NCBI RefSeq assembly: GCF_964355755.1
Contig: NC_092672.1
Location: forward strand, 19,543,237 to 19,607,236
Origin: Antedon mediterranea
Lineage: Eukaryota; Animalia; Echinodermata
Reading direction: 5' to 3'
DNA length: 64,000 nt
The position numbers and the translations under genes were made by a program. The notes beneath the pieces are model-generated. The model did not search any database. It was not told the origin of the DNA and worked only from the letters and a program-made list of their open reading frames with translations. Below, piece after piece: positions 1 to 64,000 of the stretch (the first letter of the stretch is position 1; every line of letters begins with the position of its first letter).

Positions 1-3000
1 TTTGAAATAATGATTTCGATCTGTAAAATATCTTTTTAACCACGCTATGAAAGGCCCCAAAATACCATAACGAAACAACTAGAAAATATCATGGTTAACA
101 ACATCAAAAGTTTTTGATAAATCTAGAAAAGTACTTTCAAATGCAGTATTAACAGAATTATATTAGTGAGTTCAAGAAAAGCATGACAAGTGGTATTGTA
201 TGCATACATTTTTCATTATATTTTTGAAAAAATGGGTAAAATTAAGATTGGTATAAAAGTATCTATTTTTAAATACAGGATTTACATTTAATATGATTAG
301 GTACAGAACCCATCATGAATGATTAATTAATGGCGTATGTGAGATGGCTTATAATTAATGGAGCAACCTTTTTAAGAATCATGCTCTGAACCTTTACTAG
401 AATTCAAATTATTAATTATATTAAGCACTTCTGTTTCAGATATAAATGAGAGGCTATATGGGAGGTGGTAATTAACAGATTAGGTCTTTGCCATTTTAGA
501 ATATAGAATTACAGAGTTTTACAAATGTGGCTATACTTTTTATCTTGAAATATTTGAACTTTTATGAATTTTTAAAAGTTTATGTTAATGTTTACTAAAT
601 TTATTTAGGTGGGGTGTGTAGAGGGTGTCATCAATAGTTGTTTTAGTGTTTTGGTTTTTTTTTAACTTCAAAAAGTATATAAAAAAATGTATCCAACATT
701 AGGATTAACTGTACAGTTTAGACGAATCAGTTTGAGAAAGATAAAAGCAAAATGCACCTATATCTGTAATTCAGTATCAATGGTCAAGAACGTCAACCTT
801 ATTGAAAGTTAATCATAATCAATTATTTTTGAAATAGGTAAATGATCAGAGATGTCTGAATTGTAATACCTGATGAAATATCAATCCATAAGACCATAAT
901 TTAACATCAAATAAATAGTCATAAAATTAAATCTTCTTTATTTTAATATATTCCTCTTTTTGTTTTCTTTTGAAAAAGGTTTTAATACACCAAGAAAAAA
1001 AAACACAAATATAAACATCTACCCTGTATACACATGGGGTCAGATCATCTTTCTATTTGACCTATTCGCTTCCCTTCAATATCTACATCCGTCGCTAGGA
1101 CAGAATAATCTGGATTTTTTTGTTTTACATTAATCCAAGTTAATCAACTACCACACTTTATTTCAAATAATAACATTTTTTAGCTTAATTATTTTTTTGT
1201 TAAATGGCTGCATAATTAGTTATCCACACCTTGGCGGATAACTCCTTGTGATTGTATAAAATCATCATCAACTTTTTTTATCTGTATTATTCTTCTTTCA
1301 TTCCATATTTCATAACTTTGTATAGTTTTGTGCACCTCCTACTTTTTAAAAATGTCAGAGTTGCGCAACATGACTTTCGCACGATTTTATGAATTTAAAT
1401 GATTGATCATAGATTAAAAACCAAACGTCATTTTGTATTGACACTTTTTAAATTTAAGTCATATCAAGAGTAACTTTCTGTGGATTGAAAATGCCATGCT
1501 TCACATAAAGTTACGCGCACAAGATTTTTTCTTATACCCAACACCTGCAATTGCTGTAACTAATAATGCGTATTTTCATTATAAGCCTTAAAAGAATTGA
1601 AAAGTCAATTAAACCATCAAATATTATTTTAATGATTTTACTGATTTTGATTTTAAATGTATTATGGCTACCCTTACAGTACATGATGGCATTGTTAACC
1701 CTATTTCACATTGACCATTCTTATTATTTGAAATACATTATGGCTACTCATACATGCTGATTGCCTTCTTAACCCTATTTCACATTGACTATTCTTTTTA
1801 TTGTACAAGTTACTAAATGTTTTAGTTTACTTAATTCACTTCCCACAACCTTAATCAATAATCACCTTGACAAATTTCAATATAAATTTACCTCCTGGTT
1901 CATCCTGTTTTTCATCACTGTTTTCCTCCTTGTACTCTATTTGCACAAACATACTTTGCCTATTATATTATTCTTAATAGTGTTGTTGTTTACAATAGTG
2001 ATGAAAGCATTAATTTTGAAAATTTCTGTAATTTCGCGTGGAAGTAATCATATTTATCTTAATTTATGTCATGTTCATCCCACCAAAATCTGATGATGAA
2101 AACAGTTACCATGAAATTAGTACTTATGTAGAAACAAGGCTATATAAAAAAGGATAGATTCAGGGTTTAACAAAATATATGACATAATCAATTCTAACCG
2201 GCTGAAAACATCTATTGAAATCCTCCATACATTATGTAGAAGAGCTGACTATTGCAATATGCTTTATTAGTTGATGCCATTCCAAAAGATTGTAAGTATA
2301 ATTAAGAATCATAACAACAATATGTCAAATTCAAATTCAAATATTCTTTATTCATCCTCAATCAAGAAAATATACAACAACAATATATGAGAACATAAAA
2401 AAAATGAAAAGGAATCACATAAAAACTCAAAAGAGCTTGATTAGTTGTGTACCCCTACGTCCCTAACTAGCCTAAAAAACTAAAACATAAATAATAAAAA
2501 AGCTGTGCATACATACTGTCTGTACATATTAAGGATGAATGTATTATAACAATTAAATAACACATAACACATAACAGCAAAATGTATACTCATGCTTTAA
2601 ATCAAAAGCTATTACTTCTCGTGTTTTGAACAAATGGAATGTTGCTCTCAACGCCCAAAACATAAATCCGATAAAGAAGGTGAAAAATGAAAAAATATAC
2701 TAAATTATAAAACATTACATAAAATTGTTTCAACTAACTTACAGCTGTATCTGGAAATTGAAAAAAATGAATGTTATATATGTGTTATTGAAAATGAAAA
2801 GCATATGTTCTTATATTGTATACATAACAAACATTTTTATAGGAATAGACAATAGCAGAAGTTCATTTAAAGTAGGGCCTACCTCTTTAATGCAGGCTCA
2901 GATTGTCTACAGTATATACATACTGTATATACAGTGCAATGCTTTAAGTATCTAATACCTTGCAATTTTATATTCTTTTAACAATCATAAATCATACAGG

Positions 3001-6000
3001 TTTGATAATGCATTTTTTCTCATATATGTATAATTTTCTAACAATTTGAATAAAATAGGTGTTTATCAAGTCAATACTGTATTCAAATTTAGAAACAGCT
3101 TAATCACAAAATAATGGGATCATTGTGCACTTTGTAATATTAATAATTCATTATATGATGTATTGATACTTTAACACTTCTTTATTGTATCTTGAACTTT
3201 GTTGTTATCATTGATACAATAATACATGAATCAAATGTCAACAATTATAGAGCATTCATATTAACAGTTAATGTTGACTGATATGATTTTACTGTACCTT
3301 TCATCTCATCTTGAAAATTAAAAAAGTAAATAAAAATTAATCAAATATTAAAAATAATTTAAATATAAAGCTGATGATATTGATTGCAATTTGCCTAATG
3401 AGGTTTGATGATGAAAATAAGAATTCAGCAGGGTGAATTTTCAATGCGAGATGTAGGCATAAGTAATAATAACCTGTCATTCTTTTAAAATACAAAATAA
3501 ATTTGCAAATTGATGGTAAATACCATTTTAAAAGAGTTTATATGAAAGTATTTGTATGAAAAAATTGAATTATCATATGCATTTATTATTTTTAGAATGG
3601 ATCAACACCTCTGATTGAAGCTGCAAATAGGGGTTTTCACGAAGTCTGCTTGGTCCTTCTCAATAAGGGAGCTGATGCAAATCAACAAAACAAGGTACTT
3701 TCACACATTGTATTTTAAAAATTTTTAAATACATAGGTGGACAGTACATACTAATAACAATTTATGTTTTGTCATTGATAATGGGATTGTAGGATAATTC
3801 AAAATTATTACTAGTTCAAAATCTAGACTAGTAGTATATTTAATTTGTTTGAAAATGTATACCACAAATATTTGTTGACATGTGCACAACAAATAGTTTG
3901 TTTATTTTGCCTAATTTATCACTCAACTTTGTTACTCTATTTTGTAAAGAAATTAATCAGAGCCTTATCATTAAATGTTTACATTATTTATATGCAGTAT
4001 GTTTATTTACATATTTCTTGGTAGCAGAAATGAAGCTCACCTTATTCTGTCATATTTCCTCACAGTGGTTTGAATTCAGTACATTGCATTTCATATGCCG
4101 TTTCTTATACCTTACTGTACTGTATATTTTTCCCCCTTGACCATAACAAATATTTAAACTTCAATTTAAAAAAAACAATTCTTCTTTTCTATTGTTTGTA
4201 GAATACTGATACTACTATGTCTTGTCACTCAATAAATATTATTTACCACCAAAAACGTACATTGCCTCATACTTACCTATATTTTCCGAGAACTTTACTT
4301 TTACCTGGAAAATGATTTAAATGAAAAGAAGAATAATTACCCAAAAAAGGTGAAAATCATTATGTAGTTAAATGTAATAATGAGGGCACAATTATTGTTG
4401 TTATTTTTTAGCCATTTCATGCATGGATTACCACAATGCTTTCTTATTTATGTTATAATCTGTTTTTAAAAATGATTTGATAATAAATATCTGCTAATTA
4501 ATTAATTAATGTATGTTTAAAATAAAAAAAAACAAAAATGAAATTAATTCTAAATAGGCCATGTGGTTTTTCTTGGTCAGAATAGCATATAGCTTGTTAG
4601 ATTGAATTAATTAATGGAGGTTTGCGCAGGGTTTTTGGGGTTTGTGCAGTTTAGCAATACCCCTGTGTTATTGATCTTGATCATCAAGTTAGTGAGGGTT
4701 TTAATATATTCCTGTCAGTCTGAATGGCAATATGCTATATGGTGACAAAAATAATAATACATAGCCATGTCCTATATTGAATCCCAAATTCATAAGTTTT
4801 TATGTAGACTTTGACAATATTATTTGCATACAAACCAGCAGCCACTTCCAGAAATGAGGCACTTTTGCGCTACCTAACAGGTAAAAGGCAACGCAATAGG
4901 GGGCGCAATTGCGTTTGCAAAGGAGTTCACAATAACACTAGAAGCTAAGTTTCTCAAAGGTATGACCCCTTTTAGCAATGGGCTTAGCATCCAGTGAAGC
5001 TAAAATCCTCTCTAAAATTGTGCGATAAATCGTGACATTTTGATGCCGGACATAACTACTAATTTCACCCCATCATTTCCCACACTTGTGTTACCAAGTC
5101 CTTGGTAATATACCTCATAAATGCTGCACCTCCCCGTATGGAAATATTTAACAGTGGCTTTTATATTCATACAGCAGAAACTGGATAACAAGATATGAAG
5201 CAACAAACAAAAATTTATATAAAAATATCTTACACAAAGAATGAATAGGTTCACATTAAAAAAAACTTATACATTCACTTTGTGATTGGCCATTGTATTG
5301 GTCTAAGTTTAAAAATGACTTCACAAGCTTTGTTCAATCGCATTTTAAAAATAAACTTTCAATGAACAATTCTGATAATTATTAGAACTGTGCATACACT
5401 GGACTTATACAAATGCACAGATTAATTGTTTGTTTTTTATAATCGTCTACCGACTACTGTATCATGTAAAACTTTTAGGTTCCTTACTCCAAACATGACT
5501 TTGAGTTAACAACTCATAAACTATTATTTTTTTTATTGTTGAAAGAGAAATTGAACTTGAATGTATCACCTGGTTTCTACTTACCGTATACATCCTTGAA
5601 ACTCATCAAGATGCAGATACAATCACTCATAAAGTTATACAATTTATTGTAATACTTCCTATTATATTGTATACGCATATTTCTTTTAATGCAAAATCAA
5701 TCTGCAAATGTTGCATGGTTCTTATCATCAGACCAGGTACATTGCACCTACTTTTATTTCATACTTTTTTCAAACTCATTGTCAACAGTTCTTAAACAAA
5801 ATTGACTTCATTGTCTGTTTAAATATTTTGATTTTGATTATTATAATTTTTGATATGAATTGATTTTTTGTAAAACAACATAATATTAAGTACGATCTAG
5901 TGAGTGAGTGGCCGAGCGGTTAAGACAGTGGAACCGTAATTACGTAGCCATAACATCGGCAGGGGTTCGAGGCTCACTCACTCCATGGGTCTGGTGGTAG

Positions 6001-6178
6001 AACGAGTCTTCTCGGATAAGGACTATAAACCGTAGGTCTAGTGTACACATCTAGCTCGTGTGCACTTTAAAGAACCTAGTACATCTTTCGAGACGATCAG
6101 TAGGGGGTTACCCCGGTGTATTAGTACATCACAGCCACTGATCACCAACTGGGCCCTCTGGGAGATCAGTCTTTGACT
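1..6178 (+). repeat. Recent segmental duplication, copy 1 (extends beyond window start)
   Basis: Colinear with 27415..33592. Only three substitutions noticed by eye (585/27999, 5675/33089, 6166/33580). Confidence 0.97.
3596..3694 (+). CDS. Ankyrin-repeat exon A (99 nt, phase 0/0)
   Basis: ttttag|...|gtactt; NGSTPLIEAANRGFHEVCLVLLNKGADANQQNK, one canonical 33-aa ankyrin repeat. Confidence 0.93.
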
Positions 6179-9100
6179 GAAGAGGTTACCCAGTATAAAG
6201 ATAAAACAAACAAACAATGTGTTTTTTGTTTACCGTTTATAATTACATTTTTAAACAATAATCCTTCAAATTCTAAATAGCCTATAGGCCTGTAACTTAC
6301 CTTACAAAATACTTTGTACCTTTATTATCATAAATATTCTGATAATAAATGTTCTGATCATGTTATTTATAGTTTACCCATTAGTCTAGCCTAGCTTGAC
6401 TGTTCCTTCTTCATCCTCATTCACCGCAATTTTCCGAATTAGGCCTAGCCTTGCACACAAAGCAATATTCATAATTATATTAATTATTATTATATTATTA
6501 TTGAGTATGGTGGTGTGATAAACATTTTAATAAATATATGCACAAAATAGTTTTCACATTGTGTCTGGAGAGACCAAAATAATAATAATATATATGCCTA
6601 GGCCCAGTAAAGCTTAGTATCAAAGACCTAGCCTACGTAGGATACGCACGGCGGGGGCGGGTGTGGTAGGCTAGACTGATGAGGAAGGGGGAGGGCCGGG
6701 GAGTCTGGCAAGGCAGGCTGCTGTACCTTTTTGACTTGCAATGCTACACAAATATGAGCTTCTTAATATCATATAACCATAACATCTTTATTATTTTGTC
6801 TGTTTTTGTTATTGGATGCATCCATACATATGGGGAATAGAAAGTGACCGCAATTAGGGCAAGGCGCCTGGGGGTAATGAGGTATCAAACTGACTGATTG
6901 TACTGTGAAGTTTTAAACTATAATTGTAACAGGTATTCTGTATTTACTAGTATAAGATATGTTTTTATTCAACTGTGATATTTTATGTAAAGGTTGTCAT
7001 TTTGTTTTTTGTTTTATTATTAACAAAAATGTGCATTTCTCTAACATATTTATTTTTTAAATGTTAAATAGAATGGCGATACAGCATTGCATGTGGGTGC
7101 AGGATATGGTCATGTCGATGTCTGCCAAATGTTGGTAGACATGGCAGCAGCAGTGGACCAACAAAATCATGTAAGTCATAAATTAATTTTTGCATTGAGA
7201 ACCATTCAGGATCAGAATCCTAAATTTTATTCATTTTAGTTTAAAATGCTTGTTCCTCAAACAGAATAGCACAAAATGTAGCCTAAGAATGTAATTATTT
7301 TATTATGGTATAGAGGCTACTTGTTAATACCTTCATATTTTTTTCTTATTTGAAATTTTTATTAAATTGTCTAACTATTCTACATCTTGAATTTAACATA
7401 TTTATACCATCAAGATTGTGCAGACAAGTCAACATTAACAAAAAAAATAAACAAGTTTAAAATGCTATTTTTTGGGCTATTAAAAAGCTGCAGTTAATCT
7501 AGCAATCATTTGGTGGATTACTGTAATTTAGTTATTCTCTATTAAATAAATGTCATGAAAACTATAGCGCTTAGATTGCTTAGTGCTTGAAGTTGCTTGT
7601 TGGTATGACAACTACAACTAATGCAGATCCTGCATTGTATCTGTCTCAGAATATTCTTGTTTAATCAATCTTTTTTAAACTTTTTTAATCATTACATTAG
7701 TAATGCTCATTTTAATACACGATTAAAATATTATTGAATGCATTTCATGCATTTCTCATTTGTTTCATGCTGCACAATTTTGATGTGTCAGGCACGTGTC
7801 TGATGGTAATGGTATCTTGGACCTTGTGTGAATGGATAAAAGGCAAACAACTTTGGGGAATACATTTTTGTTATACTGATGTTGTCACAAAAGTTTGTAG
7901 TTTTTCTGATTTCAGGATATGTTATTTGTAAAGTAATGGCATAAAATTTAAACTGAATTCAAATTGAATCAAATATTAAACTTCTTCTTCTACTAAAATG
8001 TAGAGTAGACATTACTCTATACATTGATATAAAGAATTAAATGTTTGAACAAGAAAAACTGTACTTTTAGCTATTTTTTTATCATACCCTACCTAAAATT
8101 GTTTAATAATCTAGAACTCAGTGTTTTGTTAACTTGTGTTCGTACATATTCATAGCTATAAACATGTGCATAACGATGCTTAAATTAAACAGAGTTATAG
8201 GCCTACCTATTATATATTATATATGAGAATTTTATATAAATCATACTGTAAATTATAGAAACAGTGCTCATATTCGGAACATAATCTCATAATAGCTCAT
8301 TGGCGAAAGTTCCATACTTTTTAGTTGTATGAAATAATGTCTCTGGCGGGATTCGAACATGCAACCTCTCGCTTACAGAGCGAGTATCATACCACTAGAC
8401 CACAGAGCCATATATGTTATTTTCACAGATTTTCTCTCATACAACAAATGATATGGACATGTTCATTATTTAAAGATGTATTGTCCCCCTGAACAATTTT
8501 TTTTTACATTTTTTTGTTGATTATGCCATTTTAATATCATATAATAGTTATCAACTTTGACCAAAACTTGGATTGGAAAAAAAATTATTTACCTGAAAAA
8601 ACTGTAATTTAAAGCAAACAAGTCAAATTGCCTGCCAGCCAATGGATTTTTGGTTTGGTGTCATTGTAGTGAAAACATGATTTTTTCTTCGTTTTTTTCT
8701 ACGCAATTGATTAACTTGATTAAAACTACAAATAACCTATGAAAGTCTGATGTAATTATTCTTCATTTTTTCACGTGGGGGACAATACATCTTTAAAAAA
8801 ACATAACCTAATGTCCTTGTTCTACATGGAACCCCCGCAGTTTAAACGCGGACAAAACCACAGAAGAATAGCTTCTCTTTGTTGAGCTATACTTGCTCAC
8901 TTTATTTCTATCCATCCGTTCATCCGGTAAACTAAAATAAAAACAAACAGAGAAACAATTGACACGGCGCCGTGAAGCACGTCTCTAACGTATACTACGG
9001 CTTATCATACATAATTCGCCGTTAACATGGGCATACTATCATCATTATGTCTATCAAACCTAACTAATTCATAAGTAAATAATAATATAAGATTGTCTCC

Positions 9101-12100
9101 ACACGGAGCATTAAAGGTGTACAACAACGTTAATACAACGTATCGCCTATTGTGCACAGCTCTCATACCATGAACAGTGACTACAAGACAACAAACCGTG
9201 ACTAGCCTAATTTACATATCAAGGTATCAAGGTGCGATGTACATAACATGGTTCCCTGCAAAGATAAATTATGAAACTGACAGTATCATCACTTTTGCTT
9301 TGCATACACAACAATAGTGGCTCCTTGACGGGGAATTGATTACAATAATACTAACTACTGACATTCAATGATTGACGTTTCTCCTTCATCTAAATGTTCA
9401 AGCAGTATAATTGTTATAATGTTTTTTTATTGAGAATTGTCCTATAATTTCACACATAAATTAATTATTCCCTCAGATTTGAAATCAAAATAAAATGTAC
9501 ATTGACTTAGTAATGTATTTAATAATTGCCCTGATTCAATACACAACTATTAACTTAGATTGTATACTGGCTTTTTCTTTTATCCAAATGTAATATGAAA
9601 AACATAAGCACTCATTTTGAGGACTTGTGATGAGTTGAAAAACAAATAACAACATTATCAAGTTAAAGTTCAATACAATTTTTAGTCCCGTGGACGCGAC
9701 TCTATAGTTCACTATGTAGGTTGGTCGGTCTGTCGGTCTGTCTGTCGGTCCGTCGGTCCGGTATCACTATGCGTTTTAGCACGCGACTTATGGATGTTGG
9801 CCTTGTTTTCGTAATAGTCAAATGAATACAAAACAGAAAATATATGTAAGTTACACAATTTGTTTAAAAAGTAGCATGAAAACATATAAAATAAAATGTG
9901 ATTAAAGGTAATGACCATTACAGGAACCAGAACTTAAAATAAATAAATAAAATCAACAGAAATATAGAAAATAGCATATTATTTTCATCAGAAAAATTAT
10001 TATATAAAACTTTTTCTAATTAGAAACAATGGTTAAATGAAGACTATTCCACTTATATTTGAGGTAAAACATAAGTTTTTGTTTAAAATAATTGCCAAAC
10101 TCTGCAATCCTCCAAAAAACATAGCAAACCTCATTTAAACAACAAAAAAGTGATTGAATAAGTTGTGTACAACTCACTTGGTTTGTCAATTAAAATGTAA
10201 ATATATTTTTGTTAAATACTTAAATTTGTGGTTAAGCATCATTTTTGGGTTTAAAAAATAATTTCTAAACCTTCACTCTCGAATTAGAGGGGGCGTAATG
10301 ACCAGCCCAAACAATGTTACAGTACTGTATAAGTAAAACATTTTACTTTAATTTCTTTAGAATACTAATAAATTTAGATATTTTATTCGATAAAAATTGT
10401 TGGCAGCCAATAATCCAATTAAAAGACCAAGGAATGCTTCACTTATTAATTTCCATTACAAAAATATAACAATTGTTGTGTGTAAGTTTATATCTAATAC
10501 AATTAGTTTTAGCCGTATTAATTAATAATTGGTTTGTAGTGAACCATTCACTAACTTACTTAACTCTAAATTTAAAAAGTTTAACAATACATCAATATTG
10601 AAATAAAGTTGTATATAGCGAAACAACTTGAAAATATCATGGATAACAACATCAAAAGTTTTTGATAAATCTAGAAAAGTACTTAATGAAATTAATTGTT
10701 TTTAAATGCAGTATTAACAGAATCAGTGAGTTCAAGAAAAGCATGACAAGTGGTATGGTATGCATACATTTTTCAATATTTTTTTTTTAAATGGTTAAAA
10801 TTAAGATTGGTATATATTAAAATATAAAGTACTGTATATCCGTTTTGAAATACAAGATTAACTTAAAATTTTAATATGATTAGGTAAATAACCCATCATG
10901 AATGATTAATTAATGCCGTGTGTGAGATGGCTTATAATTAAGGAGCAACCTTTTTAAGAATCATGCTCTGAACCTTTACTAGAATTCAAATTACTAATTA
11001 TATTAAGCACTTCTGTTTCAGATATAAATGAGAGGCTTTATGGGAGGTAGTAATTAAGAGATTAGGTCTTTGGTATTTTTAGGTTAGAATTACAGAGTTT
11101 TACACATTTTTTAAAAATAATGTAATTACATTCTGGCTAATTAGGTTTGTATCATAAAAATATTCATCATTAATTTTTTTAACATGAGGTGTATCTTTAC
11201 TTTTTTAACCGGGATTAATTACAGAATGTATTACTTCTCATTTGTTATATGTTACATTTAATCTGATTGAATTTAGTTTTGTAGCATTTTTTTCTTTGAA
11301 ATTTTACAGAGTGCAGTAATATTGTTGCTATACTTTTTATATCTTGAGATATTTGAACATTTATGAATTTGTTAAAGTTTATGCTTAACTGTATAGTTTA
11401 GACGAATCAGTTTGAGAAAGATCAAAGCAAAATGCCCCTATATCTCTATATGTGCCAAAAGGGTAAAAACCCCTTAATGCAGGCTACCGTTAGACCACCT
11501 CTGGGCCTAGTAAAATTGCAGTACTATTACCGTCACGGTCGTACTGTAAGCCTGATCTGTGTGAAGAGTCCACGATATAAGGCCTGCTTACGCAGCGAAG
11601 CATTGATAAATTTGGGACATTGTACTTGATTGAGAAAGACTGTGGCAATTATTTTAGGTCAAATTATTAGATTATATCAATATATATTTGTTTAGGTTAA
11701 ATAATACAATGGAAGAATACGGGCAATAATAATAAAAATATAACAGATGTTGGTCCAAAGATTATTTAACTTGCTGTAACGTACGTAAGCCTATAGGCCC
11801 TAGTAAGCATAGTTCTAGCGGGAATATCCTCTGGTGTGCGCGCCTGGTGCTAGCTTTTAACAGCTTCTGATAATTAAATTCGCGTCTATTTGTAGGCTTG
11901 TTTCTGTATAATGGCCATCACGATCGGGCAGTTAGTAGCACGGAGTGGTGATGGGCAAAAATATAGGTTTTATGCATCATAATAAAAACCAATAAAACTA
12001 AACGACAGACACACCAAACCACATCAGTAAACATGTGCGCGCATGGCATGTTTTAGACTTGCCCCAAGTCTGTATTATCTTTTTTTTTTATTTATTTGTT

Positions 12101-15100
12101 TTTATTTCGACCGCGATTTTTGTCTGAAAATACAGACTTGTGAAACACGTATAGAAATCGATTTGCAGACCGCAAACAAACGATAAGAATGACGTATGTT
12201 ATCATACCGTATTGGCTATATGGGGCGGGCGGTATGTAAATATGGATTTCGAATCAACCAATGATCATTGTGTTTCAAAATGAAAGAGATCGAGTATGTA
12301 CGATCGAGACTGTTGAAATATAAAATAGTAATGCCAAGTTGTTTTGTTTATTAATTGTTTAGTCCTTGGCCTAGGCCTCTTTCGTAGGTCCTACTGAACT
12401 CGCACGTATGACCTGCCAAATAAAACGCCAATGAAGTAGGCCTACATACCACCGTCACACAACAGGGCTACACCACCACCACACAGAACAGGACTGGGTC
12501 TGGGTGGGAATTAGATCAAAATTATCTCCGCGTAATAAATGATCCATTCAATGTTTGATTTGCGGAGAAGCTAGCCTATCATATATATCAAGACGAGTTT
12601 TCATGTTTCAAAGATCCCATCAAATGTTTACCAGACTACTAGGCATATGAAATAATTTCTAGCCTTCAGAACTTTCATAAATGTACCCAAGTACACATTA
12701 TCTAAACGTGACATAGCGCATGCGCATCATCTTAGTTGTTGAGTCTTTGAAATTCTGAAATATGAATATTTAAACGGTGTACACGAGAGAGTCGCCAATC
12801 GCATGCAGCTGAAACTAGTCAACCGGATAATCGTATGCACCAAGAATTCTTGGTGTCAAACCACGTGACTTGTGCGTGTTTCCCCAGACGGAGTATCCAA
12901 AATCAAGTAGTATACGTATGAAACGCCATATGTGCCAAAATATTTATCTTTTAACTAATATTAAGACAAAACTCCGTCTGGAACCCAGACTAGGCATGTT
13001 TCGTCGGCAGTACCCTCCATTTTTTTTTCTAAAAAAGTGCGACCTCTATTTTATGAAGACAGTAATCTTTAAATATTGCGCCTTTTCACTGTGGCCTTTC
13101 ACACAGAAAATGGTAAAATAACGGCAATAATACCGGCAATAATACCGGCTTGCTTATTGGGATATTGCCGCAATTCTATGTGAAAAGGGCTTAATTCAGT
13201 CTGAATGGTCAGGAACATCAACCATAATCAATTATTTTTTAAATAGGTAAATGATCAGAGATGTCTGAATTGTAATACCCGATAAAATATCAAAATTGGT
13301 AGGCCTATTGTTTGTTTAAAAATAATCAATAAGTTCTGCATTAGTTTTTGTGGGAAAAAAGTACAATAGTTGATAAGATGATATAGAACAATTATTAAAT
13401 AGATTATGCTTATTAAATTTGATTAAAACAATTAATTTATAATAACCGCAAATTTCTCTATGGTATTAGATTTCAGTTGACTTGTAAATAAAGCCACTTA
13501 TAGAATTCTTTTTTGTTTAATGATTTATAAAAAGCGAATCTCATATAGTTCTTTTGTCAATAATAACTCTGGTTATATTTTTTAATAAAAAAAATCAATA
13601 ATTGTGTTCTGAAATGTTCATAACAGTTTTATTAAATACATTATGCGTATGACAAAGGTGGTGATTTGTTTAGAATTTCTGAATCATAAACTATCAATTG
13701 TATATTGTACCTACCTACTGTAAGTCATGACCAACATAGTATGTTTAAAGATTACCATTTTTAATCATTTTCCTTCATTAAATGCTTTTTCTGGATGTCG
13801 GCAGCCGGCATAAAAGTTTGTTGCCTTCATAGCCTTAGCTTTTCGAATTACAATGGATCTCTGCGGCTGCGCCTATAAATGATAATGTGTCTTAGGCATA
13901 CTGTAGATCTTCACCTTGATTTTTCCAGTTCAGTGTGCATTTTTCAATCAAAATATTATTTAAGCCAAGATCAGTTTTAAATATGTCCTTTACAAGTTGC
14001 ATTCGATCTTTTCCTTGATGTTACCAAATCTTAGGCTGTAGCATCTAGAATGCCTTTCAACTCGTAGCAATTCAGCTTCCATGTAGCTATTGTATCCTGA
14101 TCCTGTTTAGATTTGATGTTTCACACATTCATGTCAAACTACCCGTTGTAGCTTTAAATTTATCCTTAATTTTTACTTTGAAGTTCCATAACATTTCTGT
14201 TTAGCAATGCTTGTTAGCCTTGCTTTAGTGATGCTCTTTCCTTGTCAATCCTAGTATTTATCAGCTGCTAAGCTACCCATTTCACCACTCAATACATTCA
14301 TTCAACATTTTTGACTTGGGGTACCCGAGTCTAGGACTCTCTCTTCTTTTCCATCTGGATACTACAGAGCCAACTTTCAAGTCCTACTAGTTCTTTACGC
14401 ATTGTCTGCCAGCTCTGAAACATTGCATGCATATACTAGGGTAATAGGTGAACAAAGCTATAGAGAGAAAATGTTCATACTTCAATCGTCAATTATGACG
14501 TCATAAACATGGTACCAATCGAAAAAAGTGCGATTTATAAAGTACTACTCCTCCCTTATTCGTTGTAGTACTTCTGCTCCCGGAAATAGCAAAAAATAAC
14601 CGTATTTGGTAGCAAGGTTATTGATGTGTATGTGACGTTACATCCCGTCTTCTGACGTCATTACAGCTTCTTTTGCTGTACCCCAAGTATCGCACATTTG
14701 TGCTTGTTTATTCATAGCATGTTCAGTATAGGCTCAGTTTTTTTACCTATACTATGCTTTTGTGTTTTTCTTGTATTCATAGTTCGAGATAAAGCACTAA
14801 TAATGTGTTATGAATACTCAGGCTTATATTCTTAGTAAAATGTAATGACTTTAGAATGATCAACTGTTGGGAATTAAATATTATGCAGAGCAAGTATGTC
14901 TTCACTCAGAGATGTCCATAGCCCTTTAATTTTACTGTAAATAAGAATTTGAGTTCTCTACACTAAAGGTTATTCACATGACAGTATGTAATATATATAG
15001 GTAACTTTATTCCCCCAAAAAAAATTACAGTATGTAATAGTGATATGTAAAAGGAATTTAAATAATAAAGCATAATAATCAGAAATAGAAACATTTATTT

Positions 15101-18100
15101 AATTAATTCAAATTGTTCAATACAATTTAAAATATTTAAAATTCCTTAAGTATTATCACAAATAAATATTTTTTTCAATTTGTAGCATTCAAAATACAGT
15201 AGGAGGGTTTGTTTATAATTTTATAATTATATTACTCGATGGGTGGCACCCAAAAAAATTAATTTTTTTTTAAACTCCATCTTTCATGGTATTGCATTCT
15301 TTGAAAATTACCTTTTTTTTCAATGAGCTTGCCTGAATCTTCGACTGTCTGATGTTTTCGCTTCTCCTTCTCCTTCCTTTTTATTTGGATTTATATCGTA
15401 TTTTGTATCATCTTCTTCCCAACTTTTTTATAAATTTTTTCAGGGAGCCTAGGCGTAAAGTTTTTAAACTTATATAGGTTTCCTTCTACACATACTATGT
15501 TTTTTATTGGTTATTATCAAGTGTTTATATAATTATTATTTTATGTATTTTTAATATAAGCAGAACATTTATTGAATATTTATTGAAAATTGATTAAACA
15601 AATCAAATCAAATAAAACAAATCATAATATATTAATTTTGTGTATATGCTAAAAATGCCTTAGTAAACAACTCACATGTTGTATACGAATACCATAGGGC
15701 TACTGGTTTAAATTTTGGTTTATATCTAGTAAGACTAATAATACAATTAATGTGCATTACTAGAGTAAGCTAAGCTAGTGTCATGTTTTGAAATTAAAAT
15801 GACCATTTTGATTAACTGGCATATATACAGTAAATGAAAGTGTGAAACTATTGTTTAATAGTGAGTACGGTAGGTGTACTATTTAAATGTTATGATTTTC
15901 TAAAAACTAAATGATGGTTACATCACCAATAGAGTTAGCCTAGGCATCTAGGCTTATAATAGGCCTACTAGACAATATGTGAAAAGGTAATTAAATAAAA
16001 TACTTTTTGTCTTTTTCTATTTGGACATTGGAATCAATCATAAATACATTTATATTTTTTTTTCTGTTACTTAGACATTTTTTCATTCATACTTCTTAAA
16101 GTATGTCACTGTAGTAATGTCTAATAAGTACCTCTAAATTATTGAATGCACTTCCTAATGATATCACATGTACCCCGATCTCAAGGAATTGTTTTCTGTA
16201 TTTTAAGTAAAAAACTACATTTCATCAAATTACTAGTATATTTTAAATGATTATTGTTAGCCGTTTTTCATCTCCTCTGCCGCATATGGCTACTAAATTC
16301 CAATAATTACCATTTATATCGTTTAGTGTCCTGTTTATTTGTCTGTTTTTTTTTGTATGTGTTTTGTTCTGTATTTTTGTTTTATTGTACATGGCTTGCC
16401 CGCCACAAGTAACTTCTAGTTTTGCCTCTTCTTTTTAGCAATTAAAAAAAATTGTATATGTTTATTTTTTGAAGCAAAAGTATATTTATTATTATTTTAA
16501 TTCTTTATTTTTGTCAAATGTTAATGTTCTATTTAAAAGAATAATAAATGTTACTTGAAATGAAATGAATTTATAAATTATGGAACTATTAAGAAAGAAA
16601 ACAAATCAAATAGTTTATTCATATCGATATTGCAAAATTATTTTACAACTCTTTATAGAGTATTGAAAAACTCATTTTATGTGTTATTATTAATTCTTTA
16701 AATTGTATTAATCTATTAATCAATTTTTCCTGTTGTAATCTTTTGTGGTCATTTTTAGATTTTATTTTGCATATGTTTTATGCACACATTATGTTTGTGA
16801 ACAAGCTCCATTACAAAAATGATTTTATTATTATTATTATATTATAACTTATATTATCAAGGTTCTTTTATTTTTTAATAAATCCCAAAAGTTTGAGATC
16901 TGTCAGTCTTTATAGTATAAAGCTGGGGTTAAGACAGAGCTAAAATCCTCTGTATAGGAAATAGGGTAGTATAAACTCTTGAGATGGTGAAAAATGTTTC
17001 GCAGAGCAAAGTTTTTAATGGAATTTTTATTTTATGACCTCTCCGCCCCCCCTACCCCCAACTAAACAAGTTTTAGATTACATCTTTCCTCTTGAGTTTA
17101 CTTTGTAGTATAAATGAAGCATGGCCTCCTGAGCTCAATTTGATTCTTTCAAAGTTAAAATAATATATATACTAAAAGGAAAATAATATGTGTTACTAAA
17201 GTCACGTATCCATGGTGATTGTGATGACAGGCCCAGACTCTATACTATACCTGATATTACGATACTATCTGAATTAAATATTCAGCCAGTGTGCAAAAAC
17301 CTCTGGATACTATTTAAGTTGATTATCAATGACTTAAACAATTTAGCATTCCTATAATGCAACACCTTTTTAATGTTTATATTATATAATGCTTTTTTTT
17401 ATACACATTATTATACATGGATAAAACATGCAATTGATTTAACATGTTAAATTGATTATTCTAATTACAATTTTTGTTGTAGTGTGTAGTATTGATAACA
17501 TTATTAGATTTTTGGTAGGCATGTTATTATGCATAGAAATCTTTTGAATTGCAATAAATAAACACATGACCTTTGTGTACGACAATTAAAAAAAGCATTA
17601 TAGTGAACAAAAACTATGATGCCAAGTTGGTGCTCTTGGCAGAAATTTGTTTAAGGATTGTTGTATTTTCTTGAGAAATCAGTAGATCAGAAATATTTAA
17701 AAAACAATAATTAAAATGAAGTTGCAACAATTTGAATATCATTTATTAGTAGGAATGTACAAAAGCCCTAAACGCATACTTACAGTGAGAGCTCACACAT
17801 TTCATTTTACATACACATGCACTTGAAAATGAAAGTTAAACAATGATGACACATTATCTTCAAAACAAATGTAAATGTACTTTACATTAATTGTTTCTCC
17901 ATTTAACTGTTTTCCTAGTCACATATTATCATTTATTATATGGGACTGTTTTGTACTACAATTCTTTATGCTGTTATCAAAATGACTTTATACTATACTG
18001 CAATATTTACATTGATCTTCTGTTCTGGTAAAGTAGACCCTATCATAGAGGCTTACACTATGTATATCAAGGTCTACTAGCCCTAATTTGGCCAACATTT

Positions 18101-21100
18101 TTGGCCAACATTTTCGGCCGCTATAAATGTATTGGCCACGAAACATTAATTACATTACTCAAATTTTGCGCCACCTTAATTCTGTAGTATTTGTCCATAG
18201 TATTTCAAGAACGAATTCTGCTCATTATAATATTTTTAATTCATTTCCACGTCTGTTCATAACTTGCCTCCAAATGTTAAAGATAGTCTAGTTAGTTTTA
18301 GATAGTTTTCCCTTTTTTCATTTATATATTCACTTAAGAAAAACTTGCCTCAAATACCTGTCTGAACTCAATGAAATGTGAAATGTTATTTTAAACTGTT
18401 TTTCTGTATTTAAGTTTATTTAATTTTTACACTTTAGGGGTGTCATACTTTATTTCATCGTTCACACCAACAGTTGATTGGATTGAATGTAATGTTTAAA
18501 TATTATCTACTCAACAAAAGTATGTTCCATTTGTATAATGTATAGTAATAAATTAATAAACCTTACATTATTCTTTCTTTGCGCATCTAAATACCTTATA
18601 AAGTATGAATACACATGTGGTTGATAATCACAATAAAATAAAATATAGATAAATTGGCCAGACATGACATACATGTTCTTTTAATTCTAATTGGTACACA
18701 TACTGGCCCACATCTTTCTGTTTCACTACATCATACTGGTCCTGCCAGTTGAATCTATTTCTACAGAGCAATCTCACTATTTAAACAAATTCCGAAACTT
18801 ATTTAAAAGGTGAGATTCTATGGTGTTTTCTGTCTGCAAATAACTTTCAGAATTCCAATAATTCAGACATCAATGAATAAAAATAAACAAGAAATAATTT
18901 TTACTGTAAAAAAAGACTTTCTGAGATAACGGTTTTTAATATTTTTCTTTCTTCATTAAATGATATTTTTTAAATTGATATTCTATTTAATAATTTAAGA
19001 AATAAAGATTTATTATCAATTATTTTTGTTTAAAAATCAGTAGTAAACATTTTGTGTAACATAAATATAGTTTAAATTACTATAGACTATAGTACTATGC
19101 ATATTCTGAGTGGCATTACTCCCTAAGGTTGGAGTGACCCACTCATACCCATACATTTCAGTGAACAAAAAATGTATAATTTTCCATGAGCCTTCGTTGT
19201 ACAGCAGCAGCCGACAAACATACACACTAATCAAACAATTGTCATCTGTATACACCCCATTTGGCAAAAATATTTACCATATAGAAAGGATTGTTTTGAC
19301 CATTCTTCAATGATATATATGATGGTAATTATACTTGGCCTCTATGTTGACAGCCAAAACACAGTTATTGTTTATTGAACATAGGTCTTACAAACTAATG
19401 TCTGCATACTGTACATATCTCAAAGACCCTCTGTGCACATGCCCAGTTTGAGTTTACAAATTCCCATTTAGACTTTCTTACCAGACCTGCTTTGTGGTGT
19501 GCTCATGCCCAGTTTGTGTTTCTAAATACCCATTTTTTCAGCCTCAGTAATCTATTATAAGCTTCTGCATGGCTAATGCTTCCGTTCTCTTGAATGTAAC
19601 TGCCTAAAGGACTGGTGCGAAAATTATTGTTTACTTTTGAAAATTAACTTTTTTATTTATTTTATTTACTGAAGTATAAAAAATGTTGATGGGATAAGCA
19701 ATGATTATGGAACATACAGCACTTTATTTGTTTATTGGTATACTCCTGGTGAGCATGGTCTACTATGAAAGTTTTAGCCTCAGTGAATATTATTCACATC
19801 CTATACACAATATATTGAACTTTTTGTCTTCAATGTTCATCAAAATAATATATTAATATCAGATTATTTATTTTTGTTTTAAATTAGTTATATAGGATTT
19901 ATATAATTTTTTATTAGATAATTGTTAGTTGCATTAAATTTGTTTGAAATGTCAGTATGTATACATATGAATAAATAATGTTTATTACTTCTTTTATAAT
20001 TACTGTATAATGTCTTATTTCCAGTGATTGTTTTTGTTATATCCTTGAAATAAAAAGAATATAACATTTTTTTTGGTGTAAATTTTAATCATTTTAATAA
20101 GTCAATTGATTGATTGATTTTATTCGATATTCATACATAAAAAGTTAAAATATACAATGTATTAAAAGAATACCTGGATAACCCATTAAGTCGACAAAAA
20201 AGTAAACTTATTTCCAATGGGGTCCAATCCGTAATGACGGATATATTTATAAATATAAAACACAAATAATAAAGATGTTATAAAATCTATTAAAATGTAT
20301 AAATTTTAATATTTTTTACATTGATATGATTTGTTTGGTATCAGCCAAACCTTCACCCACTTTAAAGACAGGCTTGAGCTATCCAGGGAGGTATGGAAAT
20401 GGTCATGGTATTTCTAAAAACTGTCCATTTGATCTAACAAATAAAAAAAATGAAAACATGTTTATACATATATCTGTTATGTGGTTCAAAAAGATGTCTA
20501 AAATTAACTTGTTTATCTATTTTAGTCGTGTGCAACGTGACTCTACAGCTCACTATGTTGGTCGGTCGGTGAACACTAACTCAAATTTGCGCACACGACT
20601 GCAGCCATGTATATGGCCTTGTTTTTTTATCAGATTAAACTCAACATTAATATTGTTACAATCAATATTTAGACTAATGTGTGTACGTCAAACCTCTTAA
20701 AACGGACAATGTTTTGTTGGTACACTAACAAATCTTTCTTTAGAATAGTGCAGGCCATTATCTCTGATAATATAAAATAATAGATTTGCATTACATACAA
20801 AATAATATTCCATGTGCAAGGCTTCCAATTGAAATGAAAGTACCAAAGCAATCGATAAAATAGGATATGCTACACTCACAATAACTTGTACTAGCTAATG
20901 CCACCATCACACCATACAGCAATGAACTATTTCTTTGCTCTATGATCGCACAAAGGATAATTTAAATATATTGAAGTTTTAAACATGCCCCTGAAAGTAA
21001 AAGTTTGTACACCAAACCAATCCAGTAGTTTAATATTTAAACAATATTAAATAAAAAAAAAGTTAATTAATTTAAATACCAGGCAACAACATTTTTATGT

Positions 21101-24100
21101 AAAAACTGGAATAATAATAAAAATGTATACAAAAGTAGAAATAAAATTTAAAAAAGCTAATTTGATAGTATTTGTGTGCATTGCGTATATGATCACAACA
21201 CACACAGCAAATACAAGTTACAAATTGAATTTGAAAATTGACACTTAATGGATGTATAATTATATAAAATATTAATTAACCAATAAATATGTAAAAGATT
21301 AACTTGTATGATTTTATATTTTAGTTTGGAGAATCAGCTTTGCATTGGGCAGCTAAGGCAGGTCACTCAGCCTGCTGTAACCTGCTGGTTGATGCAGGGT
21401 CAGACATCAGTATCCAAAACATAGTAAGTTATACATTCTTTCATAGTCATATTTTTTGATATTTTGTATTTTAAATATAATGATCTTTTGAATAATAATA
21501 TCTGCATGTTATAATGCTATTTAATGTTTTTATTTAACTGTATTGATGCTAGAATTGGCATTATTTGAAGTTTTTCAATATATTTTTTTCTCTGATATTT
21601 AGTCATAAAAATTGCTATGACACTATACATTTTGTCATGTTTAAACATTTCCATTGAACTCTTTATAAAACAATAAAAACTACAGCAACATACTATTGAA
21701 ATATAATCCTTATTCCAAAGTGTAGATATACAGTAATTAAGTCGGAATTATGTACACTTCTATTACACAAAATTTCAATTTTTTTTAGTTCATTTTCACA
21801 AAACTGTTTAATAACTTTTGAAACACTATGATTCTACCTATATATCACATAGAGGTACAAATGATCAAAGATGCTAGTTGATAGACATATAGACTGTATT
21901 CATTTATTTTATAATTATTATCATACTCATTTACCTTTATTCCTTTCAACAACATCACCACCAACTCCAACCACCTCCTGGTTATAGTAACCACCACCAA
22001 TCCCAAGAATGATGATGCAGAATTTGGTTGAGAGCTAAAGTGATCTTTTAATACACACCACAATTATAGTTCTTTGTTATTAGGTTGTAATTATTTTTTC
22101 CATATACAATATAAGATACAGATAGTATATCTGCCACATTTATTCTTTCTTTATACTCAGGATTAACAAACATAAATAAAACTGAAATAGCGGCACAAAT
22201 ATAATTTTTGTAAGTTATTTACCGTACCTAGTTTTTAACAAATCACCTTACATAATAATTACAGTATCAAACCACCATTACAATGTCATACAAAATAAAA
22301 AAATAAACAAATCATCATTAGCATAACTAGGTGATGATTGATCCATAGCAATATTTTTAGTCTATTTAAAAAAATGTTTATTTCTTAAAATTTATTTAGA
22401 TATACATACACACATAGTAAATTATAGTAAACAAAAAATAAATGGAAATTGTTTAACACTAAACAACCTACATTAGAGGTGAAATACCACTAAGAAACAC
22501 AAGAAAGCTGAACTTAGACTTAAATGTTCTACACAACTGTAACAAGTTCAGAGTGTATCCAACATTTAACATTATGACATATTTTAGACCACTGACAATG
22601 GTGATCACCAGTGCTTCGCAAAGTCTGCAGTTGCACTTTATATCATGTTTTATTCATTCATATTTATCTCCATCATCCAACTTTATCAAACAAAACCTTT
22701 TTGAGGATAAACATACAGTAGCTATATGTAAGGTTCAACTTTAATAATTTTAAAAAGTTTAACATTTTCTAACATTAATGTTAAAAGATTACTTTTAAAA
22801 GAACTTATATTATAATTTCAATTTTCAGTACAAGCTATTTAACAATTAAAAAAAAATATATGCCAAGTTATTGTAGCATAACTTTATATTTTAATCAATG
22901 GATGTAAATGACTTTGCATTATATAAATGTATTAGAATTGTTTATAAACTCTTAATTGTTGTAGATTCTATTTCAGTACAACCTTTTTTTAAAACTAATA
23001 TTGACCTTTGTTCATCCTTGTTTCAGTTTGATAGTCCTACCTTTTCAATAGAATTACATTCATGTTCACAGAGTAAATTAAGATTTATCTCCTTTAAAAT
23101 TAAATTCAATAAAACTATATCCCATAACAATTTTCCTATGAATAAATAGATGGAATTATTCTTAGTTTATTGATTTGATTCAGACCAATTTCATACACAT
23201 TTAGCAATATTTGTTTCATTTTTTAACTAATAATATGCATAGAAAATGTTTATTTTACAACTACAATACCTCATTAAGTAATTCATTTATTTACTTTTTT
23301 ATGGCTTTAACTAGTTGAATTCTCTCATGTTACCAATATAAAGTCTTAATCGGTAATAAATTTCTATTGATCATACATTCTAATAAGTTATGTTTCATAA
23401 TTTTTTTGATTTTATTGTGTTACAATAAAGGAAAAATAAACGGTGTGGGAAAAAACATAATCAGATGACTAAATATATGTAATATAACGTTTTAATACAT
23501 TTCTGGTGTTTTTGTGCAACTTCAAATTTTTATTTTTGTGCTATAGTTTAGTAGTAAACTAAATTTATCTTCCCATTTCCACCCTTTAAGACAGAATAGT
23601 CCAACTTCCCTTCCCCTGTAGTAGAGCACCGTATCAAGAATGTTAAATAACAGACAAGAGACATAAAATTGCTTGTCTACATACACTTTATTCACAGTAC
23701 ACATATGGCTGAATGCATATAACAACATTACTATAAGCCCAACAACTGGGAAACCTTTAACATGTGGCTTACCTTTCATTGGTCATGCTTTATAACAACC
23801 TACCTTAAACCCCTGCGTTAGCGGCTAAGGTAACACCAACCCAGCGAATGCTATGCAGTCCAAATAGATACTTATTGTACCCACATCTTCGTAAAATATC
23901 CTTAAACAGCACGGCAGCGTGAATAGGACATCTTTCTAGCATGTGGCTACTAGTCGATTTCACTGACTAAATAGTGCTAATGTGGTTCCATGCCTTCTAC
24001 TCTCTATATCAGCATGTATAAAGACCCAGGTATCGTGTCCAACAATAATGTCCAACCACCAATAGTTCTTGATAGTTCAAACACTGAATTATTTAATATT

Positions 24101-27100
24101 TTAAATAAACTAAAATTTACACTATGTAGTATTTTTGTAAAAAAATTAATAAAATATGCACTAAATGTTGATTTTCCTTTTACCTAAACCTTGTATTATT
24201 TTAGGTAAATACAGAATTTCATTTACAGTATTGTGGTACAAAACTATGGAACAATCAAGTCCTTCTGTTGCTGAATTATTTCTTGTAATGTTAAATCTTT
24301 GATTAGTTTTACACCTTTTCACCTTCTGTCAATTATTGAAGAATTACTGACATTCAGTGATTGAAGCCTTCATCTAATGTTCAAGCAGTATTGTTATAAT
24401 GTGTTTTTTATTGAGAATTGTCCTATAATTTCACACATAAATTAATTATTCCCTGAGATTTGAAATCAAAATAAAATGTACATTGACTTATTTAATAATT
24501 GCCCTGATTTAATGCACAACTATTAATTTAGATTGTATACTGGCTTTTTCTTTTTATCCAAATGTACATATAGTGGAGTCTGTTAGGGCTGAAATAAGGG
24601 TGTTTGGTTCAGTTTCTTCCAAAAGCACCAAATTTGGTATACAGGTTGCCCACCCTATACAAATTCAATTTTTGATGGGCGCCAAGCAAAATGACCCCTT
24701 GGGTCACCTAATTTGCATAATTTAAAATGGCGGACATTTTCGCTTAAACATTCTATATCTCTAAAAATACTGGTCATAGAGAGTTGATTTTTAGCCCAAA
24801 ATGTTCAGAACATAAACATTCCTATTTACTCTAATGAAGTTTTTTTGAAAAAAATGACCGGAAGTACCAGTTTTAACCTTTGACCTATATTTTAAGGCAT
24901 TACCATATCTCAGTAAATAGTTGTCACAGACAGTTTATTTAAGTGTCAAATTGTTCAGAATATATTATACAAATAATGAATGTTTATGAGTGCAATGGTA
25001 CAAATAATGGCACGAGGTGAATGATGAAAGGTTATATCAACGAGGCAAAGCCGAGTTGATATAACCTTTCATCATTCACCAAGTGCCATTATTTGTACCA
25101 TTACACGAATACAAAACATTCATTATTTGTTTTATATAACATCTAAATAACAAACAAAAATGTTTCAAAAAGTACTATTTAACGATCGTTGAATAGTGCG
25201 TACTATTGCACGCCATGTGACCCACATTCGTCCAATCAAATGACCGGAATTTATATAGGTGTTATATAAATGTTACTATTTAATTTAATGAAACATTTTA
25301 TCCAAAAATGACCGGAAGTACTCAGTTTTGCCTTTGAACGTTACGGTGTAATTACCAACCTTGTTACGGTTAATATATTTTGATATCCATAAAACTACTT
25401 GTCATAGAGAGTTAATTTTGGTGTCAAAATGTTCAGAACATAAACATTTCTATTTACTATAATAAAGTTTTTTCTCAAATAATGACCAGAAATACCATAT
25501 TTGACCTTTGACCTGTTTTTTCAGGCAAATTGCCATATCTCATTATTGGGTTGGAGTGGAAAGTTCATTTTGGTTTCAGATTGTTCAGAATATATATGTT
25601 TCTATTCTGCTTAATAGAAGACTTTTCAAAAAAATGTCAGGAAGTATAGTTATTGACTTGTTAAATACATAAAATTTATAAATTTGTTCAGTTAATTGTA
25701 TAGTTAACTGTATATTTATGATATTATTTTGCAACCCACTTTTGAGCACTTGTCGAAGATGGCTGCTTGCATGTGCAATTGAACAAAGTATACTGAACAA
25801 AGTTGAATAGATTGTCCTATTTGTAGTGAGTCTAGAGTAATGTAAATGAGAAATGAGAAAATTGTATATACAAAAAATACCCAATCTCATCTAATCGAGT
25901 ACTTAAATGAAGTCTTCTACGCATTAACTCTCTATGACAAGTAGTTTTATGGATATCAAAATATATTAACCGTAACAAGGTTGGTAATTACACCGTAACG
26001 GTCAAAGGCAAAACTGAGTACTTCCGGTCATTTTAGGATAAAATGTTTCATTAAACTAAATAGTAACATATATATTCTGAACAATTTGACACTTAAATAA
26101 ACTGTCTGTGACAACTATTTACTGAGATATGGCAATGCTTTAAAATATGGGTCAAAGGTTAAAACTGGTACTTCCGGTCATTTTTAAAAAAAAAATACTT
26201 CATTAGAGTAAATAGGAATGTTTATGTTCTGAACATTTTGAGCTAAAAATCAACTCTCTATGACCAGTAGTTTCAGAGATATAGACTGTTTAAGCGAAAG
26301 TGTCCGCCATTTAAAATTATGCAAATTAGGTGACCCAAGGGGTCATTTTGCTTGGCGCCCATCAAAAATTTAATTTGTATAGGGTGGGCAACCTGTATAC
26401 CAAATTTGATGCTTTTGGAAAAAAGTGAACCAAAATATCCCTAACAGACTCCACTTGAAAAACATAAGCACTCATTTTGAGGGCTTGTGATGAGTTAAAA
26501 ATCAAATAATTTATTATCAAGTTAAAGTTCAAAACAATTTTTTTTGTAATGGTCAAATGAATACAAAACAGAAAATATATTTAGGTTACATTAATTTCTT
26601 TAAAAAGTAGCATGAAAACATAAAATAAATTACATGAATAAAGGTAATAACTATACAGGAACCAAAACTTAAAATAAATAAATAAAATCAACAGAAATAT
26701 AGACAATAGCATATTATTTTATCAGAAAAGTAGTTGGAGAGATAATGATTTTCAATTATTATACAAAAGTCTTTCTGATTAGAAACAAGGGTTGAATCAA
26801 GACAATTTCACCTATATTTGGGATAAAACATTATTTTTTGTTTAAAATAATTGCCAAACTCTGCAATCATCCAAAAAACATAGCAAACCTCATTTAACCA
26901 ACATAAAAGTGATAGAATCAATAGTGTACAACTCACTTGGTTTGTCAATTAACAAATTTAAATATATTTTTGTTAAATACTTAATTTTGTGGTTATAAGC
27001 ATCATTTTTTGGTTTAAAAACAATATTGATAAACCTTCACCGCCCCAAACAATGTTACAGTAATGTATAAGTAAAACATTTTATTTTAATTTCTTTAGAA

Positions 27101-30100
27101 TACTAATATATTTAGATATTTTATTTGAGAAAAATTGTTGGCAGCCAATAATCTAATTAAAAGACCAAGGAATGATACTTCACTTTTTTCAATTAATTTT
27201 CCATTAAAAAAATATAACAATTGTTGTGTGTAAGTTCACTAATACAATTAGTTTTAGTCGTATTATTTAATAATTAGTTTGTAGTGAACAATTTACTAAC
27301 TTACTTAACTTTAAATTTAAAAAGTTCAACAAGACATCAATATTGTTATGAAAATATAAAGTTGTATCATCTGCATAAAAAAATATTGTGTCTGAAAGAT
27401 TTACTAATTATTAATTTGAAATAATGATTTCGATCTGTAAAATATCTTTTTAACCACGCTATGAAAGGCCCCAAAATACCATAACGAAACAACTAGAAAA
27501 TATCATGGTTAACAACATCAAAAGTTTTTGATAAATCTAGAAAAGTACTTTCAAATGCAGTATTAACAGAATTATATTAGTGAGTTCAAGAAAAGCATGA
27601 CAAGTGGTATTGTATGCATACATTTTTCATTATATTTTTGAAAAAATGGGTAAAATTAAGATTGGTATAAAAGTATCTATTTTTAAATACAGGATTTACA
27701 TTTAATATGATTAGGTACAGAACCCATCATGAATGATTAATTAATGGCGTATGTGAGATGGCTTATAATTAATGGAGCAACCTTTTTAAGAATCATGCTC
27801 TGAACCTTTACTAGAATTCAAATTATTAATTATATTAAGCACTTCTGTTTCAGATATAAATGAGAGGCTATATGGGAGGTGGTAATTAACAGATTAGGTC
27901 TTTGCCATTTTAGAATATAGAATTACAGAGTTTTACAAATGTGGCTATACTTTTTATCTTGAAATATTTGAACTTTTATGAATTTTTAAAAGTTTATGCT
28001 AATGTTTACTAAATTTATTTAGGTGGGGTGTGTAGAGGGTGTCATCAATAGTTGTTTTAGTGTTTTGGTTTTTTTTTAACTTCAAAAAGTATATAAAAAA
28101 ATGTATCCAACATTAGGATTAACTGTACAGTTTAGACGAATCAGTTTGAGAAAGATAAAAGCAAAATGCACCTATATCTGTAATTCAGTATCAATGGTCA
28201 AGAACGTCAACCTTATTGAAAGTTAATCATAATCAATTATTTTTGAAATAGGTAAATGATCAGAGATGTCTGAATTGTAATACCTGATGAAATATCAATC
28301 CATAAGACCATAATTTAACATCAAATAAATAGTCATAAAATTAAATCTTCTTTATTTTAATATATTCCTCTTTTTGTTTTCTTTTGAAAAAGGTTTTAAT
28401 ACACCAAGAAAAAAAAACACAAATATAAACATCTACCCTGTATACACATGGGGTCAGATCATCTTTCTATTTGACCTATTCGCTTCCCTTCAATATCTAC
28501 ATCCGTCGCTAGGACAGAATAATCTGGATTTTTTTGTTTTACATTAATCCAAGTTAATCAACTACCACACTTTATTTCAAATAATAACATTTTTTAGCTT
28601 AATTATTTTTTTGTTAAATGGCTGCATAATTAGTTATCCACACCTTGGCGGATAACTCCTTGTGATTGTATAAAATCATCATCAACTTTTTTTATCTGTA
28701 TTATTCTTCTTTCATTCCATATTTCATAACTTTGTATAGTTTTGTGCACCTCCTACTTTTTAAAAATGTCAGAGTTGCGCAACATGACTTTCGCACGATT
28801 TTATGAATTTAAATGATTGATCATAGATTAAAAACCAAACGTCATTTTGTATTGACACTTTTTAAATTTAAGTCATATCAAGAGTAACTTTCTGTGGATT
28901 GAAAATGCCATGCTTCACATAAAGTTACGCGCACAAGATTTTTTCTTATACCCAACACCTGCAATTGCTGTAACTAATAATGCGTATTTTCATTATAAGC
29001 CTTAAAAGAATTGAAAAGTCAATTAAACCATCAAATATTATTTTAATGATTTTACTGATTTTGATTTTAAATGTATTATGGCTACCCTTACAGTACATGA
29101 TGGCATTGTTAACCCTATTTCACATTGACCATTCTTATTATTTGAAATACATTATGGCTACTCATACATGCTGATTGCCTTCTTAACCCTATTTCACATT
29201 GACTATTCTTTTTATTGTACAAGTTACTAAATGTTTTAGTTTACTTAATTCACTTCCCACAACCTTAATCAATAATCACCTTGACAAATTTCAATATAAA
29301 TTTACCTCCTGGTTCATCCTGTTTTTCATCACTGTTTTCCTCCTTGTACTCTATTTGCACAAACATACTTTGCCTATTATATTATTCTTAATAGTGTTGT
29401 TGTTTACAATAGTGATGAAAGCATTAATTTTGAAAATTTCTGTAATTTCGCGTGGAAGTAATCATATTTATCTTAATTTATGTCATGTTCATCCCACCAA
29501 AATCTGATGATGAAAACAGTTACCATGAAATTAGTACTTATGTAGAAACAAGGCTATATAAAAAAGGATAGATTCAGGGTTTAACAAAATATATGACATA
29601 ATCAATTCTAACCGGCTGAAAACATCTATTGAAATCCTCCATACATTATGTAGAAGAGCTGACTATTGCAATATGCTTTATTAGTTGATGCCATTCCAAA
29701 AGATTGTAAGTATAATTAAGAATCATAACAACAATATGTCAAATTCAAATTCAAATATTCTTTATTCATCCTCAATCAAGAAAATATACAACAACAATAT
29801 ATGAGAACATAAAAAAAATGAAAAGGAATCACATAAAAACTCAAAAGAGCTTGATTAGTTGTGTACCCCTACGTCCCTAACTAGCCTAAAAAACTAAAAC
29901 ATAAATAATAAAAAAGCTGTGCATACATACTGTCTGTACATATTAAGGATGAATGTATTATAACAATTAAATAACACATAACACATAACAGCAAAATGTA
30001 TACTCATGCTTTAAATCAAAAGCTATTACTTCTCGTGTTTTGAACAAATGGAATGTTGCTCTCAACGCCCAAAACATAAATCCGATAAAGAAGGTGAAAA

Positions 30101-33100
30101 ATGAAAAAATATACTAAATTATAAAACATTACATAAAATTGTTTCAACTAACTTACAGCTGTATCTGGAAATTGAAAAAAATGAATGTTATATATGTGTT
30201 ATTGAAAATGAAAAGCATATGTTCTTATATTGTATACATAACAAACATTTTTATAGGAATAGACAATAGCAGAAGTTCATTTAAAGTAGGGCCTACCTCT
30301 TTAATGCAGGCTCAGATTGTCTACAGTATATACATACTGTATATACAGTGCAATGCTTTAAGTATCTAATACCTTGCAATTTTATATTCTTTTAACAATC
30401 ATAAATCATACAGGTTTGATAATGCATTTTTTCTCATATATGTATAATTTTCTAACAATTTGAATAAAATAGGTGTTTATCAAGTCAATACTGTATTCAA
30501 ATTTAGAAACAGCTTAATCACAAAATAATGGGATCATTGTGCACTTTGTAATATTAATAATTCATTATATGATGTATTGATACTTTAACACTTCTTTATT
30601 GTATCTTGAACTTTGTTGTTATCATTGATACAATAATACATGAATCAAATGTCAACAATTATAGAGCATTCATATTAACAGTTAATGTTGACTGATATGA
30701 TTTTACTGTACCTTTCATCTCATCTTGAAAATTAAAAAAGTAAATAAAAATTAATCAAATATTAAAAATAATTTAAATATAAAGCTGATGATATTGATTG
30801 CAATTTGCCTAATGAGGTTTGATGATGAAAATAAGAATTCAGCAGGGTGAATTTTCAATGCGAGATGTAGGCATAAGTAATAATAACCTGTCATTCTTTT
30901 AAAATACAAAATAAATTTGCAAATTGATGGTAAATACCATTTTAAAAGAGTTTATATGAAAGTATTTGTATGAAAAAATTGAATTATCATATGCATTTAT
31001 TATTTTTAGAATGGATCAACACCTCTGATTGAAGCTGCAAATAGGGGTTTTCACGAAGTCTGCTTGGTCCTTCTCAATAAGGGAGCTGATGCAAATCAAC
31101 AAAACAAGGTACTTTCACACATTGTATTTTAAAAATTTTTAAATACATAGGTGGACAGTACATACTAATAACAATTTATGTTTTGTCATTGATAATGGGA
31201 TTGTAGGATAATTCAAAATTATTACTAGTTCAAAATCTAGACTAGTAGTATATTTAATTTGTTTGAAAATGTATACCACAAATATTTGTTGACATGTGCA
31301 CAACAAATAGTTTGTTTATTTTGCCTAATTTATCACTCAACTTTGTTACTCTATTTTGTAAAGAAATTAATCAGAGCCTTATCATTAAATGTTTACATTA
31401 TTTATATGCAGTATGTTTATTTACATATTTCTTGGTAGCAGAAATGAAGCTCACCTTATTCTGTCATATTTCCTCACAGTGGTTTGAATTCAGTACATTG
31501 CATTTCATATGCCGTTTCTTATACCTTACTGTACTGTATATTTTTCCCCCTTGACCATAACAAATATTTAAACTTCAATTTAAAAAAAACAATTCTTCTT
31601 TTCTATTGTTTGTAGAATACTGATACTACTATGTCTTGTCACTCAATAAATATTATTTACCACCAAAAACGTACATTGCCTCATACTTACCTATATTTTC
31701 CGAGAACTTTACTTTTACCTGGAAAATGATTTAAATGAAAAGAAGAATAATTACCCAAAAAAGGTGAAAATCATTATGTAGTTAAATGTAATAATGAGGG
31801 CACAATTATTGTTGTTATTTTTTAGCCATTTCATGCATGGATTACCACAATGCTTTCTTATTTATGTTATAATCTGTTTTTAAAAATGATTTGATAATAA
31901 ATATCTGCTAATTAATTAATTAATGTATGTTTAAAATAAAAAAAAACAAAAATGAAATTAATTCTAAATAGGCCATGTGGTTTTTCTTGGTCAGAATAGC
32001 ATATAGCTTGTTAGATTGAATTAATTAATGGAGGTTTGCGCAGGGTTTTTGGGGTTTGTGCAGTTTAGCAATACCCCTGTGTTATTGATCTTGATCATCA
32101 AGTTAGTGAGGGTTTTAATATATTCCTGTCAGTCTGAATGGCAATATGCTATATGGTGACAAAAATAATAATACATAGCCATGTCCTATATTGAATCCCA
32201 AATTCATAAGTTTTTATGTAGACTTTGACAATATTATTTGCATACAAACCAGCAGCCACTTCCAGAAATGAGGCACTTTTGCGCTACCTAACAGGTAAAA
32301 GGCAACGCAATAGGGGGCGCAATTGCGTTTGCAAAGGAGTTCACAATAACACTAGAAGCTAAGTTTCTCAAAGGTATGACCCCTTTTAGCAATGGGCTTA
32401 GCATCCAGTGAAGCTAAAATCCTCTCTAAAATTGTGCGATAAATCGTGACATTTTGATGCCGGACATAACTACTAATTTCACCCCATCATTTCCCACACT
32501 TGTGTTACCAAGTCCTTGGTAATATACCTCATAAATGCTGCACCTCCCCGTATGGAAATATTTAACAGTGGCTTTTATATTCATACAGCAGAAACTGGAT
32601 AACAAGATATGAAGCAACAAACAAAAATTTATATAAAAATATCTTACACAAAGAATGAATAGGTTCACATTAAAAAAAACTTATACATTCACTTTGTGAT
32701 TGGCCATTGTATTGGTCTAAGTTTAAAAATGACTTCACAAGCTTTGTTCAATCGCATTTTAAAAATAAACTTTCAATGAACAATTCTGATAATTATTAGA
32801 ACTGTGCATACACTGGACTTATACAAATGCACAGATTAATTGTTTGTTTTTTATAATCGTCTACCGACTACTGTATCATGTAAAACTTTTAGGTTCCTTA
32901 CTCCAAACATGACTTTGAGTTAACAACTCATAAACTATTATTTTTTTTATTGTTGAAAGAGAAATTGAACTTGAATGTATCACCTGGTTTCTACTTACCG
33001 TATACATCCTTGAAACTCATCAAGATGCAGATACAATCACTCATAAAGTTATACAATTTATTGTAATACTTCCTATTATATTGTATACACATATTTCTTT

Positions 33101-36100
33101 TAATGCAAAATCAATCTGCAAATGTTGCATGGTTCTTATCATCAGACCAGGTACATTGCACCTACTTTTATTTCATACTTTTTTCAAACTCATTGTCAAC
33201 AGTTCTTAAACAAAATTGACTTCATTGTCTGTTTAAATATTTTGATTTTGATTATTATAATTTTTGATATGAATTGATTTTTTGTAAAACAACATAATAT
33301 TAAGTACGATCTAGTGAGTGAGTGGCCGAGCGGTTAAGACAGTGGAACCGTAATTACGTAGCCATAACATCGGCAGGGGTTCGAGGCTCACTCACTCCAT
33401 GGGTCTGGTGGTAGAACGAGTCTTCTCGGATAAGGACTATAAACCGTAGGTCTAGTGTACACATCTAGCTCGTGTGCACTTTAAAGAACCTAGTACATCT
33501 TTCGAGACGATCAGTAGGGGGTTACCCCGGTGTATTAGTACATCACAGCCACTGATCACCAACTGGGCCCTCTGGGAGACCAGTCTTTGACTTTACCCAG
33601 TATAAATATAAATTTCAATTTCAATTTCAAATCATTTTCTTTGCATCTTTTATTCACCACTGATGTAATAATGTTATGTTATTAAATGCAACTCTTAATA
33701 GGTCAAGGGTCAAATAATAAATATATATTGTTATTGTATACTATTTATTTTCACAAATTTTATTATTATTACTATATTATAACTTATATTATCAAGGTTC
33801 TATCTTTTATTTTTTAATGAATCCCAAAAGTTTGAGACCTGTCAGTCTGTAAAGCTGTGGACAGAGATAAAATCCTTTTTTTTGTATTATAAATAAAGCA
33901 TGGCTTCCTGAGCTCCATTTGATTCTTTCAAAGTTAAAATGATATATATACTAAAAGGAAAATAATATGTGTTACTAAGTCACGTATCCATGGTGATTGT
34001 GATGACAGGCCCAGACTCTATACTATACATGATATTACGATACCATCTGAATTAAATATTCAGCCAGTGTGCAAAAACTTCTGGATACTATTTAAGTTGA
34101 TTATCAATGAAGCATTCCTATAATTATATAATATGGTTCAAGCCACAAAAGAGAACAAAAATGACAGTGCATTTAACATCGTGTATAAGAGAATGACAAA
34201 TTTGAATAAAGTATAAAAGCATGAAAGAGTATAAGAGCATAATGTCAATACAGAGAAGAGATTAGTGGTTTTCTGTAGTTTGCAACGCCCTTTTCATTAA
34301 TTGGGTACGCTGTGTGTTACTTAGAGCATTGTCACACATTGCATACAAAAACAAGTCATGATATTATTTTATGCTCACAAAACTGAATTCAGAAGAACAT
34401 CAAGCATATATTTCTGAATAAAACTGAACAAAAATGAAATAGTAGTTTCTATAATTAAATTGCTTTTAAAAAAATTATTTGGGATTTACACTACCCATCT
34501 GAATATACATGCACCTTAATCTGAATACCTTATCCAACATGATTACAGTGTTTAAACAGCGAATAATACTATGCCTTTGTAGATTCATTCCATAACATAG
34601 TTTCATTCCATTAAAACTACAATAGTAACATTATCGTATAACCTATATAACCTACCACTTTTTAATAGAATTAACTGAATGCTATCATCTCTTTAACTAT
34701 TTAATACACAATAACATCTACCTGTCTATGATAGTGCAGCGTGTCAATCACAGCTAAAGACACCAGTTGTACACCTTTGTGTCTTATTATCCAATGCATT
34801 CCAACACAATGCTGCTCAGACACATGATGGGATCAGATTGTTTTTATATAATTGTCCTTTATTACTAATTATAATATTGACAACCATTCTGATGTTTATT
34901 CATAGTTGTGCAGAGCCATGATAAATACAATTGTCACAGCTTGAATAAGGTAACAGGGAGAAATTTAAATGAAAACCTTCCTCAAAATATTATTTCTCTG
35001 CTCAAATGCTGGATTGTAATGAGTTTTTAATATTAAATGTGTCTATATAATTTATTGTTTGTTAAGTAGGTCTTTTACCACACTGATGTTTATATGTGAA
35101 ATGGTTAAATGTATTCAGATTGAGATCTTTTGAAAAATACATATATACAAATACACCAAAAAAAAAAAAAAAAAAAAAAAAAAAAAGCATCTACCCTGTA
35201 TGTGATGATACACATGGGGTCAAATCATTTTTCTATTCGACCTATTCGCTAGGACAGAATAATCTGGATTTTTTTTTTAACTACCACACTTTATTTCAAA
35301 AGATAACATTTTTTAGCATAATTATTTTTTTTGTAAAATGGCTGCATAATTAGTTATCCACACCTTGGAGGATAACTCTTTGTGATTGTATAAAATGATC
35401 ATCAACTTGTTTTATCTGTATTATTCTTCTTTCATTCCACATTTCATAACTTCGTAAAGTTGTGCACCTACTATTTTTTTTAAACGTCAGAGTTACGCAA
35501 CATGACTTTCGCCCGATTTTATGAATTTAAATGATTGATCATATATCAAAAAACCAAACGTCATTTTGTATTGACACTTTTTTAATTTAAGTCATATCAA
35601 GAGTCAACTTTCTATGGATTAAAAATGGCATGTTTCACAAAGTTACGCGCACAAGATTTCTTACAACCAACACCTGCACTTGCTGTAACTTAATGCGTAT
35701 TCTCGGTTTGTGAACTTAATTCTCTTGAATTTTTCATTATAAACCTTTAAAGAATTGAAAAGTCAATTAAACCATATCTAATTTTATTTTAATGACTTAC
35801 TGATTTTGATTTTAAATGCATTATGGCTACTCATACATGCTGATTGCCTTTTTAACCCTATTTCACATTGACTATTCTTATTATTGTACAAGTTACTAAA
35901 TGTTTTAGTTTACTTAATTCACTTCCCACAACCTTAATCAATAATCACCTTGACAAATTTCACTATAAATTTACCTCCTGGTTCATCCTGTTTTTCATCA
36001 CTGTTTTCCTCCTTGTACTCTAAACGCACAAACATACTTTGCCTATTATATTATTCTTAATGTATATATAGTATAAGCCCATGGAGTAATTTATAATTCT

Positions 36101-39100
36101 TCCGTAAGCTTCCTAATTACATGTAAAGATAATAAAAGCGTCACATTTTGTATCTTATTTGTTTTGTGTATTTCAGTTATAAACGGCTACTACTGTAGAA
36201 AACATTTTTTTTGTACTGTACGGTAACTATTAATTTAAATAATAATATTTATTATTTGCATATCTACGGACGTACCATAATTTTCTAAATTCTTTTCAAT
36301 TCAATATGTTCTAGCAATACTTTCGAATTCGTAAATAATGTGTACTTGCTTTTTTAACTTCAGATTACGGACGATATACCTAAAGCAGGGAAAAATTTCA
36401 TTTGAAAATTTTGTTTAGCAAAATTGCTAATCAAACTGATTTTTTAGTCAAAAAACATAGTTTTGTATTGTATTTTTTGCTACACAATTGTAGAAATGTG
36501 TAGCAAAAAGGTTGTTTTGTATAGCTTTTTGCTATGCTACACTGGCGAAATTATTCCCTGTAAAGTGTATTTAAAATATACAGTAGTGTAAAATATTCTG
36601 TATTTATTTTTGTTACAATGAAAGTTACTGACCGTAAACATTCATGCATAGCCTACTTTAAAACATAGAAAATGAGACTTCAATTGCAACTCTTGCATTT
36701 TTAAGTTTAACTACGTCAACCTTAAAATCTGTTCGTCAGTAGGGCTCACACAAAGATGGGTGCTGATGCTAGTAATTTATATGATCAAATCATTTGATAT
36801 CTGCTGCTGCAGTTGAGATTCATACACTTTAAAGTAAAGTTTGATTTTATGTGATCACATCATTTCCCTATTATCATTTGATTTATAATTTTAGTTGTAA
36901 TTTTGTTGTTGTCGTCGTGGTGTATGTTGGTGAAACTAAACAAGATGAACGGATTAAAGAATAAAACATCTTACAATGTTTCTATGTTGTGCAGTGAAAA
37001 TAAACTCTTTCAGTGCAATATTATAGAAACTATTTTTATCAAGAAAGAGACCATACAAATACAAATGTTGTTTTATCCTAATGTCTAATACCAACCTTCA
37101 TTCAAAATCAATTATTTTTTTAGGTAGATCAAGATCAAATATAGTTCTGACTTGTTAATGGTCACATGCCAGTATAGTTTATTGGGCTTGCCAGTGACAA
37201 TGACAAAATATTTATTATTTTGGTCTACTATTACAGTAACACTTTTTATCAATTAATGACTGTATAACATATCAGTGCAATGTCCACTATTGTATTTTAA
37301 AAAATCAACAAATATATATATATATTGTTTTTTTATATTGAAACTGAGAAAGGCATATATTCCTGATCTAAAATTATTTTCACTTTGGGATATTTTTGTA
37401 AATTACAACTTTCATAAAAAAATATCATTAAAAAAAAAGACAACATTGTATGTCCGAACATAGTATAAATATTCACATGGTATAAATATATAATTTGTAA
37501 AATGCATCAGAGGTCGTACATTTACAAAATAAAAAGAAAAAAAGGAATTTACATATTTATTTTTATACAGAGGTAAGTGAGTGGCACTATAGCCTTGTCA
37601 GTGTAACTCTGTTATTTTTTTTTTCTGCTATAAATGAGTTAGGAATAAAATTGTCATGTGACAGAATACCAATGTAACATTTTTTCTTTAATCAGTATTT
37701 TAAAACCTGATGATTATGACCTCTTTCCAGGCTGGAAACACTCCACTACATTTACATTTGGCTCCTATATATAAGGATCCTACATTAGAAATGGTGACCT
37801 GTCTCATAAATAAGGGGGCGTCAGTGACATCACAAAATAAGGTAATATATATACAGACAATTTCAGTAATACTGTATGGCAACAATCTTTCACCTACTCT
37901 AGTAAATTATTCTATTCTTTTTTTTTCTTTTTTTTATATCTGGTTCATCATATAATTAATAATAATGATAATTATTATTAAATTGTGTGATTTTTGGTAG
38001 ACCTATTTAAAAAACCATTCCTTCAAAGATGACAATATCTACTATCACAGCGATTTTAAACTGATAGGAAGATTGTGGGTTGTATAATTTATGCTGAGAT
38101 TGGACCTATCGGATATTTCGACGACATGAAGTAATGGCAGTGGGTAGAGATAATGTGCCCGGCTTCATAAGTTATTTAATAAGGGCGTTTAATCCTATAA
38201 CCTATGCTTCATTATTATACTCTGTAGCCACCAGTATTTCAATACTGATCTACACATGCGCACAGCTCGAATCTGAATTAAATGAAAGAAAGAATATTTA
38301 ATGTTATTTTTTGAACAGATTTCAGGATTATTCTCAATGTGTAATTCAATCTAGAAATTGACATTGAAATCTAAATCATTCAGTTAAATAACTCATAAAG
38401 AGCAGACCTCCCAACTATGCTGATAATGGCGAAAGCAATTTTGAATATACAGAAAAATATCCTGATATTTCTAATCTCTATTAAGACTCTAGATAAGAAG
38501 AAAAAGAAAATATGCTAAATATCCGCACAACGTTTGTAATAAATTCATGTATTGTTTAATAATTAAAATATTTGTATTTTCCGCCATTTGGCATACCCAT
38601 ATTTACTATTATAAATACCAAAACCTTTACATTTTTAGTAGCGCCCTCTATGGTCTAATGTATTTTTCAAAATATTATAGCGCCCTGTATAGTTTGGACA
38701 TGATTTCATAAAACCTCCCAATATATCATTTGATTTGTTGAGAGGTGACAAACTTATAACAGCCGATTATATAAACTGAATAACAATGTATTTTACTTTA
38801 CTGTTAGTGTATTGTCAATTATAGGCCTTTTGCTTATTTCATAAAGACAATACACATTAAACAATGATTCGATAAAGATTGAAATGTTGAATCATGAATT
38901 CCCTAATATTATTGTTGTTGTTGTTGGCGTCTTTGCCGCACCCAACATTTCCAGAAAAAAGGGTGACTATTTTTGGACAAAAATCACTCAAGCGTGACTT
39001 GTGTTTTTCACATGGTAATACATGAAATTTGATCACTAAAATGCTTTAATTGTTGCCATTAGGGTATGAAAACATAGGGTTTGCCACAAAAATTGTAATG

Positions 39101-42100
39101 AATGTACTATTAGGTTAGGATATATGAGTATTGTGAAAACATGGGTTTTATATTTTATTTGCATTAAAGTGATTGTGTTGGAAATAGATTAACATCGTTA
39201 CCATTTAAGATAGTTAAAACAAATTATTTTATCACATGTGAATTATGGAATTATTTTTAAGGATAAGATAAATACAGCGTCACACTTGACATTCTTCTTT
39301 CACAAAAAAAAAATTAAACTTCATGATTCATTTTTTTTCCACAGAATGGAAATCCTCCACTATATGAATACCTGATTGAAAACCCCAACCCTACTCCAGA
39401 AATTGTGAAATTTCTCATTAAAAATGATGGTGCATTATTGACATTGCTAAATAAGGTAATCTACAGAAAATTGTTTGAAATTGCTTACATAAATAGATGT
39501 AAATTTGATGCAGAATGATGAACTTTGAGGACGGTAATTAACAGAGCTTGACGTTTATTTCGTGACAAAAGTCGGCATCTTCCGCAGACCCTGTGCACTC
39601 AAGTTTAGTGTTTGAGAAGTTTCTGCATTAGAAAGTCTAGATCTTATTAAAAAGGATAAACTAAAAACGCCCAATTAAAACCTTAAAAGAGGCATACGAG
39701 GATGTTTGTTTATACTAATATAGCTAATGTCAAAAATGTAGAAACACTAACAGCTTTTAGTAGTAAATAAAAAGTCAACACCAGCTATGTAGAATCGTCA
39801 ACAGCTAATAGTAAGGAAATTTCCTCACAGCTAATTAGTTACTAATGCTATTATGTAAAAATATATATTTTACAAACCTATTTAAGAGCCATTGTCTGTA
39901 AAAATCAAAGATTTGGTGGCAGATGTAAAAAAATGGATTTCTCTCAAATTTTTACCATGAATAGACATTTCAATAAAAAGCATATCTACAACATTCATTT
40001 TAATTTTTAGCCTCCGTTGCCATGACAACGGTCAATTATCCAAATTTTGATGTTTTTGCCATTTTTCACAGATTTTCTATAGTGAAAAAGTACAAACTTG
40101 TATACTTATTCTAACCAAAAATACTTACAGTATACAGTTTTTGTTTATAGCAGTGTAAACAACATGTATTGAGTTCCATTTAATGTAGAAAAAAAAAAAA
40201 ATTACAAAATGGAGTTTGGTTGATACCATTATTTTAAAAAGGGGTGTTTTTAAAAAATATTTTTTTTATAAAAGTATACCTCATAAACGTACCTATAACT
40301 TCCAAAGTGGTGTTTTTAAATCAATGAGGTTTTTTAATTTGATAGTCAATAGGTTTGTCAACAATAATCACGAAAAAAACACTGGGGTAAATTTCGTACA
40401 TAGGTTTTGTGTTGCCAGGAAAATACAAAAAATACAAAAAATATAACAAAATATCAACAAACAAAACACATGAAACACAATTTAAATATGGCTAATTCAA
40501 TAATAAAATGTATATATGGCTTGTCATAATGCTACTAGAGTCATACGAATAGTTTAGATAAAATAGGAGAATGTGTTGCCAGGTTTATTTCATTTAATTG
40601 CCTGAAAAACAGTATTTTGCATTGAAATATTTAGTTGATGGAAAATAATGTTAAACTTGGAAATAATTGAGTCAATGGTTTTTATAAATTTTTAAATCTA
40701 TTTTGTGTAAAGAGATACAAAGACCTCCCAAAAAATCTGACCTTGTAAATAGGTCATTTGAGGTCAAAAGGGGTCAGAATGCAAAAACAGGACAGGTCCC
40801 CACTTTACTACAACTATTAATGTTTGATCAAAATTTACAAGATAGTTCATAACAATTCTCAACAATTTTTATATTTTACCTATAGTGTTACCTTAGCAAC
40901 CATTTCCATGTGTAACTAAGGAAAGTAATTTAAAAAAAAAACGTAAAAAATGGCGTTTTTATAAATACAAAGAATTGATTGCATTTGTAATTTTTCCCAA
41001 TTTGACTTCTACTGCATTCCATTAATGACAAACTTGACCTTGTAAATTCATTCATTTTGAGGTCAACATTTTACCATAGTAACTGTTTCTATGCGAACAT
41101 TTAAAAAAAATAAGGGGTTTTTCATAAATACAAAACATTTTTTCTACATAGTTTTACATTTCTACTTTTTGCCAAATTTACTTTAAATACTGAATCCTAA
41201 TAATCTCAGAAAGAAAGTCTTGACGAATCTGAATAAAGGTAAAAAAGCGTTTAGTGTTATCTTAAACCTGTTTACGTAACAAATGATATTTAAATATGGA
41301 GTTTCATGAAAAAAAAAAAAATTTACATATTGAGGTAAAATGACATCAACGTTTTACCTATAGTGTATTGTAGCAACTGTTTCTATAAGTAACTAAGTAC
41401 AATATTTTTAATATGGGGTTTCATGACTACAAACAATTGAATACATAGCTTTACTAACTTCCCAAATTTACTTATCTACTGAATCCCAGAAAATGTCTGA
41501 CCTTGTGAAAGGGTCATTTGTTGGGTCAAGTTATGTCAAAATGTATTATTTATGTTATCTTAGAACCTGTTTCTATGCGTAACTAAGGATAATTGTTTTT
41601 TTTAATACAGTTGAACCTCCCGTAAGTGGCCACCCTCGGGACCTGGAAAAATGGCCGCTTACGGGCGGTGACCCCTTACGGGAGGTTCTGCCGATAAAGG
41701 GCCAAAATCACTTATTATGGCTATATACGATATTCTTAACGAAACGAGCGTCTCAATTTTCCAGCTAATTGTAGGCCTATTATTATTTATAATCAGGTGG
41801 TTTAGTATTTTTTAGCATTTTCAGACAAATTTTAAAAACTTTTATCATATAAAAAATGGTCGGTCAAAATCTGTGTAGTTTTCTCATCTCTTCACAGTAA
41901 TGTTTTTAAAACCTCTTCAAAATAAAGCTAATATATAAAGAAATACAATAAACATGCACCTCTAATTCATAGGTCCATGCAATAAGTATCACATTTTTCG
42001 ATTGGCCGCTTACAAAAAATCTCATTTTTAGTATAAAAAGGTGCCCGCAGCTGCTTACGGTAAGCACCAAATGCACTAATTAGATAGGAAGAACAAACAG

Positions 42101-45100
42101 GCTTTTCAAAGTGCGTCCGTTAAGGGAGGTGGCCGCTGTAAATAAAATATGGGGTTTTCATGAATAAAAATAATCACAGAAGAAAGTGCTTACGAATATG
42201 ACCTTGTGAAACGGTAATTTGAAAATGCAAATAAGGCATGCCTGCTAATAATCTACAAATTTAAATTTGTATGAGATAAATATGCAAAATCTAAAGAATA
42301 TCTCATTTTTAGTTACCATAGTAACTGTTGCTATGCATAACTAAGGGAAATGAAATAATTATCAGATAATTATTAATTAATAATTAATAATGAATCCAAC
42401 CATCACAGTAAAAAAAATATAGAATTTAAAACCAATATTTAATAATAAAGTGTGATATTTTACATGCTGACCTTAAATGAAATGAAATTTCAAATCAGGG
42501 CTTCAATATTTGTTATGTAGCATTAACATACCTGAGTATATCATTGACTTTTGATTGGTTCTATTTTGGGGAGGGGAAAGTGGTGGATCAAGGACTTTTA
42601 AATAGTTAGGAGGTTAAGGAGGGTCTAAAAACTTTATGTCCTATCTTTTGCATTGCAATTTTTAACTTGGGGTGGGTGGGGGCTTGGAGAAAGGGGGAGG
42701 GGTGGGATGGAGGAGTTTGAATCCGTTTATTTATTGGGGCGATGGTAGCGGCAGTGTGGGTGGTGCTTGAATGCATGCATTTGACACTCTATAGTGGATG
42801 ATCGACCAAAGTGTTGCAGTTTATCTTTTTGTGGTTATAGTCGGGGGGGGGGGGGGAGAGGGGTGGTAGTCGAAAGTGGTGGTGGATGGGCATGTGGGAT
42901 CTGCTTAGGTTAGCAAATAAAAGAAGTAAACAAATGAAAGAGGAGCTTCAAAATAAGAGAGGAGTAATCTGTTGCAAAGATTAAAATTCACAACGATCTG
43001 ATAATTTATTCAAATTTCCAGAGAGGATATAACCTATAAAATAAAATTAAAACTGGGAATTACAGAATCTATAATTAAAAATTAATTTTTTTTCTCACAA
43101 CACAACTAGAACTATATAAAACATTAAGAATTTTTCTGACCAATGAGTTTCAAATCAAATAATCAAAGAAAATAAAATGTTTTTACTAATATACCATGTT
43201 TTTTTTTATTATAAAAATGCCTATGTTTCTCGCAACACTGCTTGTAGATTTTAAATTTACCCCAGTATTTTATTTTAGAAATCAATTATTAAACATTAGA
43301 ACTACCTATTTGTAATAAATCAGCTTAAAAAATACACCACTTTGGGCGTTATGGTGAAGTAAAGTTTAGTTGCATTGAACAATTTAAAAAAAGTGAAAAA
43401 CACCCCTTTTTAAATAAATGGTATCTCCCAAAGTATAAAATAAAAAATAAATAAAAAAATTTGAAACAGGTACACAAGGCATTGTTATTATGCATACACT
43501 AATTATTTTTTATAATTAAATGAACAACACAAAAATATCGTTCATCAAAGTAGTACCAATATCCATTTTAAAAAACCTTAAAAAAGGACAAAATTTGTCA
43601 AAAACACAAATTTGGCCGTTGCCATGGAAATATACGTGTGAAATAAAAAATACTTCATATTTGATTTCTCTCAACACATATGTAGCCATGTGCAAAATTT
43701 GAAAGAAATCCATTTTTTTGAGTCTGCCACTTTTTTTGATATTTCTTTGATTCTTACAGACAATGGCTCTTAAATTTGTGCAAATGCATCTCTTTACTTT
43801 ATAGCTATCAGTCTATCCACTTCTCGTAAACGACCAATTTTCTAAAACGACCTTTATACATCTTAAACAATCTCCCTTAATCGACCACCTCCTGTAACGA
43901 CAACCTCTCATAGGTAACCACCTCTTTTGACGACCACCATCTCTGTTAAGTGACTGCTTCTCATAGTCGACCACCACTCGTAAGGGATCACCTCTCTTAA
44001 GCACCACACATCTCCTAAGTGACCACCTCTTTCAAGGGACCACAACCTCTTTCTTAAGGGACCACTTCGACCACCACAAAAGGTAGGTCTATGGTGGTAG
44101 CCAAATATACAATTGTAGGGGTTTTCTGTCAAAACAACTGTGCACTTATATTTATTTATCAAATTCAAACATGTAAAAGCTCCCTTATATTATGGGATAA
44201 AGAGACCGACTTCCCATTATATGGTTAGTGTAGTATGTGGTGAAAATTTAACACCCAATAGAAAATTGCTATTCTTGCTTTTACCGATCAAATAGATAAA
44301 AGTTGGTTTGTCCGCCAGCAGCTTTTCTCATTATTAGTATAGTATTACTATTTATGTTTGGATTTATAGATCTTGCCTACTACAGAACAGAGGTAGTGTT
44401 TTGGATCTTGGTGTCTATTAATTAATATGTCTTTGTAAATAGCTTGTTTAAGTAAAATATTTTTGTTTTTAGGAAGGAAAGACACCTGAATCTATTGTAG
44501 AAACAAGTATGAAAATAACGAAAAAAGAAAAAACTGTGATTTTAAACTATTTTGACAGTAAGTAAAGTTTATAAATATAAATTATGCATTAATCTAAGAT
44601 AGGCAAACACAGTGCAAAAGCTTTAAACTGTAACCTATCCTACCTATCTGAAATGTTTCACAAAAGGTAGGTTCAAATGGTCACTACAGTACTTCCAGAT
44701 TTGATTCACTATAGTTACTTCTAGGTGTCACTTTCTCTGTGGTAGTTTTTTTAAGATGTTTATAACAACACTCCAAATAGAGTGTGGCACAGGTAGTCAT
44801 TTGAAATTATCAATGCTACTATTATAAATTTTTAAATTTTACTTCATAAACAAACTGTAAGGTGAATATTTTTTTATATAAGCTGGCAGGCTTTATTTTT
44901 CTGTTTCATTCCAAATGAATGGAACTCAATTCTCTGGATCCAGCCCAATCAATAGCATAATTGTACATGGATGCCACTATTTTATCATGTTAATTGACAT
45001 AGTTGGTTTAATATATTTGTATTAATATTATTGTATTGATGGTACTCGGACATAATTTATTATTCTTAAGGTATCATTTCCCAAGGTTCAAGTTTACCAG

Positions 45101-48100
45101 GGGTATTATATTATTAAAGTTGACGAGAACTATTGTACTGTATATGAGATGACATTTATTTTACTGTTTAATAACAAAATAATGTTTTGCAGTAACCCGT
45201 GCTCCGTATAGTCTTTTTCTGCCTTTATATGTGGTTATATACTAATTCGCATGGGAGAAGAAAATATAATAAAAATGCAGTCTTCCCTGATAAAAGTACT
45301 CTGAAATTTATTTATTTTTTTTAATTGTCAAGAATAAAAATTCAGAACTATTTACAGCCATTGATTTTGCTACACAAAATATTCCTTTACTTTGAAATAT
45401 CTGTAAGCTCAAAAATGAAAGCAATACTGGATATGGGATTTTACGAAAATAACATTAAAAAAAAACGTAACATAAACGTAAAATACCAATCTATATTTTG
45501 GGTGTATTTTTCGTTGTGTATTGTTTGATATTTTGTTTCTTAGTTATGCTCAGAATTAGTGGTCACATTTACAAATAAAAAAATGGGACATAAATCGAAT
45601 GAAAAACACGCCCTAAATCCGAAATATTGGGATTGGTTTGAGTGTGTTTATTTTTATTCATTTACATTTTTTTTTATTTCAATTGTTTTTGATATTTTGC
45701 TATTTCTTTGTGTGAGGTTTGGTATCTTGCTAGTTTTTTATCTTTTGCTTTAAGTGGTGCTTATTTACACATATCGCGTAATCGAACTTAAATGTACCAT
45801 AAGCATTGATATCATTGCCACGGCGTTTTACTCACTGGGCCAAACCGTGATTTACGAAAATCATTCTGTTCAAAGGATAAGTATAATTAATTAAAGCGAC
45901 GCGATCATTCAATATGGTTATTTGGCTACCGAGACTAAACACTGTTTTAATTTGGCGGCCCGGCATGGTGTTTGTAGATCCGGCCATGGTGGTACACAAC
46001 AGAGGAAGTTGCGTAGTTTATACAGTGACGTAACATGGTCGCTGCATGAGACGTCAAATTACAGTTATTTTTTGCCTTTTTTAGTGTTTATCCTTAAAAT
46101 TTAGGAAAGTGACATAGCCTATTATGTGCGGCCCCAATTTAGTAGCATTAATATATAGATGATAATATGAAGCATTTTTAAGGCTTACAGAGGCTGATTG
46201 AGATATTTATTTTTTGTCATAATAGAATTGTTAGTTCCTGCAGAGATACGTGCCAGGGGTAAACAAGCTATTAAAATATATAAAGAAGAACTTAAAACTG
46301 GTAGCATGTCTGTTGTGAATTCAAGATGTATGTTTCTAGGAAAAGAAGGTGCTGGCAAGACTAGCTGTGTAAAGGCTATGGTTGGAGAAAGGTAAGAAGT
46401 AAAATGGTATATTGTTTATATTACGGTATCTTGCTGTGTATTAACCATCAACCATTTTAGTGATCATTTTAAGATTTTAGGCATTCATAGTTTAAGCTTC
46501 TTAATCAGAATGCTAAGAAATGCTTTGTGAATGGTAAGTGAAGGCATTCAGCTTTGGTAAGGGAATGTTTAATTTGAATTACTATACACTAAGGGTAACA
46601 TTGTAGTATTTTAAATTATGATTCTTATTAAATAATAAAAACATTAATTTTATTCACTTTAATTTACTTTTAATTAACTTACTATAAATGTTCTATTTAT
46701 TTAAAATTTATCAGTTGTTTTATGATTGGAATGTATATTTAAATGCAGTCTCCTTTTATGATTTAGTCATTTTATACATACTTTGTATGTGTCTAAAACG
46801 TACAATAAATGTTTAACTTTACTATACAATGTTATAATAGATTCAATTCTGCAGAAAAATCCACAGATGGAATCGTTACAACCACAGTGTTTCAAGCAAA
46901 GAAGGATTGTAGTCAATGGAAAAAGATAAAAGATGTAAATGGTGAGAAAAGCAACTGAAAATGTTAAATTTTACATATTCATCATTTTGCTATAATTTTA
47001 ACATTAATTTATTTTTGATAAAATAATACTAATTTTTAAATAAAAACATTCTTAAATGTATAATATAATGCCATTTATACATTGGTTATACAACAAATAA
47101 CAATTCAAAATTCATTTGGCTATGCAACCATTACGTCTTGGTCTTCTATTTTCAAAGAGGTGATTGAAATCACCTCAGATACCAGAAATTGGAAAATTAC
47201 TGTCAATGTTCAGAATATTGCTTATCATTGTATTCCTCTCATCCCATACAACACATTGGTTTCCTAATCTAATTGTCCATTTCTTGCTTTGTATAGGTAT
47301 TGACCTATCAGAGCAAATTCGTTCACATGCTTTAGGAGAAAAGGTTGATAAAAGGTTACAAGAAGGTAGGTACAGACTAATAAAGCTTTTATAACATTTA
47401 AATCTGCATAAAAGATGTATAATGATATTGATCAGTAACACTGTTATATTGGTTTTGTTTCTGTAATTTTTTGTAGAAGGCAATGTTGGAACCTGGGCTA
47501 AATTTAAGAATGGTATGTATAAGATGGTAAGAAGAAAAGAAAAAGTGAGTGACATAACTAGTGTATGGGACTACGCTGGTCAACTAGACTACTATATAAC
47601 GCACAGGGTATGTTTTCATTATTGTATTATAAATATCACATGTATTCTAAGGGTCATATTTAAAACAAATATTATTTTGATTGGGTTCAGAAATAATTAA
47701 ATTTGAAGTTCTTAAATACTATTAGACCTTTTGTATTGATTAATTGTTGATTAAAATAAGAAGAACAGACTTTATTTTTCTTTTTACATAATGTGTTCTT
47801 TTGCCAAGAACATTTTTAACAGGGTTATTTTATCAATGTGCAACTTTTTTTTTAGACTATGCTATGTTTTTGTTGGTTTTTCTAGTTCCATTGATCTTAC
47901 ATGTTTCAATTACTGATTTTTTTTTATCACAAGTTTTCATATAAAACATCACCAGGGGCTGATCCAGGGGAGGGGACCACAGGGCATTTGTACCTGTCAA
48001 TATTGTCAACAGTAAAAAGAGAGGGTGGAGGGCAGAGTGGAGTAGATGTGGGAATGAGGAGGTTAAATATATTATTTAAACATCGTCAGTAAACAAATCA

Positions 48101-51100
48101 AAAAACCTCAGAATACCATACCTCCACCAATTATACCAGGCCTTTCTTTCTTTCTCTTTTGTTCTTATTTCATGCAATATTGCAATGTTGAATAAAGATC
48201 AATAGGTGATCTACAATAAACAATGCTAAAATAAATACTTTACACATACTATTCACAATCTAAATACAACAAATACTATTCCTGATCTAAAAAGGAAGAA
48301 GGTCGTAAGACTCAATAATAAATGCAAATCACTATCCAAATGAAAAAGTAAACAGAGAGGTATCACTTTTGAAATAATATCAATAATTGAAGTAGTATGA
48401 CTTTGATGGTAATTTAAAGAAATTGTATTAAATGGTAATTTATACTTACAAAATTTAAATTGTTTGTCTCAAGCTATGCATAAGTGTGTTTATGATTAAA
48501 ATCAATTTATTCAGAGAAAATGTGATTTTAAATCTATCCTAAAATCTCATTGAGCTGATTTCCACGCGTTCAAAACATCATCGGATAACATATATCAATG
48601 AAATATACACTACATTCACAAATAAAACAATGAATTAATACAAGTTAAACTTGAGAAGGAATTCTTTTTCTTTTAGAGTTGTACTTTTGTGGAATGGTCT
48701 TTCAGACTATGTTGTTTCAGCTAGTTCTTTAAATTTGTTTAAAAATAGACTAAATGAGGCTTGGGTAAACCATCCATTAAAGTCCACACCATTTGTACAA
48801 GATGACCTGCGAGGGGCTTATAAGCAATATACTTCGCCTCAATTTCCCTCTATTCATATGATTATGAGGGATTACAAGTAAACAAGTAAAAGTCTTGTAA
48901 TCAAAAAAGCTTTATATTTTAACTGCAAAAAAACACAATTTCCAACCAAAAATTGTATATTTTTTACCACTTAAAGAACTTGAACGGATACTCGGATTTT
49001 AGTCATTTAAATTGCAAAATGATAAACATTAATTTCTTTTTGGTTAACTGAAAGAAAAGTGAAATGATTAATAAATGACTAAACTTGACCTACACACGCA
49101 TGCACCAGTGACCTCCTGCAAGCTGAAAAATAGTTGTGTAAATTCCATTTGACGTAGTACACGCACCCCTCTTGTAAGAATTACCACATGTATCAATGCA
49201 AGCTGAATGATGGTGGAAAAACATGCATCCCTCTTACAAGAAATTACCATGTGTTCTTGCCTGCATTGATGGTATCTGTTCCAATTTACAATCATATTGT
49301 TATGTATCACTCTGGCCTAGTCAATGACGACAATACGACAGGCTCATGTGTATACCAACAATGAAATTGCGCTATATTTAGACATTGACAGGGTTTGCTC
49401 ACTGTCTGGGTGACAGCATGCAGCTTGTTTTTGAACGTCTAAACAAGTAGGTTATACCTAGCCAATGGTTTTGAAATAATCATAACAACAAAACATACAT
49501 AGCAATACACATCATGTCAAGTTAGTTCCCGCAACATAGGAACCACAGTCCTGGTAAGGGTCTGGTATCACAATGTATAAAACATACATAGTAATACACA
49601 TCATGTCAAGTTATTTTCCACAACATAGGAACCACAGTCCTGGTAAGGGTCTGGTATCACAATGTATAAAACATACATAGTAATACACATCATGTCAAGT
49701 TAGTTCCTGCAACATAGGAACCACAGTCCTGGTAAGGATCTGGTATCACAGTGTAAAAAAACATACATAGTAATACACATGTCAAGTTAGTTCCCGCAAC
49801 ATAGGAACCACAGTCCTGGTAAGGATCTGGTATCACAGTGTAAAAAAACATACATAGTAATACACATGTCAAGTTAGTTCCCGCAACATAGGAACCACAG
49901 TTCTGGTAAGGGTCTGGTATCACAGTGTAAAAAACATACATAGTAATACACATGTCAAGTTAGTTCCCGCAACATAGGAACCACAGTCGTGGTAAGGGTC
50001 TGGTATCACAGTGTAAAAAAACATACATAGTAATACACATGTCAAGTTAGTTCCCGCAACATAGGAACCACAGTCCTGGTAGGTGTCTGGTATCACATTG
50101 TATAAAACATACATAGCAATACACATCATGTCAAGTTAGTTCCCGCAACATAGGAACCACAGTCCTGGTAGGGGTCTGGTATCACAATGTATAAAACATA
50201 CATAGCAATACACATCATGTCAAGTTAGTTCCCGCAACATAGGAACCACAGTCCTGGTAGGGGTCTGGTATCACAATGTATAAAACATACATAGCAATAC
50301 ACATCATGTCAAGTTAGTTCCTGCAACATAGGAACCACAGTCCTGGTAGGGGTCTGGTATTACAGTGTATAAAACATACATAGCAATACACATCATGTCA
50401 AGTTAGTTCCCGCAACATAGGAACCACAGTCCTGGTAAGGGTCTGGTATTACAGTGTATAAAACATACATAGCAATACACATCATGTCAAGTTAGTTCCC
50501 GCAACATAGGAACCACAGTCCTGGTAAGGGTCTGGTATTACAGTGTATAAAACATACATAGCAATACACATCATGTCAAGTTAGTTCCTGCAACATAGGA
50601 ACCACAGTCCTGGTAGGTGTCTGGTATCACATTGTATAAAACATACATAGCAATACACATCATGTCAAGTTAGTTCCCGCAACATAGGAACCACAGTCCT
50701 GGTAGGGTCTGGTATCACAGTGTAAAAAACATACATAGCAATACACATCATGTCAAGTTAGTTCCCGCAACATAGGAACCACAGTCCTGGTAAGGGTCTG
50801 GTATTACAGTGTATAAAACATACATAGCAATACACATCATGTCAAGTTAGTTCCTGCAACATAGGAACCACAGTCCTGGTAAGGGTCTGGTATCACAGTG
50901 TATAAAACATACATAGCAATACACATCATGTCAAGTTAGTTCCCACAACATAGGAACCACAGTCCTGGTAAGGGTCTGGTATCACAGTGTATAAAACATA
51001 CATAGCAATACACATCATGTCAAGTTAGTTCCTGCAACATAGGAACCACAGTCCTGGTAAGGGTCTGGTATCACAGTGTATAAAACATACATAGCAATAC

Positions 51101-54100
51101 ACATCATGTCAAGTTAGTTCCTGCAACATAGGAACCACAGTCCTGGTAAGGGTCTGGTATCACAGTGTATAAAACATACATAGCAATACACATCATGTCA
51201 AGTTAGTTCCCACAACATAGGAACCACAGTCCTGGTAGGTGTCTGGTATCACATTGTATAAAACATACATAGCAATACACATCATGTCAAGTTAGTTCCC
51301 GCAACATAGGAACCACAGTCCTGGTAGGGTCTGGTATCACAGTGTAAAAAACATACATAGCAATACACATCATGTCAAGTTAGTTCCCGCAACATAGGAA
51401 CCACAGTCCTGGTAAGGGTCTGGTATTACAGTGTATAAAACATACATAGCAATACACATCATGTCAAGTTAGTTCCTGCAACATAGGAACCACAGTCCTG
51501 GTAAGGGTCTGGTATCACAGTGTATAAAACATACATAGCAATACACATCATGTCAAGTTAGTTCCCACAACATAGGAACCACAGTCCTGGTAAGGGTCTG
51601 GTATCACAGTGTATAAAACATACATAGCAATACACATCATGTCAAGTTAGTTCCCACAACATAGGAACCACAGTCCTGGTAAGGGTCTGGTATCACAGTG
51701 TATAAAACATACATAGCAATACACATCATGTCAAGTTAGTTCCCACAACATAGGAACCACAGTCCTGGTAAGGGTCTGGTATCACAGTGTATAAAACATA
51801 CATAGCAATACACATCATGTCAAGTTAGTTCCCACAACATAGGAACCACAGTCCTGGTAAGGGTCTGGTATCACGGTGTATAAAACATATATAGCAATAC
51901 ACATCATGTCAAGTTAGTTCCCACAACATAGGAACCACAGTCCTGGTAAGGGTCTGGTATCACAGTGTAAAAAACATATATAGCAATACACATCATGTCA
52001 AGTTAGTTCCCACAACATAGGAACCACAGTCCCGGTAGGGGTCTGGTATCACAGTGTAAAAAACATACATAGCAATACACATCATGTCAAGTTAGTTCCC
52101 ACAACATAGGAACCACAGTCCTGGTAAGGGTCTGGTATCACAGTGTATAAAACATACATAGCAATACACATCATGTCAAGTTAGTTCCCGCAACATAGGA
52201 ACCACAGTCCTGGTAAGGGTCTGGTATCACAGTGTATAAAACATATATAGCAATACACATCATGTCAAGTTAGTTCCCACAACATAGGAACCACAGTCCC
52301 GGTAGGGGTCTGGTATCACAGTGTAAAAAACATACATAGTAATACACATCATGTCAAGTTAGTTCCCGCAACATAGGAACCACAGTCCTGGTAAGGGTCT
52401 GGTATCACAGTGTAAAAAACATATATAGCAATACACATCATGTCAAGTTAGTTCCCACAACATAGGAACCACAGTCCTGGTAGGGGTCTGGTATTACAGT
52501 GTATAAAACATACATAGCAATACACATCATGTCAAGTTAGTTCCCACAACATAGGAACCACAGTCCCGGTAGGGGTCTGGTATCACAGTGTAAAAAACAT
52601 ACATAGTAATACACATCATGTCAAGTTAGTTGCCACAACATAGGAACCACAGTCCTTGTAGGGGTCTGGTATCACAGTGTAAAAAACATACATAGTAATA
52701 CACATGTCAAGTTAGTTCCCGCAACATAGGAACCACAGTCCTGGTAGGGGTCTGGTATCACAGTGTAAAAAACATACATAGTAATACACATGTCAAGTTA
52801 GTTCCCGCAACATAGGAACCACAGTCCTGGTAGGGGTCTGGTATCACAGTGTAAAAAACATACATAGCAATACACATCATGTCAAGTTAGTTCCTGCAAC
52901 ATAGGAACCACAGTCCTGGTAAGGGTCTGGTATCACAGTGTAAAAAACATACATAGCAATACACATCATGTCAAGTTAGTTCCCGCAACATAGGAACCAC
53001 AGTCCTGGTAGGGGTCTGGTATCACAGTGTAAAAAACATACATAGCAATACACATCATGTCAAGTTAGTTCCCACAACATAGGAACCACAGTCCTGGTAG
53101 GGGTCTGGTATCACAGTGTATAAAACATACATAGCAATACACATCATGTCAAGTTAGTTTCCACAACATAGGAACCACAGTCCTGGTAAGGGTCTGGTAT
53201 CACAGTGTATAAAACATACATAGCAATACACATCATGTCAAGTTAGTTCCCACAACATAGGAACCACAGTCCTGGTAGGGGTCTGGTATCACAATGTAAA
53301 AATGGTGAAAGTTTATTTTACAGTCTGCATTAATCTGCATGTTTGACTTGATGAGGCATGAACAAAAGTGCTCACAACAAAAGCAGAGCAAAATAGATAA
53401 ATAAATGACTATTTATTTGCGCACTAGATTGTTTCATAAAAATGATAAAAGAAGAGCTATTTCATCACCTTGATGAAACAGTACAGTATGTAGTGTGCAA
53501 ATAGAATGTTGAAGTTTTTACTTGAGTCATTAAACTTTATCTATATAAAATATTGTAATATTATTATTATAATTAACCATGAAAACATAATCCTTGTTAA
53601 TTTCCAGTTTTTCCTGACAAATACAGTATCATACTGTGTTGCTTTCAATGTCATGGACAACTTGGATGAGCCAGCTAAACCACGGGGTTCAAAAATAGTA
53701 AGTTAAACTTTCAAGTACTTTAGACAATCTTGTGAACTACAAATGCTATGATTTAATAATGTAATTTAATTTCAATTTTAGTTTAAAAATATATTGTCAT
53801 TGTCATTTTAGGGTCAGCTAGGAATGACTAATTTGGACATGAATTTCTTCTGGATAAGGTCCATTTATGAACATACTGTACAACATGGTTCAGGAAACAC
53901 TATTTCAATTGATGGCAAGAACATAGAGTCACCTCCCATCTGTTTGGTTGCAACTCATGTGGACAAATTGTCAGGGACAGCATCAGAAAAAGAGGAGGAG
54001 GTAAATAGTATATAAATATTTGATATTTATATCTTTTCTTTTTCCTAACTATGTCAACATAAGCGCTCCTAGCAACTGAACACTATACACCTCAACTGAC

Positions 54101-57100
54101 TGAAACGGACAGGCGCACAAAAATGTAGACATAAGCTTAGTTACATGTATAGTTGCCCATGTTCTATTTATACTGTAACTGAGTGAAACCGAAAAGTTTT
54201 AAATGTGTCACACGTGTGGTATGGGTAACGGCGACCAGTCGTAATTTGTTTGTATATACTGGTTCCTATACAACTATGAATTGCGTTGTGCGTGGAGTAA
54301 GGTAAATTAATAGGCTCTTTAGAATTAATATTTTGCCTACAAAAAGGTTGACTGTATTAACAACCCATCAGTACAATTAGAACAAAAAGCATTTTGAGGT
54401 ATAATGTACATGTTTATACAATCAACTAATATAACATGAAAATTGAACATTTAATTTAATGCATTACAAAAGAATTCATTAAAGAAAGTAAAGTAGAAAC
54501 ATTGTTTGAGATTTTGTCATTTTGAATTACAGTATGAATTAAATAAAACAGCCTGTAACAGTTATGGAAGATTGTGTATATTAGGTTTTGACATATTGTA
54601 TTGTAAACCACTGATCATGATGATCACTGAGATCACGCAGATTGATCTCGCTGATCATGTGAGTATTCTCAGTGGATATATTATTGTCAACACTTAGCTT
54701 CAAAATATGCCTGGAGGCGCAAACAAAATCCTACATCGCGACAAAAATCCAAAATGACTGCCCGTTTGATATAAATTGTATTTATAATGCCTATTAAATG
54801 CTCTTTCAGAAAAATTTTGATTGGGTATGTCATCCTCAGAATGTATTTTGTAATTTAACATATGAGTTCTAAGTCCAAGATGGCCATCAAAATTCAAAAT
54901 CGCTTCAAATTGAGCTAAATTGTATTTATAATGCCTATTAAATGGCCTTTTTAAACTTGTTTGTTTTTTATTTACCACACACATTGAATACAAAGTAAAA
55001 ATATTAAATTCATTCATTCATTCAATTCATTCTAGAAACATTTATTGACAATATCATAGCATAACATTAACAATGGTTGGCATATAATATATATAGTCGA
55101 GGGACTACAAAAGGCCCGATGGGCCTGTCGCTGTAGTCCCTCTTTACATTATACAAGTATACATACAAATGAAATATACAATATAGATAATACAGTATAC
55201 AGTATTAGCGTGATCAGTAATCATTGTGATGAGTTATCAGCGATAGTAGCAATATGAATGTATTTATTAATTGAAGGTTATGAAGATGTACAAGAAAATG
55301 TTTGATAAAATGGAAGGAATGCCATATGCTCACCATGTAGATCGTGAAATGTACATGGTTGATAACACCATGAAATCACCTGAAGGTATTACAAAACTTA
55401 AGCGAAATGTTGGTAGATACATGAAGGAAATGGTGAGAGAAGTTCCAGTAAAGTGGGTTAATTTACAGGAAAGTTTGCAAAGAATTGGTGAAACAAAATT
55501 GTGTATTACGTTTGAGGAGGTAAAGTTTTGATTGTGGATTCCAATGTAATTATAATATTATTATTTATTGTTACTTTGTTTTATTCCTACAGACATTAGT
55601 AATATTTATAGTCCTGGCCTATCATTGAATTTTCCATTAGATTTTCTCCAGGCTCTACAAGTAATGTACTAAGTTAAGTTATTTGTTTGAATTAAATTCT
55701 GTATTAGGTTTCCAGGATTGGCACTAAATGTGAAATTTCCGAAGAGGGGCTCGACACTGCCATAGAGTATATGAATGACATTGGGATCATTTTGCATTCA
55801 AGTACTAACAAAAAACTGAAGAACACTGTGATAACAGATCTTAAAATGATGATTCAAATGGTGACAAAAGTGATCACGGTAGTTAAACCGTCTATTAAAG
55901 TGGTAGGTAGATAATGTATTTTATTATGATATTAGATTGTCATCATGTGGATGTATAGGTGATGTTAATAATCTGTTCTTAGTAACTTGATGTGAAACAG
56001 TATAATTGTATTGATCATGTGATTGCACTGTGTAAAGTAAGAATAAACTGGGTTTTTTTTTTAAATATAGAAGCAAATGAGGGTGCTGTGGAAAAGGCTT
56101 GATGAGGAAGGAATGCTGGAAGAAAGACTGCTACGGTATTTATGGAAACATGAATTAAAGGAAGACCCACATCGCTTTGAAATCTTTACTGAAGTGATGA
56201 AAACATTTAGTTTGCTCTTTGAGAAATTGAAGGTAAGTTAATTCAATTCAATTCAATTTCTTTATTGCTGCAAATGCCATCAAGAGCTAATATCCGCTTA
56301 AACATACTACATCATACAGATACATTGTATTTACATTCAAAATTTTAAACATTTTATTTTAGATTGGATGTTACTTAAATTAGCTTAAATGTTATACTTG
56401 TAATATTTTAATTTACAACTCTTTGCTTACATCTGCAGGTAACCGAAGGTAACCGGGTATTCCTGGTTCCATCTCGAATGAAAACCGAGGAAAAGAGTCT
56501 TGAAGTTGAAACGGACAAACAAAATATGGTGTCAATCTATCTTACACCTGTAGACTTTCTTCCTAATGCTGTCTACAATACATTGGTTGTTGCGTTTCTG
56601 GACTTGATGGAGGTAAAAAATAAAGATGGAGAACAACTTGTGTCTCAAAACCGCAGTGAATTCGACTTTAAGGAACATGGGGTCAATCTAGGCACAGTGA
56701 AAATTGAAAACAAGCATGCATTAAAGGTTTGGAAATTCATTTATTTATTTAATTTTTCAAATAAATATATTTAAAGACAAAATTGTAATTGCAAACAGAG
56801 TTTTAAATAATTACAATCTCAATATTACTACTATTACACTACAGTATTACATTTTCATTTTTATGAATACATTGAATGCACAATGAATACAATGGTAATG
56901 TTTTGCATATATTATTTAACTCATTTTAAATTAACAAAGACAATTTTCCTCATCAGCTTGAAATAACTTATCTGACTGAAGTTGATGGTAATGTTAGAGA
57001 CCAAATGAATGAACCGCAGCCAAGTTTCTGCATAGAGGTAAAGAATAGCATGATAGGCTTTATTAATAACATTGTTAACACCAGCACTTGAATGTAATGA

Positions 57101-60100
57101 TTGCCAATAAACGGAAATAAATGGAAATTATCATATGTACGTTCAAGTCGCCATGTACGAAACTCAAATTGCTGACTCTAATAAAAATTACAAAAGACAT
57201 ATTTATAATATTTTAATCTACGATATGTATATAATGTCTTTTTTATTCACCCAAAAACTATGTAAATTCATGGCACGCTGGACCACCTAGTTGTAGGCGT
57301 AAGGTATCCCAGGAAAACTTGATGCCCCAAATTGGAATTTGGCAAACTGGCTAAATACTATATATAAACAGCTTCCACCTTCTATGTTAAATCTTTGTTA
57401 TCATGTAACACTCAGAGCCATTGAGGCACCCCTCATAATCTATTCTGCTCTGCTTAATTGCGTCTAGCACTTTTGCCTATATGGGTTGGTTCAAGCTTTC
57501 AACCTATTATATTTTTAACTTATGTTCTACATTTTACTTGGTTGTAGGTGTTAAGATATCTAAAGCATCAATTAAAAACTGTACTTGTGACTAGAGAAGG
57601 AGTTGGCTACAATCTATGTGTGTTGTGTACTGCTTGTAATCCAGCAGAGAAGCCTCATTTACATGATCTGAAAAAGTGCTTGAAACTAGATACTAATAGT
57701 GTTAAATGTGGCAATGAACGCATGATTACCAATCATTTAAAGCGGCTATTTTTGGAAGGTTAGTTGAAATTTTTGATTATCATCACAATTTTCTTTTTGC
57801 AGTATTTTTATTTGATACCACATTTTACCAATACAATGTACAAAGATTAGTCCAGAGACATCTACAAAGGCCGTTTTAATTATAGATAGGTTTAATTGTT
57901 AAAGTAATACATGGTTTTAACCATATAATGGTTTTACAATATAATGTAAATCAGTTTATATGAGTTTCCCCTGCAGAATAAGGGGAAACAAGCTCATCAG
58001 GTTTGTTGATGATAATACCAGATAATAAAAAAAATGTCTTGTATGTAATTATTAGTCCTTGCTAATAGTAGAAAAATGATAACATGAAACTATCAGTATC
58101 CACTTAAGATAAAAAAAAATGATAACATGAAACTATCAGTATCCACTTAAGATAAAAAAAAATGATAACATGAAACTATCAGTATCCACTTAAGATAAAA
58201 AAAAATGATAACATGAAACTATCAGTATCCACCTAAGATAAAAAAAAATGATAACATGAAACTATCAGTATCCACCTAAGATAAAAAAAAAAATGATAAC
58301 ATGAAACTATCAGTATCCACTTAAGATAAAAAAAAATGATAACATGAAACTATCAGTATCCACTTAAGATAAAAAAAAATGATAACATGAAACTATCAGT
58401 ATCCACCTAAGATAAAATAAAAAATGATAACATGAAACTATCAGTATCCACTTAAGATAAAAAAAAATGATAACATGAAACTATCAGTATCCACTTAAGA
58501 TAAAAAAAAATGATAACATGAAACTATCAGTATCCACCTAAGATAAAAAAAAAAATGATAACATGAAACTATCAGTATCCACCTAAGATAAAATAAAAAA
58601 TGATAACATGAAACTATCATGAATAATACCACCAAATTTACGAGTTAGGGTGACTATAGCAAGGCATTTAATAAAAAGGCAAATTGCCTTAAAATGTAAA
58701 TGTGACATGTTTCGAGAAAATATTCTCATGATCAGAACAGTAAACAACGCCTAGAGTGCTTATATACCAATAGGACATATTGTATGTAAATAAGTAAATA
58801 ATTAGCATAATAAAGCAAGGAATGTAGGCAACAACCAATCATATGGCAAGTGTGACGCCTAAGTTATAGATTTGTTTGTTCAAGGAAGGTTTACTCCACG
58901 AGATGTGGAGGGCTGACTTGACTTTAAATTTGAAAGTGGAATCTGCATATAGTCATGAAATTATCAGTATCCACTTAAGATAAACCTAAAAAAATCATCA
59001 AGGAAAGAATATAATATTTTCATTGTAGATTCCGTCAGATTTACAATTGTTTGTATTAATAAGGATGAGATATAATACAGGATGACAGTTTTAACACTTA
59101 ATTTCCCCAAATTAAACAAACATTATAAATAATGTATTTCTAAAAATCATCATGTCTCAAGTTCAGCAAATTCGAAATAGAATTTAAACAAAAATCATGA
59201 AAGATGTGTTGGCAGGTTTTTTTAGAAACGATTATACTAGGAATGGGAATATCTGTTTTTAAACAAAGCTGTGTGAGCTACTATTTTAGGCCTGAATTAT
59301 TATGTTATCTGAGATTAACAAAAGCATAGAAGTATTAACTAACACTAACACACAAGCTAATTTTCCCACAAGTTGGCTTAAAAATCAAACTATTAAAAAC
59401 AAAATTGATATGGTCTTCATTTTTAAGTAAAGTTTAGAAAAATGTTAGTATCTATATATAAATTTACGCAAGGGCAAAATTTGGTAAATCGCGCGTTACT
59501 TCTAGAATGTTTACTCGATGGTATATAAAGTTGGTTCGTACTTTCGGTACTGATTTTAACCACCTGATATAACCTTGTTTGTTAATATAAATTGAGTTAG
59601 ATAATTAGTTACTGACAATTAAAACGAATTTAGGTTCAACGATTTGCCCCAAATAGGGAGTTTTCCAATCTGTCTAATGGATGTCCATCTTGAAAAATAC
59701 CTGCACACAATAATATGAGGATGCTTGGCATTTACCTATCTCCTCCTATGATAATTGTTTTTAATAGCTGAAAACCATTGAAGACAGGCCGATTTTCTTT
59801 AAAAAATAATATTTTATAGATTTAATATACGTTTATACAAATGTATTGATTTGCGATGAATGGAAGAATTCAATCTCTCAGTCTCCCAGATACTTAAGTA
59901 TTTGGTTTAACATAAGTAGGTACATTTATGGGCCCTTCGAAAATAAACTTGAAACCTTTAGATATAGTATTGCAATACAAAATTTATACGTATTAACCAT
60001 TTTTGGGTGCCATTTGAATCGCAAATTTCTTACCGCGAGTGTGGGTACTGTTGGATATATAAACACAATATATACAAAACGTTTGTATTAATTAATTATT

Positions 60101-62887
60101 TATTATAATTACAAAAAATATAAACGACGTAGAGGTGTATCGTTACATGAACTTTACTATTTCAATCGACTATAACAGGGACAGTTTTAACAAAGTATTA
60201 AATCGCAAATGTTCTATTTAGTGAGACAAATCTCATGACACAAAATACATGAATAAGGTCCAATGTGAATGGCATAATAAAACAGTGTATCCTAGTGAAT
60301 AGTTAATTTAATAAACTAGATGGTACGCTCGCTTCGCTCGCGTACCATCTAGGTCGTGCCCACAGATGGTTCTCGAATACACAGTAATTTCAGCGTAAAA
60401 AAATGCTTTTTGTAATGTACGTACTGCAGGACGATAATAGTTATTATTGTTTACAGAAACGAATAAATAGACACGATGATTTATGTATTAAACTGAAATT
60501 AGCACACTGGGAATTACTTCCGAAAGAGAAACTTGTCACAAAATGAGTCCAAATTTGTTATTTGGACTCATTTAAATAAACCCAATTTGTGTTTTGTGTG
60601 TAACATTAGTTTTGAGGGATGGGGAAGAGGATATGGGTACAAAGAAGAACAATGTTTTAATATATTATTTATCTACACAGTAACGAAATATGTTTTTCAC
60701 TTTGACAGGCCTATAAAATAATATACCACTTGATACAGTAACACATTTGCGATTTAATACTTTGTTAAAACTGTCACTGTTATAGTCCATTGAAATAGCA
60801 TGTACATGTAATGATACACGTACCACTACAACATTTATATTCTTTGTAATTATTAATTAATACAAACGTTGAGAAGCAACTGTCAGTAGTACAGTTTATT
60901 TGTATATTGTACGTTTTATATAACAGTAGGGCCTACTCACAGGCCTATAAATAATATACCACTTGATACAGTAACACATTTGCGACTTAATACTTTGTTA
61001 AAACTGTCACTGTCATAGTCGATTGAAATAGCATAGTACATGTAACGATACACGTACCACTACAACGTTTATATTCTTTGTAATTATTAATTAATACAAA
61101 CGTTGAGAAGCAACTGTCAGTACTACAGTTTATTTGTATATTGTACGTTCTATATAACAGTAGGGCCTACACTCACAGTAATACGTTTATTTGTACATGA
61201 TTGTGTTATACATCTAACTGTACCCACACTCAAATTCAATGGCGACCACAAATGTTAATACGTATTTACAGTAATGTCCAAGTATTGCAATACTTATCTA
61301 TAGGTTTTAGGTTAATTCCCCAAGGGCCAATAAATTTACCTACAGCTGGTGGTACTTGCGTTAAAGCAAAGAGTTATTATTGGAATGTTCCATTCATCGG
61401 AAATCAATACATTTGTATAAATGTATATTAAATCTATCAAAATAGTATGTTTTTAAGAAAATAGGTCTGTCTTCAACATTATGATGCTGTACTCGAGCTG
61501 TTCAACCGGTTTTCATCCATTAAAAACAATTATCGTAGGAGGAGATAGGAAAATGCGAAGCATCCTCGTATTATTGTATGCGGGTATTTTTCAAGATAGA
61601 CATGCATTGGACAGTGTATACCACGATCGGGAAAACACCCCTATTTGGGGCAAATCGTTGAACCTAAATTCGTTTTAAACGTCAATAACTAATTATCGAA
61701 CTCCATTTAATTAGTAAACAGGGTTACATCAGGTGGTTAAAATCAGTATCGAAAGTATGAACCAACTTTATATACCATCGAGTAAACATTCTAGAAGTAA
61801 GGCGCGATTTACCGAATTTTGCCCTTACGTAAATTTATATATAGAAACTAACAATGTGTATTGAATAAATTGTGATACTGTTTTTATGACTTTTATTTTG
61901 TATAGATACTACTACTCCTCTGGCTACAAGCTCATTACAAACAGGTTAGTTGGTTATCATTAGATCATTAGAGATCCTTGGATAGGGTAGTGTTACAACC
62001 ACTAATGTAGAAAATATTAGCTAATGTTGAAATGGCAATAGCTAAATGTAGAAATAACTTACTCATATGTAATTAGTACCAGTTAAGGTGAAAACATGCT
62101 TCACAACTATGATGAAACTACTGTTGGGAACTACGTCAAGAAACCAGAAGGATAGATACATTATGTGAAGTTAAATGTATCTGGGATAAAAACTAAGGAG
62201 ATTCACTTTCAACTACCATGTCTGTGTTTTGGGGATATTAATTATCAATATAAATTTTGATCTCATTTCTGGAATTCATCATGCATACAGACATATTCAA
62301 TCAATGATTCAACAACTATGATAATTATGCTAATTATCCTAAATTTATTTCACAATATTGGAAACTTGCTTTTCTTCAACCATGTAGATTTCTCGGAAGA
62401 TAATTTCAAACAGTTGATTGCAGACTTTGCAAAATGGTTTGATGATCGTGGTCTCCTTAACAGACTACAAGTTCTATGCATAGAAATAGTAGATGACATT
62501 GAAGAGTTGAAAAGGGTTACCAGTACAATCAACCTGTTAGCTCTTTTAACTGCAAATGGACAATTGAGTCAAACAAATCTTTCTGTCCTGTATGATGCAA
62601 TAAAAGTAACGAAACAATTTGGCTTTCAGTCGGTCATTAAAGAAAAGCTTCCTGCTTTCAAAAATATCAAGAAGCGTAAGGTAGCATCATTTTCACTACG
62701 AGCAAAAAAGATTTTTATTCTTGGAAAAAGTCTTAGTGATTCAGATATAGAAGCTGTTGATAGACGATACAACTTCCCTGTCCTTAAGGAGTATACAGAC
62801 AGCTGGAGTCTGCTTTTGGACTTTGAAACCCGTGGGTTGCTGAATGAAGACAAAATAGAAGAGGTTAAAGAGGTGTTAAAAAGATGA
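3596..62887 (+). CDS. Multi-exon ROCO-family gene, 5'-partial: ankyrin repeats - Roc GTPase - COR - linker - tandem DED-like domain (~1055 aa in window)
   Basis: 21 AG/GT-bounded exons with compatible phases join into one open frame of 3168 nt ending at TGA 62885-62887. Roc G1-G4 motifs and COR motifs occur in the correct order. No start codon in the window. Confidence 0.9.
5902..6217 (+). mobile_element. tRNA-derived SINE with Deu/Nin-like central domain
   Basis: A box TGGCCGAGCGG, B box GGTTCGAGGC; core CTCGGATAAGGACTATAAACCGTAGGTC...TTAAAGAACC...AGTAGGGGGTTACCCCGGTGT resembles the Deu domain as I recall it; (AAAC)n tail. Confidence 0.85.
7072..7170 (+). CDS. Ankyrin-repeat exon B (99 nt, phase 0/0)
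   Basis: aatag|...|gtaagt; NGDTALHVGAGYGHVDVCQMLVDMAAAVDQQNH. Confidence 0.93.
8339..8409 (-). pseudogene. tRNA-like sequence (tRNA-Pro-like body); pseudo-tRNA or SINE head
   Basis: Revcomp GGCTCTGTGGTCTAGTGGTATGATACTCGCTCTGTAAGCGAGAGGTTGCATGTTCGAATCCCGCCAGAGAC. Anticodon stem perfect, acceptor stem 6/7, T stem 3/5, C at position 33. Confidence 0.7.
8474..8792. mobile_element. Kolobok-like MITE (319 bp)
   Basis: Perfect 16-bp TIR AGATGTATTGTCCCCC / GGGGGACAATACATCT with TTAA on both sides; 5'-RR terminus. Confidence 0.85.
9345..11446 (+). repeat. Older duplicated intron block, paralogous to ~24340..28180 (and to 70..765)
   Basis: Long colinear similarity with substitutions and indels; differs by lineage-specific TE insertions. 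Confidence 0.9.
9684..9805 (+). mobile_element. HINE/Helentron-associated short element
   Basis: Inserted in a T-run; subterminal IR AGTCCCGTG/CACGCGACT; (GTCY)n-like microsatellite; ends GGCCTTG-TTT. Absent at the paralogous site ~26538. Confidence 0.75.
13093..13190. mobile_element. Small PIF/Harbinger-like MITE
   Basis: Imperfect TIR GGCCTTTCACACAG / CTATGTGAAAAGGGC followed by TTA; internal CGGCAATAATA repeats. Confidence 0.55.
13800..14420 (-). pseudogene. Decayed LINE ORF1-like (L1 ORF1 RRM / Transposase_22-type) remnant
   Basis: Frameshifted minus-strand pieces MEAELLRVERHSRCYSLRFGNIKE / QLVKDIFKTDLGLNNILIE / NAH*TGK / RHIIIYRR resemble E-x-R-S-R-R-x-N-L-R...AHR...PR-x-I-I. Confidence 0.55.
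16825..17360 (+). repeat. Older duplicated intron block, paralogous to ~33770..34125
   Basis: Shared TTATATTATCAAGGTTC...GTCACGTATCCATGGTGATTGTGATGACAGGCCCAGACTC...GCATTCCTATAA; the second copy has an internal deletion. Confidence 0.88.
20524..20621 (+). mobile_element. HINE-like element, same family as 9684
   Basis: TTT-AGTCGTGTGC...GTCGGTCGGT...GCACACGACT...GGCCTTG-TTT. Confidence 0.7.
21325..21423 (+). CDS. Ankyrin-repeat exon C (99 nt, phase 0/0)
   Basis: ttttag|...|gtaagt; FGESALHWAAKAGHSACCNLLVDAGSDISIQNI. Confidence 0.93.
23641..24044 (-). mobile_element. Possible solo LTR
   Basis: TGTT...AACA ends, ~400 bp, higher GC, minus-strand AATAAA near one end; TSD imperfect (AGAA/ATAA). Confidence 0.3.
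24572..26455. mobile_element. Non-autonomous foldback DNA transposon with ~530-bp inverted arms
   Basis: Ends AGTGGAGTCTGTTAGGG / CCCTAACAGACTCCACT. Arms ~24572-25412 (interrupted) and ~25925-26455. Empty site visible in the paralogous block at ~9590. Confidence 0.9.
24966..25270. mobile_element. Nested palindromic element in the left foldback arm
   Basis: ~80-bp-arm hairpin 24969-25130 centred on CGAGGCAAAGCCGAG, plus a second IR 25131/25270; missing from the right arm. Confidence 0.8.
27415..33592 (+). repeat. Recent segmental duplication, copy 2
   Basis: As above; the ORF track is also duplicated at offset 27,414. Confidence 0.97.
31010..31108 (+). CDS. Ankyrin-repeat exon A' (identical copy of exon A)
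   Basis: Same sequence and splice sites as 3596..3694, offset 27,414. Confidence 0.88.
33316..33630 (+). mobile_element. Same SINE family, copy with a different 3' end
   Basis: Identical to the 5902 copy until ~33579, then a substitution, a short deletion and an (ATTTCA)n tail. Confidence 0.85.
35160..36060 (+). repeat. Older duplicated intron block, paralogous to ~985..1980 and ~28400..29395
   Basis: Colinear similarity from CATCTACCCTGTAT to GCCTATTATATTATTCTTAAT, with indels. Confidence 0.9.
36386..36560. mobile_element. hAT-like MITE (175 bp) with 5-bp TSD
   Basis: TIR CAGGGAAAAATTTC / GAAATTATTCCCTG flanked by TAAAG direct repeats. Confidence 0.7.
37731..37841 (+). CDS. Atypical 37-aa ankyrin-repeat exon D (111 nt, phase 0/0)
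   Basis: ctttccag|...|gtaata; AGNTPLHLHLAPIYKDPTLEMVTCLINKGASVTSQNK. Confidence 0.9.
39345..39455 (+). CDS. Atypical 37-aa ankyrin-repeat exon E (111 nt, phase 0/0)
   Basis: ttttccacag|...|gtaatc; NGNPPLYEYLIENPNPTPEIVKFLIKNDGALLTLLNK. Confidence 0.85.
39886..43769. mobile_element. Large non-autonomous Kolobok-like element (3.9 kb)
   Basis: TTAA TSD; TIR GAGCCATTGTCTGTAA(A/G)AATCAAAGA; patchy inverted similarity for ~550 bp; degenerate internal repeats; no transposase ORF. Confidence 0.85.
41608..42138. mobile_element. Tc1/pogo-type MITE nested in the Kolobok-like element
   Basis: TA|CAGTTGAACCTCCCGTAAGTGGCCACC...GGGAGGTGGCCGCTG|TA with repeated GGCCGCTTACGG motifs. Confidence 0.6.
43810..44080 (+). 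repeat. Degenerate ~18-bp GACCACCTCT..TAAG array (MITE subterminal-type repeat)
   Basis: A dozen or more diverged GACCACCTC units. Confidence 0.6.
44473..44557 (+). CDS. Ankyrin C-cap/linker exon (phase 0/1)
   Basis: ttttag|...a|gtaagt; EGKTPESIVETSMKITKKEKTVILNYFD; phase matches the next exon. Confidence 0.85.
46226..46391 (+). CDS. Roc exon with P-loop (G1)
   Basis: LLVPAEIRARGKQAIKIYKEELKTGSMSVVNSRCMFLGKEGAGKTSCVKAMVGE; pre-Roc P-x-E-I-x-x-R-G motif plus GxxxxGKT; donor ag|gtaaga. Confidence 0.95.
46841..46941 (+). CDS. Roc exon with switch I (STDG)
   Basis: phase 2/1; FNSAEKSTDGIVTTTVFQAKKDCSQWKKIKDVN; donor g|gtgaga. Confidence 0.9.
47297..47365 (+). CDS. Roc insertion exon (phase 1/1)
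   Basis: gtatag|...g|gtaggt; GIDLSEQIRSHALGEKVDKRLQE. Confidence 0.75.
47477..47607 (+). CDS. Roc exon with G3 motif
   Basis: EGNVGTWAKFKNGMYKMVRRKEKVSDITSVWDYAGQLDYYITHR; matches Roc WDFAGQxxYYxTH; donor |gtatgt. Confidence 0.92.
48645..48893 (+). mobile_element. CR1/L2-type LINE 3' end (5'-truncated)
   Basis: RRNSFSFRVVLLWNGLSDYVVSASSLNLFKNRLNEAW matches ORF2 C-terminal F-x-x-R-V-x-x-x-W-N-x-L...F-K-x-x-L; ACAAGTA-type tail. Confidence 0.8.
49491..53300 (+). repeat. 89-bp minisatellite, ~43 copies
   Basis: Unit AAACATACATAGCAATACACATCATGTCAAGTTAGTTCCCGCAACATAGGAACCACAGTCCTGGTAAGGGTCTGGTATCACAGTGTATA, head-to-tail with no spacers. Confidence 0.98.
53608..53697 (+). CDS. Roc exon
   Basis: ttccag|FFLTNTVSYCVAFNVMDNLDEPAKPRGSKI|gtaagt; continues the TH-x-FFLT Roc consensus. 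Confidence 0.92.
53812..54000 (+). CDS. Roc exon with G4 motif
   Basis: GQLGMTNLDMNFFWIRSIYEH...SPPICLVATHVDKLSGTASEKEEE|gtaaat; Roc W-x-x-S-I and V(G/A)THxD motifs. Confidence 0.93.
55008..55142 (-). mobile_element. LINE/SINE 3' tail with stem-loop
   Basis: Hairpin GAGGGACTACA...AGGCCC-GAT-GGGCCT...TGTAGTCCCTC (55099-55142), minus-strand AATAAA and (GAAT)n tail. Similar tails at ~2326-2460 and ~20105-20230. Confidence 0.55.
55277..55519 (+). CDS. Roc end (G5 region, VDN) and start of COR
   Basis: VMKMYKKMF...MYMVDNT...EGITKLKR...REVPVKWVNLQESL...CITFEE|gtaaag; P-x-x-W at COR start. Confidence 0.9.
55708..55902 (+). CDS. COR exon
   Basis: VSRIGTKCEISEEGLDTAIEYMNDIGIILHSSTNKKLKNTVITDLKMMIQMVTKVITV...; resembles COR AL-x-F-L-H-D-L-G-x-I-L...V-I-x-D pattern. 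Confidence 0.88.
56071..56232 (+). CDS. COR exon
   Basis: KQMRVLWKRLDEEGMLEERLLRYLWKHE...EVMKTFSLLFEKLK|gtaagt; G-x-L...L-W...M-x-x-F-x-L COR pattern. Confidence 0.9.
56439..56726 (+). CDS. COR exon
   Basis: ctgcag|VTEGNRVFLVPSRMK...DFLPNAVYNTLVV...KHALK|gtttgg; F-L-V-P-S and F-L-P COR motifs. Confidence 0.9.
56957..57037 (+). CDS. COR C-terminal exon
   Basis: cctcatcag|LEITYLTEVDGNVRDQMNEPQPSFCIE|gtaaag, phase 0/0. Confidence 0.82.
57548..57758 (+). CDS. End of COR with Cys/His cluster (phase 0/1)
   Basis: VLRYLKHQLKTVLVTREGVGYNLCVLCTACNPAEKPHLHDLKKCL...VKCGNERMITNHLKRLFLE g|gttagt. Confidence 0.88.
57983..58000 (+). CDS. Possible 18-nt phase-1 micro-exon (GETSSS)
   Basis: Donor cag|gtttgt at 58000/58001. 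AG at 57981-2 gives an open frame; the stronger CAG at 57974-6 gives a 24-nt exon with in-frame TAA. Confidence 0.35.
58072..58618 (+). repeat. ~43-bp minisatellite, ~13 copies
   Basis: Unit TGATAACATGAAACTATCAGTATCCAC(T/C)TAAGATA(n); one further partial unit at ~58954-58984. Confidence 0.97.
58619..58953 (-). mobile_element. Penelope-like element 3' fragment (GIY-YIG C-terminus plus hammerhead-like motif)
   Basis: Minus strand 58952..58839 reads LYADSTFKFKVKSALHISWSKPSLNKQIYNLGVTLAI* (K-E-A-L-H-I-x-W-x-K-P-S-L-N-K-Q pattern), followed by CTGATCAT-GAGAA-TATT-TTCTC-GAAAC-ATGTC. Confidence 0.78.
59443..61853. mobile_element. 2.4-kb foldback element with long imperfect inverted arms
   Basis: TGTTAGTATCTATATATAAATTTACG...CGTAAATTTATATATAGAAACTAACA; inverted similarity continues ~750 bp; internal ~234-bp tandem duplication (60706/60940); central 13-bp hairpin at 60316-60352. 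Confidence 0.88.
61906..61944 (+). CDS. 39-nt phase-1 linker micro-exon (DTTTPLATSSLQT)
   Basis: ttttattttgtatag|...acag|gttagt; symmetric phase 1, open frame, S/T-rich. Confidence 0.75.
62388..62887 (+). CDS. Terminal exon: tandem death-effector-domain (DED)-like module
   Basis: FKQLIADF...LNRLQVLCIEIV..IEEL...INLLALLTANGQLSQTNLSVL, then FSLRAKKIFILGKSLSDSDI...SLLLDFETRGLLNEDKI. Both halves follow the DED helix pattern of caspase-8/FADD/FLIP. Longest ORF in the track; phase-1 acceptor catgtag. Confidence 0.78.
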
Positions 62888-64000
62888 AATGGAGGTGACA
62901 TTTAAATTTCACCAGTTCAACGAGAGGAAGTAATAAAAGCCTTGAGAGCAGTGTTGAGAGAATGGATATTGTAGAATTACTAGACACAGTCTATTGCGAA
63001 CAGTAGTAGTATGAACTGTAGTTGTATGGTAACTCAGTTCAACAAATAAACAATTTGTATTAACAATAGGAGATACATAGTTAATAAAAGACAATGAAGA
63101 AGACCTATTGAAACAATGTTTTTAAAAGTGAAAGATCTTTAAACTATGTTTTAATAGACCAAAGTAATAGAACATAGGTCATGTACCTGATATGAGATGT
63201 CAGGTAAGTGAATGACAAAAATATTTGTATTATTTTTGTATCTGGTTAAATCTTAAAAGTATTGATAATAGTCCAGTGGCAGGAGGGGGAAATCACCACC
63301 CGAACGGGGATAAATTGCCATCCAACTTTTCTAGACCAGAATTTTCCGTAGATTACGAATCTGGAAGGTAATCGATCAGGATAGGAAGCGTTTTTGAGAT
63401 AAAAGGGGTCAAAGTTTTAAAAAATATCAAATCTGATTGCAAATGTGCTATGGCATTATTAAATGTCGTAAAATTATTACCGATAATATTTAGATAGATA
63501 ATATTACAACAAGAGTACCTATAACATGATAATATTACAACAAGAGTACCTATAACATGAATTATATTTCTAAATTCACAAATGTATGATATAAATTGAT
63601 ATCAAGTCAATTTTTTTTACAAATTTACAGGCATATTTCCTCATAATTGATCAATTACAAAGATTATTGGTACCATAATGCTTCAATAATATAAACAATT
63701 GGGATTATAAAACCATATGTTTTAAAATAAATTTTAATCAGAAGATAATTCTAACTGTAAAAAGATGGTGTGTGTGATTAAAGTTGTTTACTCTGTATAC
63801 CAAAAACATGGTCAGCTGCTGTCTAGTGTGTGATAGGCTTCTGAAAACCTAAAATAGAATGGACCTTTCTCCCCATTCATCACCAAAATAAAAGATATTT
63901 TTACTGGCCATACCGATGCCTCCAATCAGTCAATCACATCCACAGTGTGACTTGGACTTGGACTTTCTGTAACTGGTTTTTTTTTATATATTGTTAAATG

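Follow-up and report, generated by a model that had tools for sequence, protein, structure and literature searches.

A crinoid ankyrin-ROCO gene that appears to have exchanged its tandem-DED tail on a near-identical Roc-COR switch

Proteins that join a repeat sensor to a Roc-COR switch and an effector have been published as immune candidates in several lineages. In bacteria, LRR-AP-GTPase(Roc)-COR-effector proteins are read as counter-invader systems (Kaur et al. 2021, PMC8195603), and the text of that paper describes a repeat sensor, a Roc-COR switch, a variable C-terminal effector and several paralogs per genome that differ in effector. The crinoid gene analyzed here shares this plan and differs in its ankyrin sensor, its animal host and its tandem-DED (tDED) effector, DED not being among the effectors named in that text. 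Trichoplax ROCOs (Civiero et al. 2014, PMC4104024) likewise form an expanded animal Roc-COR family that combines repeats with death-fold or TIR domains; the text and legend consulted name TPR and LRR sensors and CARD, Death and TIR domains, and no ankyrin or DED. Brown-algal LRR-ROCO immune candidates, as portrayed in the texts of PMC3341825 and PMC11378527, resemble the crinoid gene in having one repeat per exon, clustering, and birth and death of genes. Their LRR exons are of phase 2 and under positive selection and they have no death-fold tail, whereas the crinoid gene has phase-0 ankyrins and an apparently exchanged tail. In the texts of PMC5094078 and PMC9334734, repeat-ROCO-effector immune candidates are also proposed for sea anemones and Aplysia, respectively. 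The novelty that an earlier note on this DNA attached to an NLR-like ROCO receptor was therefore overstated, since the idea had been in print for all of the lineages just listed.

Two further systems are close in other respects. Invertebrate DED-NACHT-LRR NLRs, in the account given in PMC2575513, also fuse a DED directly with a repeat sensor and a nucleotide switch, with a proposed adaptor bypass, but they use a NACHT ATPase in reversed domain order, whereas the crinoid protein has a Ras-like GTPase with COR. DAPK1 (kinase-ANK-Roc-COR-Death) shares the placement of ankyrins before Roc-COR and a death-fold tail. Unlike DAPK1, which is single-copy, the crinoid family is expanded, shows no kinase and carries a tandem DED where DAPK1 has its Death domain. 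Our literature search returned neither a DED-bearing ROCO nor a description of any ROCO from crinoids, although figures and supplements (Kaur 2021 Figure 6 source data, Civiero 2014 Figure 1) may list DED fusions. As judged from sequence comparison, the new point at this locus is tail swapping on near-identical switches.

The window, by which we mean the whole 64,000-nucleotide stretch of Antedon mediterranea DNA analyzed, is animal-type DNA with short exons (30.6% GC). Its joined frame 3596-62887 (+) comprises 21 exons and 1,055 codons with 0 internal stops; introns are GT-AG in 20 of 20 cases, with compatible phases throughout. Position 3596 is base 1 of an ankyrin exon and the stop codon closes at 62887. 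No start codon was found in the window, the 5' end of the gene lying upstream of it. The gene runs from six ankyrin repeats through a cap, Roc (G1-G4 intact), COR and a micro-exon linker to a 165-aa tail. All of the ankyrin, Roc, COR and tandem-DED parts described in the earlier note were recovered on the + strand where it had placed them, with the motifs as written; the cap exon (44473-44557) and the 39-bp linker micro-exon (61906-61944) are additions to its exon list. The features are as follows.

3596..3694, + strand: ankyrin exon A1, the first exon of the window; 33 aa, phase 0-0, AG/GT ends, Pfam Ank E 8.7e-8
7072..7170, + strand: ankyrin exon A2; 33 aa, phase 0-0, Pfam Ank E 3e-7
21325..21423, + strand: ankyrin exon A3; 33 aa, phase 0-0, Pfam Ank E 1.7e-8
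27415..33592, no strand assigned: duplicate segment, a copy of window positions 1-6178 (6,178 bp) with 3 mismatches; contains A1'
31010..31108, + strand: ankyrin exon A1', an exact copy of A1, whose Pfam Ank score stands for both
37731..37841, + strand: ankyrin exon A4; 37 aa, phase 0-0, family-type, Pfam Ank E 5.1e-5; matches P0015 and P0022 repeats
39345..39455, + strand: ankyrin exon A5; 37 aa, phase 0-0, family-type, Pfam Ank E 0.026 (sub-cut-off); 65% to P0015 repeats
44473..44557, + strand: ankyrin C-cap exon, phase 0-1; agrees with the first residues of P0011 at 15 of 16 positions; followed by Roc
46226..46391, + strand: Roc exon with alpha-0 helix and G1 P-loop GKEGAGKT, from the motif and alignment to Roco structures
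46841..46941, + strand: Roc exon with G2/switch I STDG, from the motif, aligned with prokaryotic Roco structures
47297..47365, + strand: Roc insert exon, phase 1-1, from the P0011 alignment
47477..47607, + strand: Roc exon with G3 WDYAGQ, from the motif and structure alignment
53608-53697 and 53812-54000, + strand: two Roc exons with G4 VATHVD, from the motif
55277-55519, 55708-55902 and 56071-56232, + strand: last part of Roc, then COR-A; single-exon Pfam matches to COR-A with E 8.3e-7 and 0.005
56439-56726, 56957-57037 and 57548-57758, + strand: COR-B, the last exon ending in phase 1; Pfam COR-B only E 0.11
61906..61944, + strand: linker micro-exon, 39 bp (13 aa), Ser/Thr-rich, phase 1-1; its kind is repeated in P0015, P0042 and P0071
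62388..62887, + strand: terminal tandem-DED exon, a single 500-bp phase-1 exon encoding 165 aa and the stop

The Roc-COR part aligned to the A. mediterranea RefSeq model P0011 at 94.5% over 642 aa, far above chance, and the alignment crosses all core junctions, which supports them. For the last intron, one contig from the public run X5 jumps 443 bases with GT..AG ends, exactly as predicted from linker to DED exon (depth 16.7, 26 letters on the short side, matched at ≥90% likeness). The earlier claim that the DED exon joins the upstream exons is thus borne out by one spliced contig, which could come from a close paralog. X5 is a run guessed to be RNA, probably correctly, none of the runs being recorded as such, and it also contains intronic sequence. 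The joint from linker to DED exon was not found in the three other runs compared beside X5, nor were spliced joints in 44000-63900 among the 15 matches listed for the four runs. Positions 62186-62293 had zero cover from any of the four runs, so that no DNA contig bridges the last intron; this uncovered stretch may be a private insertion near the presumed exchange point discussed below.

Class assignment follows from the core. Roc with G1-G4 is present and COR stands directly after it, and by this defining tandem the protein is, at the sequence level, a ROCO. The Roc of P0011 is 97% identical to that of the window and passes the Pfam Roc cut-off. Exon 55277-55519 is 99% identical to P0011-P0014, and the whole COR is 91-97% identical to those of P0011, P0013, P0014 and P0016, which pass the Pfam cut-off. 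PDB matches of the Roc part were, best first, Methanosarcina and Chlorobium Roco, then LRRK2. An arginine required for GTPase activity in prokaryotic Rocos, its position located here by alignment, is apparently Met in this protein, which counts against the immune-sensor reading set out below. Pfam scans of the window and the family proteins gave no match to NACHT or NB-ARC; the protein may work in an NLR-like way and is not an NLR, its switch being Roc-COR.

The protein is not an LRRK, since the LRRK1/2-type kinase after COR is absent and COR is followed by the 13-aa linker, the DED exon and the stop. It also falls outside the DAPK tail type: in place of the single C-terminal Death domain of DAPK1, the tail is a tandem DED. 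A kinase could in principle precede the ankyrins, as the gene's 5' end lies beyond the window, and two Atlas neighbor clusters are auto-named 'DAPK1-like'. DAPK1 itself is described in the text of PMC6337361 as a kinase followed by Roc-COR and a death-fold tail. We nevertheless consider a DAPK-like protein with kinase exons upstream of the window very improbable. Pfam found a kinase in 0 of 70 family proteins (8 of the 78 fetched lay outside the scan), no kinase motif occurred in the 78 proteins or in the window's six frames, and seven family models (P0017, P0022, P0026, P0031, P0037, P0046 and P0067) begin with Met and the ankyrin cap; the tail, again, is of the wrong type. The description 'kinase-less' in the earlier note holds for the 70 scanned proteins and is only probable for this gene, whose 5' end lies outside the window. 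Of the three outcomes that the note had listed as refuting its reading, none occurred, an upstream kinase being judged here from the family proteins and the window.

The sensor end is built from one ankyrin repeat per exon, all six in phase 0-0, and five of the six exons pass the Pfam Ank cut-off, the exon at 39345 being weak (E 0.026). The two family-type ankyrins share 58% identity with P0015, compared with 81% for Roc and 80% for COR, and on this comparison the ankyrins appear to diverge faster than the switch. Among 26 family-type repeats from seven proteins, columns 1, 8, 11-13, 15 and 16 vary most at the protein level. We take these columns to be the ankyrin binding face and its loop; variability at such columns is common to all ankyrin proteins and is not specific to immunity. 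On its right, the 6.2-kb duplicate stops within the 3' end of a short, tRNA-like repeat element (about 5896-6200 and 33310-33610), which we read from its boxes as a SINE. A tandem duplication of 27.4 kb that took in three ankyrin exons, possibly repeat-mediated, would suit this arrangement and would be tolerated by phase-0 ankyrin exons; a same-haplotype assembly error is also possible. A false haplotype duplicate was rejected as the simple cause, given 3 mismatches against hundreds between samples in 20 kb. Older duplicated intron segments (84-97%) also lie among the ankyrin introns (9803-11445 versus 26538-28179, and 1146-1978 versus 35279-36061).

The earlier note expected paralog expansion and diversification, and both were found. 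A profile of 10 Roc-COR rows gave 58 matches among 7,994 scored, 25 from A. mediterranea, 27 from Anneissia japonica and six distant, so that 52 of the 58 are crinoid, with varied tails; all counts refer to 90% clusters of computer models, many of them partial, and are not gene numbers. The tail search matched 10 of 1,738 candidates and a search with one Roc-COR exon 18 of 30, all from A. mediterranea; the three word-index searches reach close relatives only and sample the range beyond crinoids poorly. By sequence, the window gene belongs to an expanded crinoid family present in two genera. The lineage expansion and variable effectors by which repeat-ROCO-effector immune candidates are recognized are both found in it. 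Ankyrin, Roc, COR and DED occur together in the single models P0022, P0026 and P0025, and Anneissia has Roc-COR-DED as well as ankyrin-Roc-COR models. Several tDED clades occur as tails on Roc-COR. In other models COR is followed by Death (P0032), by a double Death (P0053) or by HEPN (P0034), and P0028 carries ZU5-UPA and two tDEDs. An intact G1 was seen in 33 of 64 crinoid models, the remaining ones possibly being just truncated. Atlas neighbors of P0022 include mollusc, sponge and arthropod clusters, indicating that ankyrin-Roc proteins are widespread, with no DED among the neighbor families listed.

Some family members depart from this plan. In P0017 the ankyrins precede two complete Roc-COR units, each from a different subfamily, and the C terminus is hydrophobic; this may be a fused model. 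P0054, P0056, P0057 and P0061 form a second crinoid ROCO group with an N-terminal tDED and, in three of four, a death-type C-terminal domain. Two tDED units of different clades (four DEDs) are present in each of P0004, P0005, P0009 and P0010, which are candidates for adaptors bridging tail types.

Folded from its single sequence, the window tail gave a pLDDT of 40, and a usable AF2 model was obtained only with a 24-row alignment (pLDDT 90.6, pTM 0.85). Among the 25 Foldseek matches listed for this model, all were caspase-8, cFLIP or vFLIP DEDs (E 3.6e-4 to 8e-4, TM up to 0.74). An independent aligner (VIA) placed the caspase-8 tDED on top (Z 15.3, rmsd 2.7 Å, 155 residues, 17% identity), with the best non-DED row at Z 7.8. 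Pfam matched the tail weakly (DED E 7e-5, below the cut-off); a first DED profile run against PDB sequences matched no DED, and later profiles gave weak matches. By its modeled fold the tail is a tandem DED, in agreement with the two-unit DED C terminus that the earlier note had proposed. It shares the two-DED fold of caspase-8, cFLIP and vFLIP (PDB 4zbw, 8ym5, 2f1s) and, unlike these, is C-terminal and not a prodomain, with V-L and R-R at the FL positions. In the profile alignment to FADD and cFLIP these are V28-L29 in DED1 and R125-R126 in DED2, a register that rests on a weak but locally gap-free alignment (E about 0.05; cFLIP E 0.046). The window tail has no RxDL. Its stop codon aligns with caspase-8 residue 166 of 183, which leaves DED2 without its last (sixth) helix; other crinoid tail subtypes are 9-16 residues longer. 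Across 42 family domains, two of them partial matches left out, F-L was found in 2 of 40 DED1 and 0 of 39 scorable DED2 units. One X1 contig continues at 62322 after reaching 62982, as would be expected if in another animal the cassette with the DED exon were tandem or flank-sharing.

Caspase-8 depends on the FL motif of DED2 for chain extension, and chains stop growing when the motif is lost, according to PMC3477315. Because this motif is absent (R125-R126), the window tail, as modeled, would probably fail to lengthen a chain of the caspase-8 type by the usual route. R125-R126 and the absent last helix accordingly weaken the suggestion in the earlier note that such filaments are nucleated directly. 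The same residues would suit a FLIP-like brake or decoy, in which the tDED takes an incoming FL and cannot pass the chain on, and the GTP switch controls filament capping. The best fold matches include chains of cFLIP and vFLIP, and Atlas neighbors include a 'v-FLIP-like' cluster (score 0.92). We think this function unlikely. The FL motif is missing in all crinoid tail clades, DED-only proteins included, which suggests a different binding code; VIA scored caspase-8 at 15.3 and any FLIP at ≤12.2, and cFLIP itself retains the FL motif.

Phylogenies of COR and tail placed the window gene with different relatives. In the COR tree (38 rows, leaving out 27 of 67 matches shorter than 230 aa and two long outgroup rows), it grouped with P0013 and P0014 (support 100/99), adjoining P0011 and P0016. 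In the tDED tree (40 rows), it grouped with P0001, P0002 and P0003 (97/92), far from the tails of its COR neighbors. Identities follow the same split: 97% in COR and 17% in tDED to P0013, 96% and 17% to P0014, and 92% in COR and 25% in the tail to P0011, against 29% in COR and 74% in tDED to P0002. Two other pairs behave similarly (P0020/P0028, COR 88% and tDED 24%; P0021/P0018, COR 86% and tDED 29%). AU tests against congruent groupings rejected both (p 7e-71 and 8e-15), values that are descriptive only because the groups were chosen after tree inspection. COR and tail of the window gene thus appear, by these comparisons, to have opposite ancestries. The linker micro-exon is of the P0011/P0042 kind, from which we infer an exchange point in the last intron. 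The window tail clade also ends ZU5 (P0003, P0010), HEPN (P0008) and DED-only (P0004, P0005, P0009) proteins, and occurs with COR fragments or distant Roc-COR in P0002, P0006 and P0007.

Mapped on the COR tree, tail type changed 11 times, with a minimum of eight and 14-19 in 500 shuffles (26 labeled rows, nine types). Swapping, as read from these sequences, is real, yet tail type mostly follows the COR tree, which counts against an immune sensor with freely swapped tails. Mis-joined models in tandem clusters could explain some swaps among relatives; the window's own mismatch of COR and tail was read straight from DNA, not from a computer model.

An unstable tandem cluster might also have produced the gene as a by-product, a recent chimera that is transcribed and has little selected function. 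This exact COR subgroup with this tail was found in no A. mediterranea model, the 6.2-kb internal duplicate is near-perfect, many family models are partial, and in the DED exon 16 of the 24 listed differences from other samples change an amino acid (alleles and paralogs mixed; 40 of 111 rows). Set against this are a frame that stays free of stops and frameshifts through 21 exons and 59 kb, intact G motifs, the pairing of COR with the window tail clade in P0002, P0006 and P0007, and the occurrence of the architecture in two crinoid genera. On this evidence, a chimera of little function is quite unlikely.

The reading that we prefer, with about as much reason to accept as to doubt it, is by analogy an intracellular immune sensor whose GTP switch, set by a ligand, would dimerize the receptor through COR and so bring its tails together to recruit a DED protein that fits them. 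In its favor are the expanded family with varied tails, the swaps, the faster divergence of the ankyrins, the spliced joint in X5 and the counter-invader reading of the same design in bacteria and brown algae. The variable ankyrin face would bind a microbial or damage ligand, and binding would shift the Roc GTP/GDP cycle. COR-mediated dimerization would then pair two tails, as in Chlorobium Roco and LRRK2, from which the dimer cycle is taken as outlined in PMC6337361. Partners of the paired tails might be DED caspases or DED-only adaptors of the P0004, P0005 and P0009 type, contacted elsewhere than at the FL motif used by DED2 of caspase-8, and exchange of the last exon would re-route the output. 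DED2 without FL (39 of 39 scorable) and the absent last helix in the window subtype count against this sensor. A bolder extension, tentative and on balance doubtful, is that of combinatorial crinoid immune receptors: duplicated and shuffled single-exon ankyrin repeats at one end, and single-exon tDED cassettes traded among Roc-COR, ZU5-UPA, HEPN and DED-only proteins at the other, would form a private, non-canonical DED address code that connects every sensor with an adaptor of its own, without the caspase-8 FL chain.

The same architecture might instead serve as a non-immune, LRRK-like scaffold, with a host Rab or membrane protein as the ankyrin ligand and a DED tail that acts in development or regeneration. 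DED proteins have roles outside immunity, and the LRRK2 ankyrin domain binds Rab29, as stated in the text of PMC6337361. Lineage-specific expansion, divergent repeats and tail exchange with HEPN and Death are not expected of a housekeeping protein, and we regard a scaffold as improbable.

If the immune-sensor reading is true, an animal employs a kinase-free Roc-COR of the LRRK2 type as the switch of a receptor whose output is read simply through death domains. This would offer a direct route to what the Roc-COR GTP cycle does alone, which is still debated for LRRK2. Echinoderm immunity would gain a large gene family that has apparently not been described before, along with a class of tandem DEDs without the FL motif. 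Genes that match at 96-97% in COR and have unrelated tails are natural controls for output re-wiring.

Rfam and ARAGORN together found one tRNA-like element, resembling tRNA-Thr(TGT), in an intron at 8337-8410 (-; 45 bits, Rfam), and nothing else linked to the gene. The intron before the linker exon carries high-copy repeats and two tandem arrays, one of 43-bp units in 12.6 copies (58072-58619) and one of 234-bp units in two copies (60705-61170). A larger array within a Roc intron (49490-53302) repeats an 89-bp unit 43 times, with 96% identity between copies.

Follow-up and report, generated by a model that had tools for sequence, protein, structure and literature searches.

Symmetric one-repeat ankyrin exons and their probable germline multiplication in a ROCO-type gene family of the feather star Antedon mediterranea

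In this work, we found that a gene of the feather star Antedon mediterranea with predicted ankyrin (ANK), ROC GTPase, COR, and tandem death effector domains (tDED) encodes its ankyrin repeats one per symmetric exon, and that two of these exons belong to a recently duplicated genomic block. Our preferred reading, to which we assign a probability of about 0.6, is that this layout was inherited as an ordinary animal pattern and was multiplied in the feather-star family through unequal germline recombination among repeats in the introns. Recent whole-repeat duplications and mismatched tail modules, found in this gene and its relatives, suggest that the family probably acts as a candidate sensor of immune type that diversifies fast.

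Gene structure

The window analyzed is a 64,000-nt stretch of contig NC_092672.1 (Table 1). Its gene has an open frame across 21 exons in the order ANK-ROC-COR-tandem DED and lacks a kinase in the visible part; its closest relatives are other Antedon proteins. The six ankyrin exons are a minimum because the 5' end of the gene lies outside the window. Phase 0 was found in 14 of the 20 introns, and the seven ROC-COR exons 12-18 are symmetric (0/0) too. COR-A profile matches were obtained on single exons (E 8e-7, below the gathering score), and the predicted fold of the paralog P0018 matches LRRK2, LRRK1, and the Roco protein of C. tepidum (E 7e-10 to 8e-9 for LRRK2 and C. tepidum Roco). This predicted ROC GTPase followed directly by COR places the gene in the ROCO family. 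The model of exon 21 (pLDDT 88.9) aligns with the caspase-8 tDED over 154 of 165 residues (Z 15.5, rmsd 2.6), and the exon matches the Pfam DED profile (E 7e-5); a PDB sequence search with the tDED alignment gave no match below E 0.18. The predicted product of this exon is two stacked death effector domains of the caspase-8/cFLIP type.

Table 1. Features of the analyzed window, in window coordinates.
Feature	Position	Strand	Description
Duplicated block, copy 1	1..6178	+	runs off window start; 3 mismatches vs copy 2
Ankyrin exon 1	3596..3694	+	type A, 33 aa, 99 nt, phase 0/0
SINE-like element, tRNA-derived, copy 1	5901..6215	+	near-identity of block stops inside; SINE label putative
Ankyrin exon 2	7072..7170	+	type B, 33 aa, 99 nt, phase 0/0
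Ankyrin exon 3	21325..21423	+	type C, 33 aa, 99 nt, phase 0/0
Duplicated block, copy 2	27415..33592	+	offset 27,414 nt
Ankyrin exon 4	31010..31108	+	type A, 33 aa, 99 nt, phase 0/0
SINE-like element, copy 2	33315..33625	+	same 5' part, 7-nt indel, different 3' tail
Ankyrin exon 5	37731..37841	+	long type, 37 aa, 111 nt, phase 0/0
Ankyrin exon 6	39345..39455	+	long type, 37 aa, 111 nt, phase 0/0
Exon 7, C-terminal capping repeat	44473..44557	+	phase 0/1
Exons 8-13, ROC GTPase	46226..54000	+	G1 GKEGAGKT, G3 WDYAGQ, G4 ATHVD
Exons 14-19, ROC end and COR domain	55277..57758	+	COR-A match; exons 12-18 phase 0/0
Exon 20, 39-nt linker exon	61906..61944	+	phase 1/1; resembles linker of paralogs P0011 and P0016
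Exon 21, terminal, tandem death effector domain	62388..62887	+	predicted fold, caspase-8 tDED match

Ankyrin exons and the duplicated block

A preliminary description of this DNA had listed six ankyrin exons (4 x 99 and 2 x 111 nt, phase 0/0, one repeat each), and our coordinates and splice ends (AG/GT in 6/6) agree with it, as do the junctions QQNK/NG, QQNH/FG, and IQNI/NG and the quoted helix-1 motifs (LIEAANR, LHVGAGY, LHWAAKA). Also consistent are the reported transposon-rich introns of 1.5-14 kb (3377, 14154, 9586, 6622, and 1503 nt between exons 1-6) and the mostly short COR introns (6/7 introns after exons 12-18 below 600 nt). High-copy elements are present in the ankyrin introns: in each of three runs, 6 of the 30 bins of positions 3000-17300 have a summed contig depth more than 10 times the median. 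The count of six holds for exons and fails for different repeats: exons 1 and 4 are identical (99/99 nt), so the window contains five distinct repeats. Four of these five pass the Pfam Ank gathering score, with exon 6 falling below it (E 0.026). Amino acid identity among the 33-aa types is 33-39%; only one of the five distinct repeats has a close twin, and the turnover in this gene has therefore not been constant. Profile searches of both strands of the window, at nucleotide and protein level, revealed no spare ankyrin exon (degenerate, intronic, or inverted) besides the six; the next-best matches had E 2.4 (nucleotide) and E 0.025 (protein, outside the array in the linker exon region).

Exons 1 and 4 lie in a duplicated block of at least 6.18 kb, a lower bound set by a left end outside the window, with 99.95% identity and three scattered mismatches. 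The near-identity ends inside a high-copy element, within its final 50 nt; the first copy of this element has a tRNA-like head at 5901-5985 (ARAGORN, relaxed threshold) and a bin depth 84-933 times the median. Only two copies of this element are present within the window; no target-site duplication was seen at either, and an Rfam search gave chance matches only. The element at 5901..6215 is likely a hybrid junction copy. The only duplication visible in the DNA is this multi-kilobase block, not a single cassette.

Contigs of runs X2, X5, X6, and X10 were compared over positions 3000-17300. Run X5 covers introns and was rejected as RNA and treated as DNA. Neither an exon 1-exon 2 joint nor a contig bridging 6178/6179 was found among the 15 of 511 joints and 32 of about 52,000 pieces listed, which is uninformative. 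Next to exon 1, the summed depth was about 6,500-14,400 in X2, 14-17 in X5, and 171 in X6, compared with 5,200-6,700, 40-61, and 2,150-2,940, respectively, next to exon 2; summed contig depth does not equal copy number, and these values are not counted as evidence. Such differences would fit copy-number differences.

Repeat turnover among paralogs

The paralogs are predicted A. mediterranea protein models, several without an N-terminus, seen here outside their genomic context. In the COR tree, 18 distinct A. mediterranea models and the window gene form one clade apart from Anneissia (SH-aLRT 99). Sampling of the family outside these two crinoids is thin, with P0053, an ANK-ROC protein from a sponge, as the one further example. 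Fixed repeat order across paralogs had been named as what would speak against turnover. The protein models do not have such an order, because repeat number differs between paralogs (2, 4, and 8 in P0029, P0023, and P0027, which share a subclade and an N-cap) and duplications follow the exon register: in 4/4 adjacent near-identical pairs, the high-identity segment is bounded within 4 residues of an exon junction. P0027 also carries a two-repeat block copy.

For 19 of 27 repeats the nearest neighbor is in the same gene, and same-gene twins of at least 85% identity were found in 5/6 multi-repeat genes versus 3/37 other animal ankyrin proteins (Fisher p 3e-4, with controls that are not independent). 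Between genes, identity reaches at most 66%, except for a single pair (83%) whose members occupy equivalent positions. Among the 27 repeats, a set in which the closest paralogs have no annotated ankyrin exons, no repeat had a close twin at a different position in another gene. Exon 6 shares 59% identity with the twin repeats of P0018, and these two genes order their long-type repeats differently, with the exon-6-like twins preceding the last P0018 repeat. Overall, the turnover looks less like free shuffling of cassettes than like duplication of exons or exon blocks in the germline, mostly within one gene.

Within the repeats, variation peaks at the end of helix 1 and in the following loop, which bears out the earlier remark that repeats differ on the helix-1 surface. 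In P0027, framework columns are invariant and helix-1-end columns are variable. The positions that we take to be those used by DARPins for binding are more variable than others within P0027 (p 0.024, entropy only) and not significantly so across the full set of 22 long-type repeats (p 0.10). Columns 11-16, the set that did reach significance, were picked after the alignment was viewed and contain a gap column. New exon orders had been proposed to create new hairpin tips. In long-type repeats this is a weak source of diversity and was rejected as the main one: the upstream side of the hairpin ends in K in 20/22, and the tip columns do not exceed the others in variability (p 0.73, 22 long-type repeats).

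Discordance of the terminal exon

The terminal tDED exon does not follow the COR tree (AU test p 1e-4, for a group named after the trees were viewed). The window gene shares 97% COR and 17% tDED identity with P0012, and 31% and 74%, respectively, with P0002; P0013 and P0017 are 99% identical in COR and 48% in tDED. In the window, linker exon 20 is of the subfamily type and lies 443 nt upstream of a foreign-type tDED exon in continuous sequence. The tDED type of exon 21 is common to genes with a distant or no ROC-COR. Judging from these sequence comparisons, the tDED exon appears to move between genes.

Origin of the repeat arrays

The one-repeat phase-0 exons are likely ancestral, matching the layout of mouse Ank3, and germline unequal recombination between intronic repeats likely duplicates single exons or blocks in frame. 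In the window, three exons (B, C, A) would form a tandem unit of 27.4 kb that arose by crossover between two SINE copies. A comparable process may have exchanged the phase-1 terminal tDED exon between genes. If the protein works like an NLR, the ankyrin groove would bind a variable ligand, ROC-COR would be a GTP-dependent switch, and the tDED would recruit FADD or a caspase-8-like partner. We more tentatively propose, and rather doubt, that the family is modular at both ends, with SINE-mediated germline rebuilding of polymorphic and positively selected ankyrin arrays and with tDED exons swapped across chromosomes, re-wiring sensors to other death pathways.

The arrays may instead be a neutral by-product, in which a repeat-rich, segmentally duplicating cluster with the ancestral layout gains and loses in-frame exons without being selected for new binding specificities and many copies may be decaying. 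The shared layout of mouse Ank3, the generality of symmetric exons in the window gene, the truncation of many paralog models, and the expansion of low-complexity linker repeats as well (P0015, P0016, P0018, and P0023) all fit this explanation, as does the lack of significant enrichment at the presumed binding positions over all repeats. The frame open over 21 exons, the intact G1, G3, and G4 motifs, and the contrast between invariant framework and variable helix-1-end columns in P0027 argue against it, and we consider it unlikely. An architecture of sensor, switch, and death domain is typical of diversifying immune families. The parallel with fungal receptors (PMC4986451) also speaks against neutrality.

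Germline recombination also accounts better for these patterns than an Ectocarpus-like cassette system, in which exons would be freely exchanged or combinatorially skipped, possibly somatically, for a receptor repertoire. Any ankyrin exon could be skipped in frame, long-type repeat order differs between the window gene and P0018, and the tDED exon appears mobile; the absence of degenerate, intronic, or inverted ankyrin exons in the window profile searches, the low between-gene identity apart from one equivalent pair, and hairpin tips that are not hypervariable make such a system very unlikely. The paralog differences in repeat number and the duplications in exon register bear out part of the earlier claim of a convergent animal counterpart. 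Errors of assembly or annotation could lie behind some paralog twins or terminal exons, and the least probable explanation is that the exon 1/exon 4 duplication is an assembly artifact in a static ankyrin domain, with modeling errors partly behind the twins and tDED mismatches. The 99.95% identity and a boundary inside a high-copy repeat would be expected of an artifact, but the scattered mismatches, the different SINE tails, the twins with 1-4 residue differences in four further genes spread over three large contigs, and the uninterrupted sequence between linker and tDED exons would not.

Comparison with known systems

In DAPK1, as in the Antedon gene, ROC-COR is preceded by ankyrin repeats and followed by a death-fold domain. 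The ROC-COR core of the Antedon gene resembles that of DAPK1, LRRK1, and LRRK2. However, the Antedon family has a tandem DED and no kinase in the visible part, whereas DAPK1 has a death domain, and it is multi-copy and fast-changing, whereas these three genes are single-copy. ANK-ROC-COR proteins of Anneissia japonica belong to the same crinoid family, with the same G motifs and, in some, a related tDED. Their ankyrin region has a near-constant length, with the P-loop at residue 221-236 in 6 of 12 matches (the remaining six seem to be incomplete or divergent), and twin repeats were not evident in any of the 12.

Of the 20 ANK-domain exons of mouse Ank3, 14 have a length of 99 nt and encode one repeat each (PMC4449188, Table 2), which upholds the earlier remark that single-repeat exons occur in ordinary ankyrin genes. 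Its introns reach 25.7 kb, exons 16 and 18 are skippable, and phase 0 follows from the listed splice bases and lengths (PMC4449188). Both genes have hairpin-cut 99-nt exons starting with Asn-Gly, and the exon start ag/AATGG is found in 7 Ank3 exons and 4/6 Antedon window exons (PMC4449188). Unlike the Antedon gene, Ank3 is a fixed 24-repeat adaptor without recent twins, ROC-COR, or tDED; in the ankyrin-3-like proteins P0096 and P0098, between-repeat identity is at most 55%. Exon architecture is not diagnostic because the conserved Ank3 shares this layout, likewise has long introns, and can skip two repeat exons. The preliminary description had taken the symmetric layout as a sign of shuffling; with a fixed array in Ank3 and symmetric COR exons in Antedon, the lesson is the reverse: ankyrin exons that are symmetric and hold one repeat are nothing unusual, and turnover is revealed only by twins, breakpoints, and comparisons of paralogs.

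Fungal NLRs with highly conserved (HiC) ANK repeats, as described in the part of the study drawn on here, vary in repeat number, have variable inner-helix and hairpin sites and combinatorial effectors, and show positive selection and allelic length polymorphism; that part describes no exon-bounded units (PMC4986451). According to the same part, they share with the Antedon gene a nucleotide-binding switch and an ankyrin array of high internal identity, but their central domain is NACHT or NB-ARC instead of ROC-COR, and their order is opposite, with an N-terminal effector and C-terminal repeats instead of repeats before and tDED after ROC-COR (PMC4986451). Twin pairs of at least 85%, as in these fungal receptors, occur in 5/6 Antedon genes; the cut-off of 100 residues given there (PMC4986451) is reached only by P0027, with three twins.

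The brown-algal LRR-ROC-COR genes of Ectocarpus are expanded candidate immune receptors (PMC3341825, PMC11378527). In both systems the ROCO family is expanded, each symmetric exon encodes a single repeat, and recent paralogs vary in their number of repeats. The Ectocarpus exons are 72-nt, phase-2 LRR exons, whereas those of Antedon encode ankyrin repeats in phase 0 and are followed by a C-terminal tandem DED that the algal genes lack. The intronic and reverse-strand repeat exons that are a hallmark of Ectocarpus are absent from the Antedon window, and duplication in Antedon is mostly within genes, with little sign of between-gene exchange. Zambounis et al. saw no sign that transposable elements are involved in algae, in contrast to the SINE-like element at the Antedon breakpoint (PMC3341825, PMC11378527). 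If correct, SINE-mediated unequal crossover would be a testable mechanism where the algal one was left open, and the family would bear on the question of whether ROCO GTPases act as NLR-like switches. Brown algae (ROCO-LRR) and fungi (ANK, TPR, and WD NLRs) are already known to diversify repeat arrays in candidate immune receptors. Animals would join them with an echinoderm ROCO family that does so with ankyrins, shows one of its breakpoints, and can swap its death-effector exon.

Gene Structure and Exon Layout

The six ankyrin exons of the preliminary description, each encoding one repeat and separated by multi-kilobase introns, were all recovered at the same span. Of the five distinct exons, four clear the Pfam Ank threshold; exon 6 matches weakly. 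A gene model built from splice signals and homology has an open frame over 21 exons, corresponding to 1055 residues inside the window. The gene is a true ROCO, with the ROC motifs GKEGAGKT (G1), WDYAGQ (G3), and ATHVD (G4). Its terminal exon is predicted to encode a tandem death effector domain (tDED; pLDDT 88.9), and the model aligns with caspase-8 (Z 15.5, rmsd 2.6, 154 aligned). The nearest proteins are other Antedon mediterranea models (COR identity 91-97%).

Features in and around the ankyrin-ROCO gene (window coordinates)
Feature	Coordinates	Description
Ankyrin exons 1-6	3596..39455	99, 99, 99, 99, 111, 111 nt; AG/GT ends; phase 0/0; separating introns 1.5-14.2 kb
Domain order of predicted protein		six repeats, capping repeat, ROC, COR, 39-nt linker exon, terminal exon (from splice signals and homology)
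Duplicated block	1-6178; 27415-33592	mismatches at 585, 5675, 6166; left end beyond window
Older colinear similarity	9353-17358; 24342-34124	about 77-96%; offset about 16.7 kb; intron 2 vs. exon 4 surroundings; no ankyrin exon
1-kb element	984-1978; 28398-29392; 35150-36061	copies 77-97% alike; each 1.6-2.6 kb ahead of an ankyrin exon (1, 4, 5), at nearly constant spacing
Contig from sequencing run X6	3104-4027	932 nt; exon 1 and flanks, with 34 mismatched and 46 gapped letters
89-nt satellite	49490-53302	43 copies, 96% matches; most of a 6-kb intron within ROC
43-nt tandem repeat	58072-58619	12.6 copies; intron separating COR from linker exon
Inverted repeat pair	24572-26455	396 nt, 93%
Inverted repeat pair	39841-43812	613 nt, 62%
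Inverted repeat pair	59443-61853	890 nt, 74%; directly precedes linker and tDED exons
tDED exon	62388-62887	exon family also terminates ZU5 proteins and distant ROCO proteins

Phase-0 exons that each hold a single ankyrin repeat and break at the hairpin are an ordinary layout. Of the 20 exons tabulated for the repeat domain of mouse Ank3, 14 measure 99 nt and hold a single repeat, and seven start ag/AATGG, as do four of six here; the introns extend to 25.7 kb, and skipping of two repeat exons occurs at times (PMC4449188, Table 2). Phase-0 introns make up 14 of the 20 in our gene, and ROC-COR exons 12-18 are symmetric too. Thus, the layout permits in-frame change but is no proof of its occurrence, and the shuffling previously inferred from symmetry does not follow. 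The inverted repeat pairs are likely non-autonomous DNA transposons.

Duplication Within the Array

The two copies of the duplicated block make exon 4 identical to exon 1 (type A; exons 2 and 3 are types B and C). Identity stops close to the 3′ terminus of an element of 310 nt, whose head resembles a tRNA and which we infer to be SINE-like; in three runs, summed contig depth in its bin is 84-933 times the median. The 5′ part is common to the two SINE-like copies, which are set apart by a 7-nt indel and by unlike tails. Such a pattern would be expected if a SINE preceding exon B had crossed over unequally with another that follows exon A. The event would duplicate a 27,414-nt unit of three exons (B, C, A), and exons 2 and 3 should then have extra copies beyond the upstream end of the window. 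Alternatively, the block may be an assembly artefact. The X6 run comes from a second organism, and its contig spans exon 1, so the exon-A segment is present there. The older colinear similarity is possibly a duplicate that lost its exon or a set of common dispersed repeats, and the 1-kb element may be the trace of an earlier duplication unit that carried an exon.

Repeat Turnover Among Paralogs

In the COR tree, 18 distinct A. mediterranea models cluster with our gene, separate from Anneissia (SH-aLRT 99), and ankyrin repeats were parsable in six of them. Three models of the same subclade and N-cap type (P0029, P0023, and P0027) have two, four, and eight repeats; P0018 has five and a partial one, and P0026 and P0034, which both appear incomplete N-terminally, have two and one. 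For 27 repeats with a same-gene neighbour, the nearest repeat lay in the same gene in 19 cases and in another gene in seven (one tie). Twins at least 85% identical occur in five of six multi-repeat genes (ours counted) compared with three of 37 named animal ankyrin proteins, many of them mutually orthologous (two further controls were unparsable).

We compared nine repeat pairs, the ninth from the window, with the exon junctions. For the adjacent near-identical pairs, of which there are four, the identical stretch begins -2, -4, -2, and 0 residues from the junction and ends at 0, 0, -2, and +2. In P0027, repeats 2-3 reappear as 7-8 (start +1, end 0), and r1/r7 identity runs 10 residues past the junction; a 73% pair in P0018 has no clear identity segment. 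Because twin boundaries sit at the junction, the duplication units fit the exon register of our gene, the paralogs being known as protein models. The ankyrin region is near-constant in length in six of 12 Anneissia matches, so repeat turnover looks lineage-specific. Ankyrin proteins of oyster (P0040), mussel (P0109), and caddisfly (P0065) have within-gene twins of 91-97%, so recent repeat duplication is not Antedon-specific among invertebrates. The sponge ANK-ROC protein P0053 (Oscarella lobularis) has roughly 30 repeats of alternating types (top within-gene identity 73%, 14 parsed).

Variability was highest in columns 11-16, which in the P0018 AlphaFold model (mean pLDDT 50, repeats about 70-88) cover the last part of helix 1 and its turn into helix 2; exon junctions fall in non-helical loops of that model. 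Within P0027, the six positions randomised in DARPins varied more than the others (1.08 vs. 0.50 bits, permutation p 0.024); across all 22 long-type repeats their excess was not significant (p 0.10). The hairpin-tip set showed no enrichment (p 0.73 and 0.50), and the upstream side reads Q-N-K in 17, 19, and 20 of 22 long-type repeats. New hairpin tips, proposed earlier as a source of diversity, contribute little in these long-type repeats; the 33-aa exons of our gene do have differing end residues (K, H, I). In fungal ANK NLRs, positively selected sites lie in inner helices and hairpin (PMC4986451).

Probable Exchange of the Terminal Exon

The COR of our gene is 96-97% identical to those of paralogs P0011 and P0012, but its tDED is only 17% identical to theirs. 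Instead, the tDED matches P0001 (83%), P0002 (74-75%; COR 31%), and P0003 (71%), a ZU5 protein without COR; all three map to another large contig. Similar discordance separates P0013 from P0017 (COR 99%, tDED 48%) and P0138 from P0034 (COR 59%, tDED 90%). Constraining our tDED to group with P0011 and P0012, a group picked from the COR tree, was rejected (AU p 1e-4). The foreign-type tDED exon follows a linker exon of the P0011/P0016 type at a distance of 443 nt, an arrangement that places the switch point narrowly. Alternative last exons farther downstream or mis-joined models could explain part of the discordance. Some models (P0004, P0005, P0009, P0010, and P0022) have two consecutive tDED pairs, and the low-complexity COR-tDED linker is tandemly expanded in P0015, P0016, P0018, and P0023 (units of 5, 22, and 12 residues).

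Proposed Mechanism and Comparison With Known Systems

Germline unequal recombination through the long repeat-rich introns probably generates new arrays, with inherited phase-0 borders holding the products in frame and selection presumably targeting the ankyrin groove. Ligand binding would then flip ROC-COR and expose the tDED, which could nucleate a DED assembly that takes in FADD or caspase-8-like proteins. Architecture, expansion, and analogy suggest a putative immune role. The earlier reading of a diversifying array is partly supported, on grounds other than layout. Among the top literature matches listed, none dealt with a crinoid family of the ANK-ROC-COR-DED type, with most subscription journals outside their scope.

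The proposed convergence with Ectocarpus holds in part. This family resembles brown-algal ROCO-LRR (PMC3341825, PMC11378527) and fungal ANK-NLR arrays in its working. However, degenerate, intronic, or inverted repeat exons are present at 19 Ectocarpus ROCO loci (PMC3341825), whereas we found no such ankyrin exon in the window; lacking these spare exons, and with between-gene exchange at most a possibility, our gene falls outside the Ectocarpus definition. Repeat-array diversification is already known in brown-algal ROCO-LRR genes and fungal ANK NLRs, and the Antedon family would represent an ankyrin-ROCO variant.
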